From contig JBBDKG010000013.1 of NCBI GenBank assembly GCA_040879435.1, positions 18,271-82,270 on the forward strand: a DNA stretch of 64,000 nt, written 5' to 3'. How positions within the stretch are numbered: the stretch's first letter is position 1; each line of letters opens with the position of its first letter. Made by a program: the position numbers and the translations under genes. Source of the DNA: Minisyncoccota bacterium (GTDB lineage: Bacteria > Patescibacteriota > Minisyncoccia > Phycocordibacterales > UBA918). The notes under the pieces are model-generated. The model did no database searches. It was not told where the DNA came from and worked only from the letters and a program-made list of their open reading frames with translations. This document shows positions 1-64,000 of this stretch, in pieces.

Positions 1-226
1 TACGTTCTGGAGACCTGCTTTGCCTTTCAAGTGTCGCACTATTGCCTCCTCTGCAGTTTCCGAAACGTCGATCAGACCACCGATGAACGCTTCTGCGTTG
101 GTGTAATGCGGTGGGCGGTGTACGGCATCGATCAATACCTGCAACGTCCCGTCATGAATACCGAAAAGGACTGCGTCAACGGCCACAGCGGCGAATCGTA
201 AGCGCTCAGGAGCTTTGTTTACCATG
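1..226 (-). CDS. NUDIX-like hydrolase, partial (C-terminus runs off the window edge)
   Basis: The minus-strand ORF starts at ATG 224-226 and its N-terminus reads MVNKAPERLRFAAVAVDAVLFGIHDGTLQVL..GGLIDVSETAEEAIVRHLKGKAG, which resembles a NUDIX fold and box; the ORF is truncated by the window. Confidence 0.4.
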
Positions 227-282
227 ATAGTGTATATCATACATTATCATATAAATAACTCAAGGCTGAGAAGCGGAACGAC

Positions 283-819
283 TCAAACACGTGCAACCAG
301 TGCTGCGATGGCACTCTTGATACGTTCCTGTGTGCGCTCATCGGTAAGCGTGCCGTCCTCCGCGAACTTCTCACCTGCCGTTCCAAGATGGAACTCAGGC
401 TGGCCGAGCACCGTGGCATTCAGGTGAAGGAGACTCTGTTTGAGGTCATATTGCGCGACGGCTGCTCCGATCGAGCCGGATGATGCTCCGACGACAAGTA
501 CCGTTTTACCACTGAACGAATTCTCTCCATCCGGACGAGACGCCCAGTCAACGGCGTTCTTGAGCACTCCCGGCACACCGCGGTTATACTCCGGGGTCGC
601 GATGACGATCGCGTCAGCAACTTCGATCGCCTGTTTGAACGCCTGCACGGATTCGGGAACAGCTTCGGATTCAATATCCTCGTTATACAACGGAAGACCC
701 GCGATGGGTGCCTCCGTTATAGTGGTACCCTCCGGAACGGACGACATGAACGCGTTCATCAGCTTCCGGTTATACGACTCCTTTCGAAGGCTCCCAACGA
801 CCCCTACAATATGTGCCAT
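283..819 (-). CDS. NAD(P)H-dependent FMN reductase family oxidoreductase
   Basis: The 178 aa product begins MAHIVGVVGSLRKESYNRKL and contains IATPEYNRGVPGVLKNAVDW, typical of the FMN_red/YieF/ChrR family. Confidence 0.7.
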   Translation of the reverse strand: MAHIVGVVGSLRKESYNRKLMNAFMSSVPEGTTITEAPIAGLPLYNEDIESEAVPESVQAFKQAIEVADAIVIATPEYNRGVPGVLKNAVDWASRPDGENSFSGKTVLVVGASSGSIGAAVAQYDLKQSLLHLNATVLGQPEFHLGTAGEKFAEDGTLTDERTQERIKSAIAALVARV

Positions 820-915
820 AAAAACTCTGCGTTACCGAACAATATACCCTCAGACTACCACGACACCCCGGAACATAAGAAAAAAGCGCCGTGTGGCGCT
901 GTTTTCCCTTAGATG

Positions 916-1569
916 CTAGAGGAAGTATATCTGTGTGAGAAGTTTCTTGAATGCAGCACGGATCTCGCTCTCCTCGTCCTCATACTGACCGATGATCACG
1001 TAGTGCTTTCCACGATATTCGAGTACATAGGTCTCGCTTGTGAACGGGCCATTTGCGGTAAAGCGGATCGCTGCGACATTATCGACGCGGGCGTCTTCCG
1101 GCTCACCGATGCGGAGGCCGTATGCTGTGTATCCGCTGCGGGCTTCCGCCCATTCGCGCAGCGTGGGCTTTGGTGCTTCTTCGGTGGTCGTGCCGGTCGC
1201 CGGTTCGGTTGTTGTTGCCGCTTCCGGTTCGTCAAACACAAGAATGGTGATGGCCGGCATCTGACTACCGACCGCCGCCACGCCTTCTGCTGCGTCGTAG
1301 CGTACGCTATCGACGAGCGTGTATGCCTTCACCAGAGCAGGGTCGCCAAGCGCTGCGCCCTCCGGTGACTCAAGGAGCGTATACCCCTCCATGCCGGCGT
1401 AGTATGTGAACTCAAGATTCTGCGCCTCGCCGGTCACCTGTTGCGGCACCCCGGGGATCTCATATCGCTGTGGATCGTCGGTCCGATCCCACGCGTACCA
1501 GACCACTCCTGCTGCTACGATGAGGAGCACGATGATGCTTATAACAATTCGGTTCGTATTCTGTGTCAT
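916..1569 (-). CDS. hypothetical membrane-anchored protein (N-terminal TM, extracytoplasmic domain, Thr/Glu-rich linker)
   Basis: ATG start at 1567-1569; there is one N-terminal TM helix (IVISIIVLLIVAAGVVWYAW); I recognise no known domain. Confidence 0.45.
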   Translation of the reverse strand: MTQNTNRIVISIIVLLIVAAGVVWYAWDRTDDPQRYEIPGVPQQVTGEAQNLEFTYYAGMEGYTLLESPEGAALGDPALVKAYTLVDSVRYDAAEGVAAVGSQMPAITILVFDEPEAATTTEPATGTTTEEAPKPTLREWAEARSGYTAYGLRIGEPEDARVDNVAAIRFTANGPFTSETYVLEYRGKHYVIIGQYEDEESEIRAAFKKLLTQIYFL

Positions 1570-1722
1570 ATGTTACTTTCAGACTATATAAATGGTCGTT
1601 CCTGACGCTGCAACAACTATAGTGTGCACGCGATGAAGAGCTCATGAACGGATGGAACTCTGCAGGGCACTGTGCAGAGTTCCATTGTACGGCATATTGT
1701 GGGGAATGCCGAACATGTATGG

Positions 1723-2799
1723 TCATTCTCCGATATTGAGCCCACTATTGGTCGTTGCGTCAAGGTCGATGTGCGTTGCAGGCGGATTCGCAAGGTCAAC
1801 ATCAATGATCAAACCGGTCTCCTGGTCGATCGTGATGGTTCCAAGAAGGCTGAGTGCCGCTTCAACCTCACCCGCCAGCTCCTCTGCAGCCACGATACTC
1901 GCCTCTGCAGCTGCTTCTGCATTGCGAGCAAGTTCAGCGCGTGCATCGGTAATGTGCTCAGCTGCAGTGTCGAGTGTTGTTCGCATATCGTTTCTCGTCT
2001 CTGCTTCAAGTTCAGCTTCAGCGTTGATCACTCCGCGAAGTGAGGCGACACGGGCTATAACAGCCTCAAATCGTGCATCGAGATCGATCTCGCCGGCGAG
2101 CTGTGTGCTCATGAGCGCCATCGAGGACTCTTCGGCCGCATCGTTCGATGCTGACGCAAGCCGCGTGGTGACGTCTGCAGCGAGTGTATTGCCGTTTGAC
2201 GCAAACGCTGCCAGGTCGGCTGCAACCGACGCAAGGACAGTCGTTTCGATCTCAGCTGCCACATCAGCGTCAGCGCGCAAGGATGCCTCCTGCGCGACTT
2301 CCGCCTGCGCAAGGATACGTGCATGAGCCTCTGTTGCCGCTTCACCTTCAAATTCGCCGCGGGACGCAAGTTCATTCGCTTCCTCGACCCGTTCTGCCAA
2401 TAGTCCAGCCTGGAGGCGTGCTTCGGCATTGGCGCCGATCGCTGCCGCACTCCGTACATTCTCATTCACATGGATCTTCACCGGATAGAGCATGTCCCCC
2501 GGTACCGCACCCGCAGCAAGCGCAGCTGTTCCGCCGCCTGCAACCATAAGTGCGATCAGTAATGATGCGTGTATATACATAGTCTTTGTTCGGATACGTA
2601 GAAGTAATGTCGACCATACAGGCTGTTGCTGTATGTGCTCCGTAGAACGCACTACCTCCCCCTCTCTTACACCTTCAGTCACTTTATGAAAATCCGCATA
2701 CGAAGAAAGCGACTCGCGCATGCGTAGCTTGGCCTCACGCGGAAGTTCTATCTCCGCAACCTGCTTCAGATATTCGGTTGTATCGCGTTTATTCGTCAT
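1723..2799 (-). CDS. anti-sigma-factor-like membrane protein (DUF5667-like), co-operonic with the ECF sigma factor
   Basis: Its start overlaps the sigma-factor stop as ATGA (2796-2799); the product has a single TM followed by PGDMLYPVK and a long Ala/Glu-rich coiled region, which is the typical partner architecture of an ECF sigma. Confidence 0.55.
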   Translation of the reverse strand: MTNKRDTTEYLKQVAEIELPREAKLRMRESLSSYADFHKVTEGVREGEVVRSTEHIQQQPVWSTLLLRIRTKTMYIHASLLIALMVAGGGTAALAAGAVPGDMLYPVKIHVNENVRSAAAIGANAEARLQAGLLAERVEEANELASRGEFEGEAATEAHARILAQAEVAQEASLRADADVAAEIETTVLASVAADLAAFASNGNTLAADVTTRLASASNDAAEESSMALMSTQLAGEIDLDARFEAVIARVASLRGVINAEAELEAETRNDMRTTLDTAAEHITDARAELARNAEAAAEASIVAAEELAGEVEAALSLLGTITIDQETGLIIDVDLANPPATHIDLDATTNSGLNIGE

Positions 2800-3296
2800 A
2801 CGTGTAGTTGTTGTTGCAACCGCTTCACCGCTCGGTTGATACGTACCGATACAGTATTCGCTGACTCACCGATGATCTCGGCAATATCACGGGGTTCAAG
2901 GCCGTCAACGAATCGCATCACCAACACCTCGGCGTCCCCTTCACTGAGCTCTTGCATGTTCCGGACGATCTCTGCATAGGCTGCCTCTGCCTCCGACGAG
3001 AGCGACTGCCGGTCGGCGACCTGGAATCCGCCCTCCATCTTTGTGTCGAGGGAGTCACTCTTCTTCTTGCGATACCAGTCGATCACAAGGTTGTTCGCGA
3101 TAGTATAGAGGTACGACCGAGAATTGGTCATCTCCTTGCCGTTTCGAAGTGCCTGCCAGAATCGCATGAACGTGTCTTGTGTGAGATCCTCCGCCAGTTC
3201 AGCGCTGCTGGTCTTCACGACGCAAAATCGAAAGATCGCATCGCTGTATTCGTCGAATGCGTCGAGAAATGACTGTTTGAGAGAATCCTGATCCAT
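2796..3296 (-). CDS. RNA polymerase sigma-70 family ECF sigma factor
   Basis: Region 2 reads DLTQDTFMRFW..YLYTIANNLVIDWYRKK and region 4 reads VLVMRFVDGLEPRDIAEIIGESANTVSVRINRAVKRL; the likely true start is ATG at 3294-3296 (MDQDSLKQ), because the ORF track extends it upstream with an alternative start. Confidence 0.85.
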   Translation of the reverse strand: MDQDSLKQSFLDAFDEYSDAIFRFCVVKTSSAELAEDLTQDTFMRFWQALRNGKEMTNSRSYLYTIANNLVIDWYRKKKSDSLDTKMEGGFQVADRQSLSSEAEAAYAEIVRNMQELSEGDAEVLVMRFVDGLEPRDIAEIIGESANTVSVRINRAVKRLQQQLHV

Positions 3297-3427
3297 AAAA
3301 CGTTTCAGCCGGTGGTTTGTGACACACCACAAGCGTATCATAATGAGCAGCGGTGGTGTATCCATCCACACCCCCAGAGCCTCACCCGCTTGCGATACCA
3401 CTTCGATTGCTATACCCTCACGTGGAC

Positions 3428-3826
3428 ATGCCAGCAACAAAACCATTCAGTGTCCGCCGTACATCCGCCGGCCTCGGACTCGTCGCGAACAACGAATACA
3501 AAAAGGGTGACTTCATCATAGAATACACCGGCGAGATCATCACTGACGCAGAGGCCGACGAGCGTGCGAACCGGTATCTCTTTGAGATCAATGGCAGATG
3601 GACGATCGACGGCTCCGGTCGAACGAACCTCGCCAGATACATCAACCACTCGTGCCGTCCGAACGCCGAAGCGGAGGTGGACGAGCGTGCCAAGAAGGTA
3701 CGCATCTATGCGAAGAAACGTATCGAGGCAGGTGACGAACTCACCTACGACTACGGGAAGGTTCATTTCGACGAATATATACGACCGAATGGGTGCAAGT
3801 GTGAAAAGTGCATGGAGAAACAATGA
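3428..3826 (+). CDS. SET-domain protein lysine methyltransferase
   Basis: The SET signature NHSCRPN and the ELTYDY motif are present, followed by a Cys-rich post-SET motif (CKCEKC); the start is taken as ATG 3428 (MPATKPF). Confidence 0.8.
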   Translation: MPATKPFSVRRTSAGLGLVANNEYKKGDFIIEYTGEIITDAEADERANRYLFEINGRWTIDGSGRTNLARYINHSCRPNAEAEVDERAKKVRIYAKKRIEAGDELTYDYGKVHFDEYIRPNGCKCEKCMEKQ

Positions 3827-3943
3827 CGGCAAAACACCATTGTTTAAGGCACATTATATGATATAGTGCACACATACGAGCGGAATAAGGGACGCCCCGC
3901 AATCACGCCTCCTTTCGAACCGTTACCCGTTAAGCCCATACAT

Positions 3944-4618
3944 TTGAGAAAACCACATTCATCATTCAACGCAAAGTCACGAACGCGCATCAACAACGCA
4001 ATCCGCGCGCGTGAGCTTCGTGTGGTCGGCGCCAACGGCGAGAATCTTGGCGTACTGCTCCTCAACGACGCTCTGAAAGCAGCCGAAGAGGCTGGATGCG
4101 ACCTCATTGAGATCTCCCCGAACGCCAAACCACCGGTAGCCAAGATCATGGACTTCGGTCAGTACCGCTATCAGGAGAAGCGGAAAGCAAGCGAGGTGAA
4201 GGCAAAGTCGCACGTGACGGAAACAAAGAGCGTGCAAGTGAAGATCGGTACTGGCGAACATGACCAAATGCTCAAGGCCCGCCGTGCTGCCGAATGGCTT
4301 TCCGAAGGTCACCGCGTGAAAGTGGACCTCTTTCTCTGGGGCCGGTACAAGTATATGGAGCCAGCCTTCTTGAAGGAGCGACTGGAGCGCTTCCTGAAGC
4401 TTATCCCGATCGAATACAAGCTGGCGGATGAGATCAAGAAGAGCCCGAAGGGATACACAACGACGCTCGAGCGGGAGGGCAAGGCAAAATTCCAGCCAGC
4501 CAAAGAGAGTGCGAAACCTGCCCAAATCCTTGAAAAGGAGCCGAGAGAGTCGGAACAACCACCGGCAAAGTCGAAAAAGAAGTCCCTCGATGAGCTCATT
4601 GAAGGCGGTCTGCTATAG
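3944..4618 (+). CDS. infC: translation initiation factor IF-3 (non-ATG start; exact start uncertain, 3866-3950)
   Basis: The ORF contains INNAIRARELRVVGANGENLGVL..LIEISPNAKPPVAKIMDFGQYRYQ and a C-terminal domain (HVTETKSVQVKIGTGEHD), and carries a Lys-rich C-terminal tail; infC classically uses an unusual start codon and there is a TTG at 3944. Confidence 0.8.
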   Translation: MRKPHSSFNAKSRTRINNAIRARELRVVGANGENLGVLLLNDALKAAEEAGCDLIEISPNAKPPVAKIMDFGQYRYQEKRKASEVKAKSHVTETKSVQVKIGTGEHDQMLKARRAAEWLSEGHRVKVDLFLWGRYKYMEPAFLKERLERFLKLIPIEYKLADEIKKSPKGYTTTLEREGKAKFQPAKESAKPAQILEKEPRESEQPPAKSKKKSLDELIEGGLL

Positions 4619-4681
4619 CTGGACTTTAGAGGGTAACTACGGTATAGTGCACCGACTTTTGCGTTCCCGAACACGAAATGT

Positions 4682-4873
4682 ATGAAAACGAATAAATCAT
4701 TTACAAAAAGAATCAAGGTGACCAAGAACGGCAAGCTCGTTGCACGAAAGCCTGGCCAGAACCACTTCAACGCACGTCAGACCGGTCAGCAGCGCCTGAA
4801 CCGCCGCCGCACTCAGGTTCTCACGATGTCGAAGCGGATCACGCGACGATTTCTTCCTAAATCTGGTGCCTAG
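4682..4873 (+). CDS. rpmI: 50S ribosomal protein L35
   Basis: The 63 aa basic product reads MKTNKSFTKRIKVTKNGKLVARKPGQNHFNARQ and lies between infC and rplT. Confidence 0.9.
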   Translation: MKTNKSFTKRIKVTKNGKLVARKPGQNHFNARQTGQQRLNRRRTQVLTMSKRITRRFLPKSGA

Positions 4874-4908
4874 CAGCACTACCTCACTAACCGACTATCT
4901 ACTAATAT

Positions 4909-5253
4909 ATGGCACGAGTTAAAGGTGGCGTCACCGCGAACAAACGACGCAAAAAGATCCTCGAACAGGTAAAAGGGTACCGGTTCGGCCGATCGACCAA
5001 GAAACGTTCAGCACGCGACGCGATTTACCATGCACAGCTGCACGCCTTCGATCATCGAAAGGACAAGAAGGGCGATTTCCGCAGCCTCTGGATCACCCGC
5101 ATCAATGCGGTTCTGAAGAACCAGGGCATGCAATACAGCCGGTTCATCAAGCTTCTGAAGGACAAAGGCATTGCACTTGACCGGAAGGTGCTCGCCACGA
5201 TGGCGAAGGACCGCCCTGAGGCCTTCCAACGAGTTGTTGAGAAGGTGAAGTAA
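4909..5253 (+). CDS. rplT: 50S ribosomal protein L20
   Basis: The product reads MARVKGGVTANKRRKKILEQVKGYRFGRSTKKRSA. Confidence 0.95.
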   Translation: MARVKGGVTANKRRKKILEQVKGYRFGRSTKKRSARDAIYHAQLHAFDHRKDKKGDFRSLWITRINAVLKNQGMQYSRFIKLLKDKGIALDRKVLATMAKDRPEAFQRVVEKVK

Positions 5254-5286
5254 CAAAAACCCCGCACGATGTGCGGGGTTTTTGTT
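5254..5286. terminator. bidirectional intrinsic terminator after rplT
   Basis: The sequence aaaaaccccgcacgatgtgcggggtttttg forms a GC hairpin flanked by A and T runs. Confidence 0.8.
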
Positions 5287-5530
5287 ACATCTGATCTTGA
5301 GGGTCTTGTGTCTGAGAAGGCAGCTTATTTTTCGCGGTAATACTTGTAATGAACTTACGTGTTCCTACGACGAATAAAAGAAGAGAAAGTCCTCCGAGAA
5401 CCCAATTCCATGGAGGTAATGCTCCCGATACTTGCGCGACTACCTGTAGCACAGCAGCACCTAACATGTATAAGAATGGCACTTTGAGATCTTGAAATGT
5501 GATTTTCATAATCCCTATAGTAGCTTCCAT
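5285..5530 (-). CDS. small two-TM membrane protein in an AT-rich islet
   Basis: The product MEATIGIMKITFQDLKVPFLYMLGAAVLQVV...WNWVLGGLSLLLFVVG sits in a local GC drop (about 42% against about 55%) and is bracketed by two terminators. Confidence 0.35.
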   Translation of the reverse strand: MEATIGIMKITFQDLKVPFLYMLGAAVLQVVAQVSGALPPWNWVLGGLSLLLFVVGTRKFITSITAKNKLPSQTQDPQDQM

Positions 5531-5624
5531 GTTTAATTCTACAATTGTTTTCTCCACATGAAGACACTGCTGAAAAACGGCTGGACACAGGGCAGGTATC
5601 GTCCCGAGGCGTTCCCTCATATAT

Positions 5625-5660
5625 AGAAAGACCCGCGCCATCTGGCGCGGGTGTTTTTGT
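5625..5660. terminator. bidirectional intrinsic terminator (downstream of NUDIX 5682-6161)
   Basis: The stem cccgcgccatctggcgcggg is followed by tgttttt, and the reverse strand also carries a T-rich tail. Confidence 0.75.
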
Positions 5661-5681
5661 ATGCCCTCTCAGCGCAGCACT

Positions 5682-6161
5682 TTAGTCGCGCACAAGCCGA
5701 AGTGCGGTAGAAGCATATCGATGAACTTCCGGCCGCATACGCGAGTCGTCCTTTAGGAGGTCGTCAAGTTCCGTCTGCGTGAGCCAGCGACATTCTGCTC
5801 CTTTGTCCGCTTCTGTTTGCGGGTTAATCTCCCGCGAATCTGCTTTTGCAGCAAAAATGATTGATGAATGCTCATGTGTGTCCGTAACAAAATGCCGGTT
5901 CACGAACAGTGGCGGTATGAGGTCTCTGTTTGTCTCCGTATCTTTCTGCTCCCAATCAGCCGGGCCGACTAAGGATACCTTGAGTCCGACCTCCTCCCAT
6001 ACCTCACGAAGAGCTGCTTCGTTCACATCCTCACCTGGATCAATATGACCGCCAGGAGCATTCCAGATATCGTACTTCTCATGGAGTCGCAATAATACCG
6101 CATCACCGTTAACGACATATGTATCGACGCATAGATCAAGATAATAGTTTGAGTGTGCCAT
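5682..6161 (-). CDS. NUDIX hydrolase
   Basis: A NUDIX box is present: GGHIDPGEDVNEAALREVWEEVGL. Confidence 0.85.
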   Translation of the reverse strand: MAHSNYYLDLCVDTYVVNGDAVLLRLHEKYDIWNAPGGHIDPGEDVNEAALREVWEEVGLKVSLVGPADWEQKDTETNRDLIPPLFVNRHFVTDTHEHSSIIFAAKADSREINPQTEADKGAECRWLTQTELDDLLKDDSRMRPEVHRYASTALRLVRD

Positions 6162-6202
6162 GCCTGTACTATACCAAAGTCGTCTTCCTGTATGCCGCCA
6201 TG

Positions 6203-7561
6203 TTAAAACTCAATCTCAACCTGCTCACCAAGCGCCGGTGCAACAGCTGTAACCCCTAAATAATCACGCAGTCGCTGCACCAAAAAGAGTGACGCTTTCT
6301 CCTCGCCCATCGTCACGAACACCCGCTCCGCCTGCTCTCCACCTTTCGCCACGAAATCAACAAGCTGATCACGGTCAGCGTGCCCCGAGAACCCCCGGAT
6401 CTGTACGACCTGCGCCCGCACGCGGATATCCCGCCCGTCGATGGTCACCTTCTTGGCGCCGTCTACCAAACGTCGCCCCAACGACCCCACCGACTGATAC
6501 CCCACCTGCAGCAGTATGTTCGATGGATCTTCCAGGTAGTGTTGCTCATGCCTGCGGATGCGCCCCCCGTGACTCATCCCCGAGCCGGCAATGATGATCT
6601 TCGCCCCTTTCACTTCTCGTATCTTGTTCGATTCACTCGCAGAACGGGTGAATTTCAATTTCGGGAATTCAAAGATATCATCTCCCCCTTTAATCTGCTC
6701 ACGCACATCCTCTCGCAGATGATCTGCATACTGTTTGTATATACCAGTGACCTCGATGGCGAGCGGCGAGTCGAGGAACGTCGGGATCGGCTCGATTTCG
6801 CCGGACTCCATAAGGTTATTGATCTCAAGTAGCATTCCCTGTGTGCGTTCAAGCGAGAACGCCGGAATGATGAGCGTCCCGTTCTTGCGGACCGCTTCTT
6901 TGATATAGTGCGCGAGCAGGTGACTCCGCTCATCGACCTCTTCGTGCACGCGGTCACCATAGACACTTTCCATAACCAGATAGTGGTAGCCGGAAGGTGC
7001 TTCAGGCGGTGGCATCAAGGGCTGTGGGATGTTCCCGATATCGCCAGAAAAGACAATACTTCGGCCATCTCGTGTGAGCGTCACGATTGCAGAACCAAGG
7101 ATGTGACCGGCGTTTGAGAATGTGGCGGTGACGTTGTCCGGAAGCATGGTAGCTTCTCCATACTCCGCTGTTTTCCACATAGCAAGTGCCGCATCGATAT
7201 CCGCTTCCTCGTAGAGTGGTTTCGTCCCGTACCGTTCCGCCTCCATGCGCATGATGCCGTACGCGTCGCGAAGCATAACCGCAGCGAGCGCCTTGGTCGG
7301 GGCGGTCGAGTATATCGTTCCGGCGAATCCGTCGTGGACCAGCTTCGGGATGCGACCAATATGATCGGCGTGTGCGTGCGTCACTACGAGCGTCGCGACC
7401 TCTGCCGGATCGTACGGAAACGGTTCTGCGTTCGCCGCCTCGGCAAAACGGTCCCCCTGAATGAGGCCACAATCAACGAGCAGGTGTGCTGTGCCTGTGT
7501 CGAGATGGAAGTTGGCACCGGTCACTGCACCGGCGCCACCGTAGAAGCTAAGTGTTGTCAT
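6203..7561 (-). CDS. MBL-fold beta-CASP family RNA-processing nuclease (RNase J/CPSF-like)
   Basis: The VVTHAHADHIG (HxHxDH) motif is followed by a beta-CASP-like region and a C-terminal RNA-specificity-like domain; the start is taken as ATG 7561 (MTTLSFYGG). Confidence 0.7.
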   Translation of the reverse strand: MTTLSFYGGAGAVTGANFHLDTGTAHLLVDCGLIQGDRFAEAANAEPFPYDPAEVATLVVTHAHADHIGRIPKLVHDGFAGTIYSTAPTKALAAVMLRDAYGIMRMEAERYGTKPLYEEADIDAALAMWKTAEYGEATMLPDNVTATFSNAGHILGSAIVTLTRDGRSIVFSGDIGNIPQPLMPPPEAPSGYHYLVMESVYGDRVHEEVDERSHLLAHYIKEAVRKNGTLIIPAFSLERTQGMLLEINNLMESGEIEPIPTFLDSPLAIEVTGIYKQYADHLREDVREQIKGGDDIFEFPKLKFTRSASESNKIREVKGAKIIIAGSGMSHGGRIRRHEQHYLEDPSNILLQVGYQSVGSLGRRLVDGAKKVTIDGRDIRVRAQVVQIRGFSGHADRDQLVDFVAKGGEQAERVFVTMGEEKASLFLVQRLRDYLGVTAVAPALGEQVEIEF

Positions 7562-7964
7562 GGTCCAGTTTTTCAAGGTTACGAGCGACATAGAGGCCGA
7601 GGAAACCGCCGGCCACTCCCAAGATCAGGTCGGTCACGGTATCGAACACGAATCCTGACTTACCCACAACAGAATGTCCGTATAGGTATTCGAGCCATTC
7701 CCACACCACCGCAATGCAAAACAGGAAACCGAGTGCACGAGGAGTTGTCGTAAGGGAGCCAAAGACCGGTAGATGCAGATCACGTGCCGCAAAAATGCCG
7801 AGTGCGATGATAACACCGCCCAAAAAATGCATCGGGATATCAACGTTCGGATATCGCCAGTAGAGATACGTGTGAAGCAGTGCGAACTGCGCAAGTGCAA
7901 ATATTCCGAGCGCGATCACAAAGACGACCACGTTTGATTTCAGCATATCCGTCCATATTATCAC
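7548..7964 (-). CDS. polytopic membrane protein (possibly VanZ-like); start uncertain (GTG 7964 or ATG 7946)
   Basis: The product has 3-4 TM helices and contains DIPMHFLGG and AVVWEWLEY. Confidence 0.4.
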   Translation of the reverse strand: MIIWTDMLKSNVVVFVIALGIFALAQFALLHTYLYWRYPNVDIPMHFLGGVIIALGIFAARDLHLPVFGSLTTTPRALGFLFCIAVVWEWLEYLYGHSVVGKSGFVFDTVTDLILGVAGGFLGLYVARNLEKLDHDNT

Positions 7965-7965
7965 G

Positions 7966-7996
7966 AAAAAATGCCGGATTGATCCGGCACTTTTTC
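7966..7996. terminator. bidirectional hairpin/T-tract element
   Basis: The sequence is aaaaaatgccggattgatccggcactttttc. Confidence 0.6.
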
Positions 7997-8192
7997 AGGA
8001 ACCACACGCGTATGCTCCTCCTGAGTCCAGGTGGGCGCTTTTTTGTATCCGACTATTCGAAATCCAGCGAAGCTGGTTCTCGGCACAGATAGCAACTGCA
8101 AGCATCCCTGAGCAAAAAGTTTAAGCGGAACATACGTCTGTATGGTTCCACTTGTATTTTATCATGGACCGCAGTGAACATCAGATGAAAAC

Positions 8193-8229
8193 AAACCGCC
8201 GATCGTATACGATCGGCGGTTTGTTTTTG
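8193..8229. terminator. intrinsic terminator downstream of ndk
   Basis: The sequence is aaaccgccgatcgtatacgatcggcggtttgtttttg. Confidence 0.8.
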
Positions 8230-8230
8230 T

Positions 8231-8839
8231 CTAGTCCTTCGTTCCGTCAAAGTTTACGTCATACATGATCCGTTCCTGTGCCGTCACATAGTTCTGAATC
8301 TCGTCTTCACTGAACCAGAGTGCGATCTCGCGCTCCGCCTCACTCGGCTCGTCAGAACAGTGGATCAGGTTGCGTACCGCTCGGTTCTCATACGAAGAGT
8401 GTGCATAGGAATCGACGGTGTAGTCTCCACGGAGTGTACCAACATCCGATGTGGACGGTTCTGTGGTACCGGTGATCTTCTTGATCACAGCAATGGCCTG
8501 ATTCCCTTCCCAGATCATTGCAATGACCGGTGCGGCACTCATGTACACAGCGTTCGCACGGATAATATCCTTGCCGTACTCCATCGCATCCTTCTCGACC
8601 GGCAGTCCCTGATTCTTCAGGTCTTCGACGATACCGCTCCCTTTCTTCAGGAACCACTCGTCATTCTTGTTGTAGTGCTTGAAGAGGCGCTCTTCATCCG
8701 CCATGAACATCTTCATTGCTGTGCATTTAAGGCCCGTATGTTCAAACCGTTTGATAACTTCTCCGATCAAAGACCGCTGGACGGTATCGGGCTTTAGAAT
8801 AACGAATGTTCGCTCCTCGTGTGGTTGACGTGATGACAT
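8231..8839 (-). CDS. ndk: nucleoside diphosphate kinase carrying a ~45 aa internal insertion
   Basis: The product contains ERTFVILKPD and the active-site His region NLIHCSD, and is extended beyond canonical NDK length (which is about 140 aa); the start is taken as ATG 8839. Confidence 0.8.
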   Translation of the reverse strand: MSSRQPHEERTFVILKPDTVQRSLIGEVIKRFEHTGLKCTAMKMFMADEERLFKHYNKNDEWFLKKGSGIVEDLKNQGLPVEKDAMEYGKDIIRANAVYMSAAPVIAMIWEGNQAIAVIKKITGTTEPSTSDVGTLRGDYTVDSYAHSSYENRAVRNLIHCSDEPSEAEREIALWFSEDEIQNYVTAQERIMYDVNFDGTKD

Positions 8840-8883
8840 AATGTCGGTAAATATACCAAAAAATAGCCAAATCACAAGGGATT

Positions 8884-9657
8884 CTACACCTCGGTAAGAA
8901 TGAATGCCCCGTCCTCGGTGATCGCCACCGTATGCTCAAAGTGGGCACTCCGTGAACCGTCGGCGGTAAATACGCTGTACCCGTCCCCTTCGTCATCAAA
9001 TACGACCTCACGCCCACCCACGTTCACGATCGGTTCGATCGCATACACGTGCCCCACCTCAATGAGTGGCCCCCGACCCTTCTTGCCGAAGTTCGGGATC
9101 TGCGGCTCTTCGTGCACCTTGTATCCCACCCCGTGACCACAAAGTGCGTCGACGATCGAGAGACCATGCGACTCCACATACCGTTGTATAGCATTTGAGA
9201 TATCACCGATATGATTCCCTGGCTTCGCTTCCGCGATCCCTACCATGAGCGCTTCACGCGTCACGTTGATGAGTTTCTGCGACTCCTTGTCTATCGGACC
9301 GATGCCGACAGTGATACCCGAATCAACAATAAGCCTCTTGTACCCGATGGTCATGTCGATATTGACCACATCACCCTGCTCGAGCACTTCCTTCTCGGAT
9401 GGAACACCATGTTGGACCACGTCATTCACGGAAATACACGTTGCCGCCGGGTACGGCGCCGGTGCGAAGCTCGGGTGATACCCTAAAAGGGCAGGCTCCA
9501 CACCGTACTGTTCTGCAAGCTCGGTCGCCTTGTCGTCGAGGTCCTTTGTGGACATGCCCGGCTTGGCATACGCTGCGACCTCTTCGAGAATGCGTGCAAG
9601 AATACGACCACCCTCACGAAGGGTGGCGATCTCTTCAGGTGTCTTTTTTGTGATCAT
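8884..9657 (-). CDS. map: type I methionine aminopeptidase
   Basis: The product contains VVNIDMTIGY, GHGVGYKVHEEP and FAIEPIV-type metal-ligand motifs. Confidence 0.9.
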   Translation of the reverse strand: MITKKTPEEIATLREGGRILARILEEVAAYAKPGMSTKDLDDKATELAEQYGVEPALLGYHPSFAPAPYPAATCISVNDVVQHGVPSEKEVLEQGDVVNIDMTIGYKRLIVDSGITVGIGPIDKESQKLINVTREALMVGIAEAKPGNHIGDISNAIQRYVESHGLSIVDALCGHGVGYKVHEEPQIPNFGKKGRGPLIEVGHVYAIEPIVNVGGREVVFDDEGDGYSVFTADGSRSAHFEHTVAITEDGAFILTEV

Positions 9658-10250
9658 ACAAGGTCGAGTGCTGTGAGGATCTGCTGGTGTACGCCATCGA
9701 TGGTGCCGGTGCCGTCAATATCGAATACGGTCGTACCCACGCGCGCGCGGTAGTACTCGACGACCGGCTGCGTCTCCTCACGATACCAGGTGAGCCGCTC
9801 TTCGATCGACGCCGGTGTGTCGTCAGGACGAGCCCGTTCTTCCATTCGCTTCCGCACGACTTCCTCCGGTGTATCGAGGTTGATGATCGAGACCGGCGAA
9901 CGTTCGTAGAACGAGAGTGCGGACTCGAGCACGGTCGCCTCTGCGACCGTTCGCGGGAATCCGTCAATGAGGACGTGGCATTCCGGGTCGAGGTGCTCGC
10001 GCATCGCGTCCCCCCACAACACAACTGAGAGGAAAAGTGGTTGCAGGATACCCGTATTGAGGGTCTCGCTGATATGCCGTTCGGTGTATCCCTCCCCTTT
10101 GGCTGCGAGAGCGCGGAACCTGCGACCGGTCTGGATATCGATCACGCGTCGCGCAGGATCACGCTCACGAAGCACGGCATCAAGCTTTTGGATCTGTGTA
10201 CCCTTTCCGCTCCCCTGTGGGCCGATAAATATAACAGTATGTGGACTCAT
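9654..10250 (-). CDS. adk: adenylate kinase
   Basis: A P-loop (IFIGPQGSGKGTQ) and an LID/NMP region are present; there is a 4-bp overlap with map. Confidence 0.9.
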   Translation of the reverse strand: MSPHTVIFIGPQGSGKGTQIQKLDAVLRERDPARRVIDIQTGRRFRALAAKGEGYTERHISETLNTGILQPLFLSVVLWGDAMREHLDPECHVLIDGFPRTVAEATVLESALSFYERSPVSIINLDTPEEVVRKRMEERARPDDTPASIEERLTWYREETQPVVEYYRARVGTTVFDIDGTGTIDGVHQQILTALDLV

Positions 10251-10333
10251 AGAGCTTCAGTGTACGTTGGATTATGAAAAAGTCCATACAGAGAGCCGTT
10301 AAACCATCGTACGAAATGTGGTACTGTTTCCCT

Positions 10334-10900
10334 ATGCATAAGAAGATCATCACTATAGGCGGTAAGCCAGGGAGCGGAAAATCGACCATATCAAAGCGTC
10401 TTGCCGCCACACTCGGATACAAGCATTTCTCGTCTGGCGACCTGTTTCGTGCGATTGCACGTGAGAAGGACATCTCGGTCGATGCCATCAACCGTCTCGC
10501 AGAGACCGATACGTCGATCGATAAAGCCGTCGACCAGAAGCTCCGTGAACTTGGCGAACACGAAAGCGAGATCGTGATCGACTCCCGCATGGCGTGGCAC
10601 TGGATCCCGGATTCGTTCAAGTTATACCTCCAACTTGATCTATCGATCGCTGCTGACCGCATCTACAACGCGCACAACAAGGAACGGTTCCTGAACGAGG
10701 ACCATGCGCAGAATGTAAAGGAGTATGAAGAGCAGCTTACCGCGCGACTTGAGAGCGAGACGAAGCGATACATGAGCCTCTACCAGGTGACTCCGTACGA
10801 CGAAACACACTACAATCTCGTGGTGGACACGTACGCAAACAACCCGGACCAGGTTGAGGCGATCATTCTTGAATCATACGAGAAATGGCTCGGTGAATAA
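10334..10900 (+). CDS. cytidylate-kinase-like P-loop NTPase (archaeal-type CMP kinase/AAA family)
   Basis: The product begins MHKKIITIGGKPGSGKSTISKRLA; the gene is convergent with secY and interrupts the secY-adk arrangement. Confidence 0.65.
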   Translation: MHKKIITIGGKPGSGKSTISKRLAATLGYKHFSSGDLFRAIAREKDISVDAINRLAETDTSIDKAVDQKLRELGEHESEIVIDSRMAWHWIPDSFKLYLQLDLSIAADRIYNAHNKERFLNEDHAQNVKEYEEQLTARLESETKRYMSLYQVTPYDETHYNLVVDTYANNPDQVEAIILESYEKWLGE

Positions 10901-10917
10901 CGGCCACTTTCGATACA

Positions 10918-10959
10918 CAAACCGCCCCGTATCCAAGAGATACGGGGCGGTTTGTCGTT
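10918..10959. terminator. bidirectional intrinsic terminator between cmk-like and secY
   Basis: The sequence is aaaccgccccgtatccaagagatacggggcggtttgtcgttt. Confidence 0.8.
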
Positions 10960-10966
10960 TGAGCGT

Positions 10967-12238
10967 CTAGTACTCACGCATAGAGACCTGTGCGTCGAGC
11001 CGACGAATGAGGTCGAGGACCACCGAGACCACGATGAGAAGCGCCGTACCACCGATCGCAAGCGCCGTCACACCGGTCGCCATCTGCATCAGAAGCGGCA
11101 GGACCGCAACGAGACCGAGGAAGGTCGCGCCGACGAGTGTGAGGCGGGTGATGAGGTTACCAAGGTACTCTGACGTGTTCCCACCCGGACGGATGCCCGG
11201 CACGAACGCACCATTCCGTTGCAGATTCCGCGACACATTCTCCGGATCGAAGGTCACCGCTGTATAGAAGAAGGTGAAGAGGAATACCAAGAGGAAGTAC
11301 ACCGCTGCATAGAGGAACTGATTATTAAAGAAGGTCAGCAACACATCTGACGCTCGCTGAATACCCTCGATGTTGAAGGTTGAAAGAATGTTGAGAAGCA
11401 TCTGCGGGAAGAGGAGTACTGAGAGCGCGAAGATGATCGGGATCACACCGGTCTGGTTGAGGCGAAGCGGCAGGTACGAGGACGTACCGCCGTACGTCTG
11501 TCCGCCCCGGCTCTGCTTTGCGTACGTGATCGGAACCGGACGTTCAGCCTCGGTCATGACAACAACGGCATAGATCACCGCAAGCGCTGCGATCGCAAAT
11601 CCGACGTAGAGTGGAAGCTGCGTCGTTGAGAAGCCGAACATAAGCTGACTCGCTGTTGTAGGTAGGGTTGCCACGATACCGGCAAAGATGATGATCGAGA
11701 CACCGTTCCCGATACCGAACTCGGTCACGAGCTCACCGATCCACATGAGAAGCATTGAACCGCCAACGACCAAGACCACGTTCGTGACGAACTCAAAGGT
11801 AGAGAGGCCGGAGATCACCCCCTGACTCTCAAGGAGTGTGAGGAATCCGAATCCCTGGAGGACAGCGAGCGGCAGCGTGAGCATGCGCGAATACTGTGTA
11901 AACTTTGCACGTCCCGCTTCCCCTTCCTCGGTATGAAGACTCTTCATCTTTGGGGACATCACGGTCATCAACTGCATCACGATGGAGGCAGTAATGAACG
12001 GACCTACACCGAGCATCACGATCGAGAGATTGGCGAGTCCTCCACCTGAGAAGATGTTCAGAAGCCCGAGGAACTGGTTATTCGAGAAGAACTGCGCGAG
12101 TACCGCCTGATCGATTCCCGGAATAGGGATCGCTGCAAGTGCACGGAACACACAAAGCGCCGCGAGTACGAAGAGTACGCGGTTGCGGATCGTTCTGTCC
12201 GTTACAATGACCTTCAGTTTATGGATGAATGTATTCAT
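10967..12238 (-). CDS. secY: preprotein translocase subunit SecY
   Basis: The 423 aa product has 10 TM helices and begins MNTFIHKLKVIVTDRTIRNRVLFVLAALCVFR. Confidence 0.95.
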   Translation of the reverse strand: MNTFIHKLKVIVTDRTIRNRVLFVLAALCVFRALAAIPIPGIDQAVLAQFFSNNQFLGLLNIFSGGGLANLSIVMLGVGPFITASIVMQLMTVMSPKMKSLHTEEGEAGRAKFTQYSRMLTLPLAVLQGFGFLTLLESQGVISGLSTFEFVTNVVLVVGGSMLLMWIGELVTEFGIGNGVSIIIFAGIVATLPTTASQLMFGFSTTQLPLYVGFAIAALAVIYAVVVMTEAERPVPITYAKQSRGGQTYGGTSSYLPLRLNQTGVIPIIFALSVLLFPQMLLNILSTFNIEGIQRASDVLLTFFNNQFLYAAVYFLLVFLFTFFYTAVTFDPENVSRNLQRNGAFVPGIRPGGNTSEYLGNLITRLTLVGATFLGLVAVLPLLMQMATGVTALAIGGTALLIVVSVVLDLIRRLDAQVSMREY

Positions 12239-12254
12239 ACGCTCATTCTAGCGG

Positions 12255-12701
12255 TTAGGCGACGCTTCCACCAGCCTTTTCAATCTTCTCCTTTGCTGAC
12301 GCAGACACCGTACATCCGGTGACGGTGTACTTCTTGGTGATGTCGCCAGTGCCAAGGATCTTTACAGCAGGAGCCTTCCGTCCCTTTGTGGATATAAGTC
12401 CTGCCGCAACGAGTACCTTCGGATTCACCGGACCTGCTTCAAGTGACGTCTCAAGCGCTGCAAGATTCACCACGACCGGACGTACGCGCTCTGAATTCAC
12501 TGTATCTGCGCGGTTCTTTCCGTGACCACGAAGCTTCGGAAGCTTCTTGATCAGGTCGCGAACCTCCGGCCGCATGCTGTTCCCGGCGCGCGCCTTCTGT
12601 CCTTTGTGACCCCGACCCGACGTCTTGCCACGCTTTCCGCCACGACCGACGCGCTTTGCGGTCTTTCGTGCATGTGTTGGTTTTAGTTCGTGTAGTTGCA
12701 T
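12255..12701 (-). CDS. rplO: 50S ribosomal protein L15
   Basis: The product reads MQLHELKPTHARKTAKRVGRGGKRGKTSGRGHKGQ. Confidence 0.9.
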   Translation of the reverse strand: MQLHELKPTHARKTAKRVGRGGKRGKTSGRGHKGQKARAGNSMRPEVRDLIKKLPKLRGHGKNRADTVNSERVRPVVVNLAALETSLEAGPVNPKVLVAAGLISTKGRKAPAVKILGTGDITKKYTVTGCTVSASAKEKIEKAGGSVA

Positions 12702-12711
12702 AGTCAGGGTG

Positions 12712-13368
12712 TTAGTTCTTAAGAAGCTGAAGCGCCTTTATGGTCGCGCGGGCGTTGTTCAGCTTGTTCTTGCTACGAGAAAGTAGCTTTGCGGTCACGT
12801 CCTTCACGCCGGCAAGCTCCAGTACGGTACGCGCTGAAGATCCGGCGACAAGACCTCGTCCCGGTGCTGGGATGATGAGTACCTCGCTTGAGGCATACTT
12901 TGCTGCCACGTCGTGCGGGATGTGCTGATCCTTGTTCATCAGAACTGTGATCATGCACTTCTTTGCGTCACGGATCGCTTTTTCAATGGCAAGCTGTGTG
13001 TCACCGGCCTTGCCGATGCCGACACCTACCTTGCCTTTCTTGTCTCCGAGTACCATCGCGACCGAGAAGGTGAAACGGCGTCCACCGCCCATCACACGGG
13101 TCACGCGACGGATGCTGATGATCTTCTGATCGAATTCCGGTCGTGCCCGCTCAGAACGAGCACCCCCGCGTCGCGGTCGGCGCTGGTTCCGTCGTTCACC
13201 ATCCGCTCCTTGTTGTCGTCCCCGACCGCGCCCTCGTGGCGCCCCTGCAGCTGGTGGTGTACCACCAGAAGCGGGTGCATCGGCGACAGCTGCTGCTGTC
13301 TCTTTCGACGTATCGGCGGTGTTCGCCGTGTCGGTTGTAGCTTCCTGCTTTGTTATGTCTTCTGCCAT
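12712..13368 (-). CDS. rpsE: 30S ribosomal protein S5 with a low-complexity N-terminal extension
   Basis: The product contains IISIRRVTRVMGGGRRFTFSVAMVLGD; the N-terminus is Ala/Thr/Arg-rich. Confidence 0.9.
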   Translation of the reverse strand: MAEDITKQEATTDTANTADTSKETAAAVADAPASGGTPPAAGAPRGRGRGRQQGADGERRNQRRPRRGGARSERARPEFDQKIISIRRVTRVMGGGRRFTFSVAMVLGDKKGKVGVGIGKAGDTQLAIEKAIRDAKKCMITVLMNKDQHIPHDVAAKYASSEVLIIPAPGRGLVAGSSARTVLELAGVKDVTAKLLSRSKNKLNNARATIKALQLLKN

Positions 13369-13395
13369 GATGTAAATCTAGCTGCAGTTGATAAT

Positions 13396-13749
13396 TTAGA
13401 ACGCAAGTCCGTTCTCACGTGCCGCGTCTGCAAGTGCCGCAACATTGCCCTGATAGCGGAATCCACCGCGATCGAACACTGCTACACTCACCCCTGCGGC
13501 CTTCGCTTTCTCTGCGATCGTCTTCCCGACCCACGCGGCACGCTCGGTCATCGAGCTGCCGTCCGCATTTCGTGAGTCCGCAGCAGCAAGCGTTGAGCCT
13601 GTCTCATCATTGATGAGCTGGGCATACATGTACCGATTGCTGCGAAATACCGCAAGGCGCGGCCGCTCCGCTGTACCATGCACACGTGCACGAATGCGTG
13701 CGCGGCGTGACTCTCGTTGTGTTGTTTTGGTGTTGGTTGCCATATTCAA
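13396..13749 (-). CDS. rplR: 50S ribosomal protein L18
   Basis: The product contains RARIRARVHGTAERPRLAVFRSNRYMYAQLINDETGSTL. Confidence 0.9.
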   Translation of the reverse strand: MNMATNTKTTQRESRRARIRARVHGTAERPRLAVFRSNRYMYAQLINDETGSTLAAADSRNADGSSMTERAAWVGKTIAEKAKAAGVSVAVFDRGGFRYQGNVAALADAARENGLAF

Positions 13750-13753
13750 CTAG

Positions 13754-14284
13754 CTAAACGGCCTTCTTGCCCTGCTTACGGATAATGTATTCTCCCTGGT
13801 AATGGATACCCTTGCCCTTGTACGGCTCCGGCGGACGGACCGCACGGACGTTGGCGGCATACTGGCCAAGTGCCTCCTTGTCATGGCTTTCTACCGTGAC
13901 CACGTTCTTCTCAACCGTTGCGGTGACACCATCAGGGAACGGAAGTTCAACAGGGTGAGAATAGCCGACGTTCAGGACGAGAGAACTCCCACGTGCTTCA
14001 GCACGATACCCCACTCCTTCGATCTCGAGCACCTTCTTGAATCCTTCGGTCACACCCGCGATCATGTTCCGGATGTGTGCGGCGTATGTTCCCCACAGCG
14101 GATTTGCTTCTGCGCGCTGTGGTGTGACGGTGATGACACCATCTTCAAGGGCGAGCGCCACTTCTTTCTCCTTGATCGTGCGGGTAAGTGTCCCCTTCGG
14201 GCCAGTTACGGTAAGCACACCGCCTTCAAACGTCGCGGTAACCCCTGACGGGAGCGTAATTGGTTGTTTTCCTAGTCTGCTCAT
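13754..14284 (-). CDS. rplF: 50S ribosomal protein L6
   Basis: The product reads MSRLGKQPITLPSGVTATFEGGVLTVTGPKG. Confidence 0.95.
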   Translation of the reverse strand: MSRLGKQPITLPSGVTATFEGGVLTVTGPKGTLTRTIKEKEVALALEDGVITVTPQRAEANPLWGTYAAHIRNMIAGVTEGFKKVLEIEGVGYRAEARGSSLVLNVGYSHPVELPFPDGVTATVEKNVVTVESHDKEALGQYAANVRAVRPPEPYKGKGIHYQGEYIIRKQGKKAV

Positions 14285-14294
14285 ATCGTATGTG

Positions 14295-14690
14295 TTACCA
14301 GATCATGAAGAGCTGCTCACCTCCAACATGTGCCGTACGTGCCTCCTCGTCAGTGAGGATGCCCGCAGGTGTTGAGAGGATAAGGTTGCCCTTTCCGAAC
14401 TTTACCGGATAAATCTCTGCAGCCTTTGCATAGAGCCGACGACCAGGCTTACTCATACGCTTCACGCCGCTAATGCGATGGCTACCGCTCTCGTCATACT
14501 TGAGCGTCACCACAAGTGTCCGCTTCACGTCCTTCCCTGCTACCTCTGCATTCACCAGGTATCCTGCTTCGACCAGCTTTGTGGCCACTGCGTGCTTCAG
14601 GTTCGAGTACGGCAATGCCACCTGGTCCTTCTTGACCATGCCGGCGTTCTTAAGCTGGATGATGAAATCTCCGATCGTATCGCTTACCAT
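14295..14690 (-). CDS. rpsH: 30S ribosomal protein S8
   Basis: The product reads MVSDTIGDFIIQLKNAGMVKKDQVALPYS. Confidence 0.95.
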   Translation of the reverse strand: MVSDTIGDFIIQLKNAGMVKKDQVALPYSNLKHAVATKLVEAGYLVNAEVAGKDVKRTLVVTLKYDESGSHRISGVKRMSKPGRRLYAKAAEIYPVKFGKGNLILSTPAGILTDEEARTAHVGGEQLFMIW

Positions 14691-14869
14691 GATGATTTCT
14701 TTATTCCTGGTATATGTCCCTCGTGTGCCGCTTCACGGAAGCAGATTCGACACAGGTCGAAATCGCGCATGTATCCACGCTTACGGCCGCACTGCACGCA
14801 TCGACGAACGACACGGCTTTTGTATTTTGGTGTCCGTTCTGAACGGACGATAATGGATTTTCGTGCCAT
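14684..14869 (-). CDS. rpsZ: 30S ribosomal protein S14, type Z (zinc-binding)
   Basis: The 61 aa product has a CxxC...CxxC arrangement (CVQCGRKRGYMRDFDLCRIC). Confidence 0.9.
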   Translation of the reverse strand: MARKSIIVRSERTPKYKSRVVRRCVQCGRKRGYMRDFDLCRICFREAAHEGHIPGIKKSSW

Positions 14870-15054
14870 TTATAGGTCTTAGTGCTTGGCAGTATCACCG
14901 AGATGCGGTGACTTACCCCTATTAACGTCGCATATATCGCCCCACCCGCCTTCCGATCGAGAACTTTCGATTCGGCGCGTCAGATTTCCTTCAAATTGAG
15001 GAGTGTCTGCGATATATCGCTACGCGGAGTAGAATACAGCAAAATTATAAAAAA

Positions 15055-15090
15055 ACAAGGTCCGGCGAATCGATCGCCAGACCTTTTGAA
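15055..15090 (-). terminator. intrinsic terminator downstream of hypothetical gene 15107-15502
   Basis: aaggtccggcgaatcgatcgccagacctttt; the minus strand carries a T-tract. Confidence 0.6.
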
Positions 15091-15106
15091 ACGCGCCCCC
15101 CACCGC

Positions 15107-15502
15107 TTACGCTTTGCGCTGTCTCGTTCCGCCGAGCAATTCGTCGGTGAGCGCCTTCCACCCCGCTTCAGCTGCGCCGGGGACACGGTCGCCGATGTCG
15201 CGTGCTGCAGCAAAGAGTTCGTCGGTGAACTGCTTGAAGCCGGCGGAAGCATTCTTGCCCGTATGCTGGGCCTTCTCGCCAATGCCGAATGACGCAAGTG
15301 CGATCACTGCGGCAAGTTCGATTCTGACGGTTGCGGTGATGACTCCACCCGTATTGGGCTGTGCTTCGAGCACCAACCAGTCACGGACGAGCCCGTCGCC
15401 GTCCGGCTTGTGCTCGAACCGTGCGTTCGTGATAGAGAACGGAACGTCCCCCACCTGCGAACGAAAAGCCTCAAAAGCACCATTCTTGGGTTGTGTAGCC
15501 AA
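15107..15502 (-). CDS. hypothetical protein (131 aa, mixed beta/alpha, no recognisable domain)
   Basis: Clean ORF with its own terminators on both sides; the product begins MATQPKNGAFEAFRSQVGDVPF. Confidence 0.4.
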   Translation of the reverse strand: MATQPKNGAFEAFRSQVGDVPFSITNARFEHKPDGDGLVRDWLVLEAQPNTGGVITATVRIELAAVIALASFGIGEKAQHTGKNASAGFKQFTDELFAAARDIGDRVPGAAEAGWKALTDELLGGTRQRKA

Positions 15503-15551
15503 TGATCTATCCTTTCCTTCAAGAGTGTGCAGCGTACACTACGCTAGAGCA

Positions 15552-15588
15552 GAAAAAAATCAACCCCGGCAGTGACCCGCCGGGGTTG
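15552..15588 (-). terminator. intrinsic terminator downstream of the TAXI SBP gene
   Basis: The minus strand reads aaccccggcgggtcactgccggggttgattttttt. Confidence 0.8.
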
Positions 15589-15607
15589 TTCGCTAGAAGA
15601 GCAGAGC

Positions 15608-16633
15608 TCAGTCGGATGCGGGGTTGACCGCGCTCGTCGACTTGACCGACTTCGGCGTGAACACGTTCTCCCACTTCATTTCGCGGGAGGGATTGATGCG
15701 ACGCCACGCCGGATGCATTCCGGGCTCTTCCTGAAACCGGAGGATGTTCTCCCGGACGCAGGACTGGAGCTCGGAGAGTGCATTCACGAATTCGGGAGTC
15801 TTGTACTCCCACACGAAGAGGAGCGCGTCGACCGTCAGGGTCTCCGTGCCCTGGCCCGTGCTGCCGAGATTGTCGTAGCTGACCGTGGAGAGCCCGTAGA
15901 CGGACTCAACGTCCTCGGTGAGCTGCTTCCCGACCTCAAGGAGCTTGAACTCGCCTTTCGGCAGCTCTTCGATCCAGGAGGCCGGGTAGCCGACAGTGGC
16001 GATGATCGCATCGGCCTGGCCGTCGCGAATCATCTGGATCGCCTCGCCCTCGTTGCCGGCCGAGATGACGTTGAGGTTGAGACGGCCGAGCTGACCCACG
16101 ATCTTCGCCGTGGTGAGCGAGCCGCCCCAGGCGACCACCGTACGACCTTCAAGGCCGGCCACGTCGCGCAGCGGATTCTGCTGAACTTCGTAGACGGCTT
16201 CCTTGCTGCCGATCCCGGTGCCGAAGAAGCCTTCTTCGGCTTCCACGGTCATGACCGACACCATAGCGGGGACGATCACGTGGATCGCCTCCTCATGGAG
16301 CGGGAGCAGTGCCTGCACCCGCGGCATGTCGGGATTGACCTGGAGTTCGAGATACGCCTTGTCGAGCTGAGCCAGACCGCCGGGGATCTCGTTGCGGAGA
16401 ATACCCCGGATGTTGTTGTCTGATCCGCCGATCGACTTGCCGTCCTCGCCCAGGCGATGCTGAACGACGAGGGTGTCGCTGTTGCACACATCGGCGATCT
16501 GCTGGACAACGGGGTAGTACGTACCACCCTCGCCGCCGGAGCCGATCGTAAGCGTTGTCGGTGCCGCCGCGGCGAATGCCGTGCTGCCGCCGGCCACAAC
16601 TGCTGCGAGCATGAGCTGGTTCAAGTATTTCAT
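15608..16633 (-). CDS. TAXI-family TRAP-transporter solute-binding protein (orphan; no DctQM permease nearby)
   Basis: A signal peptide (MKYLNQLMLAAVVAGGSTAFAAAAP) is followed by TLTIGSGGEGGTYYP, which is characteristic of TAXI; an AGAAGGAG Shine-Dalgarno sequence precedes the ATG at 16631-16633. Confidence 0.75.
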   Translation of the reverse strand: MKYLNQLMLAAVVAGGSTAFAAAAPTTLTIGSGGEGGTYYPVVQQIADVCNSDTLVVQHRLGEDGKSIGGSDNNIRGILRNEIPGGLAQLDKAYLELQVNPDMPRVQALLPLHEEAIHVIVPAMVSVMTVEAEEGFFGTGIGSKEAVYEVQQNPLRDVAGLEGRTVVAWGGSLTTAKIVGQLGRLNLNVISAGNEGEAIQMIRDGQADAIIATVGYPASWIEELPKGEFKLLEVGKQLTEDVESVYGLSTVSYDNLGSTGQGTETLTVDALLFVWEYKTPEFVNALSELQSCVRENILRFQEEPGMHPAWRRINPSREMKWENVFTPKSVKSTSAVNPASD

Positions 16634-16667
16634 CGTGGTTCTCCTTCTTACGATGACTTCCGGTCCG

Positions 16668-16877
16668 TTACCGGAGCTTGAGTTTATTGATGGCATCCTC
16701 TTCACGCGAATCGGATACCGCCGGTCGTGCCGGGGCCGGCCGTGCGGCAGGCCCTGGCGGTTTCTTTTCTGCACGGACGGATGTTGTCGAACTCGACGAG
16801 AATCCGTCCGTGTATACATAACCGCCGCCAATGATGAGAATCATGACGATTACGGCTATGATGATGCGCCCTATCAT
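16668..16877 (-). CDS. small single-TM protein with a Pro/Ala-rich tail
   Basis: MIGRIIIAVIVMILIIGGGYVYT...; it lies between the 2-TM protein and the TAXI gene on the same strand. Confidence 0.35.
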   Translation of the reverse strand: MIGRIIIAVIVMILIIGGGYVYTDGFSSSSTTSVRAEKKPPGPAARPAPARPAVSDSREEDAINKLKLR

Positions 16878-16889
16878 GGTGCCTCCTTC

Positions 16890-17672
16890 CTAGGCCAGGA
16901 CTCTTTGCTTGTTGTCGAAGAAGTGAGGGGTCTGGAACGGCTCGTTGTCGTCCGTACCCGGATCCTTCTCATACGTGAGTCTGAGCACCTCCTGGGTGTC
17001 AGCATCCTTCTCGAGCAACATCTCGAGCTCGGCGAATGAGTCCGCGACGCTCTGTCGGACTGCGCCGATCGCCTCGCCCTTGAGGATCTCGTCGAGCGCA
17101 GCGTCGCCGCTGACGTTCTTGAGTTGACGCATGGCGCCGGAAGCTCGCTGAGCCCACTTGTGGTCCGCCTTCATGAAGCGGACTTTGCTGTGGTACTCCT
17201 GGAGCTGCTCCTCAGCGTCGCCAGCCTTGGTGCGAAGCACTGACACAGCGTTCTTCATCCGGTCCATCATTTCCTGACGGTCTGAAACGTCCTCATTCGG
17301 GAATTCCCTCTTGAGATCGTTCAGCTCATCCTGAGAGACCTTGTGTGCAGCCATCATTTGCTGCACATAGCTGACGAACTTATCGAGCGAGTTGCGCTTT
17401 TGCTGATAATCAAGCTCGAGCGTCTCGATCGGATTCATGCGAGCGTTCGCTTTCGCCAACTTGAGTGCCAGTGTCTTCATGATCCGAATGATCGAACCTG
17501 AGAAGAGGATGGCACCGGCGACGATCGCAGCGTAAACGCCGATCACCACCAGATTCGCCATCGCGAACGCTGCCATGCCGAGTACTGGACCCAGAATGGC
17601 GAGTACGAGAATGCAAACGAAGCCAAATACAGCCTTCTGCATTCCCGTCATTTCGGAGAATTTCGGCAACAT
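16890..17672 (-). CDS. 2-TM hairpin membrane protein with a cytoplasmic coiled-coil domain (possibly TelA/XpaC-like)
   Basis: ATG at 17670-17672 with an AGGAAGG Shine-Dalgarno sequence; two adjacent TM helices are followed by about 180 aa of helical, charged sequence. Confidence 0.45.
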   Translation of the reverse strand: MLPKFSEMTGMQKAVFGFVCILVLAILGPVLGMAAFAMANLVVIGVYAAIVAGAILFSGSIIRIMKTLALKLAKANARMNPIETLELDYQQKRNSLDKFVSYVQQMMAAHKVSQDELNDLKREFPNEDVSDRQEMMDRMKNAVSVLRTKAGDAEEQLQEYHSKVRFMKADHKWAQRASGAMRQLKNVSGDAALDEILKGEAIGAVRQSVADSFAELEMLLEKDADTQEVLRLTYEKDPGTDDNEPFQTPHFFDNKQRVLA

Positions 17673-17753
17673 CGAGGGATCCTTCCTTTGCTCGTTAATT
17701 GTCGAGATACTGCACAAAAATACCTGTGGACTTCACCACAGATTCCGGACGAG

Positions 17754-17782
17754 AGAGTATCACACATAGTATTGAATGTCAA
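17754..17782 (-). promoter_or_regulatory. consensus sigma70-type promoter (TTGACA-N17-extended -10 TGTGATACT) driving the TAXI island operon
   Basis: Read on the minus strand, the sequence is TTGACAttcaatactatgtgtgaTACTCT. Confidence 0.5.
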
Positions 17783-17818
17783 TATTTTCTGGAAAGGTTC
17801 CCCTCGGGGCAGTTCTAA

Positions 17819-17849
17819 GAAAAGACCGCACTTTCGTGCGGTCTTTTCT
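17819..17849. terminator. bidirectional intrinsic terminator downstream of rplE
   Basis: The sequence is gaaaagaccgcactttcgtgcggtcttttc. Confidence 0.8.
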
Positions 17850-17863
17850 ATATGTTGTTTGTC

Positions 17864-18412
17864 TTACGCAGCTACCTCCTCCTTCATGAGCGGCAGACCG
17901 ATATTTCGCAGGAATGCCTCTGCTTCCTCTTTGGACTTCGCGGTCGTCACGATAGTGATCGCGAACGAGAAGACGTCGCGGATATCCTCGTCAACGGTCT
18001 CCGGGAAGATAGTGTGCTCCTTGATACCGATGGTGATGTTCCCCATCTCATCAATGGCAGTCGGCTTGAGACCACGGAAGTCACGGGTCTGTGGGAGGGC
18101 GATATGCACCAGCTTGTCGAAAAAGTCGCGCATACGGGCGCCACGAAGGGTCACCTGGTATCCAACGACATCACCTTCACGAAGCTTGAACGATGCAATC
18201 GACTGACGCGCAGGTCGCGGTGCCGGCTTCTGGCCGGTGATGAGTGCGAGGCGATCCTGAATGAGGGCGATCTTTGCCTTGTCATCTACCTTGCCGGTAC
18301 CGACCGAGACCACGATCTTCTCCATTTTCGGCGCCTGCATCCGGTTGGTGTATGCAAAGGTGTCCTTCAAGGCATCGTAGACATGTTCGAGTTTTGCTTT
18401 GATTGGTTCCAT
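17864..18412 (-). CDS. rplE: 50S ribosomal protein L5
   Basis: MEPIKAKLEHVYDALKDTFAYTNRMQAPKMEKIVVSVGTG; the ORF track starts at an upstream TTG, and ATG 18410-18412 is preferred. Confidence 0.9.
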   Translation of the reverse strand: MEPIKAKLEHVYDALKDTFAYTNRMQAPKMEKIVVSVGTGKVDDKAKIALIQDRLALITGQKPAPRPARQSIASFKLREGDVVGYQVTLRGARMRDFFDKLVHIALPQTRDFRGLKPTAIDEMGNITIGIKEHTIFPETVDEDIRDVFSFAITIVTTAKSKEEAEAFLRNIGLPLMKEEVAA

Positions 18413-18437
18413 ACGCAAGTAGTTCTGGTGCTAATAA

Positions 18438-18737
18438 TTAAATGGTCTTTCCTGACGCACGTGAAATGCGTGACTTCGTATCTCCTTCCGTCTTGTATCC
18501 CACACGGACCGGCTTCTTCCCTTCAGTGAGGGCAACGTTTGAGATATGGATCGGAACGCTCTTCTCGATGATCTGTCCCTGTGAGCGGGTGCGGCGATTC
18601 TTCTGGTGACGGGTCACGACATTCACCCCTTCGATGAGCACTTGCTCCGTCTTCGGGAAGGCAGCGAGAACCGCACCGGACTTGCCTTTATCCTTGCCGG
18701 CGATCACCATCACATTGTCTCCTTTCTTGATCTTCAT
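18438..18737 (-). CDS. rplX: 50S ribosomal protein L24
   Basis: The product reads MKIKKGDNVMVIAGKDKGKSGAVLAAFPK (KOW motif). Confidence 0.9.
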   Translation of the reverse strand: MKIKKGDNVMVIAGKDKGKSGAVLAAFPKTEQVLIEGVNVVTRHQKNRRTRSQGQIIEKSVPIHISNVALTEGKKPVRVGYKTEGDTKSRISRASGKTI

Positions 18738-18741
18738 ATGC

Positions 18742-19113
18742 CTATACTACTTCAGGTGCCAATGACACGATCTTCTGATAACCGGCCTCTGAAAGCTCGC
18801 GCGGAATCGGACCGAACACACGGTTTGCACGCGGCTCCTTCTTTTCCTTGTCTACAAGCACGACCGCATTGTCGTCAAAACTGATGTACGAACCATCCAC
18901 GCGGCGGAACGGCTTGCGCTGTCGGACAACGACCCCGTACACGATATCCTTCTTCTTCGCCTGCTTTCGCGGTTCGGCGGTCTGTACCGAGAGCACGACC
19001 ATCTCGCCGAGCTCTGCGTACCGCTTCTTTGAGCCGCCGAGCACCTTGAACACCCGGCCGATCTTCGCGCCTGAGTTGTCCGTGATCTTTACGATTGATT
19101 GTGGTTGAATCAT
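18742..19113 (-). CDS. rplN: 50S ribosomal protein L14
   Basis: The product reads MIQPQSIVKITDNSGAKIGRVFKVLGGSKKRYA. Confidence 0.95.
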   Translation of the reverse strand: MIQPQSIVKITDNSGAKIGRVFKVLGGSKKRYAELGEMVVLSVQTAEPRKQAKKKDIVYGVVVRQRKPFRRVDGSYISFDDNAVVLVDKEKKEPRANRVFGPIPRELSEAGYQKIVSLAPEVV

Positions 19114-19120
19114 AAGCCGT

Positions 19121-19402
19121 TTATGAACCGCGAACGAGGGTGAATCGCTTCCGCTTGCTGATAGGCGTCGTCTCCTTTATCTCGACCTTCTCTCCGACCG
19201 CTGCCGTATTGCCAGCGTCATGCACGAGGTACTTCTTCGTCCGACGCAAGTATTTCTTGTATTTCGGATGTTTTGTATACCGCTCCACCGCGACCGTGCA
19301 CGTATCCTGCATCTTAGACGCGACCACCGTCCCGCGTAGCACACGGCCTCCCGCGGTGTTGCGGTCTGTCGTGGTATTCGTTGTTGTATGTTCAGTTGCC
19401 AT
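19121..19402 (-). CDS. rpsQ: 30S ribosomal protein S17
   Basis: The product contains RVLRGTVVASKMQDTCTVAVERYTKHPKYKK. Confidence 0.9.
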   Translation of the reverse strand: MATEHTTTNTTTDRNTAGGRVLRGTVVASKMQDTCTVAVERYTKHPKYKKYLRRTKKYLVHDAGNTAAVGEKVEIKETTPISKRKRFTLVRGS

Positions 19403-19413
19403 AAATATAAATG

Positions 19414-19638
19414 CTAGCGGGTTGCTTTCACGCGGCGGGTAACTTCGGTAAGTGCCTGTGCGACATGCTTTTTCGCGGTCCGTATCTTCCGTACATCCCG
19501 CAGTCCGGTCGTGAAGCGCTGCTCGCGCACAGTCTCACGCTCGGTCCGGATGAACTCCGCAAGGTCCGTATCGCTCATTTTTGAAATGTCATTCATGCTC
19601 GTCATAATCAGGTATGTATTATGCGCCCGTATCTTCAC
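19414..19638 (-). CDS. rpmC: 50S ribosomal protein L29 (true start probably internal, near 19596-19605)
   Basis: The product contains MSDTDLAEFIRTERETVREQRFTTGLRDVRKIRTAKKHVAQALT. Confidence 0.8.
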   Translation of the reverse strand: MKIRAHNTYLIMTSMNDISKMSDTDLAEFIRTERETVREQRFTTGLRDVRKIRTAKKHVAQALTEVTRRVKATR

Positions 19639-20053
19639 GGCGTACGAAGCGTGCCGTGAGCGGCAGCTTTGCCGTCGCCTTCCGCATCGCTTCGCGGGCT
19701 ACGTCTTCCGTTACTCCTTCGACCTCAAAGAGTACGCGTCCCGGTGCCACCTCGAACACGAAGTGGTCAGGGTCACCCTTACCAGAACCCATACCTACCT
19801 CAGCAGGCTTCTTGGTCATCGGCTTGTCAGGGAAGATGCGGATCCAGATCTTGCCGGTCTTGCCGAGCGTTCGGGAAATCACACGACGCGCTGCTTCGAT
19901 CTGATTCGATTTCACACGCGACGCGCTTGTCGCCTTCAAGCCATACGAACCGAACGCAACGGTAAGGCCACGCGTATCAGGACGACTTCGCTTTTCTTCG
20001 CTCTTGCGGCCAATTTGCCACTTGCGGTGTTTTACTTTCTTAGGAAACAACAT
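19619..20053 (-). CDS. rplP: 50S ribosomal protein L16
   Basis: The product reads MLFPKKVKHRKWQIGRKSEEKRSR. Confidence 0.95.
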   Translation of the reverse strand: MLFPKKVKHRKWQIGRKSEEKRSRPDTRGLTVAFGSYGLKATSASRVKSNQIEAARRVISRTLGKTGKIWIRIFPDKPMTKKPAEVGMGSGKGDPDHFVFEVAPGRVLFEVEGVTEDVAREAMRKATAKLPLTARFVRREDTGA

Positions 20054-20066
20054 AGGCTATTGTGAA

Positions 20067-20777
20067 TTATGAGCGCTCAGTGCTGCGCGCCGAGGTTTCA
20101 GTAGCGGCACGTGCGCGGCGATCTTCGAAGATCTCTCCGCGGTATACCCATACCTTGATGCCGATCACACCGTACGGGAGTGTCGCAACGACACGTGCGA
20201 AATCAATGTCAGCACGGAGTGTCTGAAGCGGGACCTGGCCACGCTTCAACTCCTCGCGGCGTGCCATATCAGCACCACCAAGGCGGCCGGCCACGATGAT
20301 GCGCACACCCTGCACGTCACGGTTCGCCATCACCTTCTCCACGGTCTGCTTCAACACACGGCGGAACGGAAATCGCTTCTCGAGTCCTTCGGCGACCATC
20401 TGACCGACGATCGCTGCACTTGATTCTGGGGAGCGGATCTCCTCAACGTCGATCTTCACCTCGGGCTTCTCCTCAAGCTTGAGCTTGCGAAGCAGCATAT
20501 CAATATCCTTCTTGAGTTTGGTCGCTCCTTCACCGGAACGGCCGATCACCAATCCCGGTCGGGAGGTCTTAATGAGTACACGAAGTAGTGTGTCATTACG
20601 CTCGATCTCAATCGCGTCTATTGACATACCTTTGAGGCGCCCAGATACCAGCTTGCGGATCGCGGCGTCCGTACGTAGGTACTCACGGTACTTCTTTGGC
20701 TCAGCAGCAAACCACCGGCTCCGCCAATCGCGGTTGATGCCGAGGCGCTGAATGAATGGATGTGCTACGTGTGTCAT
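20067..20777 (-). CDS. rpsC: 30S ribosomal protein S3
   Basis: The product has a KH domain and begins MTHVAHPFIQRLGINRDWRSRWFAAEPKKY; the start is taken as ATG 20775-20777. Confidence 0.9.
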   Translation of the reverse strand: MTHVAHPFIQRLGINRDWRSRWFAAEPKKYREYLRTDAAIRKLVSGRLKGMSIDAIEIERNDTLLRVLIKTSRPGLVIGRSGEGATKLKKDIDMLLRKLKLEEKPEVKIDVEEIRSPESSAAIVGQMVAEGLEKRFPFRRVLKQTVEKVMANRDVQGVRIIVAGRLGGADMARREELKRGQVPLQTLRADIDFARVVATLPYGVIGIKVWVYRGEIFEDRRARAATETSARSTERS

Positions 20778-20796
20778 GATAAATATGAAATTAGTA

Positions 20797-21117
20797 TTAC
20801 TCGCCGAGTTCAACGGTGATATGACTGTTCCGGCGGTTGATCGGTGACGAGCTGCCGCGTGCACGTGGCATGTATCGCTTGAGCGTTATGCCCTTGTCGA
20901 CAGTGACCCGCTCGATCGTGAGTGCCTCTGCGTGCTTCCCGCTCTGGACGGCGTTTGCGAGCGCTGACTTGATCACCTTCGCGAACGGCTCTGCAGCACG
21001 CTTATCAACAAACCGCAGCGTTGCGAGTGCATCGTTCACCTTCTTGCCACGGACCAAGTCTGCAATGAGCCGGACCTTTCGTGGTGACTGTCGGTAGTTT
21101 TTGAGTACTGCTTTCAT
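20797..21117 (-). CDS. rplV: 50S ribosomal protein L22
   Basis: The product reads MKAVLKNYRQSPRKVRLIADLVRGKKVNDALATLRF. Confidence 0.9.
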   Translation of the reverse strand: MKAVLKNYRQSPRKVRLIADLVRGKKVNDALATLRFVDKRAAEPFAKVIKSALANAVQSGKHAEALTIERVTVDKGITLKRYMPRARGSSSPINRRNSHITVELGE

Positions 21118-21126
21118 AGATGATTA

Positions 21127-21450
21127 CTATGCTTTCGCTGCCTTTGCTGCAGTGATCTCGGCCTCCTTCTTCTTCTGGTCGATCTCCTTCTGCATCTTAC
21201 CGCCGTGGCGATAGAACTTCTTTGTTGGGGCGAACTCACCGAGCCGGTGCCCTACCATCTCCTCGGATGGAGTTACCGGAAGGTGCTCCTTGCCGTTATG
21301 GACGCCGAAGGTGAACCCGACCATCTCAGGAGAAATGAGCGAATCGCGTGACCACGTCTTAACAACGCCGCCCTCGCCCGGCTTTTTGCCGGCGATCTTT
21401 TTAAGCAGCTTCTCGTCCACGTATGGACCTTTGTATAGTGATCGTGACAT
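21127..21450 (-). CDS. rpsS: 30S ribosomal protein S19 (with a short Lys/Ala C-terminal tail)
   Basis: The product begins [19 protein letters not shown]...[17 protein letters not shown]; the start is taken as ATG 21448-21450. Confidence 0.9.
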
Positions 21451-21657
21451 AGAAAATATGCGTACGGGGTATAACCTGCGTCCTAATGGTTGGTCAGAAC
21501 CCCGTGTGGAAGAAGGTAACGGCCTACCCCACACAAGTTCCCGACAATGTAGTGTGCCGTCTGCCCCAGAGCGGCATGCCGGCGAGACGTTGGAACGCGG
21601 GTGATAATACGCGAAACGGCTTGGCATGTCAACAGCATCTTAGTCAAAACGAAAGGG

Positions 21658-21683
21658 CGCCCGGGACCAACTGGTTCCCGGGC
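21658..21683 (-). terminator. probable terminator hairpin downstream of the NUDIX gene 21694-22209
   Basis: gcccgggaccaactggttcccgggc has an 8-bp GC stem, and the T-tract on the minus strand is weak. Confidence 0.45.
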
Positions 21684-21693
21684 TGCCGATAGC

Positions 21694-22209
21694 TCATACC
21701 GCGATGTCTCTGGACGGAAAGAGGAAAAGGACTTCGCGTTCCAGAAACCAGTCTTTCCACACTGGTTCGAGGATGACTTCCCTGCCATCAATCGGGAGTG
21801 GGTTGCCACGGAGTAAATAACGCATCTGTTCTCGGGAACACCAGAAGTGTCCCTTGGTCTCGTCCTTGCTCGGACGAAGCGTGCCGGTCACGTTGGTAGC
21901 GATATAGATGCGCCAGTGATGCCAGCTGCCCCCAGGCCGGCGGCACGGATTCTCCATCCGCCCTTCTGCCCAAGGAACCAGCTCGTTGGCAATGAGACCG
22001 GTTTCTTCTTGAAGCTCGTCGAGCGCTGCTTGCTCGTATCGTTTTTCTTCAGGATCGTCAGGATCGCCGTGGTCGTCGACGTGTCCTGCAGGCGCGGCGA
22101 AGCCAAAAGGTGGCTTCTTCCGGTCAATGAGCAGCAGTTTCTCATCCTGGAATACCAGGATTCCAACGGACGTATTGTCACACCGCCGTATGGCTTGGAC
22201 ATTGTTCAT
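21694..22209 (-). CDS. NUDIX hydrolase (inserted between rplB and rpsS)
   Basis: A NUDIX box (GHVDDHGDPDDPEEKRYEQAALDELQEETGL) is present; a GAGGAG Shine-Dalgarno sequence lies upstream. Confidence 0.8.
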   Translation of the reverse strand: MNNVQAIRRCDNTSVGILVFQDEKLLLIDRKKPPFGFAAPAGHVDDHGDPDDPEEKRYEQAALDELQEETGLIANELVPWAEGRMENPCRRPGGSWHHWRIYIATNVTGTLRPSKDETKGHFWCSREQMRYLLRGNPLPIDGREVILEPVWKDWFLEREVLFLFPSRDIAV

Positions 22210-22338
22210 GGAACCATCTCCTCTGTTGCAACTATAGGAACAGTACGTAATCTACCGAAAAAATCAACCGCACGAGTGATTGTGACTGAAGTGAGTAGGT
22301 GCTATAGTCTCCGTAAACAGCACCTTCTGGAGGATGAA

Positions 22339-22539
22339 ATGGCCGGACAAAAGACTGAGAAGCCGTTCGAATTCGACCCGTTCGTCAAGGATATGAACGA
22401 ACGCGCGCGGGAGGGTGTGTATGACCGTCCCGAAGCACTCGATGAGTTGCGTGCAAAAGCCTCGGCTGGCGATTTGGATGCCAAAGCCATGCTCGTGATG
22501 CACGAAGGCCTCGAACTTAACAAACGGTTCAGAACGTAA
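22339..22539 (+). CDS. small hypothetical protein (66 aa, acidic, helical)
   Basis: ATG 22339 with a GGAGGA Shine-Dalgarno sequence; the product begins MAGQKTEKPFEFDPFVKDMNERAREG. Confidence 0.3.
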   Translation: MAGQKTEKPFEFDPFVKDMNERAREGVYDRPEALDELRAKASAGDLDAKAMLVMHEGLELNKRFRT

Positions 22540-22580
22540 CTGATCTCGCCGCAAGGCCCGCAGCACCGCTGCGGGTCTTT

Positions 22581-23552
22581 CTATACCCGCGATTTCCTCT
22601 CTGCCGCCAACCACTCAACCACCTGCCCTATAACCGGCAGGTCACGTATGAACTCATGCACATTCCGATACGGACGGTGAAACGGAGTGTGGAAGAAGAG
22701 GACAATGAGTAGCAAGATACTTTGCGAGAAGGTAATACCCATCGTGAGCATGGTCCCGAAGTGGAACACAATGAGCAGAAATGCCCAGCTGCGCTGCAGC
22801 GACGGACGGATCATCACCCAGAACGCCGCTACCTGAATGAAGTAGAAGCCGGCGTAGAAGGGCCACCACCACTCCGGATGCATGATAACTGAAGGAGCGA
22901 GGATCGCCTCGCTCTGGAGCCGCAGGACCATATCGGCACTTTGGTACGCAAATGCCTGTACGTGCAATCCGTGGATCTCACCTGCCAGATACTGCGTCAC
23001 GACCGCGATCCACTTATGCATCCCGGCGAGTGTGTACGTGAGCATCACGAGCGCCTGCGCGAACCAGACATACAAAAGGAACGACCGTGCACGCGCAAAC
23101 GCCAGTCCGGCCTGATGCCACCCCGCAGGAAGGAAAACGAATACGAAGGAAGTATAGAGCCACCCGTACCACTGGTGATTGATGTGCCCAAACGAGCTTT
23201 CGAACGCATGCACCTGCCAGATCGCCAGAAACACGAGCATGCGGACAAGAAGGAAACGATGAAACAACAGGCCCAGCAACGAGGCGACGATGAACAGGAG
23301 CTTGACCACAGTCACCACCGTCGTGAACTCGAGTGATCCACTCCACCAGAGCGGCCAGAATGGGTCATAGCTTGTCCGGCCGGAGAACGATGCCTGGAGA
23401 AAGGTGAACGCAAGCAGCGGGATTACGTAGTAGTAGTATGAGACCAGCGTGCGCGCACGTGTAAGTGCCTGCGCATCACGCGCCCAAGCCGAGATAGAGA
23501 CCGGCCGAATATACGTGTGCCAAAGGTGTCTTGTTGTGCGTGCGATTTGCAT
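22581..23552 (-). CDS. polytopic membrane protein, Trp/His/Phe-rich (possibly HTTM/VKGC-like)
   Basis: ATG 23550-23552 lies 1 nt after the stop of the upstream gene; about 8 TM helices; the ORF-track N-terminus overlaps 23554-24027 in another frame and is rejected. Confidence 0.45.
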   Translation of the reverse strand: MQIARTTRHLWHTYIRPVSISAWARDAQALTRARTLVSYYYYVIPLLAFTFLQASFSGRTSYDPFWPLWWSGSLEFTTVVTVVKLLFIVASLLGLLFHRFLLVRMLVFLAIWQVHAFESSFGHINHQWYGWLYTSFVFVFLPAGWHQAGLAFARARSFLLYVWFAQALVMLTYTLAGMHKWIAVVTQYLAGEIHGLHVQAFAYQSADMVLRLQSEAILAPSVIMHPEWWWPFYAGFYFIQVAAFWVMIRPSLQRSWAFLLIVFHFGTMLTMGITFSQSILLLIVLFFHTPFHRPYRNVHEFIRDLPVIGQVVEWLAAERKSRV

Positions 23553-23553
23553 A

Positions 23554-24027
23554 TTATTCCAATTGACCCTTTCGCTCGAATGTCCCGAGGAGCACCTCTT
23601 CTTTGTACGTACCCGTTTTCCAGTACTCGACCGGGTCGATCCGCACACGACGCACGTCGTATCGAAACGGTTTATTTCCGAACAGATGCGAGACCCGTTG
23701 CTGATACATATCAATTCGCTCATCAGCACCCTTCTCGACCGCCATACCGAGCTCTTGCACGTCGGGTATGTATTCAGTTGGCGATGAGTCCGCCGCTTCA
23801 GCGATGAATCTGAGTTCCGAGAACGCAAGTGGTGGATCATACACGCTGTCTCCCCACTGATGTACAGCGATGGTGTACTCGGTCCGTTCGTTCGGGATAT
23901 AGGAGAACAACTGCCACGCGAAGAGTGGGTATGATTCGTGTATCACAAAACCCTGAAGCGGCACCGCAAAGACTGCGTACCCGATAAGCAGCGTGATCAT
24001 ACCAACCTTCACCGTTCGATACTGCAT
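23554..24027 (-). CDS. membrane-anchored hypothetical protein (N-terminal TM plus extracytoplasmic domain)
   Basis: The product begins MQYRTVKVGMITLLIGYAVFAVPLQGFV; the gene is translationally coupled to 22581-23552. Confidence 0.4.
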   Translation of the reverse strand: MQYRTVKVGMITLLIGYAVFAVPLQGFVIHESYPLFAWQLFSYIPNERTEYTIAVHQWGDSVYDPPLAFSELRFIAEAADSSPTEYIPDVQELGMAVEKGADERIDMYQQRVSHLFGNKPFRYDVRRVRIDPVEYWKTGTYKEEVLLGTFERKGQLE

Positions 24028-24043
24028 TGGGTGCAGTATAGCA

Positions 24044-24080
24044 AAACAAAAACACCTGCGGCATGCAGGTGTTTTTGTTC
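24044..24080. terminator. bidirectional intrinsic terminator immediately downstream of rplB
   Basis: The sequence is aaaacaaaaacacctgcggcatgcaggtgtttttgttc. Confidence 0.8.
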
Positions 24081-24081
24081 G

Positions 24082-24942
24082 TTATTTGCTTCCTCGCATC
24101 AACTTGCCGGGCTTGCGGCGGTTGATGATGAGCTTGTTCGAATACTTCTTTGGCTTGCGTGTCTTCTGACCCTTTCCGGTCGGACGACCCTGTGCCGTAC
24201 GCGAACGCTTATGGCCACGAGGTGCGCGACCCTCACCACCACCGTGTGGGTGGTCGACGGCGTTCTTTGCCGTACCTCGGGTCTTCGGACGAAGACGCAT
24301 GTGTCGCGCTCGTCCAGCCTTTCCGAGGTTCACGAGACGGTACTCCTCGTTCGAGACCGCACCAATAGACGCCCACGCATCTGAGAGGATACGACGGATC
24401 TCGGTCGATGGCATGCGAAGCTGTGTGTATCCGCCATCGTGCGCGACGATCTCTGCATAGTTTCCTGCAGAACGTGCGATACGAGCACCAGCTCCCGGTC
24501 GTGTCTCAATAGCGTACACGAATGTACCGACCGGTACCTTCGCAAGCGGCAGACGATTACCCCGCTTTATCGGTGCCTTCTCGGAAACAATAAAGGTGTC
24601 TCCGACCTTCATCTGCTGTGGCGCAAGTATGTACTGACGTTCACCGTCCTTATACACCACAAGCGCAATAAAGCCTGATCGGTATGGATCGTACTCGATC
24701 CGTTCCACCTTCGCTTCGACGTCACGCTTTGCGTATACGAAGTCGACATTACGGTACTTCCGCTTGTTTCCGGCGCCGCGATACCATGTGGTCGTGCGAC
24801 CCTGGCTGTTGCGGCCACCAGTTGAATGCTTTCCTTTTGTAAGCGCCTTGTGGGGCGTACTTTGGCTCGATGTCAGCTTCTTCTTGTACTCGATCACGGT
24901 CATCCCGCGTCGGCCTGCTGATGTTGGTTTATATGATTTCAT
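24082..24942 (-). CDS. rplB: 50S ribosomal protein L2
   Basis: The product reads MKSYKPTSAGRRGMTVIEYKKKL...GGGEGRAPRG. Confidence 0.95.
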   Translation of the reverse strand: MKSYKPTSAGRRGMTVIEYKKKLTSSQSTPHKALTKGKHSTGGRNSQGRTTTWYRGAGNKRKYRNVDFVYAKRDVEAKVERIEYDPYRSGFIALVVYKDGERQYILAPQQMKVGDTFIVSEKAPIKRGNRLPLAKVPVGTFVYAIETRPGAGARIARSAGNYAEIVAHDGGYTQLRMPSTEIRRILSDAWASIGAVSNEEYRLVNLGKAGRARHMRLRPKTRGTAKNAVDHPHGGGEGRAPRGHKRSRTAQGRPTGKGQKTRKPKKYSNKLIINRRKPGKLMRGSK

Positions 24943-24992
24943 AGTTGAATTACTTTGCAGGTACCCAAGTACCTATACGTGTATTGCGTCCA

Positions 24993-25376
24993 CTACATGA
25001 GCGAGATGCTGTCTCCCTTCTTGAGGTAGACGTACGCCTTCTTCATGCCTTTCTCCGATACGGTCCGACCTAGTCGGCGGGAGATGTACTGACGCGGGGC
25101 TTTGTTGACGATGTTCACCTTCACCGGCGTCACGTTATAAAGCGCTGTGATCGCCTCCGCTACGTCGTGCTTGGTCGCATCGCGGCGAACGATGAACGTA
25201 TATACGTTCTGTTCACTCTTCTGCATCGCCTTTTCAGTGATGCGCGGCTTTACGATGACCGACGAGAGGTTGCGATCTGCCACCGCCGCTACCGCAGGTC
25301 GTGCGGGTGCAGCTGTAGCTGGCGCTTTCTCGGCACTCTTCTTCGCTGGTGCCTTCTTTCGACTGAATAATGCCAT
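24993..25376 (-). CDS. rplW: 50S ribosomal protein L23 (with an Ala/Lys-rich N-terminal extension)
   Basis: The product contains VIVKPRITEKAMQKSEQNVYTFIVRRDATKHDV. Confidence 0.85.
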   Translation of the reverse strand: MALFSRKKAPAKKSAEKAPATAAPARPAVAAVADRNLSSVIVKPRITEKAMQKSEQNVYTFIVRRDATKHDVAEAITALYNVTPVKVNIVNKAPRQYISRRLGRTVSEKGMKKAYVYLKKGDSISLM

Positions 25377-25400
25377 AGTATCTCGTTACAATTCTAATAG

Positions 25401-26063
25401 TTACGATACCCGCTTCTCGAGGATCGAAACAGATGCATCCGGAGCGGTCATAATAACGTACTTGTACGTTAGGAGGTCCACCGGATTGATGTCCTTCGCC
25501 TGTGCGACGAGGAGGTTCCCAAAGTTACGGAAACTCTTCTCCGTCACCTCATTTCGCTCTGGAAGTACGATCAGCGCAGCGTTGGTCCGCTTGGTCGCGA
25601 GCCCTGCCTGCTTGCTGCCGTCTGCGAGCGCCTTCAGAATCTGCTTTGCAGTAGTTGCCTTTGGTGCCTCAAAGGCGAGTGCATCAACGAACAACACTTC
25701 GCCGTCCGCTTGCTTCTTTGAGAGCGTGCTTGCGAGCGCCTTAGCACGCATCTTCTTGTTGATCTTCTTGGTATAGTCCTTTTCGCTTCGAGGTCCGAAG
25801 GTGATACCACCACCTCGCCAGATCGGCGAACGTCGCGACCCATGGCGCGCACGACCGGTCCCCTTCTGCTTCCACGGCTTCTTTCCGCCGCCGGAAACTT
25901 CACTCCGGTCCTTCGTATGTGCCGTTCCTGCGCGTGCATTCGACTGCATTGCAATCACGACCTCGTGTACGAGATCGGGATTCCACGCCACATTGAAGAC
26001 GGTCTCAGGAAGATTCACCTTCCCGGTCGCCTTTCCTTCTACAGAAAATACTTGTGCTTCCAT
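25401..26063 (-). CDS. rplD: 50S ribosomal protein L4
   Basis: The product contains SGGGKKPWKQKGTGRARHGSRRSPIWRGGG. Confidence 0.9.
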   Translation of the reverse strand: MEAQVFSVEGKATGKVNLPETVFNVAWNPDLVHEVVIAMQSNARAGTAHTKDRSEVSGGGKKPWKQKGTGRARHGSRRSPIWRGGGITFGPRSEKDYTKKINKKMRAKALASTLSKKQADGEVLFVDALAFEAPKATTAKQILKALADGSKQAGLATKRTNAALIVLPERNEVTEKSFRNFGNLLVAQAKDINPVDLLTYKYVIMTAPDASVSILEKRVS

Positions 26064-26065
26064 GG

Positions 26066-26686
26066 TTAGATGCTTCTTACCTCTACTAATGTTCCTTTTC
26101 GACCTGGTATCGCTCCTTTAACAAGGAGCAGATTCTCTGATGCATTCACCTGAAGTACGGTGAGGTTCTTGACCGTCACCCGGTCACCGCCCATGCGGCC
26201 CGCCATGCGTGTGCCCTTCTGGACACGCTGGATGCCACCTGAACCGATCGCTCCCGGTTCACGGTGCGAGTGTTTCTGTCCGTGACTACCCGGTCCGCCA
26301 TGGAAGCCGTGCCGCTTCACACCACCCTGAAAGCCCTTACCCTTCGAGATGGCAGAGACTGCAACATTGTCTCCTGGAGCGAACATCGCCGCATCGAGTG
26401 TCTGACCCTTCTCGAACCCTTCGAGCGAGTCGTCGAACATCTTGCGTACGCGAAACTCCTTCACATACTGCACTGCCTTGCCGACATGGCCTCTTACGGC
26501 CTTGCCAACGCGATGCTCCTTCTGTTCGCCGCCGGCGACCTGAATGGACTCGTATCCATCAGAGTCTGCGGTCTTCACTTGCGTGACCGCAAGCGGCGCA
26601 ACGCGAAGTACCGTTGCTGGGTAGCAGACGCCGTTCTCATCAAAGCACTGCGTCATGCCGTCCTTTACGCCGAGAATGAATTTCAT
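26066..26686 (-). CDS. rplC: 50S ribosomal protein L3
   Basis: The product begins MKFILGVKDGMTQCFDENG and contains FQGGVKRHGF. Confidence 0.95.
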   Translation of the reverse strand: MKFILGVKDGMTQCFDENGVCYPATVLRVAPLAVTQVKTADSDGYESIQVAGGEQKEHRVGKAVRGHVGKAVQYVKEFRVRKMFDDSLEGFEKGQTLDAAMFAPGDNVAVSAISKGKGFQGGVKRHGFHGGPGSHGQKHSHREPGAIGSGGIQRVQKGTRMAGRMGGDRVTVKNLTVLQVNASENLLLVKGAIPGRKGTLVEVRSI

Positions 26687-26936
26687 TCAAATTTGCAGTT
26701 ATCTGGTAACGCTTTGCCGATGACCGTGTAACGAAAACGCGCGTACGAGTACGCGAGCACAAGCTCACGCATATATACGCGCGATTCGTGCCCATTGGTC
26801 TTCCCGAATAGGGAGTACGTAGGTCTTGGAAAGCTGGCGAGAGTATACGCTAGAGACGAGAAATTGCAAGAACACAGTTGATATTAGTACCCCGCGTGGT
26901 ACTTTAGTGGAAACAGTTTGTTCTTGGGAGGTATAC

Positions 26937-27011
26937 ATGTCTGACGTACATCCATTCCTCTACAGTCTCGGCAGCGTCGCCCCTATCTTGCCGCTGTGGC
27001 TCTACTGTTAG
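26937..27011 (+). CDS. candidate small peptide (24 aa, hydrophobic) with a consensus Shine-Dalgarno sequence
   Basis: gggaggtatacATG; the product is MSDVHPFLYSLGSVAPILPLWLYC. Confidence 0.2.
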   Translation: MSDVHPFLYSLGSVAPILPLWLYC

Positions 27012-27101
27012 ATCGCTTTCATCCGTAGAGAAGCCGTCCTCGGTCACCTGAAGTACGAGTATGGCTCATACTCTGCTCAAAAATATACTTCCGAGTTTGA
27101 C

Positions 27102-27287
27102 TTGCTTGTGACGGTGAATGCCGTAGTGGGTGCAAGCATGGGTCTCATCGTAGGAAGCGTGATCGCAGTGCTCTTCGCAGACGGGCATGCCACACTCTTT
27201 CTCTTTGCCTTGTATGGACTGACCACGTTAGTGCTCGCAATGCTGGCCGGACATCGTATCGAAGCTCGAATCCGGCCACCTGTCTAA
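27102..27287 (+). CDS. candidate small 2-TM protein (TTG start)
   Basis: The product is LVTVNAVVGASMGLIVGSVIAVLFADGHATLFLFALYGLTTLVLAMLAG. Confidence 0.25.
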   Translation: MLVTVNAVVGASMGLIVGSVIAVLFADGHATLFLFALYGLTTLVLAMLAGHRIEARIRPPV

Positions 27288-27421
27288 CGACATACGAAGA
27301 CTGTGCCGCCGCCCACTGCTGACTGCTTGCAGAAAATGGACTTTCTCCGTATGGTGGGTATAGAACAAGTTAAGCGGATGTCTTGTTCTTCGTTTCCTCA
27401 CATCCGCAAAAGGAGGTTGCC

Positions 27422-27493
27422 ATGCCGTATACGCTGGCTAAGATCAAACTCGTCTTCGGAGTACATCCGGACCTCCCCCGCCCTGATATCTAG
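27422..27493 (+). CDS. candidate small peptide (23 aa) with a consensus Shine-Dalgarno sequence
   Basis: aaaggaggttgccATG; the product is MPYTLAKIKLVFGVHPDLPRPDI; a plus-strand terminator follows (27525-27566). Confidence 0.2.
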   Translation: MPYTLAKIKLVFGVHPDLPRPDI

Positions 27494-27524
27494 CAAAGGA
27501 GAGGGCTGTTCACCCCATTCAATA

Positions 27525-27566
27525 CGCCCCGTCGCATCAAGCGGCGGGGCACTCTTGTTTTTGTAT
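27525..27566 (+). terminator. intrinsic terminator (plus strand)
   Basis: The sequence is cgccccgtcgcatcaagcggcggggcactcttgtttttg. Confidence 0.6.
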
Positions 27567-27598
27567 AGAAAAACGGACGTGCAATGGTCAGCACGTCC
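27555..27598 (-). terminator. intrinsic terminator for gene 27588-28094 (hairpin overlaps the stop codon)
   Basis: The minus strand reads ggacgtgctgaccattgcacgtccgtttttctatac. Confidence 0.6.
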
Positions 27599-28094
27599 GC
27601 CAGAATTGTTTCGCCTCGGAATATTTCATTACGAGGACTCCTTCAGTAGGAAACCCGCCGTGGGAATTGACCCACGCGGTGATCTTCTTTGACTGAGGAG
27701 GATCGGTCCGCGCGCCCGTTTTGAGGTTTCTTACCTTGTGGAAACCGAATCGCGCGTGGCGTGTGATGCATACATTGGATCGGGCCTTATCTGCCAGTAT
27801 GGCGCATGCTGAGTTGCAGGCCCCATTGACCACCAACACCCGCTTCTCGCGCTGAACAATGCGCACGAAGTTATCGAAAGCGTGGACGACCCCACCGCTG
27901 TTTGCGTTGATCACGCACGGATTCCCGCACCCAAGCGGTCCGAAGAGTGCGCGTTCAGGATCTGAAACGCCGTACTCCAACTGGTGTTCGATGCGGCTTG
28001 GGCCGAAAACTACGTGCCATCCAAGTCCGATCACCACTGCTCCGAAAGAGCCGACGATGATCCACATGATGGTATCGAGAAATTTCGAGTTCAT
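27588..28094 (-). CDS. membrane-anchored ClpP/S49-fold (NfeD-like) serine peptidase candidate
   Basis: After an N-terminal TM the product reads INANSGGVV..VVNGACNSACAIL...ITRHARFGFHK, which aligns with ClpP INSPGG..GQAASMG..IMIHQP; the Ser and His positions are conserved. Confidence 0.45.
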   Translation of the reverse strand: MNSKFLDTIMWIIVGSFGAVVIGLGWHVVFGPSRIEHQLEYGVSDPERALFGPLGCGNPCVINANSGGVVHAFDNFVRIVQREKRVLVVNGACNSACAILADKARSNVCITRHARFGFHKVRNLKTGARTDPPQSKKITAWVNSHGGFPTEGVLVMKYSEAKQFWRTC

Positions 28095-28136
28095 TGCCGC
28101 CTCCTCTCTGCTTGGGGCCTGTTTCTATCTCTTCGT

Positions 28137-28165
28137 ATACTACCACATATTTATGTATAAGTCAA
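28137..28165 (-). promoter_or_regulatory. near-consensus sigma70 promoter TTGACT-N17-TAGTAT for the ClpP-like gene
   Basis: Minus strand: ttgacttatacataaatatgtggtagtat, with a GAGGAGG Shine-Dalgarno sequence 6 nt before the ATG. Confidence 0.5.
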
Positions 28166-28184
28166 AATTATCCCCACGCACAAC

Positions 28185-28218
28185 AAAAGCCGCCAGGCAA
28201 AGCCTGGCGGCTTTTGTG
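28185..28218. terminator. bidirectional intrinsic terminator downstream of rpsJ
   Basis: The sequence is aaaagccgccaggcaaagcctggcggcttttgtg. Confidence 0.8.
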
Positions 28219-28228
28219 AAGGCAACCA

Positions 28229-28591
28229 CTAGATCATTTTGACATCGATGTTCACACCTGAGGGTAGCGAGAGGTTCGTGAGAGCCTCGATCACCTTCCC
28301 GCCCGGGTTGTGAATGTCGATGACACGCTTATGCATGCGCATCTCGAACTGTTCTCGCGCATCCTTGTGCACGAACGTTGAGCGGTTCACTGTGTACTTC
28401 TTGATCTCCGTTGGAAGTGGGATCGGTCCCACCACCTTCGCATCAAAGCGAAGTGCGGTGTCAATGATCTGCTTTACGCTCGCATCAAGGATCTTGTGTT
28501 CGTATGCACGTACGCGGATCCGTAGTTTCTGGATCTCGCCGCCGGCATCCTTGCCCTTTGCGGGAGTCTTCTTTTTCTCTGTAGTTGCCAT
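28229..28591 (-). CDS. rpsJ: 30S ribosomal protein S10
   Basis: The product contains IRIRVRAYEHKILDASVKQIIDTALRFDAKVVGPIPLPT. Confidence 0.95.
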   Translation of the reverse strand: MATTEKKKTPAKGKDAGGEIQKLRIRVRAYEHKILDASVKQIIDTALRFDAKVVGPIPLPTEIKKYTVNRSTFVHKDAREQFEMRMHKRVIDIHNPGGKVIEALTNLSLPSGVNIDVKMI

Positions 28592-28631
28592 AGTGAGTTT
28601 TTCTCGTTAGTCGCCGTAGACGGCGCGCTGA

Positions 28632-29825
28632 TTAGGCGACGATCTTCGTTACCACACCGGCACCAACCGTCTTTCCGCCTTCGCGGATCGCGAACGTCTG
28701 CTTCTCTTCGAGCGCGACCGGAGCAACCAGCTTCACTTTGAAGGTCGCGGTGTCTCCCGGCATCACCATCTCAGTTCCTTCCGCAAGGGTCACTTCACCC
28801 GTCACGTCAGTGGTGCGGATGTAGAACTGCGGCTTGTAACCACCGAAGAACGGCGTGTGTCGTCCGCCTTCTTCCTTCGAGAGTACGTATACCTCAGCTT
28901 CGAAGTCAGTGTGTGGAGTAACTGCGCCTGAAGCTGAAAGTACCTGTCCGCGGTGTACGTCCTCCTTCTTCGTACCACGGAGGAGAATACCTGCGTTGTC
29001 TCCAGCCTGCGCTGAGTCAAGAGACTTGTTGAACATTTCAACGCCGGTCACTGTCGTCTTCGTTGTATCCTTGATACCAACGATCTCGATCTCTTCACCA
29101 ACCTTGACCTGTCCGCGCTCTACACGACCGGTCACTACCGTGCCGCGTCCTTCAATCGAGAAGATGTCCTCGATCGGCATAAGGAACGGCTTGTCGAGAT
29201 CACGTTCTGGAAGCGGGAAGTATGAATCCATCGCGTCCACGAGTTCAACGACCTTCTGTCCGTACTCACCTGCAGGATCCTCAAGCGCCTTGAGGCCTGA
29301 ACCGTGGATGATCGGCGCTTCAGCACCGTCGTATCCATTCTTGGTAAGGAGCTCACGAAGCTCTTCCTCCACGAGCATAAGCATTTCCTCATCGTCGACC
29401 ATGTCGCACTTGTTGAGGAATACGATGATCTTCGGTACACCCACCTGGTGCGCCAAAAGCACGTGCTCGCGTGTCTGAGGCATCGCACCGTCTGTTGCGG
29501 CTACCACAAGTACCGCGCCGTCCATCTGTGCGGCACCGGTGATCATGTTCTTGATGTAGTCGGCGTGACCTGGCGCGTCGATGTGCGCGTAGTGTCGGTT
29601 CGGGGTCTCGTACTCAGAGTGCGAGAGAGAAATAGTAATACCGCGCGCCTTCTCTTCCGGCGCTTTGTCGATATCTTCCACCGCCTTGAGGTTGGCGCTG
29701 TAGCCGTCGCCCTTCGCGTGAAGCACGTTGAGGATCGCAGCTGTAAGCGTGGTCTTACCATGGTCAACGTGACCAATGGTACCAACGTTCATGTGCGGCT
29801 TCGATCGGTCAAAATCTGCTGCCAT
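28632..29825 (-). CDS. tuf: elongation factor Tu
   Basis: The 397 aa product contains [21 protein letters not shown] and NKCD. Confidence 0.97.
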
Positions 29826-30167
29826 AATGAATATTGATTAGATAACTAAATAATCCGCACACAGCTGCTTTTTACAATGAAAAAGCCATGCACGAGCACT
29901 CAGGGGTTGCGGCGCGAGAAACGCGCGACCTCCGGGCACACGAACGTGTGAAAGAGCAAAGTATATTTACTCCCTACAGCAAAAGCTGTAACGGTGGCGG
30001 TATGGTACATGAGTGATGTGGTGTTTGCAAGCCTTATTCCTCGATCCCACGCCCTTTGCGAACGAAAGTGAAATCTTCATAGACAGTGCCAGGTTGTACA
30101 TAATGAAGAAATTGTGAAATTATGAGGTAAAGCAACGTCACCGATCAACCAGGAAAGGAGGAAGGCG

Positions 30168-30770
30168 ATGCGTGGAAGGTTCTTTTACTATATAGCGGTG
30201 CTTCTCTGCATACTGTCTCCTTCCATAGCGGCAGGTGACAATATGAAGACGGGTACTCAGACGTCCCAACCTATTGGCCATTACGACTTCTGCCAGGTAC
30301 TTCCTACAGAATGCACGATCCGACCGCAGAAGGTCGGACCAATAGTGCTCACCGACAAGGTCTGGCTCCTGATCGTCTCGACGAACAACGAGGTCAACAG
30401 TGCCGTTCGCCCGCTGAACGACATCGATATCTACGGCCGGGACGAGGTCTGGACCTATCCAGACAATGGAAGCGGTGACTGCGAGGACTATGCCCTCCTG
30501 AAGCGGCGCGAGCTCAATCAGGCCGGCATCTCGCTTGCCAACCTTCTTATCACCGTGGTGCGCAAACCCGACGGTGAAGGGCATGCGGTACTCACGGTCC
30601 GCACGAATACAGGCGATATCGTTCTCGACAACCTCACTGACGAGGTCCGGTCGTGGCGAGACACCGGCTACCGCTTTCTGAAGCGTCAGGCCAGCTATCA
30701 CACCGGCAGGTGGGTCAGTTTCGACCGACGTGATAGAGTCGGCCATCTAGCCTCCACTGATGGAAGGTAG
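30168..30770 (+). CDS. bacterial transglutaminase-like cysteine proteinase (BTLCP family), secreted
   Basis: The product has a signal peptide and reads GSGDCEDYALLKRRELNQAGIS...GEGHAVLTV (Cys/His catalytic arrangement); a strong Shine-Dalgarno sequence (aggaaaggagga) precedes it. Confidence 0.7.
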   Translation: MRGRFFYYIAVLLCILSPSIAAGDNMKTGTQTSQPIGHYDFCQVLPTECTIRPQKVGPIVLTDKVWLLIVSTNNEVNSAVRPLNDIDIYGRDEVWTYPDNGSGDCEDYALLKRRELNQAGISLANLLITVVRKPDGEGHAVLTVRTNTGDIVLDNLTDEVRSWRDTGYRFLKRQASYHTGRWVSFDRRDRVGHLASTDGR

Positions 30771-30787
30771 GGTCGCCACCCAAACGC

Positions 30788-30821
30788 AAAAGCCCCCGAC
30801 ACAGTGCCGGGGGCTTTTTTC
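30788..30821. terminator. bidirectional intrinsic terminator (BTLCP gene / fusA)
   Basis: The sequence is aaaagcccccgacacagtgccgggggcttttttc. Confidence 0.85.
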
Positions 30822-30836
30822 TATATGACCTCTTGC

Positions 30837-33002
30837 TTATTCAGCCGCCTCAGTGGTGATACCACGCGCCTTCTTGATCTCCATCGCCACGTTCGGTGGT
30901 ACGACCGCGTAGTGGTCGAACTCCATCACCATGTTTGCCCTACCTTCGGTCATCGAACGGAGTGTGGTGGTGTATCCGAAGAGTTCGGAGAGCGGCACCA
31001 TCGCCTTGATCACCTTCACCATGTCACGGTCCTCCATACCTTCGACGAGTCCGCGCTTTGATGAGATGTTTCCGTTGATGTCACCCATGAACTTCTCCGG
31101 AGTGGTGACCTCGATCTTCATGATCGGCTCCAAGAGGACCGGATTCGCACGCTGCGCTGCCTCCTTGAAGGCATTGATGCCGGCAAGCTTGAAAGCGATC
31201 TCTGAGGAGTCCACATCGTGGTAGCTACCATCGAAGAGTTCGACGGAGATATCTTCCATCTTGTATCCGGCAACGAGACCGCGTCCCATCGCCTCACGAC
31301 AACCCTTCATCACGGCCGGGATAAACTCACCCGGGATCACACCTCCCTTGATGTTGTTGACGAACTCAAAGTGATCCTCACGAGTGACGTTCTTCTTCAC
31401 CTCCTCGTCCTCAGCAAGTGGCACCATCGGTTTGATCCTGATCTTCACATGACCATACTGACCGCGACCACCAGACTGCTTGATATATTTATGCTCCGCC
31501 TCAGCTTCGCGCTGGATGGTCTCACGATACGCAACCTGTGGCTTGCCGGTCGCGGCCTCAACTCCGAACTCGCGCTTCATACGATCAACGAGGATCTCAA
31601 GGTGGAGCTCACCCATACCCGCGATGATCGTTTCCATCGTCTCGTCGTCGGATGAGACCTTGAAGGTCGGGTCCTCGTCGGAGAGCTTCTTCAGTGCAAT
31701 ACCCATCTTCTCCTGATCGTTCTTCGTCTTCGGCTCGATACGCATCGCGACCACTGGCTCGGGAAAGGTGATCTCCTCAAGTACGATCGGCTTGTCCTCA
31801 TCACACAGTGTGTGAGACGTCTTCACGTCCTTCAGACCCACACCTGCCGCGATCTCGCCAGCGTACACCTCTTCAACCTCTTCACGTTTATCTGCCTGCA
31901 GACGGACAATACGGCCGAGACGTTCTTTCTCTCCGGTGTTCGCATTGAACACATAGCTACCTGCTTTGACGGTACCTGAATACACACGGAAGAACGTGAG
32001 CGCCCCCACGAATGGGTCGGTCTGAAGCTTGAACGCAAGTGCGCAGAACGGAGACTCATCACGCGCCTCACGTGTCTCAGGCTCATCGGTCTTCGGATTC
32101 TTGCCTTCGATCGGCGGAAGGTCCACCGGTGATGGGAGGTAGTCCACGACAGCGTCGAGAATGCGCTGTACGCCGACGTTCTTCAAAGCCGAACCGGTCA
32201 TGACCGGGAAGATCTGGTTATCGATCACCGCCTTGCGAAGTGTCTTCTGGAGTTCCTCGTAGCTTGGCTCGTTCCCTTCAAGGTACGCGTTCATCTGCGC
32301 TTCGTCGTTCTCAACGATCCGCTCCACAAGCTCACCGTGATACTTTTCAGCTTCGGCTCGGTATTCATCTGGGATCTCGTGCTCGATCACATTCATTCCC
32401 ATGTCGCCCTCGAAGGTGTATGCCTTCATCTTGAGAAGGTCGATCACACCTGAAAGGTTATCCTCCTTGCCCCATGGGATCTGGAAACGAACCGCCTTTG
32501 GAGAAAGTCGTTTCAAAATAGTGTCGTATGAACGCTCGAAGTCGGCACCGACGCGGTCCATCTTGTTGATGAAACAGATACGCGGTACCCCTGCCTCGTC
32601 AGCATAGCGCCAGTTCGTTTCGGACTGCGGCTCCACTCCGGCCACGCCGTCGAACACCACGATCGCACCGTCCAAAACACGCATCGAACGCTTCACCTCT
32701 GCGGTGAAGTCGATGTGTCCCGGTGTATCGATGATGTTGAACGTGAACTTGTGCTCTTTGCTGGTTCGGTCAGGATTCAGAGAGGGCGTCCAGTCGCAGG
32801 AAATAGCGGCGGCGGTGATGGTGATACCACGCTCACGCTCCTGGTCCATCCAGTCGGTCACGGTCTCTCCGTCGTGTACCTCGCCGATCTTGTGGCTCAT
32901 GCCGGTATAGAAGAGCACGCGCTCGGATGTGGTGGTCTTGCCGGCGTCAACGTGCGCGACAATACCGAAGTTACGTAGTCTCTCGAGTGGGAATTTTCTC
33001 AT
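30837..33002 (-). CDS. fusA: elongation factor G
   Basis: The 721 aa product reads [24 protein letters not shown]... Confidence 0.97.
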
Positions 33003-33113
33003 AAGTTGATGTTTGTATAAATAAAAACGGGCGCTGGCGCCGATTAAGTGCCGGTACTATACGGTATTTAGGATGAAACGGCAACAGTCTCCTGCCTCTG
33101 ATACAATTGACCT

Positions 33114-33545
33114 ATGCCCAAGAAAATCGTCCTTAAGACAAAAGAAACGAAGCGAAGTCCTGCCGCATTCCTCAACACGGTCACTGACAAAGAACAGCGT
33201 ACAGACGCAAAGAAACTACTCGCACTGTTCAGGAAGGTGACCGGCAAACAGCCGAAGATGTGGGGACCGTCGATCATCGGCTTTGGTTCATATACGTACA
33301 CACGCAGCAATGGTGACGTTGGTGAGTTCCTTGCAACCGGCTTCTCACCACGCAAAGGAAACCTCACGCTCTACATAATGCCGGGATACCAAAATTACGA
33401 CGATATGCTCAAGAAGCTTGGCCCCCACAAACTCGGGAAGTCGTGTTTGGATATAAAGGAACTTGAGGATATTGATACGCAGGTGCTCGAGAAACTGATC
33501 AAGAGAGGGCTGGTTGACCTGAAGAAGACGCACCTGGTGAAATAA
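33114..33545 (+). CDS. DUF1801 (YdhG-like) domain protein
   Basis: The product begins MPKKIVLKTKETKRSPAAFLNTVTDKEQRTDAKKLLALFRKVTG, with the typical DUF1801 layout. Confidence 0.55.
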   Translation: MPKKIVLKTKETKRSPAAFLNTVTDKEQRTDAKKLLALFRKVTGKQPKMWGPSIIGFGSYTYTRSNGDVGEFLATGFSPRKGNLTLYIMPGYQNYDDMLKKLGPHKLGKSCLDIKELEDIDTQVLEKLIKRGLVDLKKTHLVK

Positions 33546-33583
33546 AAACGCACATCGTATCTCGATGTGCGTTTTCTTATTCC

Positions 33584-34303
33584 CTACTCCGCAAACCAAA
33601 CGGTGATCTCAAGTGCATCGTCGTGCTCCGGCAGACCGGATGCATTCGCCTTCTGGAGAATAAGGGTGCCGCGTTTCATAAAGTCAGGATCGCCTTCGGT
33701 GTATGGGTTCGTGAATTCAAGCTCTGCCGTGAATGGAACAAAGTTGGTCGTCATCCACTCATCCTGTGCGGTCGCAAACCCTTCTGCGATGATGAGCCCG
33801 TCCCAATCAGTGAGTACTATCGGGAACGTCGCCTCAAAGTACCACTGTCCGCGTGCCTCACCTTCGATAGTGAGCGGGCTTTCGATAACCGAATCAACGG
33901 TCGGCGTTGTGAGCCGGATCAACTCTTCGTCGTCTTCCTCCTCGACCACAACATCTCCTGAGGTACAACCTTCGAACATCACCTCACCGTCAACAAGCAC
34001 GACTGATTCGGCACCCTTGTTCCAGAATACGAACGATTCATCACTGTTCGTGTATCGCGCGCCGGACGCCGCAACTGCAGGCGTGAGTTCATATGGTGTG
34101 TCGTTCAGAGTGAGGACAAGGCTCTCGTCCTCGAGAAACTCTGTTTTGAGCATCGTACCGTCTGAACAGGTCAGTGTCTCCGTGTGTACTACAACTCGAT
34201 CATCAGGATCAAGTTCAGCACTATTTGGTAGCGTAAAGTATACAAATAGTGCACCGGCAACAACGACCGCAAGTCCAAAGAGTATAAGAAGGAATGTTTT
34301 CAT
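33584..34303 (-). CDS. membrane-anchored protein with an MliC-like N-domain and a Gmad2/GerM-type Ig-like C-domain
   Basis: An N-terminal TM is followed by CSDG..ARYTNSDESFVFWNKG (MliC-like), and the C-terminus reads GEARGQWYFEATFPIVLTDWDGLIIAEG...WMTTNFVPF (Gmad2 signature). Confidence 0.55.
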   Translation of the reverse strand: MKTFLLILFGLAVVVAGALFVYFTLPNSAELDPDDRVVVHTETLTCSDGTMLKTEFLEDESLVLTLNDTPYELTPAVAASGARYTNSDESFVFWNKGAESVVLVDGEVMFEGCTSGDVVVEEEDDEELIRLTTPTVDSVIESPLTIEGEARGQWYFEATFPIVLTDWDGLIIAEGFATAQDEWMTTNFVPFTAELEFTNPYTEGDPDFMKRGTLILQKANASGLPEHDDALEITVWFAE

Positions 34304-34413
34304 ACGCTGCTAGCGTACCATACCTATCATGAAGCGGAAGTGGTGTAATAGCGCTCGCTCCTTCCCCCTGATTGTGTATACTGCGGCTAGAAAGCCCGAA
34401 CAGGAGACCTGAA

Positions 34414-34884
34414 ATGGGGATTGAAATCGAACGAAAGTTTCTTCCGAAAAACGATGACTGGCGCAACTTCGCCACCGATCCTGCGACCATACGGCAAGGA
34501 TACCTCGCGAGAGAATACGGCAACGTTGTTCGTGTACGGATCACCGATATCGAAGGTACTACGACTTCGCAGCTATGTATCAAAGGGCTCAAGCAGGGTG
34601 GTGAAATTCCCGAGTACGAGGTTTCGATACCTCACGACATGGCACTCGAACTGTTCAAGCTATGCGAATGGAGTATCAAGAAGATCCGCCGTCATGTTTA
34701 TGCTGGCGACCACACCTTTGAAATCGATGAATTCGCGGGAAATCTGCGAGGACTAGTGGTCATCGAAGTGGAACTAGGGTCTGTCGGCGAGCAAGTTGAT
34801 CTGCCAGACTGGATCGGGAAGGAAATCACCGACGACCCACGGTACAACAATGCTCACCTCTGCGAACATGGCGTTCCGGGGTGA
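34414..34884 (+). CDS. CYTH-domain protein (triphosphate tunnel metalloenzyme / class IV adenylate cyclase-like)
   Basis: The product begins MGIEIERKFL (ExExK motif); an AGGAGA Shine-Dalgarno sequence lies upstream. Confidence 0.65.
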   Translation: MGIEIERKFLPKNDDWRNFATDPATIRQGYLAREYGNVVRVRITDIEGTTTSQLCIKGLKQGGEIPEYEVSIPHDMALELFKLCEWSIKKIRRHVYAGDHTFEIDEFAGNLRGLVVIEVELGSVGEQVDLPDWIGKEITDDPRYNNAHLCEHGVPG

Positions 34885-34905
34885 CACGCCTCTTTCCCAA
34901 AAACA

Positions 34906-34935
34906 AAACGGGCCATATGGCCCGTTTTCTCTTGT
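34906..34935. terminator. bidirectional intrinsic terminator between rpsG and the cargo island
   Basis: The sequence is aaaacgggccatatggcccgttttctcttg. Confidence 0.8.
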
Positions 34936-34959
34936 CTGGTGAAAATTGCGTTCTCTTTC

Positions 34960-35433
34960 CTACCACGCAAAGTGAGCGAACGCACGGTTGGCCTCGGCCA
35001 TCTTGTGCACGTCCTCCTTCTTCTTCACTGCCGCACCTTCTTCACGGGCTGCGAGCATAAGCTCAGCAGCGAGCGCCTTGTGCATTGGCACACCTTTCTG
35101 TCCGCGAGCGGACGAGATGATCCACCGAAGCGCGAGTGCTGTTCGTCGCTCAGGACGGACCTCACGCGGTACCTGGTAGTTCGCACCACCAACACGACGT
35201 GAGCGCACCTCCATCATCGGGCCGGCATTGCGGAGCGCGGTCTCGAAGATCTCTACCGGATCCCCACCGCCTTCCTTGGCGTTCTTAATTTCTTCAAAAG
35301 CACTGTATACGATCTTGCGTGCGGTCTCCTTCTGACCACGGAGCATGATGTAGTTAATGAGTCGCTCGACGGGTACGGAACCGTACTGTACGTCGGGCTT
35401 TACCTCTGGTCGTTTCTTTATTGGTCTTCGCAT
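34960..35433 (-). CDS. rpsG: 30S ribosomal protein S7
   Basis: The product reads [42 protein letters not shown]. Confidence 0.95.
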
Positions 35434-35481
35434 AATGTCCTTTCGTTATCTATAGCGAATATAGACTATTTATAATGTAGA

Positions 35482-35895
35482 TTAATCACCCTTTGGTCGC
35501 TTTGCACCGTATCGTGAGCGTCCTCGTCGTCGTGCATCCACGCCCGTCGCGTCATACTTTCCACGAACCACGGTGTAGTTCACACCGATGTCCTTCACGC
35601 GACCGCCGCGCACCAGTACCACTGAGTGCTCCTGAAGTGTGTGGCCTTCGCCGGGAATATACGCAGTGATCTCCTGACCGTTCGTGAGACGAACGCGGGC
35701 GATCTTTCGCACCGCAGAGTTCGGCTTACGTGGGGTCTTCGTGGTCACACGCGTACACACACCCCGCTTGAACGGTGAGTTGTATCGGTTCGGCTGGTTC
35801 TTCACCTTGTTGAAGCCAGTGCCGAGCGCGCCGGTATTGGTCTTGGTGACCGGGTCGCGGCGCTTCTTTCGAGCTAGTTGATTGATGGTTGCCAT
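35482..35895 (-). CDS. rpsL: 30S ribosomal protein S12
   Basis: The product begins [20 protein letters not shown] and contains [10 protein letters not shown]-like and VRGGRVKD motifs; the start is taken as ATG 35893-35895. Confidence 0.95.
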
Positions 35896-36096
35896 ATAAA
35901 GCCCACGCAGATTACAACATATGAATACAAATCGCAAGCATCGAGGAAAAGAAAACGGCCCCGCGCTCACTGATGCTGGGGAGGAGGTCAGCGATCAGGT
36001 GCGCAGGGCCAGGAAGGTGCAATGAACATTGACGGGAACCGCCAGGAACTAATGTCCATCCCTTCCACCTGGAATCCAGCGAGGGTTCGTACCGCC

Positions 36097-36107
36097 ATTG
36101 TATCACA
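36097..36107 (-). promoter_or_regulatory. candidate extended -10 element (TGTGATACAAT) for rpsL-rpsG
   Basis: Minus strand: tgtgatacaatgg, about 200 nt upstream of the rpsL ATG. Confidence 0.35.
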
Positions 36108-36152
36108 CTTAAAAATATAGAGACCCCGCGCCAGAAAAAGCAGCGCGGGGTC
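36105..36152 (-). terminator. intrinsic terminator downstream of the M50 protease gene
   Basis: The hairpin gaccccgcgccagaaaaagcagcgcggggtc is followed by a T-tract on the minus strand. Confidence 0.7.
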
Positions 36153-36254
36153 CTTTGATCTTGGAAAGAGCCGGTCAGGAGACTGTGACGGAAACTCTTT
36201 CCAAGAGTGCCTGCTCACCTTCCGTCACAGTGTTCGAATACTGCACTCAGTCTA

Positions 36255-36899
36255 TCACAAACCACCCAATCCTGTCATAAGCTCAAAGACGGTGAAGACG
36301 AGTGTCGCGAACGGCGTCCAGAATATATTGATGAATATAAAGATAAAGAGAATGGTGGCAATGAACCCGTACTGCTCAAAGAACATGGTGAACGAGCGAT
36401 ATGACTGCGCTGCTCGATACGGGAGTAGCACGGTGAGGATCTTCGAACCATCCAGGGGCGGGATCGGGATCATGTTAAAGAGCGCCAACAGAATGTTGAG
36501 GTAGACGACGTAGGAAGCGATATCGAGAAACATCGCTGAAAGGCCGAGCACGTCCGCACTCCGTATGAGCGCACTGAACACAAGCGCGATCACGATATTG
36601 ACCAGAGGACCGGCCGCTGCCACCTTCGCCTCCCCATACCGCTGATCGGAGAGATTGTACGGGTTATACGGCACCGGCTTCGCCCACCCGAATATGAATC
36701 CGGCACTCGAAAAGAAAAGTAGCCCCGGGACGAGAATGGAGCCGATCGGGTCGAGATGCACGAGCGGATTGAAGGACAACCGTCCCTGCAAGCGGGCCGT
36801 CGGGTCGCCAAGCCAGTGTGCGGCATATCCGTGCGCCATCTCATGGAGCACGATCGAGAGAATGAGGGCAACAATGATAATGATCGCTTCTGTTCCCAT
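36255..36899 (-). CDS. site-2 protease family (peptidase M50) membrane metalloprotease
   Basis: HEMAHGYAAHWLGD (HExxH) lies within a TM helix; the product has about 6 TM helices and contains FNMIPIPPLDGSK. Confidence 0.8.
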   Translation of the reverse strand: MGTEAIIIIVALILSIVLHEMAHGYAAHWLGDPTARLQGRLSFNPLVHLDPIGSILVPGLLFFSSAGFIFGWAKPVPYNPYNLSDQRYGEAKVAAAGPLVNIVIALVFSALIRSADVLGLSAMFLDIASYVVYLNILLALFNMIPIPPLDGSKILTVLLPYRAAQSYRSFTMFFEQYGFIATILFIFIFINIFWTPFATLVFTVFELMTGLGGL

Positions 36900-37004
36900 A
36901 ACGCTCCCATACTACCCTAAAAGGATGAAAATCCTAAATCACGGGGACGGTACAGAGCCGCACGGCTTGCCAAAGAAGCGCGGTATGGTAGTATGTCGCG
37001 ACTT

Positions 37005-37247
37005 ATGGCACGGCAATGTGAAATAACGGGAAAGTCGACACAGGTCGGCGGACGATACTCAAACCGCACACGAGCGACGCAGTTCAATCCGTGCGGCAAG
37101 GTTCGTCGTGCCCCGAACCTCCAGAAGAAGCGTATCTATGTGCAGGAGCTCCAGAAGTACGTGACAGTGAACATCTCCACCAAGGCGATCCGCACCATTG
37201 CAAAGAACGGCGCGTACCAGACATTGAAGAAAGCAGGACTCATCTAA
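37005..37247 (+). CDS. rpmB: 50S ribosomal protein L28
   Basis: The product begins MARQCEITGKSTQVGGRYSNRTRATQFNP. Confidence 0.85.
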   Translation: MARQCEITGKSTQVGGRYSNRTRATQFNPCGKVRRAPNLQKKRIYVQELQKYVTVNISTKAIRTIAKNGAYQTLKKAGLI

Positions 37248-37248
37248 C

Positions 37249-37282
37249 AAAAACGGCACCAATTGGTGCTGTTTTTGTTTTG
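37249..37282. terminator. bidirectional intrinsic terminator after rpmB
   Basis: The sequence is aaaaacggcaccaattggtgctgtttttgttttg. Confidence 0.85.
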
Positions 37283-38551
37283 CTATCCTTTCCAGGCATC
37301 TATTTCCACCAGTAACTCATCGCCCCAGTGGCAGGTGAGCACATCAGTGCCTTTAAAGTTGTGCTTGTCGTAATCATTGAACTCTTGAGAACACCGTGAC
37401 CACGCACGAGCACGTGTATACCCGCTTCCTCCCACGATCTGTTGATCATTCAACATAATACGAAGGGTATCGGTCACTTCGTGATTATCCTGCACATATA
37501 CCCGAATGGAGTCTGAGACGTCACGATAGTTTGTGTCACATACAACCTCGACTTCTTCTAGAAAACCGCGTGAATCAACAGAGTTGAAGTGGACACGACC
37601 ATACTCAGAACTATTCGACACCCGCCGATTCCAATCGTGAGTAACGTCGAATGAACCTTTGTCAAAATATCCTGTTACCGTACAGCTATCTATGTCTCCT
37701 CTCGGGTAGTACCGGAATTCATACTGATCGTCAGCATCGGCTGTGACATTGAGCGTACTGCGGTCTACTCCATTCACATAGAGCGAAACGGACGGTGCAA
37801 TAACCGTGAGGCGAGTCGAACAATGCTCTGTCTCTCCGCTCTCTCCCGTTGCGGTAAGGTGGATCGTTTCAGAACCAACGACATCAGCATCGAACCTGAC
37901 TGCACCAGAGCGACCTACTGAACCTGACGGTAGATCGAACTGTGAGGAGCGTGAGGAGAACTCGACCGTGTCAGCATTATCAGTATCCCATTCCACTCTA
38001 ATATCCTCTCCGTAGTAGTACTCTGACTTATCACTGGTTACGCTACAGCGTACATTTTCTCGTTGCGCAGTAGGAGCATGTACGACCTCAGAGTCTATTG
38101 AAGTGGTCACTGGCTGAATCCAATTTTCAGCACTCCAGCCCACATACCCAACATCCCTGTTATTCTCATAATCGATGTACCACCAGGTGTACCCGTCAGC
38201 GTATCGTGGACCTGAAAGTATCACTCCCGTGTAATAGGCTGGCACGTACCCATACACAGCTCCATGCACACTCGGGTTCCCACGCACCTTCAAATTACTT
38301 GTTGTACGGACCGTATCACCAACAGAAAGTTCCATGTCAGAGATCACTTCAGTTGCAACCGTCCGCTTTCCAATAAGTTGCTGTTGAAGCTCAGCAACAA
38401 TTTTTAGAAGCTCCTGTATTTGCTGTTCAAGAGCACTTACGTTCGTCTGAGCATGAGCTGGTTTGCTGGTAGCAATGGTTCCAACTATAACCAAAGCAAT
38501 GACGACCCCTACGGTCACTACTCGCTTCCCTTTTAAACTAAATTGAGTCAT
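37283..38551 (-). CDS. secreted hypothetical protein with a coiled-coil and a bacterial SH3-like domain
   Basis: The product has a signal peptide (MTQFSLKGKRVVTVGVVIALVIVGTIATSKPAHA), and the region VRGNPSVHGAVYGYV..GYTWWYIDYENNRDVGYVGW is SH3b-like. Confidence 0.45.
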   Translation of the reverse strand: MTQFSLKGKRVVTVGVVIALVIVGTIATSKPAHAQTNVSALEQQIQELLKIVAELQQQLIGKRTVATEVISDMELSVGDTVRTTSNLKVRGNPSVHGAVYGYVPAYYTGVILSGPRYADGYTWWYIDYENNRDVGYVGWSAENWIQPVTTSIDSEVVHAPTAQRENVRCSVTSDKSEYYYGEDIRVEWDTDNADTVEFSSRSSQFDLPSGSVGRSGAVRFDADVVGSETIHLTATGESGETEHCSTRLTVIAPSVSLYVNGVDRSTLNVTADADDQYEFRYYPRGDIDSCTVTGYFDKGSFDVTHDWNRRVSNSSEYGRVHFNSVDSRGFLEEVEVVCDTNYRDVSDSIRVYVQDNHEVTDTLRIMLNDQQIVGGSGYTRARAWSRCSQEFNDYDKHNFKGTDVLTCHWGDELLVEIDAWKG

Positions 38552-38628
38552 GTGTATCTTATTACCTAAAAATAGAACTACCGCAGCTATTCGTCTAGAC
38601 CATAACACACATTGTTTAAAAAGCAAGG

Positions 38629-39486
38629 CTACCGAACTCGCACCATTATCCCATCACTTTCCAACTCAATAGCTCCATCTTTGGTCGAGAGGACCTCTAC
38701 GTCAAACAACGCAAGTGTGTCGAGCACCTCCTCGTGCGGATGGCCGTACGAGTTATCTGCGCCGGCTGAGATAACGCCATACACCGGAGCAACCACCTCA
38801 ACAAACCCTCTGTCCGACGACGTGCGCGAACCGTGGTGCCCTGCCTTCAGCACCTCGCTCTTAAGTGACGCCCCGTATGTATCAACGAGTTGCCGCTCCA
38901 CACTCGAAGGCGCATCGCCGGTGAGCAGGATGTCGGTCTCACCGTATGAGATACGCACGACGATCGACGACGCGTTGCTCTCCATATGTGTCGGGTCAGT
39001 TGTGGGGAACAGCACGCTCATGGTCGTTGATGCACCGAGCGCGAACTCCTGTCCGGCACGTGCGTAGACTACCTCCGCATTCTCTCCGGTCACCCCCGTT
39101 CGGAATGCATCATTCACTGCTGTATCGCTCTCATTCGCGGTCAGAAGGACCGTGCTGACGTCGTACCGCTCCAGAACCGGAACCAGCCCGCCGATGTGGT
39201 CCGCATCAGGGTGGGTCGCCACCACCATATCGATGGTGCGGTCAAAGGGGCCTAACGCACGCGCCAGTTCCGCGAGCACACCCCGGTTCCGTCCTCCGTC
39301 GATAAGGACCTCAACACCATCAGGTGTTTCAATGAGAATCGCGTCTCCCTGTCCGACGTCAAGGAAGGTCACGGTGAACATCTCTCCCTCAGCGCTGGTG
39401 AGATACGGCACGCTCCAGACGAGCGCCGCGCACACGGCAAGAGAAAACAGAATGTATGCGCGCACTTGTATGACCCGCTCGTTCAT
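38629..39486 (-). CDS. ComEC-type MBL-fold metallo-hydrolase domain protein (the C-terminal domain of ComEC as a separate gene)
   Basis: An N-terminal TM is followed by TFLDVGQGDAILIETPDG...VATHPDADHIGG...KAGHHGS. Confidence 0.7.
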   Translation of the reverse strand: MNERVIQVRAYILFSLAVCAALVWSVPYLTSAEGEMFTVTFLDVGQGDAILIETPDGVEVLIDGGRNRGVLAELARALGPFDRTIDMVVATHPDADHIGGLVPVLERYDVSTVLLTANESDTAVNDAFRTGVTGENAEVVYARAGQEFALGASTTMSVLFPTTDPTHMESNASSIVVRISYGETDILLTGDAPSSVERQLVDTYGASLKSEVLKAGHHGSRTSSDRGFVEVVAPVYGVISAGADNSYGHPHEEVLDTLALFDVEVLSTKDGAIELESDGIMVRVR

Positions 39487-39543
39487 TCATTCATTCTACA
39501 TCCCCGCGCATGATACAATCGAAATTATCATTACCCGTCACAC

Positions 39544-40134
39544 ATGAACACTATGACCTACGAACCAAAGACATTCGATATCCCCGAACTCGACAGCATC
39601 TCGCGCCAGTCTATCGATGAGCATCTCAAGCTGTACCAAGGATACGTGAAACACGTGAACCTCATTCACGAAAAGATCGCGGAGATGAAAGAGGATTCCG
39701 AGAAGAACGCGTATGCACTCGCGGAGATACAGCGGCGGCTTGGGTTCGAGTTCGGCGGTATGAAGAATCATGAGGCATACTTCACACAATTCGAAGGCGG
39801 TCCGAAGGACGTCGACACCGAGAGCGAACTATACAAAAGCTGCGCGTACCTGTGGGGCTCATGGAACGACTTCCTCGCACAGTTCCGTGCGACCGCGATG
39901 ACACGCGGTGTGGGGTGGGCAATGCTCTATTTGGACACGAGCGCGAAGCGACTCGTGATGACCTGGGTCGACGAGCAACACATCGGCCAACTGACGGACG
40001 TCTCGATCGTACTGGCACTCGATATGTGGGAGCACTCATACATGCTCGACTACCCGCCGAGTGAGAAGGCCAAGTATGTTGATGCGTTCTTCAAGAATCT
40101 CAATTGGGAAACGGTGGCAGGCCGCATATCCTAG
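39544..40134 (+). CDS. Fe/Mn superoxide dismutase
   Basis: The product contains DMWEHSYMLDY and HLKLYQGYV; its length is typical of Fe/Mn superoxide dismutases. Confidence 0.92.
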   Translation: MNTMTYEPKTFDIPELDSISRQSIDEHLKLYQGYVKHVNLIHEKIAEMKEDSEKNAYALAEIQRRLGFEFGGMKNHEAYFTQFEGGPKDVDTESELYKSCAYLWGSWNDFLAQFRATAMTRGVGWAMLYLDTSAKRLVMTWVDEQHIGQLTDVSIVLALDMWEHSYMLDYPPSEKAKYVDAFFKNLNWETVAGRIS

Positions 40135-40147
40135 CACGAAACGAAAC

Positions 40148-40186
40148 AAAGCCCGTCGGGAGCGAATCCCGGCGGGCTTTTTTGTG
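40148..40186. terminator. intrinsic terminator after the superoxide dismutase gene
   Basis: The sequence is aaagcccgtcgggagcgaatcccggcgggctttttt. Confidence 0.75.
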
Positions 40187-40189
40187 GTG

Positions 40190-40276
40190 TCATGGGAGTA
40201 CTCCCATGACGGCTGCGCCGATGAAGGCGAACACAGCGCAGAAAACAAGTGCATTGATCGGTCTCGAAAGTCCCAT
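40190..40276 (-). CDS. candidate 28 aa hydrophobic peptide downstream of the comEC membrane gene
   Basis: The minus strand reads caggaggtattcctcATG and the product is MGLSRPINALVFCAVFAFIGAAVMGVLP; its stop lies inside a 20-bp perfect palindrome. Confidence 0.2.
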   Translation of the reverse strand: MGLSRPINALVFCAVFAFIGAAVMGVLP

Positions 40277-40351
40277 GAGGAATACCTCCTGTTCACTTGT
40301 GTAAAAATATACTACCCCAATTTCACCGCTGTTTGCAGTTTTGCAATACGA

Positions 40352-41839
40352 TCAAACATCTGACAAGTCCGCCCGTATACTTTGACGCCGCGATACATAC
40401 CATATTCCCACACCCATGACCACATATGCACCGACCATAAGGGAAAAAGGAAAGGCCGGTACGACAAAGGCAGCGAACGGGAGTGTTGCGAACCATCCAG
40501 CAACTTCGAGTATATAGAGGAGCGATAGATACGCGAGGAACGCGAACGGCATCGCTGCAACAGAAGACAGCGCAGCAACGACGCCGGTGCAGAATGTGAG
40601 GAGCATCGCGAGTGGCACCATCGGAAGTACCAATACGTTCACAACGACCGACACCACCGAGAACTCACCGATCTGATACAGCAAGAGTGGCCAGACGATC
40701 AGCTGGGTCGCGAGCGTGGCAACAAGGAACTCCCGCACACCGATCGTGCGAGGGACGAGGGCGAGCCGCGCCTCCAACTGCGGCGCGACCATAATGAGAC
40801 CGAGCGTTGCAAGGAACGAGAGTTGAAAGCCCGGATCAAACACAAGAAGGTACGGATTCACAAACAACATGGCAGCACCGGCGATGCAGAGCGCGCGCAA
40901 CACATCATACGTTTCGCCGAATCCTTGAGCTACCAGCAGAAGTCCTGCCATGATACTCGCCCGCAGTACGGTCGGACTGAGTCCTACCAGAAGCGCAAAG
41001 AGTGCTACCGCGATGATACCGACCACCATTCGTGCCCGTAGTCCGAAGAGGAAGGAGAGGCAGAACAGCACGAAGGCCACCACGAGCATGACGTTGTATC
41101 CGGACAGCACCACGATGTGGATGATACCGGTGCGACGGAACACCAGCTCCAACTCTTCGCCGAGCGCCCGTTTCTCACCAAGCAGAAGTCCTTCGCCAAG
41201 ACCGACCATCGGTTCGGGAATAAGGGACTCGATGTTGTCCATGAACGAGTGCTTCCATACGAGGAGTCCATGCATGAGCCAATTGCCGTCCCACCCATTC
41301 AGTCGCTCCACCTGCGGGTAGATCATCATGTATGAAACGCCGCGCGCTTGAAGATACCCTGGGTAATTGAACGTACGGCCGAGGTCGGTCTCGAACGATT
41401 CGGGTTTCGCAAGTTCTCCGGTCACGGCGACCTGTTCCCCGTACGCGTGATCACCGAAGGCATCAGTGATGACGAGAATACGGCCAACGTCCGTTTCAAT
41501 ATATAAATGTGTGGTCGCGCTGCGCACATCCGGTTCGCGGACGATCGTACCCTCAACGCTCACCTCACTCCCCACTCGGGACTCAAAGGCAGGAATTATC
41601 TCATTCCAATCAGCGATCTCCATACGGAGCACGCCGAAGGACATAAAGAGGATTGCGAGCGCTGCATACAGTACGGCAGGATCCGAGACTGCACCACGAT
41701 TCCGCTGCCACAGACACGCCAGAACAAACGCAAGCATCACGGCGGCGGCAATTGCCGGCAGACCGACCGCAAAGAACGAGCGGATGAAGATACCGAGTGT
41801 GAATGCGATGACACCGACATACACAAACGAGGCATGCAT
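40352..41839 (-). CDS. comEC: ComEC/Rec2 DNA-uptake channel, membrane portion (DUF4131 OB-fold plus Competence domain)
   Basis: The 495 aa product is polytopic, with an N-terminal OB-like region (VSVEGTIVREP) followed by the competence-domain TM bundle. Confidence 0.75.
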   Translation of the reverse strand: MHASFVYVGVIAFTLGIFIRSFFAVGLPAIAAAVMLAFVLACLWQRNRGAVSDPAVLYAALAILFMSFGVLRMEIADWNEIIPAFESRVGSEVSVEGTIVREPDVRSATTHLYIETDVGRILVITDAFGDHAYGEQVAVTGELAKPESFETDLGRTFNYPGYLQARGVSYMMIYPQVERLNGWDGNWLMHGLLVWKHSFMDNIESLIPEPMVGLGEGLLLGEKRALGEELELVFRRTGIIHIVVLSGYNVMLVVAFVLFCLSFLFGLRARMVVGIIAVALFALLVGLSPTVLRASIMAGLLLVAQGFGETYDVLRALCIAGAAMLFVNPYLLVFDPGFQLSFLATLGLIMVAPQLEARLALVPRTIGVREFLVATLATQLIVWPLLLYQIGEFSVVSVVVNVLVLPMVPLAMLLTFCTGVVAALSSVAAMPFAFLAYLSLLYILEVAGWFATLPFAAFVVPAFPFSLMVGAYVVMGVGIWYVSRRQSIRADLSDV

Positions 41840-41847
41840 TCACTGCA

Positions 41848-41887
41848 GTGTACCAAACGAAAAGGCCGCCCGGTGGTGGGCGGCCTG
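41848..41887 (-). terminator. intrinsic terminator downstream of the DUF465 gene
   Basis: The minus strand reads aggccgcccaccaccgggcggccttttcgtttgg. Confidence 0.65.
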
Positions 41888-41907
41888 AGACGAAGAGCGG
41901 GCGTCAG

Positions 41908-42096
41908 TCACTCGGCGGGAATTGCAGACGAAAGGCGAAGTGCGGCGATCTGGTCCTTGAGCGCAAGTTTCTTCTTTTTCAGTTTGTTGATCTCGGGATC
42001 AAGCTTGGGGTCGTGTGCCGAAACAGCGACACGCACCTTATCCTCGAGGAGTGCGTGCTTGTGCCGCAACTCGGCTATATGCGATTCAAGACTCAT
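41908..42096 (-). CDS. DUF465 (YdcH-like) small coiled-coil protein
   Basis: The product is MSLESHIAELRHKHALLEDKVRVAVSAHDPKLDPEINKLKKKKLALKDQI. Confidence 0.55.
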   Translation of the reverse strand: MSLESHIAELRHKHALLEDKVRVAVSAHDPKLDPEINKLKKKKLALKDQIAALRLSSAIPAE

Positions 42097-42183
42097 GAAG
42101 TCCTCCCGTTTCTTGCGTTAAAATCGCTGCGTACAAGTTCTAGAAACCATACTAATGAAATCCCCTCGTACGTCAAGCCCAAT

Positions 42184-42606
42184 CTACACCGCCGCATCAA
42201 TCGCTTCGTTCACCAACCGGTCCGCCTCTTTGTTGCGCTCCCGCTTCACATGCGTGAGTATGAGATTCGGAAAACTCGAAACACGAAGATTGTGGATCTC
42301 GATAAAAAGCGGGACGAGGCCTGGCTCTTTGATCTGATACTCACCATTCAGCTGCTTCTTCACCAGCTCGCTGTCCATACGGAGTTCCACCGCCATCTCT
42401 TTCGTCTTCTTTCCGTAGAGCGCCTTCAGGGTCTGGAGCGCTTTGGCAACTGCCTGGTACTCAGCAAAATTGTTCGTGCTGTTGCCGATGTATTCTTTCT
42501 CCTCACGCACGACTGCACCCTTCGCGTCAACGATATACACGCCAATTCCTGCCGGTCCGGGATTCCCACGCGCTCCTCCGTCGGTGTATGCAATGATGTG
42601 CTTCAT
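42184..42606 (-). CDS. rnhA: ribonuclease HI
   Basis: The product begins MKHIIAYTDGGARGNPGPAGIGV and contains NNFAEYQAVAKAL. Confidence 0.9.
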   Translation of the reverse strand: MKHIIAYTDGGARGNPGPAGIGVYIVDAKGAVVREEKEYIGNSTNNFAEYQAVAKALQTLKALYGKKTKEMAVELRMDSELVKKQLNGEYQIKEPGLVPLFIEIHNLRVSSFPNLILTHVKRERNKEADRLVNEAIDAAV

Positions 42607-42664
42607 AGGTGTACTCTAGCATTAAAAAATGCGGCCCGCCAAAATGACGGGCCGCGGTGAGGCC

Positions 42665-42835
42665 TCACGCATCGTCTGAACCGTTCAAGCGCCTGAGGCT
42701 ACGGAGCTGGTTGGCGATCGAATCCCAGGGTTCACGCTCTTCCCGAACATGCGTGTGGTTCAGGATCCGCCCTTCCGGTTGCGGTCGCCTCAAGCGTTTC
42801 GCAATTGCGAGCTGCTCCTGAATATTGCTACCCAT
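42665..42835 (-). CDS. small hypothetical protein
   Basis: The ORF starts MGSNIQEQLAIAKRLRRPQPEGRILNHTHVREEREPWD, and I recognise no domain. Confidence 0.25.
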   Translation of the reverse strand: MGSNIQEQLAIAKRLRRPQPEGRILNHTHVREEREPWDSIANQLRSLRRLNGSDDA

Positions 42836-42879
42836 TCTACACCTTCCTTTCCTCGCCCTCCGTCCAAGATACGTCCTGG

Positions 42880-44577
42880 TCAAAGAATGTCAACGACACG
42901 CAGCCGTATCTGCCGACGGCCCATAAAGTATGACTCCTCCACATGTCCGATCAGACGTACCTGCTTCCCCACCTCAGGCAGGGCGGTGAACGACTCCGGT
43001 GTACTGAAGAATGCAATCGCCTCGATTGACCTGCCATCCACATCGAACAGTAGTTTCAGATGCTCTTTCGTTTTCCCGAACACCGATACTTCTTTCGGTA
43101 CCACATCAGGGAACGCAAAGAGCGGCTTTGGGTTCCCCATACCAAACGGACCGAGCGCCGCAAGTGTGGCGCACAATTTCTCGTCCACTGCCGAAAGAGT
43201 CAATTCCCCATCCACCACAATTTCCTCGTTGACCACAGCCTGCTCCCCAAGCAGCGCGTATGCGCTGTTCAACCGTTCGGGAAACGCGAACACGTGATCA
43301 TCGTGTACCGCAAACCCGCCGGACATGTGGTGTCCGCCATGCTCTAGGAAGATCTCAGATACTGCATTCATGAGTGCCACGACACTCGTCTGTCCATCAG
43401 ACCGGCACGACCCTTTGATAACACCGTGCCCGTCGCGTCCCCATATGAACGCGGGTCGCTGGTACGTCTCCGCGAGACTGTTGGCGGCAAGTCCGGCGAG
43501 TGCCGGGCGCCACTCAGGGCTCCCCATCACTAAGACCGGCGGCAGTTCAATGAGTTCGTTGATGCGCTTCTTGAGCTCTTTCGTCATGGACGCGACCAAC
43601 CCTTTGCGCTCATTGTTCAGCTTCTCAAGGTGTGCCACACGAGCACCCGCATCACTCTCGTCGCGGTCTGCAAGCATATGGAATGCGTCTTCCGGCGTAT
43701 CCATCCGTGATGCGGCATTGATCCGCGGTCCGATGGTAAAGCCGATGTCATCCTCGGTCACATATCGTTGGTTGAGGCGCGCTTTGCGAAACAAATGCTG
43801 CAGCCCAGGACGGCGTGACTTGCGCAGCACCATGAGTCCATACTTTGCGAAGACACGGTTCTCACCCACAAGCGGCACCATGTCGCTCACCGTCGCAAGC
43901 CCTACCATATCGAGAAGCCACTTCTCACGACCCGGCGCGAGTGTGAACCCGCCACGTGCAATGAGTGCTTCGACCATCTTGAACGCAACCCCCGCACCAC
44001 AGAGTTCCTGGAACGGATACGAACCCCCCGCCTTCGGGTTCACCAGCGCATACGCACCAAGTGGTGTCTTGGACGGCTCATGGTGGTCGGTGACGATCAC
44101 ATCCACCCCGAGCTCCTTCGCGACTGCAACTGCCGCATGATCCCCTGAGCCGCAGTCCACCGTGATGATGAGCTTCGCGCCGTCTGCAGCGATCTTCTCC
44201 ACCGCTTCAACATTCAGCCCGAACCCTTCGAAGTGCCGATGCGGGATATAGTTCGTAAAGTTTGAGAAGCCAATGTCGGTAAAAAAATCATAGAGCACCA
44301 CAGCTCCCGGAATACCGTCGCAATCGTAGTCGGAATAGATAACGATGTGTTCATTCTCGCTAATGGCTTGCAGTATCCGTGCCACTGCGTTCTCCATATC
44401 AGGGAGCAGAAACGGGTCATGCCGGTCGGTATCGTAGTTGGGATTCAGAAACGCTTCTGCAGCAGCAGCGTCAGTGACGCCCTGTCGATGGAGGATGCCT
44501 GTTGTGAGTGGATCATACGTTGAAAGTGCCGCTTGAACGGATTCTGGGACTGGTTCAACGGTACGGTACGATCGCAT
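42880..44577 (-). CDS. recJ: single-stranded-DNA-specific exonuclease RecJ
   Basis: DHH motifs are present (HIVIYSDYDCDGIPG, VIVTDHHEP) together with DHHA1 (GGGHHMSGG); the start may be at 44577-44622. Confidence 0.85.
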   Translation of the reverse strand: MRSYRTVEPVPESVQAALSTYDPLTTGILHRQGVTDAAAAEAFLNPNYDTDRHDPFLLPDMENAVARILQAISENEHIVIYSDYDCDGIPGAVVLYDFFTDIGFSNFTNYIPHRHFEGFGLNVEAVEKIAADGAKLIITVDCGSGDHAAVAVAKELGVDVIVTDHHEPSKTPLGAYALVNPKAGGSYPFQELCGAGVAFKMVEALIARGGFTLAPGREKWLLDMVGLATVSDMVPLVGENRVFAKYGLMVLRKSRRPGLQHLFRKARLNQRYVTEDDIGFTIGPRINAASRMDTPEDAFHMLADRDESDAGARVAHLEKLNNERKGLVASMTKELKKRINELIELPPVLVMGSPEWRPALAGLAANSLAETYQRPAFIWGRDGHGVIKGSCRSDGQTSVVALMNAVSEIFLEHGGHHMSGGFAVHDDHVFAFPERLNSAYALLGEQAVVNEEIVVDGELTLSAVDEKLCATLAALGPFGMGNPKPLFAFPDVVPKEVSVFGKTKEHLKLLFDVDGRSIEAIAFFSTPESFTALPEVGKQVRLIGHVEESYFMGRRQIRLRVVDIL

Positions 44578-44603
44578 AGAAAGCCATGATATCATGACCG
44601 CGT

Positions 44604-45011
44604 ATGACCTCCCTTTTTTCAAAGATCGTCAAGCGTGAGATCCCCGCACACATCGTGTATGAGGACGACGTGTGTATTGTTATTCTTGATAAGTTCCCCT
44701 CTATCAAAGGTCAGTCGCTCGTCATTCCGAAGGCCGAGGTCGACTACGCGTTCGATCTTCCGGACGATATCTACCACCACCTGTTCGATATCGCCAAAAT
44801 GGTAGCCCACGCACTCGACACCACGTTCGACACCGAACGCACTTGTCTTATTGTCGAAGGATTCGAAGTGCCACACGTGCATATCAAGCTCTACCCGGTG
44901 CCGAAGGGTACAGCAGCCCTTGGTCCCCTTCTCACACAAGGCAGCGAAGCACCCGACGAAGAGCTTGCTGCCACAGCCGCAGAACTCAGGACTGCTATTA
45001 CTCGCGTGTAG
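44604..45011 (+). CDS. HIT-family (histidine triad) protein
   Basis: The product begins MTSLFSKIVKREIPAHIVYEDD and contains VPHVHIKLYP (a histidine-triad variant). Confidence 0.8.
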   Translation: MTSLFSKIVKREIPAHIVYEDDVCIVILDKFPSIKGQSLVIPKAEVDYAFDLPDDIYHHLFDIAKMVAHALDTTFDTERTCLIVEGFEVPHVHIKLYPVPKGTAALGPLLTQGSEAPDEELAATAAELRTAITRV

Positions 45012-46128
45012 TTATCGCCTCAATACCCGGCAGGGTACCGGTCTCAAGGAACGTGAGCATGGCGCCACCGGCGGTCGAGAGGAACCCGAACCTATCCTCA
45101 AGACAAAGTGACTCGATCGATGCGATGGTGTCACCGCCGCCGACGACCGAGTGTGTCGGTGCGGCAGCTATCTTCTCTGCAAGCCGTTCCGTTGCGGTCG
45201 AGAACCCGTCCTGGTAGTACCCAAGCGGTCCGTTCCAGAGGATCGTCCGTGCGGCAGCGACATAGCTTTCGAGCATATCAATGGTCTTCGGTCCGGCGTC
45301 CATTATTTTCTCCTCCGGCTTCACTGCGTCAGGCGTCGTCACCCGTATGTATGCATCGGTCTTCACGGTCACATCGACCGGCAGCAACAGATTCGGCGCG
45401 GACAGTATCGGACTACCCGACAGGTCAGCTTCCGAGATGAGTGATGTTCCTATTTCATACCCCTTCGCCCGCCAGATGTCGTGTGCGAGTGCGCCACCGA
45501 CGAACACATGGTCGTACGTCGCAAGATACTGCTCAACGAGCGGCAGTTTGGTTTCGAACTTCGCCCCGCCGAGCACGAGGAGCGACGGTGCGAGTGGTTC
45601 GAACATTGCCGAAAGCGCTTCGTACTCGGCACAGAACGTGACGCCGGCGTATGAGGGCAGCAGTTCCGGTACACCAACAATGGATGCATGCGAACGGTGC
45701 GACGCCGCGAATGCGTCATTTATATAGATACCAGCGAGTGAGGCGAGTGCTTTTGCAAATGCAGGGTCATTTGCTTTCTCCCCCTCGTGCTGCCGGAGGT
45801 TCTCAAGCAGGAGTACGTCGCCGTCTTCGAGATCGTTGCGCGCCTTCACCACAGCAGGACCGGTCGTCTCACCACACCACGCAAGCGGCAGCATGTCAGA
45901 GAGCGCTTCATACACCGGACGGAGCGTTTCCTCCGGTTCACGTCCGATGTGTCCGACCATGATCGTGCGTGCACCGTGCGCACGCAGGAATTCCACTGTA
46001 CGTACAGTCCGCGTCAGACGGAAGCGATTCGTCACCTGACCGTCGACGACCGGCACATTCAGCGATGCGCGAAGCAATACATATTTCCCTGCAAGGTCAC
46101 CTGCAGAAGTGATGTCAGGAAGGTTCAT
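44998..46128 (-). CDS. pgk: phosphoglycerate kinase
   Basis: MNLPDITSAGDLAGKYVLLRASLNVPV...; the ORF track over-extends the N-terminus, and ATG 46126-46128 is preferred. Confidence 0.95.
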   Translation of the reverse strand: MNLPDITSAGDLAGKYVLLRASLNVPVVDGQVTNRFRLTRTVRTVEFLRAHGARTIMVGHIGREPEETLRPVYEALSDMLPLAWCGETTGPAVVKARNDLEDGDVLLLENLRQHEGEKANDPAFAKALASLAGIYINDAFAASHRSHASIVGVPELLPSYAGVTFCAEYEALSAMFEPLAPSLLVLGGAKFETKLPLVEQYLATYDHVFVGGALAHDIWRAKGYEIGTSLISEADLSGSPILSAPNLLLPVDVTVKTDAYIRVTTPDAVKPEEKIMDAGPKTIDMLESYVAAARTILWNGPLGYYQDGFSTATERLAEKIAAAPTHSVVGGGDTIASIESLCLEDRFGFLSTAGGAMLTFLETGTLPGIEAITTRE

Positions 46129-46147
46129 AGAAAAAACGAACACGCTG

Positions 46148-46930
46148 CTACTTCCGGGTATGTTCCCGTGCACACGCGATAATGCCGGCAAACTCAGTTG
46201 CGCGGAGACTCGCGCCGCCAACGAGGAATCCGTCCACCTGTCCCTCGGCAAGCAGCTCGGTGGCATTGTACTTGGTGACCGAACCGCCGTAGAGGACCCG
46301 TACCTTGGCAGCCGGTGTACGACCAAAGAGATCGGTGAGCACTTTCTGGATAAAAAGTTTCATTTCGTACACATCCGCCGGCGCCGGGGTCTTGCCCGAC
46401 CCGACCGCCCACACCGGCTCGTATGCGATGGTGACGTATGAGAATGCTGCTGGATCGAGTCCTTTGAGTGCCGCTGTGAGTTGCGCCTCTACCGTATTGA
46501 AATACCCTCCCTGTTTATCCCGTGACGATTCGCCAACACATACAATGGCACTCATCTTATTCCCTACCACCTGCAATACATCCTTGTATATCTCTGCATC
46601 ACTCTCGCCGAGCGCACGACGCTCTGAGTGACCGAGAATGATGAACCGTGTTCCAACACTCTTGAGCATCGACACCGATACTTCACCGGTGAACGCGCCA
46701 CCGGACTCGTAGAACACATCTTGTGCACCGAGGGTAACGCGGCCGGAAGGAGACAGTGCAGCCAGTGGCGCAATGTATGGAAATGGCGGTGCGACCACGA
46801 CCCGCACTGCCGTTGGACGCGTACCGAGACGGTCCTGAATATCGTGAAAGAGTTTCCGCGCATTACCGATCGTCGGCGGGTTCATTTTCCAGTTTCCCAC
46901 AACCAGCAGTTCACGTTTTTTTGTTGGCAT
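46148..46930 (-). CDS. tpiA: triosephosphate isomerase
   Basis: The product begins MPTKKRELLVVGNWKMN and contains IAYEPVWAVGSG. Confidence 0.92.
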   Translation of the reverse strand: MPTKKRELLVVGNWKMNPPTIGNARKLFHDIQDRLGTRPTAVRVVVAPPFPYIAPLAALSPSGRVTLGAQDVFYESGGAFTGEVSVSMLKSVGTRFIILGHSERRALGESDAEIYKDVLQVVGNKMSAIVCVGESSRDKQGGYFNTVEAQLTAALKGLDPAAFSYVTIAYEPVWAVGSGKTPAPADVYEMKLFIQKVLTDLFGRTPAAKVRVLYGGSVTKYNATELLAEGQVDGFLVGGASLRATEFAGIIACAREHTRK

Positions 46931-46983
46931 AGTGCAATTGTACCGCATCACCCCCGATTCACCAGTTTCACCACCGCACGTCA

Positions 46984-48447
46984 CTACTCCACCTCCCGCC
47001 ACTCGATGAACTCATACGAATCAGAAGTGTCTGGCGTAAGCGGCGGTGGATTGCTGACCAGGTCACGGTCATATGAGTTATACCGCGTATCGAACCCCGA
47101 GATGAACGTACCACCTGACGACCACTTGCTCCCCACACGACCATTGGAAACGATAGTGCCGTTCACCGTGAGCGTGTCACGGTAGATGTACTCTTCAAAG
47201 AGAGTGTCGTAGTTAACACACCAGAACCAGAACCACTCCACACACTCGGACGGGAGCCTGTTGGCCGCATAGTGATTGCGGCCGAACCGGCCATTCTGTG
47301 CCACGAAGATACCGTTCACGGTCATGTCGTCGGGCACCACCAATCCGAGCAACACATCGTTCTCCGCGACCGCAAGCAGTCCCGAATCCTCGTTGGCATA
47401 GGTGATGTTGTCATTGAGAATGATCGACGGATTCACACCGGTCGAGTCGAGGTCCGCAGCAACGATCGTCACCCGTCCGTTCACCGTTCCCTCAAGCCAC
47501 ACCTTGTCCTCAACAAACAGTACCGCGCAGTCGTCCGGAATATCATATGTACCCACCGGATCATCATCCTCGATCACATGCCGCTCGTACTGCCAGCCGC
47601 CTTCGGTCGTGTATCCGTAGTAGTTATAGGTGCTGTCAACGTCGAAGAGACTGACCGTGCCGTCGCTATTGAATCGAACGCGATATCCGTAGTGTCCTGA
47701 TGGCGCGATGTAGAGTCCGCCGCCGTTCTGGGCCTTGTCCTGCATGGTCGCCAGATCGACCGTAATGCCGGTGAAACTGATCGGTGGCTGCGGAAAGACC
47801 CAAAGGTCGCTCCCGGTTCCGTCTCCATAGACCGCATCCACAATGTCGCCTTCATCGTCCGGATCACACGGAATCGAACCATCACACTCCCAGTCCTCCT
47901 GACCACTTGATACGATCGAGTTGTTGGTACCGTCCATACGAATGACCCCGTTACTATGGTACGGGCCGATGATGGTACGGTCAGGACCTGCCCAGACGTT
48001 CGCATTGATGATGTATGCATACTCGGCGACCGTCGGGCGCATGTATCGGGCATACACTGTCCGTGTACTGTCCGGCTCCCCGTCCACTATACCGGTCGAT
48101 TCGATCTCGATCGATGTGATGTCGCCACAGAGATTCGTACCCGAGACAGAGAGCGAGTACTCCCCGACCACATCACCTTCTGAGTCCTCATACTCCTTGA
48201 TGTATGGTCCCTCCTCGCCAGTGCCGTTAGTGAGGTCGTTCGGGTTGTGCGCAAGATACCATTTATAGTAGCTGAGACCTGCCTCAGCGATTGCAAGCGC
48301 CTGCTCCTCATGCTTCTTCATCTCCTGCACCTGCGACTGGTTGATGACGAATCCCATGAACGCCACAAGCATCAGAAAGAATACTGCACCGAAGATCAAT
48401 ACCAGTACTGCAAGGAAGCCATGTTGCTTTGATGTGTGTGATCTCAT
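46984..48447 (-). CDS. pilus-associated / pseudopilin-like protein (noncanonical N-terminal hydrophobic segment)
   Basis: MRSHTSKQHGFLAVLVLIFGAVFFLMLVAF; it is the last gene of the pilB-pilC-prepilin operon. Confidence 0.45.
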   Translation of the reverse strand: MRSHTSKQHGFLAVLVLIFGAVFFLMLVAFMGFVINQSQVQEMKKHEEQALAIAEAGLSYYKWYLAHNPNDLTNGTGEEGPYIKEYEDSEGDVVGEYSLSVSGTNLCGDITSIEIESTGIVDGEPDSTRTVYARYMRPTVAEYAYIINANVWAGPDRTIIGPYHSNGVIRMDGTNNSIVSSGQEDWECDGSIPCDPDDEGDIVDAVYGDGTGSDLWVFPQPPISFTGITVDLATMQDKAQNGGGLYIAPSGHYGYRVRFNSDGTVSLFDVDSTYNYYGYTTEGGWQYERHVIEDDDPVGTYDIPDDCAVLFVEDKVWLEGTVNGRVTIVAADLDSTGVNPSIILNDNITYANEDSGLLAVAENDVLLGLVVPDDMTVNGIFVAQNGRFGRNHYAANRLPSECVEWFWFWCVNYDTLFEEYIYRDTLTVNGTIVSNGRVGSKWSSGGTFISGFDTRYNSYDRDLVSNPPPLTPDTSDSYEFIEWREVE

Positions 48448-49067
48448 AGGGACTCTTTCAGGTTACGCAGCGAGGCACTCGACCGCAGCATGAACTCTCC
48501 TGGATCACGCACCGGATCGATGTTGACGATGAGATGCACGTCAACATAGCGGACGTCAGTGACAGTCCCCGATGGCGCAAGGACTGCTCCGTCACCGTCA
48601 TAATAGGTGAAGATCGGAAGGTCCTGCAGACCATTCTGTACGTACTCGGAAATGGTGATGGTCTCGTCTTCCGTATCATCATACTCCGGCGGCGATCCGG
48701 TTGCATTGTATATCCGCTTATACAGCGTGGTGTCGGTAAGCTCATACTCGACAAGCTCGACACTGAAGTCACGGTCGATATCACTATAGAAACTCACGCT
48801 CGAGGTACCCATCGCAACCAGCGGGAACGCCCCATTATCAGCAAAGGTCATCTCACGCATGTCGCGCACCAGAAGTTCCACACCACGCCGCGCATGTTCG
48901 ACCTGATACGACTGCGCGACCGTGTACGCATTGTATCGGTAGAACGATGCGATCGCATTGAAGATCACGAGACTGATGACCGAGAACAGGGTAAGGACCA
49001 CGAGCATTTCCGCGAACGAAAAGCCGCGGTTTCGGTGTATATGCGATGATCGTCTAGTGTATTTCAT
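48444..49067 (-). CDS. prepilin-type N-terminal cleavage/methylation domain protein (minor pilin)
   Basis: The N-terminus reads RGFSFAEMLVVLTLFSVISL, a class III signal peptide (G/FxxxE). Confidence 0.7.
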   Translation of the reverse strand: MKYTRRSSHIHRNRGFSFAEMLVVLTLFSVISLVIFNAIASFYRYNAYTVAQSYQVEHARRGVELLVRDMREMTFADNGAFPLVAMGTSSVSFYSDIDRDFSVELVEYELTDTTLYKRIYNATGSPPEYDDTEDETITISEYVQNGLQDLPIFTYYDGDGAVLAPSGTVTDVRYVDVHLIVNIDPVRDPGEFMLRSSASLRNLKESL

Positions 49068-49075
49068 ACTGCAAC

Positions 49076-50836
49076 TTATTCGAGGTTCAGCTCAACGGTC
49101 ATCTGCGTCTGGCCGCTGATCGGAACACTGTTCTCCACATACTCACCATACCCCGCTGTGGTGACGGTCACGGTGTATGTGTCTGCGGACAGTCCACCGA
49201 AGAACACCTGCCCGTAGGTGCCGGTCGTAGCGGTCTCACTGAACCCATCACCGGCGAGCACCACTTCAGCACCAGAGATCAGGCTTCCGTCCGCATCGAC
49301 CACCGACACATGGAGCGAGTGTGCGGTGTGTGTATCGAGCGTGAACACCAACTCATCCGCGACACCGGGCTCAAGCGTGTACGGAAGGAGTCCTTCGACC
49401 TCAACGATATCGTACCCTTCAGCGGCTCCGTCCACGGTGATCGTATAGAGATCCCATTCGAGTCCGGACAACTGTACCTCTCCCGATCCGTCGGTCGTGA
49501 CCGCGTTCTCATACTTCAGTACCGGCGACCCACCGTGTTCTCCGATGGTCTTGTTGCCGATTATATCGAACGTCACGTCAGAAAGCGGCGTGCGTTCAGT
49601 GACATGGGTGATGCTCCACGAGTCGAGGCTCGGTGTCTCATTAGGGTCGGACGAGGTGAGCGTTGCACCAAGCGCAAGCCGCGGATACGTTGCTGTCGAT
49701 ACTCCCTCTATATCCACCGGTCCGTCCGAAAATCCCGTGCTGTTTTGCGGCAGCACTGCGTCCGGGATGAGCGTGTAGCTTGTACTGGTACCGCTTCCCG
49801 TGACGCTATACAGGTGAACAGTGAATGCTGTATTCGGCGTGGTCGACCCCACGAGGTCGAACGTATCCCATGAATCAAGTAACGACGGCTCGCTCGTGAG
49901 CGAGTACGCTTCGCCGGACGCACTATAGGTTCCGGCGCTACCGGAAAGGACAAGTGCGCCACCGCTCGTTGTGACGTCAGACGCGTTCACCACACCGCTC
50001 ATATCATCGAACGTATCTTCGTACGTTTCCGTCTGCGGCGGCGTGAAGGCGGTGATCAAGAGCGAGCTCAACGCATCGATCGCAAAATTGACGGTCGAGA
50101 CGGTGCCGGTGAGCACCGAGACATGCGGCGGGTTCGGACTCGAATTGGTCGGCGTACTGCTGTATGTCTGGTCGGTCGAGTATCCCGCTTTGGTTGCAGT
50201 GATCTGGTATCCCGAGAGTGGGGGCGCTCCGGGAAAGTTCGCAATACCGTTCGCGTTCGTCTGTACGGTCACATCGATCGTTGATGTACCGGTATCGTTG
50301 AACACGCGTACGTTTGCATCTGCTACCGGCTGCACGTTCGCGTCAAACACATTGATGAACAGTGTACCGCCACCAGTTGTGGACTCGATACCATTCGGGA
50401 TGATATCGGTCGCAAGCGCAAGCGACTCCTCACTACCCCGCAATACCCAAGAATATTCCACCTTCACCGTCTTGCTGTCCTCCGTGACACCATTCTCATC
50501 GTCGATGCCGAATCCGTCCTCTGGGCGGTCGAGATACTGCACAAGGATACGCTCAGTGTATGTGATGCCATTTAGGGTCGTGGTCGCTGTTTGGGGTAGC
50601 GGCCCGTCCGGGATACCGCCCGTGGTCCCCACACTGTCGTACGGTAGCGACCGGATGTATTCAAGCTTGGCGATCGCGAGCGAGCGCGCACCTGACTCAG
50701 CCTTTGATGTACCGATCAACTCGACCATGACCCGTACGCCGGCGAACAATCCACTGAACATGAGCGTCACCAGTGCAGACACCACGATGACCTCAACGAG
50801 TGAGAAGCCGCGTGTCTGGTGTCTGCATACATGCAT
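49076..50836 (-). CDS. large prepilin-type protein with Ig-like/carboxypeptidase-regulatory-like repeats
   Basis: The N-terminus reads TRGFSLVEVIVVSALVTLMF; the 586 aa product is Thr/Ser-rich. Confidence 0.65.
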   Translation of the reverse strand: MHVCRHQTRGFSLVEVIVVSALVTLMFSGLFAGVRVMVELIGTSKAESGARSLAIAKLEYIRSLPYDSVGTTGGIPDGPLPQTATTTLNGITYTERILVQYLDRPEDGFGIDDENGVTEDSKTVKVEYSWVLRGSEESLALATDIIPNGIESTTGGGTLFINVFDANVQPVADANVRVFNDTGTSTIDVTVQTNANGIANFPGAPPLSGYQITATKAGYSTDQTYSSTPTNSSPNPPHVSVLTGTVSTVNFAIDALSSLLITAFTPPQTETYEDTFDDMSGVVNASDVTTSGGALVLSGSAGTYSASGEAYSLTSEPSLLDSWDTFDLVGSTTPNTAFTVHLYSVTGSGTSTSYTLIPDAVLPQNSTGFSDGPVDIEGVSTATYPRLALGATLTSSDPNETPSLDSWSITHVTERTPLSDVTFDIIGNKTIGEHGGSPVLKYENAVTTDGSGEVQLSGLEWDLYTITVDGAAEGYDIVEVEGLLPYTLEPGVADELVFTLDTHTAHSLHVSVVDADGSLISGAEVVLAGDGFSETATTGTYGQVFFGGLSADTYTVTVTTAGYGEYVENSVPISGQTQMTVELNLE

Positions 50837-50840
50837 ATTG

Positions 50841-52067
50841 TTATATGCTATCGGAGATCGAGTAGATCGGTGCGATCATCGCGAGTGCGAAGAACCCGAC
50901 CGTACCGCCGATCACCACCATCAGGACCGGTTCGATGATAGTGGAGAGGTCTTTGGTCTTCTGCTCGACCTCCTGTTCGTAAAAGTCGGCAAGTTGCGTG
51001 AGCATGCGCGAGATAAGGCCAGTCTCCTCCCCCACAAGGATCATCTCACCAACGAACACCGGATAGAGGTCCACACGCGCAATGAAGGCCTCTGAGAGTG
51101 GTGACCCTTTTTCGACCTTTTTCGCCGCTTCGCGAATGACTGGTTTGTAGTAGACGTTCTGAATCACCTCCTCGGTAATGTTGAGTGCGCGAATGACATC
51201 AACACCAGAAGTGAGGAGTGACGAGAGCGTGCGCGCGGTGCGGGCCGCATTCGTCTCCCTCACCATCGTACCGATCACCGGAAGTTTCAAAATGACGTAG
51301 TGAAAGATGCGCTTCCCGATGCGCGTACGGAGCGAGTAGATGAACCCTGCGACCGCACTGATCATACCGAGGATCACCAAGAGCGTGTGTGCGACCATGA
51401 AATCGGATGTTGCAATGAGCACCTCGGTCATAACCGGTAGGTCGACCTCCAGTTTCTTGAACGTCCCGGTGATGGACGGCATCACGTAGATCATCATAAG
51501 GATACCGATAATGACCATGATGATAAGGACGATCGACGGATAGATCATCGCCCCGCGGATCTTCTTTTTGAGCGTGGACGTCCGCTCCATCTGCACGCCG
51601 AGTACCTGCAGCGCCTCGGCCATACTGCCCCCCTCCTCTCCCGCGTGTACCATCGCGACATACAGATCATCGAACACCTCAGGGTGTGCTTCAAGTGACT
51701 GGTAGAAAGAATCACCTTTTTGGATCCGCGCCTCAAGGTCGCGCACCACTCTCTTCAATTTCGGGTTGCTGCTCTGCCGCTCGATCACCGTGAGCGCCCG
51801 CGAGAGCGGGAGCCCTGCTGTGATCATGGAGCTGAGGTTGCGGGTGAACATCACCAGGTCGTCATTTGAGACACGGCTGATGAATGCATTGATACGCTCC
51901 ATATTCATCAGCTTCTTCAGCGAGAACTTCCGCTCAGCGGCGACCGAAGTGACCGTATGTCCTTCTGTACGTGCCCGGTCGTAGACCGCAAAGCGGTCCT
52001 TCGCCTCGACGGTATTGGTGACCGCCTCCCCGCTCGCGTCTGTTCCTTTATAGGTAAATTTTGGCAT
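50841..52067 (-). CDS. pilC: type IV pilus assembly platform protein PilC (GspF family)
   Basis: Two GspF repeats, three TM helices and a conserved N-terminal region (MPKFTYKGTDASGE). Confidence 0.9.
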   Translation of the reverse strand: MPKFTYKGTDASGEAVTNTVEAKDRFAVYDRARTEGHTVTSVAAERKFSLKKLMNMERINAFISRVSNDDLVMFTRNLSSMITAGLPLSRALTVIERQSSNPKLKRVVRDLEARIQKGDSFYQSLEAHPEVFDDLYVAMVHAGEEGGSMAEALQVLGVQMERTSTLKKKIRGAMIYPSIVLIIMVIIGILMMIYVMPSITGTFKKLEVDLPVMTEVLIATSDFMVAHTLLVILGMISAVAGFIYSLRTRIGKRIFHYVILKLPVIGTMVRETNAARTARTLSSLLTSGVDVIRALNITEEVIQNVYYKPVIREAAKKVEKGSPLSEAFIARVDLYPVFVGEMILVGEETGLISRMLTQLADFYEQEVEQKTKDLSTIIEPVLMVVIGGTVGFFALAMIAPIYSISDSI

Positions 52068-52078
52068 ACCGTATCCCG

Positions 52079-53830
52079 TTACTCATTAATGACCCGCAAC
52101 ACCTCCTCGATCGTGGTGACCCCCTGCGCCGCCTTGAAGATGCCGTCCTCAAGCATCGTGAGCATCCCCTCCTCTCGTGACTGTGCTTCAAGAGCATCCG
52201 CCGTAGCGTCCTTCGCGACCAGTTCCTTGATGGTCGGAGAGACCCGTAGCACTTCCTGGATGCCGACACGACCTTTGTATGCTTCCTCCTCCTTCCCTTC
52301 CTTCGGACGGTGGAACTCGATCGAGTTCCAGGTAACTCCTTTTTTGATCACACCCTCTTCAGCAAGCGCGTCGAGGACGCGGTCCATGTCCGCATGCTTG
52401 GCAAGTTTCGCCCGTTCGTTCGTTGAAAGTGTATAGGTCTCGCAATGTTCCTTCTCGATCTTCCGCACCAGCCGCTGTCCCACCGCCACACGGAGCGTCG
52501 AGACCAAGAGGAAAGACTCAACCCCCATGTCGAGCAGGCGAGCGACGGTCGCCGACGAGGAGTTTGTGTGCACGGTCGCAAGCACCAAGTGCCCGGTGAG
52601 TGCAGCGTTGATAGCAAGGCTCGCTGTTTCCTGGTCGCGGATCTCACCGACCATGATGATGTCCGGGTCCTGACGCATCAAGGAGCGGAGACCGGTCGCG
52701 AAGGTAAAGCCGATATCCGGTTTCACCTGCGTCTGGTTGATACGCGGCATCTGATACTCGATCGGGTCTTCGATCGTTGAAATATTCACTTCAGGCGTGT
52801 TCAGTAGATCGAGTATGGTATAGAGCGTGGTGGTCTTTCCCGAACCGGTCGGACCGGTCACGAGGATGATGCCGGTCGTCTGACGCATCGCGGTATGGAC
52901 ACGTTCAAGCGACTCACCGTGAAAGCCGACCCCCTCAAGGTTGAATCCTGAACGGTTCTCACGCAGGAGGCGCATCACGATCTTCTCCCCGAAGAAGATC
53001 GGAAGCACGGACACGCGGAACGAGACCTTCTGTCCATCCATCTCCATCTTGAACCGGCCGTCCTGCGGCAACCGCTTCTGGTCGAGTTTGAGGTTTGAGA
53101 GCACCTTGATACGCGCAGCAATGGTGTCTGACGCGTGCTTCGGAAGTGTCATCGCATCGTGCAGGATGCCGTCGATGCGGTACCGAACGAGTACCTGCTC
53201 CTCCATCGGCTCAATGTGGATATCAGATGCCCCTTGGATGATCGCATGGCGAAGGAGTGTGTCGACGATACGGACGACCGGCAGATCCTCGGCCATTTTC
53301 TTCAGGTCTGCCTCACTCACATCCTTCCCATCTTCGTTCTCGATGACCTTAAGCGACGACGACTCCTTCATAATGATGTCACCGAACTCGTCCTTGAGTG
53401 TCTTCTGGTACAGGCGGAGTGCCTCGCGCACTGATTCGGTGTCGGTGAGGCGCGGAAGGATCTTCAGTCCGACCTTCTTTTTGATGAAGTCGATCGCCGG
53501 TAGGTCAGCAGTATCGAGCATGGCGACCTCAAGTGCGTCATCGTGCTTCTTGAATGCGATGATGTTGTGGTTACGGGCGACTGGCTCCGGAATGAGTGAG
53601 AGTACCGCGAAATCGATCTTCTGACCCTTCAGGGACACGAACGGAATGCCGAGCACGTACGACTCGATACGTCGCATATCATCCTCACCCAGGTATCCCC
53701 CGGAGACAAGGGCTTCGGCAAGCGACCGTTTTTCCTTCTCTGCCGCCTGCTCGGCCACAGCAATATCCTTCTTCGCCACTAGACCCGCGTCGGTAATGAA
53801 TCGCTTCAATTGTTCATCTTGTATTCGCAT
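52079..53830 (-). CDS. pilB: type IV pilus assembly ATPase PilB (GspE family)
   Basis: Walker A (VTGPTGSGKTTTLY), a GspE N-domain and a tetracysteine-like C-terminal region; the start is ATG 53830 or GTG 53842. Confidence 0.9.
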   Translation of the reverse strand: MRIQDEQLKRFITDAGLVAKKDIAVAEQAAEKEKRSLAEALVSGGYLGEDDMRRIESYVLGIPFVSLKGQKIDFAVLSLIPEPVARNHNIIAFKKHDDALEVAMLDTADLPAIDFIKKKVGLKILPRLTDTESVREALRLYQKTLKDEFGDIIMKESSSLKVIENEDGKDVSEADLKKMAEDLPVVRIVDTLLRHAIIQGASDIHIEPMEEQVLVRYRIDGILHDAMTLPKHASDTIAARIKVLSNLKLDQKRLPQDGRFKMEMDGQKVSFRVSVLPIFFGEKIVMRLLRENRSGFNLEGVGFHGESLERVHTAMRQTTGIILVTGPTGSGKTTTLYTILDLLNTPEVNISTIEDPIEYQMPRINQTQVKPDIGFTFATGLRSLMRQDPDIIMVGEIRDQETASLAINAALTGHLVLATVHTNSSSATVARLLDMGVESFLLVSTLRVAVGQRLVRKIEKEHCETYTLSTNERAKLAKHADMDRVLDALAEEGVIKKGVTWNSIEFHRPKEGKEEEAYKGRVGIQEVLRVSPTIKELVAKDATADALEAQSREEGMLTMLEDGIFKAAQGVTTIEEVLRVINE

Positions 53831-53849
53831 AGAACGCACCACAAACCTG

Positions 53850-53863
53850 TGACCGATCGGTCA
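53850..53863. promoter_or_regulatory. perfect 14-bp palindrome tgaccgatcggtca immediately upstream of pilB (candidate operator)
   Basis: The palindrome lies 8-20 nt upstream of the pilB start. Confidence 0.3.
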
Positions 53864-53996
53864 GCTGTTTCTTTTATTATACCAGCAGCAGTACACGTTG
53901 CGTTGCGATAAGGTGTTGAAGACACGCACCATCCTCTCTTGCATAGATATCAGTACGGGTGTGGAATAGAGGTCGGCATGCACACGGGAGGTGAGG

Positions 53997-54155
53997 ATGC
54001 GCCAAAATGAGTTCTATCGATACGAGGGCGGTGAATTTCTTGAGGAGCAGGCACGAACGAAGCAGTTCCGCTGGAAGTGGGTGGTGATAGCGGGAGGCGT
54101 GGCATTGCTTGCGATCGTCGGTTCCAGTTTTGACTTCTTTCGTACTCCGGTGTAG
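53997..54155 (+). CDS. candidate small single-TM protein upstream of nusA
   Basis: gggaggtgaggATG; the product is MRQNEFYRYEGGEFLEEQARTKQFRWKWVVIAGGVALLAIVGSSFDFFRTPV. Confidence 0.3.
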   Translation: MRQNEFYRYEGGEFLEEQARTKQFRWKWVVIAGGVALLAIVGSSFDFFRTPV

Positions 54156-54248
54156 AGTACGCACATGACAGTAACGCTCGGCCTCTCGGCCGGGCGTTCC
54201 TTGTTACAAACGCTCAACTTTTATTACCATTCGATAAGTTTTAGTAAC

Positions 54249-55646
54249 ATGTTTGACCTAAAAGTGATCAACGCCGTCCTCGCAGAAATGGAGGAGGAAC
54301 GCGGTATTCCCCGCGAACGTATGCTCGACGCCATCGAGCAGGCGCTTGCGACCGCATACAAGAAGGAGTTCGGCAAACGCGGCCAGATCGTACGCACGGA
54401 ATTTGATATTGCCACCGGCACCACCACCTTCAACCAGATCAAGATCGTCGTCGACGAGAGTATGATACGTGATGAGGATGAGGAAGACGAGGAGGATGAG
54501 CCAACGGACGATGAGACCATCGAACTGGACAAGAAGGTCCGCTTTGATCCGGAAAAGCACATCATGATCGAGAGCGCACGTCTCATCAAAAAGGACGTGC
54601 AGGTGGGTGATGAGCTTGTATTCCCGCTTGAACCAAAGGATGACTTTGGCCGTATCGCAGCACAGACCGCAAAACAGGTCATCATCCAGAAGATCCGTGA
54701 AGCGGAAAAGGATTCTGCGCTCGCAGAGTTCGGCCAGAAAGAGGGCGACATTGTGGTCGGCCACGCACAGCGGTTTGAACGTGGCAACCTCTACGTGGAC
54801 CTTGGCCGTGTGACCGGTATCATGCCGTACGACGAGCAGATTCCTGGCGAGCGCTTCCGACCTGGTGAACGTATCCGCGCACTACTCCTCACCGTCGACG
54901 AGACCGCCCGAGGCATCTATCTCAAACTGACACGCTCGCACCCGAATTTCCTCGCCACACTCTTCGCGATCGAAGCGCCTGAACTTGCGAATGGTTCTAT
55001 TGAGATCAAAGCGATTGCACGTGAAGCCGGTTCCCGCTCGAAGATCGCTGTCGCATCACTTGATGAGCACCTTGACCCGGTCGGATCACTGGTCGGCCAG
55101 CGCGGTGTTCGTGTGGCGACGGTCATGAGTGAGCTCGGAGGTGAAAAGATCGACGTCATCGAGTGGTCACCTGATCCTATGGAATTCATTGAAGAGGCCC
55201 TCTCGCCTGCGCACGTACTGTCCGTACGAATCGAGACAGAGCCCAATGATGAGGCCGGTGACCGAGGACATGCGATCGTTGAGGTCGCACCCGACCAGCA
55301 GTCGCTTGCGATCGGACGCGGCGGACAGAATGTACGCCTTGCTGCAAAACTGACTGGCTGGAAGATCGATATTGTCTCTGCACAGACCGGCGAGCAGGTC
55401 GCGGAAGCTGAGGGTGACTCTGTGGAGATCGCGGACAAGGTCGAAGCGGAGCCAGTGGTAGAGAGCGTGCCTACTGAAACTGACGAAACAGCGGACCGTG
55501 ACGAGACAGAAACAACGAAACAAGAAGAAGATACTACCGATACTCCAGAGGCAGCCGAGGAGAAAGTTGAAGAAGGAAAAGAGATGGCTGAAGCGGAAGA
55601 TGAGAAATCTGCTGGTGATGACAACGACACTGAAAAGAGTGCATAA
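54249..55646 (+). CDS. nusA: transcription termination/antitermination factor NusA with an acidic C-terminal tail
   Basis: MFDLKVINAVLAEMEEERGIPRE...; S1 and KH domains (GQRGVRVATV, IGRGGQNVRLAAKLTGWKIDI). Confidence 0.9.
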   Translation: MFDLKVINAVLAEMEEERGIPRERMLDAIEQALATAYKKEFGKRGQIVRTEFDIATGTTTFNQIKIVVDESMIRDEDEEDEEDEPTDDETIELDKKVRFDPEKHIMIESARLIKKDVQVGDELVFPLEPKDDFGRIAAQTAKQVIIQKIREAEKDSALAEFGQKEGDIVVGHAQRFERGNLYVDLGRVTGIMPYDEQIPGERFRPGERIRALLLTVDETARGIYLKLTRSHPNFLATLFAIEAPELANGSIEIKAIAREAGSRSKIAVASLDEHLDPVGSLVGQRGVRVATVMSELGGEKIDVIEWSPDPMEFIEEALSPAHVLSVRIETEPNDEAGDRGHAIVEVAPDQQSLAIGRGGQNVRLAAKLTGWKIDIVSAQTGEQVAEAEGDSVEIADKVEAEPVVESVPTETDETADRDETETTKQEEDTTDTPEAAEEKVEEGKEMAEAEDEKSAGDDNDTEKSA

Positions 55647-55688
55647 TACTTGGAAACAACTTACAACACGTAACCACACACATACGTT

Positions 55689-56213
55689 ATGAACCTACTA
55701 CACGACATCCCTGCAGGAACCGCTGACGAAATGAACGTCATCATCGAGATCCCGAAGTACTCGAAGAACAAGTACGAGATCGACAAAGAGACGGGCATCA
55801 TCGCACTCGACCGTGTGATGCATTCAGCGCAAGACTACCCATTCGACTACGGCTTCGTGCCGCAGACCCTCTACGATGACGGCGACGCGCTTGATGTCGT
55901 GGTGATCACGACCTATCCGCTTGCACCCGGCATCCTCTTGAAAGCACGCCCGGTCGCGATCATGGAGATGGTCGACGGCGGTGAACGCGACGACAAGGTC
56001 GTTGCAGTGCCGGTCGAGGACCCGCGCTTCGACAACGTCAAGGACCTCAAAGATCTCAATCAGCACTTTCAGAAGGAAATGAGTCACTTCTTTGAAACAT
56101 ACAAGAAAGTACAGAACAAAGAGGTTTCAGTAGGAGCATGGCATGGGGCGGACGAGGCCAAAAAAGCATTCGAGAAGAGTCGCGAGATGTACGAGGCGAA
56201 GAAAACCGCTTAA
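55689..56213 (+). CDS. ppa: inorganic pyrophosphatase (family I)
   Basis: The product contains EIPKYSKNKYEID and DGDALDVVV. Confidence 0.92.
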   Translation: MNLLHDIPAGTADEMNVIIEIPKYSKNKYEIDKETGIIALDRVMHSAQDYPFDYGFVPQTLYDDGDALDVVVITTYPLAPGILLKARPVAIMEMVDGGERDDKVVAVPVEDPRFDNVKDLKDLNQHFQKEMSHFFETYKKVQNKEVSVGAWHGADEAKKAFEKSREMYEAKKTA

Positions 56214-56222
56214 ACTAACAAC

Positions 56223-56258
56223 AAACGGCCGGTCTCCATGTAGACCGGCCGTTTGTTG
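56223..56258. terminator. intrinsic terminator after ppa
   Basis: The sequence is aaacggccggtctccatgtagaccggccgtttgttg. Confidence 0.85.
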
Positions 56259-56352
56259 TGCATAATTGCCGTTTTGTATTACCTGACACAGGCTTATACT
56301 TGAGGGCAAGCCGCTGAGGAGGTATGGCACTGTCCCACCACTAACACAACCT

Positions 56353-57024
56353 ATGCATAAAACATTCAAACAGCTCAAGATCACCTTTACCACCATTTCC
56401 CTGCTCGTCCTACTCGTCGTCTCGTTCATTCTGTTCGTTGCCCAGATAGCACTTGCTCAATCCCCCGACGTCCGGACAGGGGTCGAAACGCGCCAAACGA
56501 CAACGACCGGCACGTCATCGCGTCCAATGCTCTCAGAGCGGCGAGCAGCATTCCAAACGCTCCGCGAATCATTCGCAGCAGCGCAGGCAGACCATCGCGC
56601 AACCCGAGCCGAACGGATCGCCGAGATACAGGAACGCCGTGCTGAGAACCGAGCCGCTCTCACCGCTGCGGCACAGTCGCGGATAAACACACTGGCTGAT
56701 ACTGCCGCAGACCGCCTGATCGCTGAGGCTGAGAAGCTCGCAGCGATCGTGGACCGGATGCAGACATACGCAGAGACACTTTCCGGTCAGGGAGTTGACG
56801 TTGCGGCAGAGGTCGCCGCGCTTGAAAGTGTTGACGCGCTACTTGAAGACGCACTTGCAGCACTTCGTGGCATCGATATCGATATTGAATACATCGTCAC
56901 CTCCGACAAACCTATGACGGATTGGAGTGAGGTACGTGCACAGTTTGTGCGGATCAAAGACGTTCTCATCGAAGCACGTCAGCTACTGCGCGAGACCGTC
57001 GTTGCTCTTAAGGCAAAGCAATAA
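56353..57024 (+). CDS. secreted/membrane-anchored coiled-coil hypothetical protein
   Basis: Signal/anchor (ITFTTISLLVLLVVSFILFVAQIALA) followed by Ala/Glu/Arg-rich helices. Confidence 0.4.
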   Translation: MHKTFKQLKITFTTISLLVLLVVSFILFVAQIALAQSPDVRTGVETRQTTTTGTSSRPMLSERRAAFQTLRESFAAAQADHRATRAERIAEIQERRAENRAALTAAAQSRINTLADTAADRLIAEAEKLAAIVDRMQTYAETLSGQGVDVAAEVAALESVDALLEDALAALRGIDIDIEYIVTSDKPMTDWSEVRAQFVRIKDVLIEARQLLRETVVALKAKQ

Positions 57025-57039
57025 TCATTGAAACTATCT

Positions 57040-57477
57040 ATGGAACAGAACCAACCACAGCCAGAACAAAACCAGGCACCGGACATCTCGGATGCGGAGT
57101 TGAAGATGCCTGAAGAACAGTTCGGTGAATCGGAACCGGTGAAGGAAGGCCGCGGAATGCTTGTACCTCTCCTCATCCTACTTATCCTCGCATTGGCTGG
57201 CATACTGGGTGCGCTCGTTCTCTGGGGTGAGGAACTGATGGGAATCATACTTGGCGAACAGACTCCTGAGCAGGAAGAGGCTATGGAGTCCACTGCGACC
57301 ACAAGCGACGAAATGACCGCCGATACAACAGGAGCTGAGACAGCTGCAACACAACCGGACTTTAATGCTATCGAGGCAGAGCTTGAAGGTGACGGCTTTA
57401 CCACCTTTGAGAACGACATGGGTGCAATTGATTCGGAGATCGAGAACGACACGCAGTCCACAACGACCACTGAGTAG
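57040..57477 (+). CDS. acidic single-TM hypothetical protein
   Basis: MEQNQPQPEQ...GRGMLVPLLILLILALAGILGALVLW, followed by a Glu/Thr/Asp-rich tail. Confidence 0.35.
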   Translation: MEQNQPQPEQNQAPDISDAELKMPEEQFGESEPVKEGRGMLVPLLILLILALAGILGALVLWGEELMGIILGEQTPEQEEAMESTATTSDEMTADTTGAETAATQPDFNAIEAELEGDGFTTFENDMGAIDSEIENDTQSTTTTE

Positions 57478-57489
57478 CTACCGTGACAC

Positions 57490-57530
57490 AAACACCCGCC
57501 CGGCAATGCTGGGCGGGTGTTTGCATTTTC
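57490..57530 (+). terminator. intrinsic terminator
   Basis: The sequence is aaacacccgcccggcaatgctgggcgggtgtttgcattttc. Confidence 0.8.
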
Positions 57531-57584
57531 AAGTGAGACCAGTACACTACGCCGGTCAATTGCATACATAACACTATTGAAACA

Positions 57585-58745
57585 ATGGATTACATAAAAA
57601 ACTTCACCGTCACAAAAGGCACCGGCTCGGAGGTCACCATCACCGGTGAGATTCCGTTTGAGGAAGTCGAGAAGCACCGGAGTGCTGCGCTAAAGAAGCT
57701 AGGTGCGAACGTGAAGCTTGACGGTTTCCGTGAAGGTCATGTTCCTGAGGATGTGCTCGTGCGCACGGTCGGCGACGGGGCACTCATGGCTGAGATGGCA
57801 GAACGTGCTCTTGCTCGTGCATACCCTGCGGTGGTGAAGGAGCATACACTAGATGTGGTCGGCCACCCACAGATACAGATCACGAAACTTGCACCGGACA
57901 ATCCGCTCGGATTCACCGCCACGGTCGCAGTTCTCCCTGAGATCACGCTTCCTGATGTGAAGCAGGTTGCGAAAGAGACCAACCTCGGGAAGGCTGCAAC
58001 CGAAGTCACCGACGAAGAGGTAGAAACGCAGGTGAAGGATATCCTTCGCCAGAAGCTTGCCTACGAACGCCTGCAGAAAAAGGCGGCTGCGAAGAAGAAC
58101 GACGACGGTACGGTCGACCTCCCCACACCTGAAACACATACACACGCCGACGGCACCGTGCACGAAGGACCGGCACACGACGATCCGGCAGAAGAAGTGA
58201 AAGCGGTAACCGACGATGAGCTACCCGAACTCACTGATGAGTATGTGAAGGAACTCGGACAACCGGGACAGTTCGAGACAGTAGCGGACTTTAAATCAAA
58301 ACTCAAAGAGCACCTGCAGATCGAGAAGGAACGTGAAGTGAAGGCCGCCCACCGTGCACTGATCACCGACAAGATCATCGAAGAAAGTGCTTTTGAAGTA
58401 CCAAAGGTGATGATCGACGCCGAACTGAACCAAATGTTCGCCCAGATGAACGAGGACCTCACTCGTGCAAACCTGAAGATCGACGACTACCTCACACACA
58501 TCAAGAAAACAAAGGAGGACCTCGAGAATGAGTGGCGTCCGGCTGCTGAAAAGCGTGCCCGACTCCAACTGATACTCAATGAGATCGCGAAGAAGGAAGA
58601 TATCAAACCGGACCAGGCTGCGGTCGAGCAGGAGGTAGAGAACCTGCTTGAGCAGTACAAGGACGCGGACGAAACACGAGTGCGGACGTACGTCGCGTCA
58701 GTGCTTCAGAACGAGGCGGTGATGCAGATGCTGGAGAGTCAATAA
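57585..58745 (+). CDS. tig: trigger factor (short form, 386 aa)
   Basis: Ribosome-binding N-domain (MDYIKNFTVTKGTGSEVTITGEIPFEEVEKHR...FREGHVP) and a C-terminal chaperone domain. Confidence 0.8.
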   Translation: MDYIKNFTVTKGTGSEVTITGEIPFEEVEKHRSAALKKLGANVKLDGFREGHVPEDVLVRTVGDGALMAEMAERALARAYPAVVKEHTLDVVGHPQIQITKLAPDNPLGFTATVAVLPEITLPDVKQVAKETNLGKAATEVTDEEVETQVKDILRQKLAYERLQKKAAAKKNDDGTVDLPTPETHTHADGTVHEGPAHDDPAEEVKAVTDDELPELTDEYVKELGQPGQFETVADFKSKLKEHLQIEKEREVKAAHRALITDKIIEESAFEVPKVMIDAELNQMFAQMNEDLTRANLKIDDYLTHIKKTKEDLENEWRPAAEKRARLQLILNEIAKKEDIKPDQAAVEQEVENLLEQYKDADETRVRTYVASVLQNEAVMQMLESQ

Positions 58746-58811
58746 CAATACATCGCGCATAGAAAAAACCCGCCGATTGCTCGGCGGGTTTCGTTTGAAG
58801 ATCAGGAGCGT

Positions 58812-59927
58812 TCAGAACATCGGACCTGACGAATCAATCGCTTGATTGATTTGCGCGCGCAACGTACCGCGGTGATCATCATCTTCTCCCTGCGAAGGAG
58901 TGAGGAGAGTCGTTTCCTCCGTGAGGATCCGCTCGATCGCTGCTGCTTCAAGCAGAAATGGACCGTACTGGGCCACGATTGCGATAGCGTCCCCTTGATT
59001 CACATGCACGATGGGATCAAAAAGGTCCGAAAAACGCACCATTTCGCGGCGCAGCACCGGCTGAGCAATTTCTCGGAGCTGTACATCGATTTTTGGCACG
59101 AACTCGACCGCATCCGGTTCCGCTGTGACAAAAAAGTCAACGCCGTTCTTGTCAAGAAGCACGATCTTCTCAGCCACCTGTTGCGGCGGGGTCGGGAGAT
59201 TGATCGTAAGTTTCGCGACAGCATCTGCTGGCGTCCGATTACCAGGGAAGAGATCGCGAAGAAGATCAAGGTGCGACTTCCCGCGGAGGTACGCTCGCAC
59301 AACACGACGCGGATTATAGCTCGACGGGAGCCCTTTGAACAAGAATATGACCGCGGCAAAAGCCAACGTCGTCCCGAGCATTACTTGCACCCACCCTGAC
59401 ATTGGTCCAAAAAATGAGTCGATCGATACAGGGGCTACAAAAACGACACCGAGCGCCAGGCAAACATAGACGATGTTCAAGGTAAAAAGACGCTCTGTAA
59501 TGGGAATGAAGTCAGGCATCGCCGCATTCACAGACCCATTCTCGTTGAATCCGAACTCGAATAGGTCATACTGCTTCCGAATGGCATCCCACGCACCGCG
59601 TGGAATGAGCGCAAGCGGTTCAACACCAATCTTCGTGAGCTTGTCACGAAGCGCCCTCGCATCCCGTTCATACTGGTCGATATCAGCCCGGAGCTTCGCG
59701 ATCTGGTACAGGTGTTCGTTCGAGATACGCTGCCTTGTCTTCTGCTCCTCGCGCGCAGCGTGATCGATGTCCCGTATCTCGAGACCGTTGATAATCCGCG
59801 TTTGCGGGATCTCCTCGTCGATTGTCGGGTTCGCTGCTCGCTCTTTCAGGGTCGCTATGCGTACGGCAACCCGCTCCTCAACGGTACGTTCAATCTCTTT
59901 GAACGTCTCTGCATGTGGATGAATCAT
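58812..59927 (-). CDS. hypothetical membrane protein (N-terminal coiled coil, 2 TM, C-terminal domain)
   Basis: 371 aa; TM helices at LNIVYVCLALGVVFVAPV and VQVMLGTTLAFAAVIFLF. Confidence 0.45.
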   Translation of the reverse strand: MIHPHAETFKEIERTVEERVAVRIATLKERAANPTIDEEIPQTRIINGLEIRDIDHAAREEQKTRQRISNEHLYQIAKLRADIDQYERDARALRDKLTKIGVEPLALIPRGAWDAIRKQYDLFEFGFNENGSVNAAMPDFIPITERLFTLNIVYVCLALGVVFVAPVSIDSFFGPMSGWVQVMLGTTLAFAAVIFLFKGLPSSYNPRRVVRAYLRGKSHLDLLRDLFPGNRTPADAVAKLTINLPTPPQQVAEKIVLLDKNGVDFFVTAEPDAVEFVPKIDVQLREIAQPVLRREMVRFSDLFDPIVHVNQGDAIAIVAQYGPFLLEAAAIERILTEETTLLTPSQGEDDDHRGTLRAQINQAIDSSGPMF

Positions 59928-60064
59928 TGTTTCACTCCTCCTTGGCTTCTTTCATTGACGGAGAACTCTGCGGGTAGCATATACACACATCGAAAGAAGT
60001 CAATGACCTGGCATCTCTATACATACCATGATAGGTTTGCAACAGATGGAGAAGGAACGGAATA

Positions 60065-60325
60065 ATGATCGAAACACCACTCGAGTGGTTTGTGGTAATC
60101 ATCGGCACAGTCACTTTCTTCGCCGGATGGTATTGCCATAAGAAAGCCTTCAAGTACACGATGTCGGAGCTCCTATCTGATCCGCTAGGCTTGGTGTACC
60201 GCAAAGAAATGCACAATATGCTAAGTTTTCTGTGCTTTACGACGAGCCTCTTTGCCGCAGGATTTGTCTTGAACGTGACCGCTATACTCTTCGTTGGCAT
60301 CGCTATTTTTGTGGTGACGCGATAG
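60065..60325 (+). CDS. small membrane protein (2-3 TM)
   Basis: The product begins MIETPLEWFVVIIGTVTFFAGWYCHKK and ends LFAAGFVLNVTAILFVGIAIFVV. Confidence 0.4.
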   Translation: MIETPLEWFVVIIGTVTFFAGWYCHKKAFKYTMSELLSDPLGLVYRKEMHNMLSFLCFTTSLFAAGFVLNVTAILFVGIAIFVVTR

Positions 60326-60333
60326 AGATACGA

Positions 60334-60367
60334 GAGCCCGCCGGTGTACCGGCGGGCTTTTATATGG
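60334..60367 (+). terminator. intrinsic terminator
   Basis: The sequence is gagcccgccggtgtaccggcgggcttttatatgg. Confidence 0.75.
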
Positions 60368-60421
60368 ATTGTCTCTCCCCTTTCTGCTACCATGCGTGCA
60401 CAGGTTAATTTGGAATTGGAT

Positions 60422-61021
60422 ATGGAAAAAGATATAAGTACACAGAACATGCTCGTACCGATGGTCATCGAGAAGACCGTGGGCGGCGAACGCGCATTCG
60501 ACATCTATTCACGACTACTAAAAGAACGCATCATCTTTGTGACCGGCCCGATCGAGGATCATATGGCAAACCTTGTGGTGGCCCAGCTCCTCTTTCTTGA
60601 GGCAGAGGACCCGAAGAAGGACATCTTCCTATACATCAACTCCCCGGGAGGAAGTGTCACTTCGACACTCGCGATGATCGACACCATGCACCACATCAAA
60701 CCGGACGTTGCGACCGTATGTGTGGGTATGGCGGCATCTGGTGGAGCGCTATTGCTCTCGCAGGGCGCGAAGGGCAAGCGATACATGCTCCCGAACGCGG
60801 AAGTGATGATCCATCAACCACTTGGTGGCGCGCAGGGTCAGGCCTCAGACATCGAGATCACTGCCCGCCACATCCTCAAGACACGTGAACGGCTGAACAA
60901 GATGCTTGCGAAGGCGACCAAGCAGCCTCTCGCAAAGATCGAGAAGGACGTTGACCGTGACTTCTTCATGGACGCAGAGGAGTCAAAAAAGTACGGCATC
61001 ATTGACGAAGTATACAAGTAG
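60422..61021 (+). CDS. clpP: ATP-dependent Clp protease proteolytic subunit
   Basis: The product contains [18 protein letters not shown]...[14 protein letters not shown]...MIHQPLGG (Ser-His-Asp triad). Confidence 0.92.
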
Positions 61022-61171
61022 GCAGCTAAACGACCGAGAACAACGAGCGTCGCCCTTCGGGCGGCGCTCGTTGCTTTTATGGCGCATTTTGGTAGTGTTG
61101 ACACATACAACGTACGGTTGCCTGACAGATACGGACGCACGACTGCATTATTTATCAATCACACATACACT

Positions 61172-62701
61172 ATGCCCATACTGATAGCACTTGGCGCGGC
61201 TGGTGTTGCATTGCTCCTTGGGATCATCGCCGGATACTATCTCCGGTACTTCCACGCACTCTCGAAACATTCGTCGATCGAACTGGAACTCAAGGAAAAG
61301 ACGCTTGAGGCCGAACGACGGGCGATTGAGATCGTTGAACGCGCCGAAACGAAGGCCGAAAAGCTCGAACGTGAGACGAAGGACGCGTGCCGCACCCGCG
61401 AAGAGAAACTGCAACACAAAGAGGAGCGACTAGAAAAAAAGGAGGAACTGCTCGATGAGAGACAAATCGAGGTCGACTCGCAGATCGAGCATGTGCGCAC
61501 GAAGATCGACGAGATCAAACGCATCAAGACACAGCTCGATGAACGTGGTGGGGAACTTCAGTCAAAACTGGAGGAGATCGCCGGCCTCACCAAAGAGGAG
61601 GCGCTGGAACGTCTGTTGGCGACAGTTGAAACGGAGCGGGAGCAGGACATGGTGTCCCGCATCACCAAACTCCAGATGCTCGGTGACGAGCAATATGAAT
61701 CAAAGGCACGCGACCTGCTGCTTGCTGCTATTCATCGTGTGGGCAATACCATGCCGACCAACATCATGACCGCGAGTGTTGAACTACCGAGTGATGACCT
61801 CAAGGGCAAGATCATCGGAAAAGAAGGTCGCAACGTACGTGCATTCGAACGTATGACCGGCGTTGATGTGCTCATCGACGATACGCCTGGATACGTCATT
61901 CTCTCCTCGTTCGACCCGATTCGACGGGAGATCGCTCGTGTGGCGCTTGAGGCACTCCTCAAGGACGGACGCATTCAGCCAGCAAAGATCGAGGAAGTGG
62001 TCGAGGACGCACGCAAATCGGTCGCCACGACCATCCGCCAGATGGGCGAGAAGGCGGCGTACGAAGCAGGGGTATCAAATCTACATCCGGACCTCATCAC
62101 CATTCTTGGACGATTGCACTTCCGCACCAGCTACGGACAGAATGTTCTCTGGCACTCGGTTGAGATGGCACATATCGCCGGTATGATCGCTGAAGAAGTC
62201 GGTGCGGATGTGAACACAGCGCGGGCGGGTGCACTCCTTCACGACATCGGGAAGACCGTGAGTCACGAGGTGCAGGGTACGCATGTTGAGATCGGTATCC
62301 GCATCCTCAAGAAGTACGGGGTTGACGAGAAGGTCATCCTCGCAATGCGTGCGCACCACGAGGAGTATCCATACGAGACGCCTGAATCCATCATCGTACA
62401 GGTTGCCGACGCGGTCTCAGGCGGGCGGCCCGGAGCGCGGCGCGACTCCATCGAGAACTACATCAAGCGTCTGACCGAGCTTGAATCGATCGCGAATGCC
62501 CTTTCCGGTGTTGAACGTGCGTTCGCTATCGCTGCCGGTCGTGAGATACGCGTGTTGGTGAATCCGACCGAACTCAATGAGTTCCAGACACACGAACTCG
62601 CACGTACTATCGCAACAACGATCGAGGCTCAGCTTCGATACCCTGGCGAGATTAAGGTGCATGTGATCCGGGAAACGAGAGTTATCTCGTACGCTCGCTA
62701 A
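61172..62701 (+). CDS. rny: ribonuclease Y
   Basis: An N-terminal TM, a coiled coil, a KH domain (KGKIIGKEGRNVRAFERMTGVDVLIDD) and an HD domain (ALLHDIGK...H). Confidence 0.9.
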   Translation: MPILIALGAAGVALLLGIIAGYYLRYFHALSKHSSIELELKEKTLEAERRAIEIVERAETKAEKLERETKDACRTREEKLQHKEERLEKKEELLDERQIEVDSQIEHVRTKIDEIKRIKTQLDERGGELQSKLEEIAGLTKEEALERLLATVETEREQDMVSRITKLQMLGDEQYESKARDLLLAAIHRVGNTMPTNIMTASVELPSDDLKGKIIGKEGRNVRAFERMTGVDVLIDDTPGYVILSSFDPIRREIARVALEALLKDGRIQPAKIEEVVEDARKSVATTIRQMGEKAAYEAGVSNLHPDLITILGRLHFRTSYGQNVLWHSVEMAHIAGMIAEEVGADVNTARAGALLHDIGKTVSHEVQGTHVEIGIRILKKYGVDEKVILAMRAHHEEYPYETPESIIVQVADAVSGGRPGARRDSIENYIKRLTELESIANALSGVERAFAIAAGREIRVLVNPTELNEFQTHELARTIATTIEAQLRYPGEIKVHVIRETRVISYAR

Positions 62702-62702
62702 C

Positions 62703-62736
62703 AAAACTCCCGGTATTGCCGGGAGTTTTGTTATTG
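62703..62736. terminator. intrinsic terminator between rny and pheA
   Basis: The sequence is aaaactcccggtattgccgggagttttgttattg. Confidence 0.8.
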
Positions 62737-63294
62737 CAGCTTCTTAGCCGCGATGAAGGTCGTGTAGTTATACTTCAGGTCCTGAATGGAGGTCTCGAGA
62801 ACTTCAAGTCCGTAGAGGTCGGCACACCGCCGCGGTGCAATGACCGCAGTGGTACTTGGGAGTTCCCCATCGTGGAGCGCCTTTGCGGCTGCTGCAGTGT
62901 CCTTGAATTCGGCGATCTCAGCATCCGGCCACGCACGTTTGAGGTACATACGGCACTGTTTAATGGCCTGGTCGTGTGAGGTGATGCAGGTAATATGGGA
63001 GGCTGTAACACCCGGTAATACCAGGAGATTGTGGTGTACGTCGAGTTCGAACATCCGTTCGATGACGAACTGATGTTTTGCCATCGCATGCACCGCATCG
63101 ATCACGATACCGCCATTGCTGTTCTCGATCGGGAAGATCCCACGATCGATCTCCCCTGTTTCAAGGCTTGTAAGCACCGTTTCTGCGGAAATAAGGGGCA
63201 CTATCTCCCCCGCTGCGATCTTCTCAAGTTGCAGATACATCTCTCCTGCCTGTTCAGAAAAGCTCCCGCGTGCACCCATAACACCGATCTTCAT
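62731..63294 (-). CDS. pheA: prephenate dehydratase catalytic (PDT) domain protein lacking an ACT domain
   Basis: The product begins MKIGVMGARGSFSEQAG and contains TCITSHDQAIKQC and FIAAKK; the start is ATG 63294 or 63312. Confidence 0.7.
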   Translation of the reverse strand: MKIGVMGARGSFSEQAGEMYLQLEKIAAGEIVPLISAETVLTSLETGEIDRGIFPIENSNGGIVIDAVHAMAKHQFVIERMFELDVHHNLLVLPGVTASHITCITSHDQAIKQCRMYLKRAWPDAEIAEFKDTAAAAKALHDGELPSTTAVIAPRRCADLYGLEVLETSIQDLKYNYTTFIAAKKLQ

Positions 63295-63483
63295 AGGGTG
63301 TGATGATACCATACTGACTTTTCTGCGACCTTCCATAAAAAATTACGACACAAAAACATCGTCCCACAAGTCATTGCAGCAGGAAAACCTTGCTATATAA
63401 TGTTTTCAAGCCAATTTAAGCGGCAGTGTCGCATTCGCGTCACGAATCATTACACGCCAGTTATAAAATTCTTCAGAACATTT

Positions 63484-63756
63484 ATGAACAAGGCAGACAT
63501 CATCAACAAAGTGCATGAAGAGCTCGACGTTACCAAGGCGGATGCAGAGCGCGCGGTAGAAACGGTGATCAGCAGCATCGTGAACGCGCTTAAGGACGGC
63601 ACTGAGGTCTCAATCGCAGGTCTTGGTATCTTCTCAGCCAAGATGCGAAACGCACGCAGCGCGCGCAACCCTCGCACCGGCGAGACCATTCAGGTCCCTG
63701 CAATGCGCGTACCAAAGTTCCGCGCAGCGAAGGCGCTCAAGGATGCGGTGAAGTAA
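63484..63756 (+). CDS. hup: HU-family DNA-binding protein
   Basis: The product begins MNKADIINKVHEELDVTKADAERAVETVISSI and contains GFGIFSAKMRNARSARNPRTGETIQVPA. Confidence 0.9.
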   Translation: MNKADIINKVHEELDVTKADAERAVETVISSIVNALKDGTEVSIAGLGIFSAKMRNARSARNPRTGETIQVPAMRVPKFRAAKALKDAVK

Positions 63757-63774
63757 CCACCTCTCTAAAGATAC

Positions 63775-63810
63775 AAAACCCCGTAGGCAAGACCTACGGG
63801 GTTTTGTATA
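63775..63810 (+). terminator. intrinsic terminator after hup
   Basis: The sequence is aaaaccccgtaggcaagacctacggggttttgtata. Confidence 0.85.
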
Positions 63811-63890
63811 CACGTACGGATAGAACACCAAGAATACTCGCAAACAGTGCTAAACTGAGCTCAGTACCGGTTCACTAGGGAGATGACCTC

Positions 63891-64000
63891 GATGATCAGT
63901 GGAATCAGAAAGTGGTGGATGCGTTCCGTCTGGAATGATGTGCGGCGGATGTATCGTACCTTCCCGTTCACTACGAAAGACTCCCACGAGAAACAGTGGC
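63891..64000 (+). CDS. partial ORF (N-terminus only), Trp/Arg-rich
   Basis: gggagatgacctcgATG; MISGIRKWWMRSVWNDVRRMYRTF...; the ORF runs off the window end. Confidence 0.2.

Follow-up and report, generated by a model that had tools for sequence, protein, structure and literature searches.

Shine-Dalgarno (SD) sequences in the DNA studied here probably mark foreign genes, in a host whose native genes start without them. The window, by which we mean the whole 64,000-nucleotide stretch analysed, belongs to a contig of a metagenome-assembled 'Candidatus Paceibacterota' genome (NCBI). In it 81 genes were curated with starts placed by homology, several of the start codons being of our own choosing. 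Ten proteins were compared with the NCBI annotation, and nine of them, namely EF-Tu, L2 and seven from the cargo, are identical in both; for the BTLCP protease NCBI holds a shorter product of 175 amino acids, and the curated 200-amino-acid product is on record only in a Logan assembly. Each start was scored by the duplex energy of positions -22 to -3 with the anti-SD 5'-ACCUCCUUU-3', a sequence from which the 16S rRNA of the host may differ.

By this score an SD is absent from 71 of the 81 genes, and SD energies are bimodal within the window. The sequence-only reading had listed nine core genes as lacking an SD, and all of them do (tuf +1.3, fusA +2.3, secY -1.9, rplE +0.2, nusA +0.1, ppa +0.6, tig +0.4, rny +2.8 and pgk -0.8 kcal/mol). 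It had said the same of most ribosomal protein genes, and the energies of the 25 scored run from -7.1 to +2.9, with rplD and rpsG alone at or below -5; rpsG has AAAGGA upstream. As a tenth SD gene rplD was rejected as a chance match, its GAGGT lying 13 nt upstream within rplC and not being kept in relatives. Native starts are in fact depleted in anti-SD complementarity (mean -2.35 versus -3.34 at internal ATGs, p=9e-5). Across 80 related species (L2 63-80% identical, compared at syntenic loci) no SD was found on ribosomal-protein genes, tuf, fusA or secY, and SD motifs in the relatives, at 2.4% of starts versus 3.3% of control ATGs, are not above chance. For the genes of the block from rpsS to rplE the SD frequency in relatives is 0-4%, and T occupies position -1 in 82-100%.

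What, then, takes the place of the SD? The predicted native signal has two parts, a conserved UAUG context and a -10 box at a distance that suits leaderless transcription. In 28 of the 81 genes the last base of a TAnnnT box lies 5-10 nt ahead of the ATG (28/79 starts; 2.4% among control ATGs, with an odds ratio of 22 and p=1e-19), a position that implies leaderless mRNAs, and 13 of the 28 boxes carry the TGn extension (TGnTAnnnT) where about 1.7 would be expected. T stands at -1 in 53 of the 71 non-SD genes (75%) as compared to none of the ten SD-scoring genes (p=7e-6). In the relatives, 1189 genes called de novo show a TAnnnT peak 6-9 nt before the ATG, secY has its box at 5-10 nt in 59% of 22 relatives, and T(-1) is found at 80% of 791 homology-anchored starts, with 96-100% for many genes across the 80 species. 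A 20-nt motif at 1589-1608 had been put forward as a possible part of the native initiation signal; this idea fails, as the motif has two copies only, the second of which is formed by the final codons of rplX and its stop. Some -10 boxes at the operon-internal genes rpsE, rplX, rpsQ and rpsC may be chance overlaps with upstream coding sequence.

An AGGAGG-type SD lies 4-7 nt before the ATG in nine accessory genes (Table 1). The SD-led genes reside in islands at the junctions fusA|tuf, S10|L3, L2|S19, L5|S14 and tig|clpP, which are open across the clade. When scored systematically, SDs are distributed non-randomly, being present on six of nine island genes versus one of 22 conserved genes in the region 12255-33002 (p=7e-4). 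The scoring confirms the SDs that the sequence-only reading had seen on the TAXI, BTLCP, 'ClpP-like', NUDIX and CYTH genes (-7.4 to -12.0 for these five). It had also named several tiny ORFs, and small ORFs at 22339 and 53997 do have SDs. The ORF at 22339 has no family match, and the label 'ClpP-like' is not supported by Pfam or NCBIfam, the similarity of the protein to ClpP-related proteases scoring only 15 bits where the cut-off is 120. The proposed division into core and cargo genes holds as an association with islands but is not strict, as the cargo starts at 24027, 33114 and 34303 have the native leaderless layout and not an SD; the native-style signals at 24027 and 23552 show that an SD is not common to all island genes. 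Strong SDs (energy at or below -9) precede 7.6% of starts versus 3.1% of control ATGs (p=0.035; 0.035 to 0.16 across tests). Because their number is only modestly above chance in the window and not above it in relatives, the case rests on which genes bear SDs.

Table 1. Start signals, SD-led genes and regulatory sites in the window (SD energies as dG)
Feature	Position	Strand	Details
secY leaderless layout	12238..12250	-	TAGAAT (12245-12250), 6 nt, ATG
rnhA leaderless layout	42606..42621	-	TGcTAGAGT, 6 nt, ATG
DUF1801-like gene, leaderless layout	33102..33116	+	TGATACAAT, 6 nt, ATG
recJ (44577, -) / HIT (44604, +) back-to-back starts	44577..44606	both	Common palindrome CATGATATCATG; TGATATCAT 8 nt before each ATG
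20-nt motif GCGTCAGGAACGACCATTTA	1589..1608	-	One other copy, 18439-18458
SD-less native block, rpsS to rplE	17864..21450	-	Gaps 4-25 nt; upstream A-rich, G-poor; T at -1
TAXI cassette, four genes, between rplE and rpsN	15107..17689	-	SD energies -8.0, -12.3, -9.3, -6.7
Coiled-coil membrane protein, TAXI cassette	start 17672	-	SD AAAGGAAGGA, 17680-17689, -8.0
69-aa membrane protein, TAXI cassette	start 16877	-	SD GGAAGGAGG, 16882-16891, -12.3
TAXI/NMT1_3 binding protein	start 16633	-	SD AAGGAG, 16639-16649, -9.3; Pfam NMT1_3
131-aa ORF, TAXI cassette	TTG start 15502	-	Purine tract 15510-15520, -6.7
NUDIX gene, rplB/rpsS (L2|S19) island	21694..22224, start 22209	-	SD AGAGGAGA (GAGGAG), 22217-22224, 7 nt before ATG, -9.0; Pfam NUDIX E=1e-14
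Small unit with putative ORF, rplB/rpsS island	22280..22591	+	TG-extended promoter-like site 22280-22308; SD GGAGGA 22329-22334; 66-aa ORF 22339-22539; terminator-like hairpin 22570-22591
Two native-style genes, rplB/rpsS island	22581..24040	-	Hypothetical gene at 24027, TGcTATACT ends 7 nt before ATG; membrane-protein gene at 23552, start 1 nt past upstream stop
'ClpP-like' unit, rpsJ|rplC (S10|L3) island	27588..28165	-	168-aa gene, start 28094; SD AGAGAGGAGG (GAGGAGG), 28100-28109, -12.0; promoter-like site TTGACT-17-TAGTAT with TG, 28165-28137; terminator-like hairpin overlaps gene end
BTLCP (Peptidase_C93) unit, fusA|tuf island	30076..30770; gene 30168-30770	+	Antisense to neighbours; SD AAGGAGG within 30151-30165, -11.9; weak promoter-like site 30076-30104; Pfam E=2e-61
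CYTH gene, between fusA and rpsG	34402..34884, start 34414	+	SD CAGGAG (AGGAG 34402-34406), 7 nt before ATG, -7.4; Pfam CYTH
DUF465 gene, 62 aa, between rnhA and comEC	41908..42107, start 42096	-	SD GGGAGGA (42101-42107), -10.3; Pfam DUF465
Hypothetical 371-aa membrane protein, between tig and clpP	58812..59943, start 59927	-	Antisense; SD AAGGAGGAG, 59935-59943, -11.2
Sole near-consensus sigma70 promoter	21604..21632	-	TTGACA-17-TATTAT, 11/12; island edge, 154 nt upstream of rpsS
Hairpin between rplE and TAXI cassette	17818..17849	.	T-runs both sides; terminator-like
Similar terminator-like hairpins	24045-24079 (after rplB), 15561-15588 (after TAXI), 15057-15085	.	

The foreign origin of the SD-led genes, already suspected in the sequence-only reading, is well supported by the absence of the islands from relatives, by the affinity of BTLCP and by the occurrence of SDs in the relatives on genome-specific slot genes only. 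The cargo genes are absent from the syntenic positions in the 80 related species, the NUDIX gene having no homologue among the 80 syntenic loci, and the 371-amino-acid gene is missing from the tig|clpP gap (148-1339 nt) in ten relatives; a search for viral relatives of its product found none. Rhizobiaceae, Mesorhizobium and Aminobacter (Rhizobiales) are among the best non-self matches of BTLCP, at 71-77% identity. For the 'ClpP-like' protein there are only 12 homologues, the best being 48-50% identical, and these lie amid TrkH, TrkA, ArsC and MgtE genes, a non-CPR context. Among the slot ORFs of the relatives, SDs precede 26 of 143 singletons, which include some spurious calls, versus none of 124 in families common to at least three genomes. 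Codon fit is lower in the SD-led genes (p=0.02), and GC and GC3 of most of them do not differ from the host, the TAXI gene (GC3 0.83) being the sole clear outlier. The GC3 of its cassette is 0.74-0.83 here as compared to 0.66 for the host, and ranges from 0.64 to 0.83 across two hosts with GC3 values of their own of 0.39 and 0.66. An analysis directed at other features revealed no integrase, transposase, tRNA target or flanking repeats at the islands.

As for transcription of the cargo, two of its units had been credited with near-perfect sigma70 promoters. Only one such promoter exists in the window (sites with at least 11/12 matches expected: 0.28), and it faces rpsS; two cargo units do have a TG-extended site that matches at 9/12 positions, and promoter-like sites overall occur at chance level in the window.

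But could the SDs be held in place by selection, in a host with a working anti-SD that uses them for a separate expression class, for instance of accessory surface or stress genes? The SDs are indeed near-perfect and spaced 4-7 nt, several units have promoter-like sites and terminators of their own, and in each of four genomes, two of them from SD-poor Paceibacteria, all of the three to four TAXI-cassette genes have an SD (the cassette with its SDs recurs in L083, L084 and L085). We nonetheless consider such a dual regime unlikely. In both SD-poor hosts the composition of the cassette is foreign, so that its SDs need not have persisted long there, and the contrast between singletons and common families among the slot ORFs is better explained by SDs being lost or not retained than by their maintenance. 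Moreover, the anti-SD motif is missing from the 16S genes of about half of Parcubacteria (PMC9297842), and no SD-specific avoidance was found inside coding regions. An assembly or binning chimera, in which cargo from co-occurring Proteobacteria was misjoined to a Paceibacteria contig, would be in line with the Rhizobiales-like BTLCP and the high GC3 of TAXI, yet it is highly improbable: the islands measure 0.6-2.6 kb and have ribosomal-protein or elongation-factor genes of Paceibacteria on either side, the L5-cassette-S8 junction is found again in Logan contig L082 and the BTLCP-fusA junction in L081, both independent contigs from run SRR27977663, and it is precisely the same four junctions that contain variable DNA in the relatives. 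Hardly more credible is an artefact of chance or annotation, in which the SDs are random purine runs behind which starts were chosen, for although strong anti-SD matches precede 6-8% of random or internal ATGs and real starts score only modestly higher, no SD-led ORF has an ATG ahead of the start assigned to it, seven of nine SD-led products are identical to the NCBI protein (the 69-amino-acid TAXI-cassette gene was outside this comparison, and for BTLCP NCBI has the shorter product mentioned above), and the concentration in islands, the lack of T(-1) from all SD-led genes and the recurrence of the pattern in relatives all speak against it.

We favour, as the probable explanation, non-SD native starts combined with imported SD genes. 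The host, a lineage of Paceibacteria (CPR/Patescibacteria), would start translation of its own genes without SD pairing. About one third of them would be read from a -10 promoter, extended (TGnTAnnnT) or not, with its last T 5-10 and mostly 6 or 8 nt before the ATG, so that the transcript would start on the start codon or no more than a few bases from it. The other genes, chiefly packed operon-internal ones, would depend on A-rich, G-poor spacers and the near-invariant U at -1; here we infer that UAUG provides a fourth base pair with A37 of the initiator tRNA, and reinitiation after the upstream stop may assist. The few SD-led genes would be recent horizontal acquisitions at a few permissive junctions of otherwise rigid arrays, and would have brought along the signals of their donors, that is an AGGAGG-type SD leader and often a promoter and a terminator, without U(-1).

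Bacteria rich in leaderless mRNAs include Mycobacterium, Streptomyces and Deinococcus, and GeneMarkS-2 distinguishes a promoter-plus-RBS genome class. They resemble the present case in that a sizeable share of their genes lack an SD and have a -10 box a short and constant distance before the ATG, and differ from it in that the host here is one of the Patescibacteria, nearly half of the boxes are TG-extended and U(-1) is near-universal also at leadered or internal genes. A full-text literature search found no report of leaderless genes in Patescibacteria. Bacteroidota reportedly initiate independently of SDs, with a Kozak-like A-rich context and an occluded anti-SD. Like them, the genome studied here has core genes, including ribosomal operons, without SDs, A-rich and G-poor upstream regions and few SD exceptions. 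Different from them, however, the strongest position is U at -1 (75-80%) rather than A at -3, -6 or -12, and the exceptions are foreign accessory genes instead of an autoregulated ribosomal gene such as rpsU.

Within the same superphylum, Tsurumaki et al. (2022, PMC9297842) predicted that about half of Parcubacteria do not form SD helices, in agreement with the SD-free core genes found here and in the 80 relatives. That study concerned the rRNA and ours the signals of the mRNA, and the lineage may belong to the anti-SD-less (uL1-lacking) group. A U just 5' of the AUG is favoured elsewhere too (Hollerer and Jeschek 2023, PMC10018350; Esposito et al. 2003), and in E. coli initiation increases when it pairs with A37 (PMC10018350). 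Yet the effect is modest in E. coli and chloroplasts, whereas U(-1) is near-invariant in the lineage studied here, which suggests a primary role in initiation. Finally, the islands share with other horizontally acquired ones their absence from the site in relatives, a partly atypical composition, distant homologues and promoters and terminators of their own, but stand apart in their small size and in their location at four fixed junctions within a ribosomal-protein array.

Core and accessory genes of the window differ in the way their starts are marked, as the sequence-only reading had proposed from the distribution of Shine-Dalgarno (SD) sequences and as is confirmed by systematic scoring of 81 genes, curated with a codon-score gene caller and then given their starts by hand. 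These include infC-rpmI-rplT, ndk-map-adk, secY, a long ribosomal-protein array, tuf, fusA and rpsG/rpsL as well as the genes for ComEC, recJ, pgk/tpiA, a type IV pilus cluster, nusA, ppa, tig, clpP, rny and hup. For nine of ten products looked up the NCBI annotation is identical, the exception being the BTLCP protease, which is a shorter protein of 175 amino acids at NCBI. The window has a GC content of 54% and lacks the L30 gene between those of S5 and L15, as is typical of the Candidate Phyla Radiation (CPR); tRNA and Rfam scans of the whole 64 kb returned neither a tRNA gene nor an Rfam match. The start of infC is uncertain, as its longest ORF begins with a GTG directly after TTATATGATATA, which would entail an N-terminal extension of about 60 amino acids, and there is no candidate ATG around the conserved N-terminus. 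Starts were scored by the duplex energy (dG) of positions -22 to -3 with 5'-ACCUCCUUU-3'. This canonical anti-SD was assumed for scoring only, since no 16S gene or 16S 3' end was found in the window or the 169 fetched loci, including the Logan contigs that extend both window ends.

By this measure the core genes singled out in the sequence-only reading are indeed without an SD (tuf +1.3, fusA +2.3, secY -1.9, rplE +0.2, nusA +0.1, ppa +0.6, tig +0.4, rny +2.8 and pgk -0.8 kcal/mol), and any anti-SD match among the 25 ribosomal-protein genes is confined to rplD (-7.1) and rpsG (-5.6). We rejected the rplD motif as an SD: it lies 13 nt upstream, within rplC, and is seen at just 1% of the rplD starts of relatives. 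Anti-SD complementarity is lower at real starts than at internal ATGs (mean -2.35 versus -3.34, p=9e-5), so that SD-like sequence is depleted at starts and not merely absent from them. Nine accessory genes form a separate mode, with dG of -7.4 to -12.3 kcal/mol, AGGAG or GGAGG cores and, in all nine, a distance of 4-7 nt from the end of the purine tract to the ATG. They encode a TAXI-like protein and the products of its two upstream cassette genes, an island NUDIX protein, the 'ClpP-like' protein, BTLCP, a CYTH and a DUF465 protein and a 371-aa membrane hypothetical. Pfam supports the TAXI (NMT1_3), NUDIX, BTLCP, CYTH and DUF465 assignments; the earlier naming of the 'ClpP-like' protein found no confirmation in family-profile scans. 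Counted alone, strong matches exceed chance by no more than a modest margin, with dG of -9 or below at 7.6% of window starts versus 3.1% of control ATGs (p=0.035) and of -7 or below at 11.4% versus 7.8% (p=0.16). The signal lies in which genes carry the SDs: enrichment at starts is confined to accessory or singleton genes, and between positions 12255 and 33002 an SD precedes six of nine island genes as opposed to one of 22 conserved genes (p=7e-4).

Instead of an SD, many starts of the window have a -10-like box close to the ATG. At 28 of 79 starts a TAnnnT hexamer has its last base 5-10 nt upstream of the ATG, a placement that is seen at 2.4% of the control ATGs (odds ratio 22, p=1e-19). Its distance to the ATG peaks at 6 and 8 nt, and 13 of the 28 boxes have the extended form TGnTAnnnT, where about 1.7 would be expected. 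All 28 genes start with ATG and have dG above -7. Six bases between such a -10 box and the first base of the ATG correspond to the arrangement predicted for a leaderless transcript, and this layout is exemplified by secY (TAGAAT-6-ATG), rnhA (TGcTAGAGT-6), the first NUDIX gene (TGgTATAGT-6), comEC, tpiA, and recJ with HIT. The starts of recJ and HIT are 27 nt apart on opposite strands, and since both genes share the palindrome CATGATATCATG, TGATATCAT stands 8 nt before each ATG; to judge by this arrangement they look like overlapping divergent leaderless promoters. An in-frame ATG of nusA upstream of the homology-chosen start that we used is preceded by TAGAGT-6, so that nusA may be leaderless and begin 28 codons further upstream. 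Also upstream of nusA is a 52-aa membrane ORF with GGGAGGTGA.

The second element is a T directly before the ATG, T(-1), which is present at 33 of 43 genes with no other signal and at 20 of 28 leaderless-type genes as compared to none of the ten SD-scoring genes (p=7e-6). The region upstream of window starts is A-rich and G-poor. It does not, however, show the Kozak-like context of the Bacteroidota type (A at -3, -6 and -11 to -13), A(-3) having a frequency of just 0.35; the dominant upstream signal is T(-1), with 0.77 in the window and 0.80 in relatives. As read from these starts, then, the putative native signal is the leaderless -10 box together with UAUG. It replaces the 20-nt motif that had been offered as a candidate for this role and that we reject, as the single other copy of this motif in the window consists of the last codons and the stop codon of rplX. 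The two copies are identical in 19 of 20 positions and lie 16.8 kb apart, the one proposed as a signal being located upstream of an unrelated membrane-protein gene, where it may be a rearrangement remnant. A second TAnnnT peak, directly at the ATG (distance 0; 10% of window starts, 11% in relatives), reflects TA at -6/-5 plus T(-1) and may come from upstream stop codons.

Coordinates of features in the window and, where a locus is named, in fetched loci
Feature	Locus	Position	Strand	Remark
Rejected 20-nt motif	window	1589-1608		
rplX 3' end	window	18439-18458		
infC	window	3866-4618		GTG at 3866
Open junction rplE|rpsN	window	14870-17863		
TAXI cassette	window	15107-17689	-	between rplE and rpsN
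TAXI cassette	L084	4853-6920		another Patescibacteria genome
TAXI cassette	L083	9023-11419		not behind L5
TAXI cassette	L085	123-2271		not behind L5
Open junction rplB|rpsS	window	21451-24081		
rpsS leader	window	21451-21632		
Near-consensus sigma70 site	window	21632-21604	-	TTGACA-17-TATTAT; island edge, 154 nt upstream of rpsS
66-aa ORF	window	22339 (start)		
Open junction rpsJ|rplC	window	26687-28228		
'ClpP-like' gene	window	27588-28094		
Open junction fusA|tuf	window	29826-30836		
BTLCP gene	window	30168-30770	+	Peptidase_C93 protease
recJ/HIT starts	window	44577-44606		
52-aa membrane ORF	window	53997-54155		region 53986-54249
nusA, in-frame ATG	window	54165		
nusA, start used	window	54249		
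371-aa membrane hypothetical	window	59927 (start)		
NAD-salvage cluster	L169	1458-8390		Logan contig beyond the left end of the window

The same start code is found across the clade. A scan of species-representative genomes with L2 gave 80 loci from Paceibacteria, Kaiserbacteria and 'Nomurabacteria', in which L2 is 63-80% identical. At homology-anchored starts of these loci an SD is seen in 0-4% of cases for ribosomal-protein genes, tuf, fusA and secY. Of 791 such starts 80% have T(-1), and for rplF, rplX, rplN, rpmC, rplP, tuf and fusA the share is 96-100%. Among about 1,190 de novo-called genes T(-1) precedes 76% of the non-SD genes versus 24% of the 29 genes with an SD motif, and TAnnnT peaks 6-9 nt upstream of the ATG. 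SD motifs in relatives are not enriched (2.4% of starts versus 3.3% of control ATGs), and the starts of nusA, tig, clpP, rny and hup are SD-free also in metagenome relatives found with tig. In E. coli, U(-1) pairs with A37 of the initiator tRNA and raises initiation (PMC10018350). We infer that this pairing plays a larger role in the present clade; an Aragorn search for the initiator tRNA in the loci of relatives yielded no CAT anticodon.

Relatives also indicate where accessory genes are accommodated. In the ribosomal-protein and elongation factor array of the 80 relatives only four junctions are open, with gaps of more than 300 nt at fusA|tuf (28 of 35), rpsJ|rplC (49 of 53), rplB|rpsS (48 of 49) and rplE|rpsN (24 of 30) and with variable DNA that spans 0.4-3.8 kb. 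At the remaining 18 junctions the genes are closely packed (median gap -10 to 81 nt, in 17 of them -10 to 21 nt), with almost no large gaps. The islands of the window occupy exactly the same four junctions. Slot ORFs belonging to families common to at least three genomes never carry an SD (0/124) and have T(-1) in 65% of cases, as compared to a strict SD at 26 of 143 and T(-1) at 37% of the genome-specific slot ORFs of at least 100 amino acids; singletons exceed families of at least two in SD content with an odds ratio of 5.3 (p=1e-4). Since SDs occur on genome-specific but never on widely held slot ORFs, they mark the young variable fraction, whereas older slot genes use the native code. Recurrent slot families of relatives, namely a protein of about 233 amino acids (35 loci) and a 105-aa antisense protein (30 rplB|rpsS slots), are lacking from the window.

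A foreign origin of the cargo, as put forward earlier, is supported by the same comparison: the 80 syntenic loci contain no cargo homologue except for a 44%-identical BTLCP in two of them, and the gene for the 371-aa membrane hypothetical is present in none of ten relatives covering the tig-clpP junction. The best non-self matches of BTLCP, at 71-77% identity, include proteins from Rhizobiaceae, Mesorhizobium and Aminobacter. The 'ClpP-like' gene has only 12 homologues, and the one inspected has TrkH, TrkA, ArsC and MgtE as neighbours, a context unlike that of CPR. Codon fit is lower for SD-led genes (p=0.02), although GC and GC3 do not differ overall; the TAXI gene is a clear outlier in composition (GC3 0.825 versus about 0.63). 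In the closest relative, HK-STAS-PATE-26, the fusA|tuf slot contains an antisense BTLCP gene with an AAGGAGG SD whose product is 44% identical to that of the window, which suggests that this function has been imported or replaced more than once at that site. As for the donors, plasmid searches with the DUF465, CYTH and NUDIX proteins returned no match or distant ones at 34-45% identity, and no integrase or transposase family matched among the cargo proteins scanned. The 20 largest families of direct repeats in the window, counting repeats of 16 nt or longer, do not flank any island. Phage origin is unsupported, since scans of viral contigs revealed no relatives of the TAXI protein or the 371-aa protein; a sub-threshold match of the coiled-coil cassette protein as 'small terminase' was treated as noise. 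Finally, an assembly chimera is argued against by the L5-cassette-S8 and BTLCP-fusA junctions, which are reproduced in independent Logan assemblies of run SRR27977663.

But are the SDs of the cargo genes read by this host? They may be functional, which would give a single cell with two regimes, or else relics. The TAXI cassette consists of genes for a coiled-coil membrane protein, a membrane protein of about 69 amino acids, the TAXI protein, which belongs to a tiny family of 14 proteins, and a fourth protein of about 120-130 amino acids, which is not the same in every copy and in L084 is missing or truncated; no TRAP permease is located near the binding protein. The cassette directly follows rplE (L5) in both the window and L084, and nearly all of its genes carry SDs in all four places where it was found; for the TAXI gene of L084 an SD was seen solely before an ATG that follows the annotated GTG. 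We nevertheless dropped the argument that such conserved SDs prove function in the host of the window, because the cassette (GC3 0.64-0.83) is compositionally foreign in both SD-poor hosts (0.39 and 0.66), which makes it unnecessary to assume that its SDs were kept up there. That no conserved slot gene has an SD favours non-maintenance. Avoidance of SD-like pentamers inside coding regions is not specific: GGAGG and AGGAG occur at 0.82 and 0.98 of their frequency in synonymous-codon shuffles, and control pentamers are equally depleted as GGAGG (GAGGG 0.77, CCTCC 0.66, GAGGA 0.87).

Taking the relic interpretation further, we offer a joint reading that we consider tentative and on balance rather unlikely, namely that of a clade without any SD/anti-SD pairing, in which island SDs are unread relics and the four array junctions serve as landing pads. 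SD/anti-SD pairing would have been given up altogether, consistent with Tsurumaki et al. (PMC9297842), who report that about half of the Parcubacteria lack the anti-SD motif, in a set overlapping the group without uL1. Start codons would instead be chosen by transcript 5' ends and by four-base pairing of UAUG with the initiator tRNA. The island SDs, as relics of donor genomes, would constitute both a built-in clock and marker of recent gene import and a translational barrier that new genes would have to get past through loss of the SD and acquisition of U(-1). The fixed junctions would perhaps be filled by natural transformation, a route suggested by the presence of ComEC and type IV pilus genes.

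Taken singly, none of SD-poor or leaderless initiation, loss of the anti-SD in Parcubacteria and horizontal transfer is new, though full-text literature searches brought up no account of leaderless initiation for Patescibacteria. The novelty lies in their occurring together in a single uncultivated lineage: an SD-free core code shared by the clade, with extended -10, putatively leaderless starts and a near-invariant UAUG, and SDs confined to genome-specific imported genes that are seated at four conserved open junctions of the array. If true genome-wide, this would allow recent imports in such genomes to be recognised simply by their SD, would argue for revising how gene starts are predicted in CPR bacteria, for which gene finders presuppose an SD, and would pose the testable question of how ribosomes without SD recognition choose start codons and express foreign genes.

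The near-perfect promoters formerly ascribed to the cargo hold up in part. The 'ClpP-like' unit and the 66-aa ORF have sites with 9 of 12 matches and a TG extension, but the sole near-consensus site of the window faces rpsS, where it probably restarts the interrupted ribosomal-protein operon. The rpsS leader is about 150 nt long and has no Rfam match, and the rplB|rpsS slot is open in relatives too. Overall, sigma70-type -35/-10 sites are near chance in the window (12 versus 10.2±3.1 in a tool scan), those with at least 10 of 12 matches numbering 8 versus 4.75±1.75. The islands also bring terminator-like hairpins, which are located after rplE, rplB and the TAXI gene and at the end of the 'ClpP-like' gene. 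Beyond the left end of the window, a Logan contig contains an NAD-salvage cluster (NrtR, an NAD kinase fusion, NMNAT, NAPRTase and NAD synthase) with purine-rich SD-like tracts (for example CAGGAGGA, -10.3) and with T(-1) absent from most of its genes, which may be another imported block.

Follow-up and report, generated by a model that had tools for sequence, protein, structure and literature searches.

An ECF Sigma Factor Operon and a Divergent SET-Domain Gene in a Paceibacterota Genome Are Probably Independent Neighbors

ECF Sigma Factor and DUF5667 Genes

The DNA analyzed here is a 64-kb stretch (the window) from an uncultured Paceibacterota bacterium (Candidatus Paceibacterota, Patescibacteria). 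Its minus strand carries an ECF sigma factor gene (positions 2796 to 3296, 166 aa) and, overlapping it, the gene for a DUF5667 membrane protein (1723 to 2799, 358 aa), and its plus strand carries a SET-domain gene (3428 to 3826, 132 aa), which is separated from the sigma gene by a gap of 131 bp (3297 to 3427). All three gene identities proposed in the initial annotation match Pfam profiles, and the divergent layout is as described there; the sigma ORF also stands, with its start at 3296, one base from the implied 3297.

The sigma protein consists of regions 2 and 4 only, with Pfam matches to Sigma70_r2 (~3060 to 3257, minus strand; E = 1.1e-13) and Sigma70_r4_2 (~2817 to 2969, minus strand; E = 1.2e-11), and it scores 94.1 bits against TIGR02937, the cut-off of which is 42.9. 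As judged from these profiles, the product is an ECF (group IV) sigma factor of the sigma-70 family. None of the named ECF groups (SigW, SigM, SigX, BldN, and others) can be assigned, with all specific NCBIfam models scoring far below their cut-offs (59 bits for SigW, cut-off 243; 90 bits for BldN, cut-off 206). The nearest solved structure is that of Bacillus subtilis SigW (PDB 5wuq, 2.8e-13).

Bases 2796 to 2799 read TCAT on the plus strand and thus ATGA on the minus strand, so that the stop codon of the sigma gene and the start codon of the DUF5667 gene overlap by 4 nt. This overlap, pointed out in the initial annotation, is consistent with translational coupling and may couple the translation of the two genes. 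It is also 4 nt long in the related loci L082, L083, L087, and L089, and 8 nt long in L092. Among the metagenomic loci with enough downstream DNA, 46 of 66 have a DUF5667 homologue directly downstream of the sigma gene.

The DUF5667 domain itself (PF18915; 2254 to 2511, minus strand) scored 34.1 bits (cut-off 27). The N-terminal ~40 aa of the protein are conserved, a hydrophobic helix was recognized from the alignment and by reading the sequence at about residues 77 to 99 (2503 to 2571, minus strand), preceded by the basic residues RIRTK, and the C-terminus is long, Ala/Glu-rich, and helical. No recognizable anti-sigma domain (zinc-binding, RskA, FecR, or similar) was found: Pfam returned only DUF5667 and NCBIfam nothing, the alignment shows no HxxxCxxC in the N-terminus, and a profile search of the PDB retrieved nothing beyond coiled-coil-like noise. 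AlphaFold produced a poor, all-helical model (pLDDT 58.5). By position and topology, the protein is presumed to be a single-pass anti-sigma-like or sensor partner, and the two genes would then make up a standard autoregulated module of an ECF sigma factor and a DUF5667 membrane protein.

A Stand-Alone SET-Domain Protein

The product of the plus-strand gene aligns with the whole SET profile (PF00856, positions 1 to 105 of 105; 3470 to 3757), with a score of 90.6 bits (cut-off 22.4) and an E value of 1e-25. It contains the motifs NHSCRPN (3644 to 3664) and ELTYDY (3737 to 3754) and a C-terminal, post-SET-like CxCxxC cluster, here CKCEKC (3794 to 3811), all on the plus strand; residues N73, H74, C76, Y107, Y109, C123, C125, and C128 are invariant over 56 homologues. 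A phmmer search of the PDB retrieved the KMT2D and KMT2C SET domains (4e-17). The AlphaFold model (pLDDT 89.8, pTM 0.80) matched 375 SET-domain chains of the PDB at E ≤ 0.001 in Foldseek, the best match being the MLL1 SET domain (E = 3e-10, TM 0.74, 32% identity). Pfam, phmmer, and AlphaFold with Foldseek thus agree that the motifs singled out in the initial annotation align to the SET fold, and the protein is predicted to be a stand-alone SET-domain protein-lysine methyltransferase. An identical protein at NCBI is already named “SET domain-containing protein”. In a separate exact-sequence look-up the protein had no match, and the Logan call on the identical contig (L081) is an antisense ORF.

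Bacterial SET proteins had been taken to be uncommon, a view that does not hold. At E ≤ 1e-10, the family of small stand-alone SET proteins comprises at least 3,310 protein clusters, many of them from Paceibacterota, and a search of species-representative genomes gave matches at 208 places. According to a 2014 review, SET genes are present in over 500 bacterial genomes, and the small SET family occurs in free-living and environmental prokaryotes (PMC3980110). The sigma factor and SET genes of the window are further members of already known kinds.

A Conserved ECF-Type Motif Upstream of the Sigma Gene

A two-block motif (GTAAGA-like, N15-16, CGTC or CGTT) lies at a fixed distance from the sigma ATG in 57 of 58 homologous loci, and it tracks the sigma gene over these 57 loci at protein identities of 39 to 79%. 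In the window it takes the form of P1 (3299 to 3323, minus strand), with a -35-like GTCACA (3318 to 3323) and a -10-like CGTT (3299 to 3302) abutting the sigma start. A position weight matrix (PWM) for the motif was built without the window and used to scan the 64 kb in both orientations; P1 scored 16.2 bits, the second best value, and the best match of the whole window was a second copy within the DUF5667 gene (P2, see below). The consensus pattern has 2 matches in the window compared with 0.02 expected, and the strict pattern is confined to the P1 and P2 positions of sigma loci, with none in 80 SET loci. PWM scores of 16 to 20 bits also arise in some shuffled 64-kb sequences, and the case for a promoter therefore rests on positional conservation rather than on the score alone.

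We suggest that the sigma factor would drive its own operon from P1. With the predicted promoter abutting the start codon, this implies a leaderless mRNA. P1 lies only 2 nt from the ATG in the window's clade, as opposed to 6 to 7 nt in other clades, so that a standard start site would fall inside the ORF and the promoter model is incomplete. An alternative upstream start of the sigma gene, which could have explained this geometry, was considered and rejected: several orthologs have in-frame stops and lack a start codon upstream, and the colinear N-termini of the orthologs also count against it.

The same geometry, which in this clade does not fit a canonical start site that takes in the AUG, could mean that the GTAAGA...CGTT elements, instead of being promoters, are bound by a different regulator or are coding or RNA features. 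P2 fits such a reading in that it lies in coding sequence, where the encoded VR...RS is conserved in the protein too. We nevertheless regard it as unlikely. Two blocks with an AAC/AAG-type -35, a spacing of 15 to 16 nt, and a CGT -10 are the hallmark of ECF promoters, SigW target promoters being TGAAAC-N16-CGTA; the motif accompanies the sigma gene over loci of widely differing identity, as given above; and P2 is maintained by rare codons.

Just upstream of P1 is an extended -10-like element, TGATACGCT (3332 to 3340, minus strand), which is conserved as TG(A/G)TA(C/G)GCT among the window, L087, L089, and L083. The element may act as a housekeeping promoter that provides basal expression, and the sigma operon probably has such an extended -10 promoter in addition to P1. 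A simple scan calls a TATGAT overlapping TGATACGCT, but such sites are no commoner than in shuffles; likewise, a generic sigma-70 and terminator scan of 1500 to 4100 gave no more matches than shuffles and no terminator.

A Second Copy of the Motif Inside the DUF5667 Gene

P2 (2643 to 2670, minus strand) consists of GTAAGA (2665 to 2670), N15, and CGTTCTA (2643 to 2649), and it scored 19.8 bits. It is kept at the same position in all close orthologs and in L100, and L097 fits the strict pattern there. In 6 of the 7 near-clade loci that were scanned whole, the two highest-scoring matches are those at P1 and P2; the exception is L083, in which the P2 site scores only 9.8 bits. The codons within the motif are rare ones (AGA, 4% of Arg; TCT, 10% of Ser; GTA, 16% of Val), whereas the spacer, unlike the motif, varies freely. 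That rare codons keep P2 in all close orthologs suggests an internal, sigma-dependent promoter.

Downstream of P2 lies an in-frame Met codon, that of Met74 (2578 to 2580, minus strand), which opens the transmembrane helix. It is tempting to assume that the ECF module of this clade has been rewired, P1 having moved 5 nt nearer the ATG and P2, closer to consensus and inside the anti-sigma-like gene, yielding a sensor-only DUF5667 isoform. Transcription from P2 by the active sigma factor would then yield an N-terminally truncated protein that starts at the conserved Met74 and keeps the transmembrane helix and ectodomain without the presumed sigma-binding cytoplasmic segment; it could act as a built-in decoy for, or feedback element on, the signal or protease by which the full-length protein is inactivated. 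We consider this scheme speculative and unlikely. If true, such a sensor-only isoform, made from a sigma-dependent promoter within the gene, would add a previously undescribed layer to ECF control, and the system would be the first in the candidate phyla radiation to be described at the promoter level. P2 is in any event a conserved promoter-like element inside an anti-sigma-like gene and is open to test.

A Separate Promoter-Like Element for the SET Gene

The initial annotation proposed that the sigma factor and SET genes share an intergenic promoter region and that SET is regulated by, or together with, the sigma factor. The SET gene has a conserved extended -10-like element of its own, P_SET (TGCTATACCCT; 3408 to 3418, plus strand), with the orthologous form TGnTACCCT and a block TGnTAyCCT that is kept in the window, L087, L089, and L083. 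It lies 8 to 9 nt before the SET ATG, which implies a leaderless or nearly leaderless mRNA, and SET would accordingly be transcribed as such from a housekeeping-type -10. The same geometry, TAnnnT followed by ATG 6 to 7 nt later, was seen at many other genes of the window, and there is sequence-based evidence that leaderless transcripts may be common in this genome. The center of the gap shows no conservation, and the lineages differ in gap length. Instead of a shared region, the gap thus holds separate predicted promoters.

The search of the gap and of the 64 kb for an ECF-type motif found the copy before the sigma gene (P1), the copy inside the DUF5667 gene (P2), and no conserved copy facing SET. 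On the SET strand the motif is absent in every ortholog, where the best matches reach at most 7.3 bits at non-homologous positions. The window itself has one ECF-like match facing SET (3279 to 3304, plus strand; 10.5 bits), which arises through the palindromic AACGTT of P1; it was dismissed as unconserved noise, since shuffles give 13 to 20 PWM matches above 10 bits each.

That SET is a member of the neighboring ECF sigma factor's regulon, or is controlled coordinately with it, so that envelope stress would change protein methylation, is in our view highly improbable. The genes are divergent, the gap is short in L087, L089, and L083 as it is in the window, and this short-gap adjacency has been kept in four lineages, so some interplay in cis between such close promoters may occur. 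The sigma motif, however, faces the sigma operon only, the plus-strand match is within noise and the orthologs' weaker matches lie elsewhere, SET keeps its own conserved housekeeping-type -10, and the adjacency is broken in L082 and absent from all more distant sigma and SET loci, as detailed below.

Synteny of the SET and Sigma Factor Genes

SET and the sigma gene are adjacent in four lineages only (the window, L087, L089, and L083), in which the block rplT-rpmI-infC-SET/sigma-DUF5667-hyp916 is syntenic and the housekeeping neighbors are equally conserved. In L082, an SNase nuclease gene is inserted between SET and the sigma gene. No SET gene was found beside the more distant sigma/DUF5667 pairs P0009, L090, L092, and L094, nor in any of 80 further metagenomic loci with sigma homologues, of which 48 include over 700 nt of upstream sequence. 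Conversely, 80 loci with SET homologues were searched by tblastn and phmmer with the sigma, DUF5667, IF3, and hyp916 proteins; a sigma or DUF5667 gene was present within 6 kb of SET in 0 of 80, and the searches returned nothing save one distant infC. Clustering of the neighbors of SET genes revealed none common across phyla, only lineage-level synteny, and the context of SET genes is variable among other Paceibacterota. The co-occurrence of SET with the sigma/DUF5667 pair, raised in the initial annotation, is for the most part not borne out: the adjacency is seen among the closest relatives, is interrupted in L082, and is absent from the distant pairs and from both sets of 80 loci. Going by these gene orders, the adjacency reaches no further than general synteny.

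The same data bear on a tie between SET and the translation genes downstream of it, for instance through methylation of a ribosomal protein or translation factor. SET is co-directional with, and directly upstream of, infC-rpmI-rplT in the window, L083, L087, and L089, and bacteria widely methylate lysine residues of their ribosomal proteins and translation factors. Yet infC occurs within 6 kb in only 1 of the 80 other SET loci (L007), where it is ~6 kb away, a DUF1295 gene lies between SET and infC in L082, and the SET context varies in other Paceibacterota. We therefore hold such a tie to be very unlikely.

Two Independent Transcription Units

We conclude, with a probability of roughly 75%, that the locus consists of two independent transcription units that are neighbors in one lineage, and that the adjacency of SET and the sigma gene is local synteny. 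Separate promoters and a narrow-lineage adjacency make the pairing look like ordinary synteny and not like a regulatory link, and with a predicted promoter for each unit the 131-bp gap is best seen as back-to-back promoters and not as a shared control region.

If a stress sigma factor did control a rare bacterial SET methyltransferase, the locus would have given a handle on bacterial SET function; with that framing unsupported, it gives none. Its modest remaining use lies in the ECF motif consensus, the evidence for leaderless transcripts, and the internal promoter-like element. The consensus, GTAAGA-N15/16-CGTC/T, defines a predicted promoter for a widespread Patescibacteria ECF sigma/DUF5667 module. 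To our knowledge, gene regulation in Patescibacteria is essentially unstudied. We found no relevant literature on DUF5667, on SET proteins of Patescibacteria, or on ECF systems of Parcubacteria/Patescibacteria, and the 2021 re-classification of ECF sigma factors mentions none of these, Patescibacteria included, in its main text (PMC7826278).

Comparison with Known Systems

Among SET proteins, the catalytic domains of the MLL/KMT2 family are the best matches of the window's protein in sequence (KMT2D, 4e-17) and in fold (MLL1). Unlike these, it is a single-domain bacterial protein without pre-SET/SET-N or WRAD-interaction regions, and its post-SET-like cluster has the spacing CxCxxC in place of the eukaryotic CxCxxxxC. 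The resemblance is one of fold and chemistry, with no evidence of histone targeting.

In size and composition (~130 aa, SET domain only) the protein is like Methanosarcina mazei Go1-SET and the chlamydial SET proteins, and it shares the conserved catalytic motifs NHxC and ELxYDY with the small prokaryotic SET proteins (PMC3980110). It differs from them in that no gene for a chromatin protein and no secretion signal was identified beside it and in that its gene context varies among Paceibacterota.

For the sigma module, the closest comparison is B. subtilis SigW-RsiW. The window's sigma factor differs in scoring below every specific NCBIfam equivalog cut-off and in belonging to a host lineage within Patescibacteria; its partner, in place of a zinc-binding or RskA-type domain, has DUF5667 and a long Ala/Glu-rich helical ectodomain; and the predicted promoter abuts the start codon, with a second motif inside the partner gene. 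As in SigW-RsiW, the sigma factor has regions 2 and 4 only, with SigW as its best solved relative, the sigma gene overlaps with that of a presumed single-pass membrane protein downstream of it, and a two-block AAC/AAG...CGT promoter-like motif lies upstream of the sigma factor's own gene.

Gene content of the locus

The sigma gene (positions 2796 to 3296, minus strand) encodes a 166-amino-acid protein whose only sigma-70 regions are 2 and 4. Against the ECF superfamily model TIGR02937 it reaches 94 bits (curated cutoff, 42.9), and it attains no specific equivalog among the family models; the nearest solved structure is Bacillus subtilis SigW (5wuq; 2.8e-13). The sigma stop codon overlaps, as ATGA (TCAT at plus-strand 2796 to 2799), the start of the DUF5667 gene (1723 to 2799, minus strand), the 358-amino-acid product of which matches PF18915 (DUF5667) with 34.1 bits (cutoff, 27). 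The SET gene (3428 to 3826, plus strand; 132 amino acids; PF00856, 1e-25) lies on the opposite strand, 131 bp from the sigma gene. This is the arrangement described in the initial annotation. Both the DUF5667 and the SET protein have identical entries at NCBI from a “Candidatus Paceibacterota” MAG, the latter named ‘SET domain-containing protein.’

A long ORF antisense to SET (3410 to 3766, minus strand) was chosen over it in the public gene calls of two contigs (L081, the identical contig, 1871 to 2227; L089, 3379 to 3912), probably an artifact of the long open antisense frame. Because public calls took this ORF instead, an exact-sequence lookup of the SET protein gave no match. Past the DUF5667 stop codon, a perfect 11-bp inverted repeat (GGAACTCTGCA, 6-nt loop, TGCAGAGTTCC) is present at 1651 to 1690; having no T-run after it, it was not called in the terminator scan. 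The gene that follows on the same strand, hyp916 (916 to 1569, minus strand), encodes a 217-amino-acid protein that has a hydrophobic N-terminal helix and matches nothing in Pfam or NCBIfam; it is syntenic in L083 and L087 to L089 (53 to 64% identity).

A sigma/DUF5667 module with its own probable promoter signature

Scanning the sigma protein against metagenome contigs yielded 80 loci (39 to 66% identity). Among the 66 that extend far enough downstream, 46 have a detectable DUF5667 homologue directly after sigma. An alignment of the 70-nt stretches preceding the sigma start codon in 58 loci revealed, in 57 of them, a two-block motif whose distance to the ATG is fixed. The −35-like block is GTAAGA, with the variants CTAAGA, GACAGA, and GTAACA (GTCACA in the window, 3318 to 3323, minus strand), and is separated by a spacer of 15 to 16 nt from a −10-like CGTC or CGTT (window 3299 to 3302, minus strand). 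The sigma/DUF5667 pair is a widespread Patescibacteria module with a probable promoter signature of its own.

When both strands of the 64 kb were scored with a PWM built without the window, this site, P1, ranked second (16.2 bits), and the consensus pattern matched twice against 0.02 expected matches. Since scores like that of P1 are sometimes reached in shuffled sequences, the case rests on positional conservation. Across 172 loci the strict ECF pattern occurs only at the position of P1 and at that of a second site, P2. That these conserved motifs are something other than promoters is unlikely.

No Shine-Dalgarno sequence precedes the sigma ATG in the upstream alignment, and as the motif abuts the ATG, the predicted sigma mRNA would carry little or no leader. 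In most sigma loci (other clades, L098 to L168), the spacing is CGTC-N6/7-ATG, so that a standard start site would coincide with the first base of the start codon. In the window’s clade (L082 to L096), however, the motif lies 5 nt nearer (CGTT-N2-ATG), which would put the canonical start site inside the ORF. This spacing is anomalous, since the sigma N termini are colinear across clades despite the shift and the window’s clade offers no alternative start codon farther upstream. An extended −10-like element, TG(A/G)TA(C/G)GCT (window 3332 to 3340, minus strand), is common to the four closest lineages a little upstream of P1 and may be a source of basal transcription.

A further ECF-type motif within the DUF5667 coding region

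P2 (GTAAGA-N15-CGTTCTA, 2643 to 2670, minus strand) lies within the DUF5667 coding sequence and has the top PWM score of the whole window (19.8 bits). The site, at nucleotides 105 to 130 of the gene, is kept in each close ortholog examined (L082, L083, L087, L089, L090, and L092 to L095) and in L100, with a score of only 9.8 bits in L083; the strict pattern is also matched at this position in L097. Of the seven near-clade loci scanned in full, six have P1 and P2 as their two best hits. Most distant sigma loci lack P2, and the clade that carries it is the one with the shortened distance from P1 to the ATG.

The P2 blocks rely on codons that this genome seldom uses (GTA, 16% of Val; AGA, 4% of Arg; TCT, 10% of Ser), while the 12-nt spacer between them and the five residues encoded there vary freely, which suggests that the DNA sequence itself is constrained. 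About 65 nt downstream of P2, a conserved in-frame Met74 (2578 to 2580) opens the transmembrane helix; hypothetically, a P2 transcript could therefore encode a shortened DUF5667 protein without the conserved cytoplasmic N terminus.

L094 contains a third strong copy (6729 to 6753, 20.5 bits), which precedes by about 40 nt the gene after DUF5667. That gene encodes a 228-amino-acid protein with a signal-peptide-like N terminus and, to judge by this motif, may belong to the ECF regulon in that lineage. No equivalent was found upstream of hyp916 in the window.

The SET protein and its predicted promoter

The SET motifs named in the initial annotation are present, and N73, H74, C76, Y107, Y109, C123, C125, and C128 are invariant among 56 homologues. 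The fold is borne out by phmmer (KMT2D SET in the PDB, 4e-17), AlphaFold (pLDDT, 89.8), and Foldseek (MLL1 SET; E value, 3e-10; TM, 0.74). To call bacterial SET proteins uncommon was an overstatement: a family search returned at least 3,310 clusters at an E value of ≤1e-10, often annotated as Paceibacterota, Parcubacteria, or Nomurabacteria, and a 2014 review that argued for a bacterial origin counted SET genes in >500 bacterial genomes (PMC3980110). The remark that their targets are mostly unknown is still fair.

The divergent layout had been read as suggesting regulation by, or coordinate with, the ECF sigma. In the gap between SET and sigma, P1 points toward the sigma side. On the SET strand, a conserved ECF motif is missing from every ortholog, and the best scores there (≤7.3 bits) fall at nonhomologous positions. 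A plus-strand hit facing SET (3279 to 3304, 10.5 bits), which makes use of the AACGTT palindrome of P1, was rejected because it does not rise above noise and is not retained in orthologs. The gap differs in length among lineages, and its central part shows no conservation. SET orthologs instead share their own element, P_SET (TGnTAyCCT, window 3408 to 3418, plus strand), 8 to 9 nt before the ATG. Its geometry is that of many other window genes, which lack a Shine-Dalgarno sequence and have TAnnnT, often preceded by TGn, 6 to 7 nt from the ATG (starts at 6161, 7946, 12238, 33114, 41839, 46930, 54165, and 63294, among others); clear GGAGG sites occur at a minority (e.g., 28094 and 59927). Such starts suggest that this Paceibacterota genome makes frequent use of leaderless mRNAs, and SET, given its conserved P_SET, looks like a leaderless gene with a housekeeping promoter. 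Membership of SET in the ECF regulon, for which its divergent position would speak, is very improbable.

Neighborhood of SET and sigma in other genomes

Among loci found from the DUF5667 protein, SET is divergent and adjacent to sigma in L087 (54% identity), L089 (47%), and L083 to L086 (47%), in all of which the whole block rplT-rpmI-infC-SET/sigma-DUF5667-hyp916 is syntenic. In L082 (45%; 3285 to 5433), SET is separated from sigma by an SNase gene and from infC by a DUF1295 gene; a run of N interrupts the 5′ end of SET there. More distant sigma/DUF5667 pairs have no SET (P0009, 41%; L090, 36%; L092, 35%), nor has L094, with a 66% identical sigma, nor any of the 80 metagenomic sigma loci, 48 of which include >700 nt upstream. 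Conversely, in the best 80 SET loci from species-representative genomes (39 to 63% identity; Paceibacterota, Bradyrhizobium/Xanthobacteraceae, Acidobacteriota, and others), neither tblastn nor phmmer detected a homologue of sigma or DUF5667 within 6 kb of SET. The expected co-occurrence thus fails beyond the closest relatives, and adjacency is limited to the range where all surroundings are also conserved. That same block, interrupted in L082, places infC-rpmI-rplT downstream of SET; a tie of SET to these translation genes is distinctly unlikely. In eight other Patescibacteria loci (L007, L021, L023, L031, L032, L033, L037, and L039), a homologous multipass membrane protein of ~690 amino acids adjoins SET just upstream, a context different from that of the window.

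Promoter, neighborhood from DUF5667, and neighborhood from SET all connect SET to sigma weakly or not at all. We consider the sigma module and SET to be regulatory strangers, with a probability of about three in four.

Two units and known systems

In the most likely mechanism, the first unit is an ECF module. The DUF5667 membrane protein, whose N terminus lies inside and whose DUF5667 domain and helical ectodomain lie outside, presumably retains sigma until it is freed by a signal; sigma would then transcribe its own operon from P1 and, in this clade, also from P2. The second unit is probably a constitutively transcribed SET methyltransferase.

Literature searches turned up nothing on DUF5667 or on ECF sigma factors in Patescibacteria. 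Judged from sequence, the window sigma would work like SigW/RsiW-type modules; it falls outside every named equivalog, and its DUF5667 partner has no recognizable anti-sigma domain. The SET protein is typical of the small SET proteins of prokaryotes. Both sigma and SET are genes of kinds already known, and the unusual aspect of the locus is confined to its predicted promoter architecture, a leaderless P1 and an internal P2.

Follow-up and report, generated by a model that had tools for sequence, protein, structure and literature searches.

Conserved breakpoints and variable gene content in the ribosomal protein supercluster of a Paceibacteria lineage

Insertions into conserved ribosomal gene clusters are known as rare, single events with stable content, in which a few genes (<10 kb) lie between parts of the cluster, as is the case for tusBCD and bfr-bfd between the rpoBC, str and S10 operons, and for nrdHEF within the rpoBC operon. 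They show no evidence of a distantly related donor, and some of them end in complete disconnection. The locus described here is similar with regard to insert size and the lack of evidence for distant transfer, and disconnection was also observed in two relatives (L008 and L033), where no S19 gene was found within 10 kb after L2. However, it carries five insertion sites, occupied in 80–98% of species with differing content. All of them fall within what in E. coli are the canonical str, S10 and spc operons, and each has a dedicated predicted terminator, promoter and leader.

In the cyanobacterial/plastid and archaeal layout, tuf and S10 stay together and L3 opens the large cluster. The same linkage of tuf and S10, with L3 as first gene of the next unit, was found here, while breaks at S7|fusA, fusA|tuf, L2|S19 and L5|S14 are additional, S17|L14 is closed and the gaps hold variable cargo.

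Oliveira et al. 2017 reportedly described integration hotspots between conserved core genes in bacterial pangenomes. As in such hotspots, one core-gene interval holds differing accessory genes with high turnover between conserved flanks. In contrast, the slots lie inside the most conserved bacterial gene cluster, lack integrases, tRNAs and prophages, and are defined to the resolution of a predicted terminator-to-promoter spacer.

Lastly, the leader of the E. coli S10 operon mediates attenuation by L4. Ribosomal-protein autoregulatory leaders are reportedly also treated by Fu et al. 2013, which is not known to list one from the candidate phyla radiation (CPR). Similar to the E. coli leader and to a candidate L4 leader upstream of rplC in Archaeoglobi (Eckert and Weinberg 2020, PMC7247131), a conserved, apparently structured 5' leader is located directly before the L4-encoding operon here, with a terminator-type hairpin and a U-tract; unlike in E. 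coli, in the Paceibacteria clade it precedes L3 rather than S10. No CPR leader appears in the lists of Eckert and Weinberg 2020.

Gene order and breakpoints

The window, i.e., the whole stretch of 64,000 nt analyzed, derives from a Candidatus Paceibacterota metagenome-assembled genome (MAG; Paceibacteria, CPR) of a bacterium with a tiny genome. The order S12-S7-fusA-tuf-S10-L3...L15-secY is kept on the minus strand, with inserts of 1.0–3.0 kb at five junctions and a sixth insert at secY|adk:

34960-35895, minus: unit 1, rpsL (S12, 35482-35895) and rpsG (S7, 34960-35433)
33003-34959: S7|fusA gap
30837-33002, minus: unit 2, fusA (EF-G) alone, 89% identical to the Pfam-annotated EF-G of L081
29826-30836: fusA|tuf gap
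28229-29825, minus: unit 3, tuf (28632-29825) and rpsJ (S10, 28229-28591)
26687-28228: S10|L3 gap
24082-26686, minus: unit 4, L3 (to 26686), L4, L23 and L2 (from 24082), by NCBIfam
21451-24081: L2|S19 gap
17864-21450, minus: unit 5, S19 (to 21450), L22, S3, L16, L29, S17, L14, L24 and L5 (from 17864), by NCBIfam
14870-17863: S14|L5 gap
10967-14869, minus: unit 6, S14 type Z (to 14869), S8, L6, L18, S5, L15 and secY (10967-12238), by NCBIfam
9654-10250, 8884-9657 and 8231-8875, minus: adk, map and ndk, the next unit after the sixth slot, by Pfam; slot and unit (8231-10900) lie beyond the range of the initial annotation

The genes for S10, tuf, fusA, S7 and S12 were identified through 87–94% identity to Pfam-annotated genes of the relative L081 (94% for S7); for S12, only 20 residues could be matched, at the truncated edge of the L081 sequence (gene annotation PF00164). 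L29, without an NCBIfam match, was assigned because it lies between L16 and S17 and shares 59% identity with the corresponding L081 open reading frame (ORF). Together with the NCBIfam matches, these identities bear out the five interruptions, gene identities and coordinates reported in the initial annotation, and real genes are present in all five gaps. Within units, spacing is tight: about 50 bp at S12|S7, a median of 79 bp at tuf|S10, medians of at most 12 bp within L3-L4-L23-L2, and a median of 5 bp at S17|L14, the canonical S10|spc operon boundary. The S14...secY unit of the window contains no L30.

We compared this architecture across 80 related species, each represented by one genome, about 40 of whose loci include L5; the core relatives are approximately 50 species with L2 63–80% identical to that of the window. 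Among 24 adjacent ribosomal gene pairs, only S7|fusA, fusA|tuf, S10|L3, L2|S19 and L5|S14 were opened, with median gaps of 1001, 1331, 1631, 1822 and 904 bp, respectively, and no other pair had a median gap of at least 900 bp. Gaps above 300 bp were found in 159 of 179 cases at these five pairs vs. 2 of 785 at the other 19. The initial annotation had framed the fragmentation as peculiar to one genome; the comparison does not support this, as nearly all of the core relatives, down to 63% L2 identity, are open at the same five junctions. For the same reason, the breakpoints, and with them the predicted terminators, promoters and leaders, would be ancestral to the whole clade. In one relative (L045), the L3-L2 and tuf-S10 blocks are swapped at the same breakpoints, and from this and the disconnection in L008 and L033, the ribosomal units behave as modules.

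Predicted terminators, promoters and leaders

Terminators were called by RNAfold combined with a T-tract scan. Strong hairpins were predicted after each unit-final gene of the window:

34899-34928: after S7, bidirectional, -17.2 kcal/mol
30782-30820: after fusA, -22.0 kcal/mol, common to the convergent BTLCP gene
28180-28217: after S10, bidirectional, -26.3 kcal/mol, perfect 16-nt inverted repeat I23
24041-24079: after L2, bidirectional, -20.9 kcal/mol
17815-17849: after L5, bidirectional, -16.6 kcal/mol
10913-10955: after secY, bidirectional, -26.6 kcal/mol, perfect 17-nt inverted repeat I12

These predictions are in line with the earlier proposal that the islands are insulated by terminators, and the four hairpins quoted in support of it were all recovered, along with further ones. 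The hairpin after S7 is a perfect palindrome, with an A-tract on one side and a T-tract on the other, and also ends the convergent CYTH gene. By the same scan, no hairpin was found after other ribosomal genes of the window, save a weak one (-10.2) after L15. In the relatives, terminators were present after S7, fusA, S10, L2 and L5 in 83, 78, 78, 91 and 89% of the loci, respectively, with median strengths of -17 to -22 kcal/mol, vs. 0–30% and much weaker after other ribosomal genes (secY, 50%); unit-end terminators were bidirectional in 154 of 187 cases. This positional evidence is stronger than the excess over shuffled sequence, where a generic scan reached only about twice the expectation (22 vs. 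11.8 ± 3.6 and 20 vs. 11.5 ± 3.7).

A sigma-70-like promoter and a leader were predicted before each downstream unit. Like the terminators, the promoters were predicted from consensus features, and the signals of this phylum have been little studied:

33056-33084, minus: fusA promoter-like site TTGCCG-17-TATAGT, then a short leader of about 50 nt
29846-30030, minus: tuf promoter TTGCAA-17-TACCAT (30002-30030) and putative structured leader of about 175 nt
26727-26869, minus: L3 promoter TTGCAA-16-TATACT (26842-26869) with leader
26727-26837, minus: the L3 leader, putatively structured, with attenuator-type hairpin and U-tract
21451-21632, minus: S19 promoter TTGACA-17-TATTAT (21604-21632, 11/12 matches) and 150-nt leader

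Promoter-like sites in the relatives were enriched on the sense strand 110–190 nt upstream of unit-first genes (sense vs. antisense: fusA, 18 vs. 5; S19, 26 vs. 8; S14, 10 vs. 1). The commonest -10 element before fusA was TATAGT, the commonest -35 before S19 was TTGACA, and TTGCAA-N16/17-TAnnnT was conserved in alignments before L3 and tuf. A 24-nt core of the fusA promoter region is 100% identical in L081 and L073. The S19 leader has a highly conserved core (approximately 21493-21554), which is 89–96% identical over 53–62 nt in L009, L011, L018 and L043, and a 154-nt stretch of the leader is 76% identical in L081. Empty slots keep terminator, promoter and leader, e.g., in L013, where S10|L3 measures 217 bp.

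The tuf leader was found in about 25 loci by blastn and its sequence motif in 30 of 47 loci, and alignments revealed covariation in several helices. For the L3 leader, the covariance model R1 scored 64 bits in the window (E ~1e-14) and had one match per locus, directly upstream of L3, in all 64 sources searched (E<=1e-10). In an alignment fitted to the model, which inflates pairing counts, 95% of cells were paired, 29 of 36 pairs were compensatory and 381 cells were changed on both sides vs. 107 ± 8 in shuffles; slid controls paired at 33–49%, and the RNAfold z-score was -5.0. Neither leader matched an Rfam 15 family, even at E<=5. On this comparative evidence, both appear to be conserved structured RNAs absent from Rfam, and the L3 leader is probably an autoregulatory site, since its attenuator-type hairpin and U-tract precede the operon encoding L4.

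Cargo of the slots

The cargo of the window comprises the following genes:

34414-34884, plus: slot 1 (33003-34959), CYTH-domain gene (Pfam)
33584-34303, minus: slot 1, MliC+Gmad2 lipoprotein-like gene (Pfam)
33114-33545, plus: slot 1, DUF1801 gene (Pfam)
30168-30770, plus (opposite strand): slot 2, BTLCP/Peptidase_C93 gene (Pfam, E=2e-61)
27588-28094, minus: slot 3 (26870-28179), 168-aa protein with N-terminal transmembrane (TM) segment, own terminator predicted at 27568-27601
23554-24027 and 22581-23552, both minus: slot 4 (21646-24040), pair of membrane proteins (157 and 323 aa)
22339-22539, plus: slot 4, 66-aa ORF
21694-22209, minus: slot 4, NUDIX gene, predicted terminator 21646-21682
16890-17672, minus: slot 5 (15049-17814), cassette, 260-aa TM/coiled-coil protein
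16668-16877, minus: slot 5, cassette, 69-aa TM protein
15608-16633, minus: slot 5, cassette, TAXI-type solute-binding protein, predicted terminator 15553-15588
15107-15502, minus: slot 5, 131-aa ORF, predicted terminator 15049-15085
10274-10900, plus: sixth slot, cytidylate-kinase-like gene (Pfam)

The remaining 700 bp or so of slot 3 hold no confident gene. Only three cargo genes are shared with the nearest relatives. L001, L019, L081 and the P0004 contig carry the BTLCP gene at this position and in this orientation, and a family member lies in the fusA|tuf slot of L040 according to the ORF-cluster table; the BTLCP gene is a resident of slot 2 within the subclade. The MliC/Gmad2 gene, the only shared cargo of slot 1, is 61% identical in L081 and 68% in L045, and in both L081 and the P0004 contig the cytidylate-kinase-like gene lies at the same place, again in opposite orientation. 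The islands in slots 3, 4 and 5 are without counterpart among the nearest relatives; no homologue of the 168-aa protein was found at the relatives' junctions, and the 323-aa protein has only 13 homologues. For the TAXI-type protein, there are 14 homologues in 5.8e9 proteins.

Across the clade, the 394 cargo ORFs at the junctions fall into 267 families, and 236 ORFs (60%) are singletons without a homologue at any relative's junction, although the greedy ORF caller overcalls singletons and mis-called one antisense ORF in the GC-rich window. The 91 cargo representatives match 83 Pfam families. Broad conservation of the gene order together with the inserted genes had been named in the initial annotation as the mark of an ancestral arrangement; across the relatives, order and breakpoints were conserved, but the inserted genes mostly were not. 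The breakpoints are old and the cargo is fluid. Some cargo genes, among them BTLCP and MliC/Gmad2, are inherited in subclades, and others are unique to the genome of the window. Resident families track subclades and differ between them, such as a SpoU rRNA methylase with a SAM methyltransferase in S10|L3 of L009, L011, L019, L040, L073 and the P0004 contig, or a DUF2103-like gene in L2|S19 of 33 loci.

Origin of the slots

We consider it probable that, in an ancestor of the Paceibacteria clade, the str-S10-spc order was kept while the supercluster was re-partitioned into autonomous transcription units, namely S12-S7, fusA, tuf-S10, L3-L4-L23-L2, S19...L5, S14...secY and adk-map-ndk. About seven short units had been proposed earlier, and the predicted signals make six or seven most likely. 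Each unit would end in a strong, usually bidirectional intrinsic terminator about 19 nt past the last stop codon, and the next would restart from its own sigma-70-type promoter with a leader of 50–200 nt; we infer that these elements work as such. The spacer from terminator to promoter would be a permissive slot, because ribosomal expression would no longer depend on read-through. Self-contained modules of 1–3 genes, with their own promoters and terminators, could then be gained, lost, duplicated and occasionally exchanged in the slots, some remaining long-term as residents. Cargo might arrive by DNA uptake followed by homologous recombination via the conserved ribosomal flanks, or insert at random and then be sorted by selection. 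In support of the re-partitioning, sequence analysis shows that breakpoints are conserved, that predicted terminators are placed at unit ends, that leaders are conserved and covary, that cargo turns over and that mobile-element hallmarks are absent.

It is possible, if doubtful, that the slots are active hotspots, to which homologous recombination targets cargo, since no DNA common to the species is better conserved than the flanking ribosomal genes, and where DNA from relatives swaps the contents. Natural competence with homologous recombination has been demonstrated in CPR Saccharibacteria (PMC10187176), and recombinases are absent from the islands. Further, the TAXI cassette is located directly after L5 in two distant genomes (the window and L083), being richer in GC than its flanks in both, yet was not found in the 80 species-representative loci, of which about 40 include L5. 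However, the cassette also occurs at unrelated loci (L084 and L085), as does the slot 4 membrane-protein pair, which is kept together in L086-L088, and one surface-protein family was found in three different slots, contrary to what flank homology predicts. Moreover, identity between the window and L083 is lower for the TAXI protein (64%) than for L5 (74%), a difference that old vertical descent followed by losses could also explain.

That the inserts are fixed, functionally integrated genes of the lineage, e.g., accessory factors of the ribosome or translation that joined once and were conserved, is improbable. Residents do persist in subclades (SpoU with SAM methyltransferase, DUF2103-like, BTLCP and cytidylate-kinase-like genes), but they are not the same between subclades, singletons and unrelated Pfam families predominate, and the gap at a single junction varies from <300 bp to about 10 kb. 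In addition, the NUDIX, CYTH, DUF1801, TAXI and membrane-protein genes of the window have no link to translation.

Even less credible is a recent, genome-specific mosaic, in which a mobile element or transferred foreign DNA broke an intact cluster in one organism. The slots without counterpart in the nearest relatives would fit it, as would the TAXI cassette, GC-rich relative to the host (GC3 of 0.82 vs. about 0.65) and present in unrelated contexts in other genomes. As the origin of the breakpoints, it is contradicted by the same open junctions in the relatives, and the conserved predicted terminators, promoters and leaders also speak against it. Apart from the TAXI cassette, a comparison of the islands with the host found GC3 to be host-like in most island genes, which argues against a recent foreign origin. 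As noted in the initial annotation, the islands of the window carry no recombinase, and their ORFs yielded no such domain; nor was there a strong recombinase match among the 91 cargo representatives (Pfam), and neither tRNAs nor flanking direct or inverted repeats were detected. A chimeric assembly or binning artefact, conceivable for a MAG, is next to negligible, given the same architecture in >50 independent assemblies from many studies, one of them a closed chromosome (L057 = CP060229), and the conserved regulatory sequence at the junctions.

With regard to strand, 61% of cargo genes are co-oriented, matching the bias of flanking genes (65%) and thus giving no hint of selection for co-expression with the ribosomal genes. 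Since several cargo genes persist stably in subclades, some may be functionally tied to their position.

Five open junctions in the window and its relatives

The ribosomal-protein genes of the window all lie on the minus strand and keep the canonical str-S10-spc order intact (S12-S7-fusA-tuf-S10-L3...L15-secY). NCBIfam matches supported secY, L15, S5, L18, L6, S8, type-Z S14, L5, L24, L14, S17, L16, S3, L22, S19, L2, L23, L4 and L3, while S10, tuf, fusA, S7 and S12 were identified by 87-94% identity with Pfam-annotated genes of a near-relative locus, L081. L29, without an NCBIfam match, was assigned from its position and 59% identity with the corresponding L081 ORF, and L30 was absent from the window cluster, as reported for the CPR (PMC9297842). 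The tight contiguity of E. coli-type operons was not kept: five gaps of 1.0-3.0 kb interrupt the cluster, at exactly the coordinates that the initial annotation had given them. These gaps (slots 1-5) and the non-ribosomal genes in them (cargo), together with a sixth interruption beyond the range of that annotation, are as follows:

33003-34959, slot 1, S7/fusA gap: CYTH gene (+), MliC+Gmad2 lipoprotein-like gene (-), DUF1801 gene (+)
29826-30836, slot 2, fusA/tuf gap: BTLCP/Peptidase_C93 gene (+)
26687-28228, slot 3, S10/L3 gap: 168-aa membrane-anchored protein, then ~700 bp without a convincing gene
21451-24081, slot 4, L2/S19 gap: membrane-protein pair of 157 and 323 aa, 66-aa ORF (+), NUDIX hydrolase
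14870-17863, slot 5, L5/S14 gap: three-gene cassette (260-aa TM/coiled-coil protein, 69-aa TM protein, TAXI-type solute-binding protein) and a 131-aa ORF
10274-10900, opposite strand to the ribosomal genes: cytidylate-kinase-like gene between secY and adk-map-ndk

A hairpin with a T-tract directly after it, at an energy of -17 to -26 kcal/mol, stands at the start of each of the five gaps. Gene models in the window rest on Pfam matches, on the positions of terminators and on the protein lengths given by NCBI. On the predicted start codons, S5 (12712-13368) bears an Ala/Thr-rich N-terminal extension of ~77 aa before its conserved domain, and L23 (24993-25376) and S17 (19121-19402) bear N-terminal extensions of ~35 and ~19 aa, respectively.

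The window was compared with relatives by collecting L2 with 10 kb on either side from one genome per species in 80 related species and mapping the window proteins onto these loci; in the L2 protein search for further genomes, all matches were at least 74% identical. The closest species-level relatives, labelled Nomurabacteria, Kaiserbacteria or Paceibacteria, do not exceed 80-83% L2 protein identity to the window. In the relatives, large gaps occurred at only 5 of 24 adjacent ribosomal gene pairs, and these were the same five junctions as in the window, with median gaps of 1001 bp (S7/fusA), 1331 bp (fusA/tuf), 1631 bp (S10/L3), 1822 bp (L2/S19) and 904 bp (L5/S14). Gaps above 300 bp were found in 159 of 179 cases at these junctions vs. 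2 of 785 at the other 19 pairs, whose median gaps range from -75 to 79 bp. The pattern persists to the most distant relatives retained (L074-L079, with L2 63-65% identical). A fragmentation peculiar to this genome is thus rejected, since the same five junctions are open across related species, and an assembly artefact is excluded by the presence of the pattern in a closed chromosome (CP060229).

Junctions free of cargo still measure 150-300 bp and contain a predicted terminator, promoter and leader (for example, in the relative's locus L013). In one relative (L045, 5922-12964), tuf-S10 and L3-L4-L23-L2 have changed places, an order seen in none of the other genomes, with the exchange falling precisely on the shared breakpoints, and in two others (L008 and L033) no S19 lies inside the 10 kb after L2. 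Further, the S17/L14 junction, where E. coli has its S10/spc operon boundary, is closed in the Paceibacteria clade (median gap, 5 bp). On gene order, the swap, the separation and the closed S17/L14 junction are all compatible with units that would behave as independent modules.

Predicted terminators, promoters and leader RNAs

Terminators were sought as RNAfold hairpins of -8 kcal/mol or lower with a T-tract directly after them, at most 110 nt from a stop codon. The initial annotation had placed intrinsic terminators at the islands, and the predictions agree with it: GC-rich hairpins with T-tracts stand just past the stop codons of the unit-end genes, and strong sites in the window cluster occur only after the six genes tabulated below.

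Predicted terminators after unit-end genes: energy in the window (kcal/mol) and share of relatives' loci with a terminator
S7: -17.2; 83%
fusA: -22.0; 78%
S10: -26.3; 78%
L2: -20.9; 91%
L5: -16.6; 89%
secY: -26.6; 50%

The median energies of these terminators in the relatives were -17 to -22 kcal/mol. After the other ribosomal genes, 0-30% of loci had a terminator, and the median energies there were about -8 to -15 kcal/mol. In the window, the six predicted hairpins lie at 34899-34928 (S7), 30782-30820 (fusA), 28180-28217 (S10), 24041-24079 (L2), 17815-17849 (L5) and 10913-10955 (secY). Unit-end terminators start a median of 19 nt past the stop codon, and since 154 of 187 have a mirrored A-tract, they are predicted to act bidirectionally. 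A separate generic terminator scan returned about twice as many sites as expected from shuffled sequence.

Sigma-70-like sites were counted on the sense and antisense strands of 260-nt stretches ahead of genes that open a unit. Sense sites outnumbered antisense sites ahead of fusA (18 vs. 5), S19 (26 vs. 8) and S14 (10 vs. 1), and lay 110-190 nt before the start codon. Promoters predicted in the window, and the putative leader RNAs, are:

S19 promoter: TTGACA-17-TATTAT, -10 box ending at 21604
L3 promoter: TTGCAA-16-TATACT, -10 box ending at 26842
tuf promoter: TTGCAA-17-TACCAT, -10 box ending at 30002
fusA promoter: TTGCCG-17-TATAGT, -10 box ending at 33056
26727-26837 (-): L3 leader, by covariance model (64 bits in the window)
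29846-30000 (-): tuf-S10 leader, ~175 nt, by conservation and covariation
about 21493-21554 (-): S19 leader core, ~60 nt (62-nt), in a subclade only

The L3 leader consists, in this order, of an invariant AAGACCUAYGU, a variable hairpin, an invariant GACCAAUGGGCAC, a long hairpin (AAAYCGCGCY ... GCGAGC-UUGUG-CUCGCG ... RGCGCGRUUU) and a U-rich sequence, the hairpin and U-tract being of attenuator type. Folding of single sequences gave z-scores of -5 to -7. A covariance model built on 17 sequences returned one match per locus, just upstream of L3, in 64 of 64 sources searched (window included), at E<=1e-10. In the alignment, 95.1% of cells were paired, 29 of 36 pairs had a compensatory change and 381 cells were changed on both sides vs. 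107±8 in shuffles, with pairing of 33-49% in slid controls, a margin that is still large for an alignment fitted to the model and therefore favouring structure. The tuf leader is kept in about 25-30 loci and several of its helices covary, with weaker support than for the L3 leader; a possible long-range closing helix (CCGC...GCGG) would compete with a local hairpin. Covarying structure in the 5' UTR of a ribosomal operon was thus found for L3 and, less strongly, for tuf.

Rfam 15 gave no matches at gathering score. Relaxing the cut-off to E<=5 left both the L3 and the tuf leader unmatched and yielded only sub-threshold matches to sRNA models, mostly on terminator hairpins. Homology to a described L4/S10-type leader family was, accordingly, not detected in Rfam 15 at either setting. 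In a published survey of ribosomal leaders, Archaeoglobi are the only group given an L4 leader ahead of rplC, and nothing is listed for the CPR (PMC7247131). The predicted L3 leader is, on these comparisons, previously undescribed and not in Rfam 15, and is a candidate autoregulatory site for L4 (or L3/L23/L2).

A conserved S19 leader across the clade was rejected, as no clade-wide conservation was seen when the 220 nt ahead of S19 were aligned with MAFFT for all loci. The subclade core is 89-96% identical in four loci (L009, L011, L018 and L043) whose L2 is ~77% identical to that of the window, and its sequence folds into a long hairpin (GGGAAC-UGUGUGG ... CCACACG-GGUUC). Ahead of S12, the window has a strong hairpin followed by GUUUUCUUUUCC (a U-tract) at 35945-36010 (-), with a z-score of -3.4, and a short leader before fusA at 33020-33045 (-) comprises a small GC hairpin and a T-tract. 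From these two hairpins, attenuator-like elements may be a common theme of the units.

Cargo composition and turnover

The nearest relatives (L2 81-83%) carry the BTLCP, MliC/Gmad2 and kinase-like genes at the same positions and lack the cargo of slots 3, 4 and 5. Nothing conserved was found by tblastx or blastn against all fetched loci for 26870-27590 in slot 3, the NUDIX region or the tail of island 5. Within the slot 3 stretch 26870-27567 lie a hydrophobic ORF of 61 aa (27102-27287, +) and, on the plus strand, a hairpin resembling a terminator (27526-27550).

The slot 4 membrane-protein pair has 13 homologues and is kept as a pair at unrelated loci in three fetched genomic regions (L086-L088). 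The TAXI cassette of slot 5 has 14 homologues among 5.8 billion proteins and was located as follows:

Window, 15608-17672 (-): slot 5
L083, 4853-6920: directly after L5 in a distant relative
L084, 7023-8975: away from L5
L085, 123-2271: away from L5

Another contig of the MAG to which L083 belongs, L055, indicates how distant L083 is: its L2 identity is 72%. GC content of the cassette in L083 is 0.55 vs. 0.45 in its flanks. In all four genomic contexts the cassette (middle TM protein ~65 aa) is GC-richer than its host, and in two of the four it stands directly after L5.

The initial annotation had suggested comparing island and core genes by k-mer and GC composition, and by these measures the islands showed no clear departure from the host, with the TAXI gene as the exception. 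Island GC is 0.50-0.575 vs. 0.543±0.019 for 1.5-kb windows of the host, tetranucleotide distances are within background for island length, and GC3 of island genes is inside the host range except for TAXI (0.82 vs. ~0.65). The absence of recombinases noted earlier held for all island ORFs of the window. A search for att-like direct or inverted repeats flanking the islands returned only chance matches and terminator palindromes, and no perfect repeats other than these palindromes occur at the borders of the islands; a tRNA/tmRNA scan of the window found none.

At the five junctions of the relatives, a crude, greedy ORF caller gave 394 cargo ORFs of at least 70 aa, which fell into 267 similarity clusters, 236 of them singletons. 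Ancestry, which the initial annotation had opposed to a recent mosaic, is indicated for the shared breakpoints, and the inserted genes are mostly not shared. The 91 long cargo representatives match 83 different Pfam families, including surface/adhesin domains, SDR, PhoH, pirin, PIN, GNAT and Lgt among others, with no strong recombinase match among the best 25 of the 83 families. As in pangenome hotspots, different accessory genes occupy the same core-gene interval across genomes.

Some cargo families are nonetheless residents of subclades when ordered on a tree of L3+L4+L2. A DUF2103-like gene of ~105 aa (MPKPRGxEHTxLTETA...) lies antisense in the L2/S19 slot of 33 loci of a large subclade (for example, L023, 11726-12046, -) and is absent from the subclade of the window. 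SpoU and a SAM methyltransferase are resident in S10/L3 of a subclade, and other residents are a peptidoglycan-binding protein, an ECF sigma/anti-sigma set and, in the basal group, a DUF3298 protein. One secreted family is found at S10/L3, L2/S19 and fusA/tuf in 15 species, with as many as six copies in tandem (L066, 10967-15401; L069, 2959-8084; also L022, L025, L058, L062 and others). It is always on the ribosomal strand, has an N-terminal TM followed by AQW..PT..P..N..APINVG..Q.K.G, and matches no Pfam family.

The window itself encodes an ECF sigma factor (2796-3446, -) and a DUF5667 neighbour (1723-2799, -) outside the cluster. The L2/S19 slots of three relatives (L034, L042 and L061) contain ECF sigma genes ~30% identical to it, followed by two more shared genes.

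Overall, 61% of cargo is co-oriented with the ribosomal genes vs. 65% of flanking genes. An orientation that exploits ribosomal transcription was rejected, and there is no sign of such use, because the strand bias equals that of the neighbours and terminators precede the cargo.

Origin of the arrangement and comparison with known systems

The evidence fits best with the supercluster having been divided anew, long ago and across the whole clade, into autonomous units that are each regulated individually; the terminator-to-promoter spacers would then have become permissive slots, open to small gene modules that are self-contained. Exchange of cargo by homologous recombination through the conserved ribosomal flanks is compatible with the TAXI cassette sitting at the same junction, after L5, in distant genomes, with the absence of recombinases and with natural competence demonstrated in a CPR lineage (PMC10187176). 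However, the TAXI cassette and the slot 4 pair also occur at other loci in other genomes, and one secreted family fills several slots, so random insertion filtered by selection is equally tenable. A broader reading, which we offer tentatively and consider rather doubtful, joins both aspects: the supercluster would have been rebuilt as separately attenuated modules under previously undescribed leader RNAs, including an L4-type attenuator before L3 and the 175-nt leader before tuf-S10, and its spacers would form a recombinase-free gateway for gene flux between species, in which natural DNA uptake is followed by recombination across ultra-conserved ribosomal flanks in reduced genomes.

The S10-spc-str cluster is a textbook case of gene order resistant to change. 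In cyanobacterial/plastid and archaeal layouts, S10 is linked to tuf and L3 heads the next unit, and the Paceibacteria clade resembles them in its tuf-S10 linkage and L3-first unit. In Gammaproteobacteria and Bacilli, insertions into the cluster are known as rare single events of stable content, such as tusBCD and bfr-bfd between operons (PMC8046335), whereas the Paceibacteria clade has five conserved internal breakpoints with high cargo turnover. No description of such fragmentation of the cluster in the CPR was found in the literature searched. What is new here, as judged from sequence, is the combination of five conserved internal breakpoints with dedicated, predicted bidirectional terminators, putative leader RNAs and high turnover of cargo.

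Co-transcription of the cluster may thus be dispensable once every piece has its own control. The clade would offer a natural system in which to study how ribosomal-protein autoregulation is redistributed upon operon splitting, as well as gene gain and loss in genomes of ~1 Mb without obvious mobile elements, and it raises the question of the ligands of the two new leader RNAs. Pipelines for phylogenomics and binning that rely on the ribosomal block being compact and syntenic should expect, in these lineages, up to 10 kb of unrelated and sometimes compositionally odd DNA inside it.

Beyond the cluster, the alpha-operon genes (infA, L36, S13, S11, S4, rpoA and L17), which usually come after map, do not follow it in the window (1-10000), where ndk and an RNase J-like beta-CASP gene are found instead. 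At the opposite end, the 28 kb upstream of S12 (36000-64000) have no ORF of the size expected for rpoB or rpoC.
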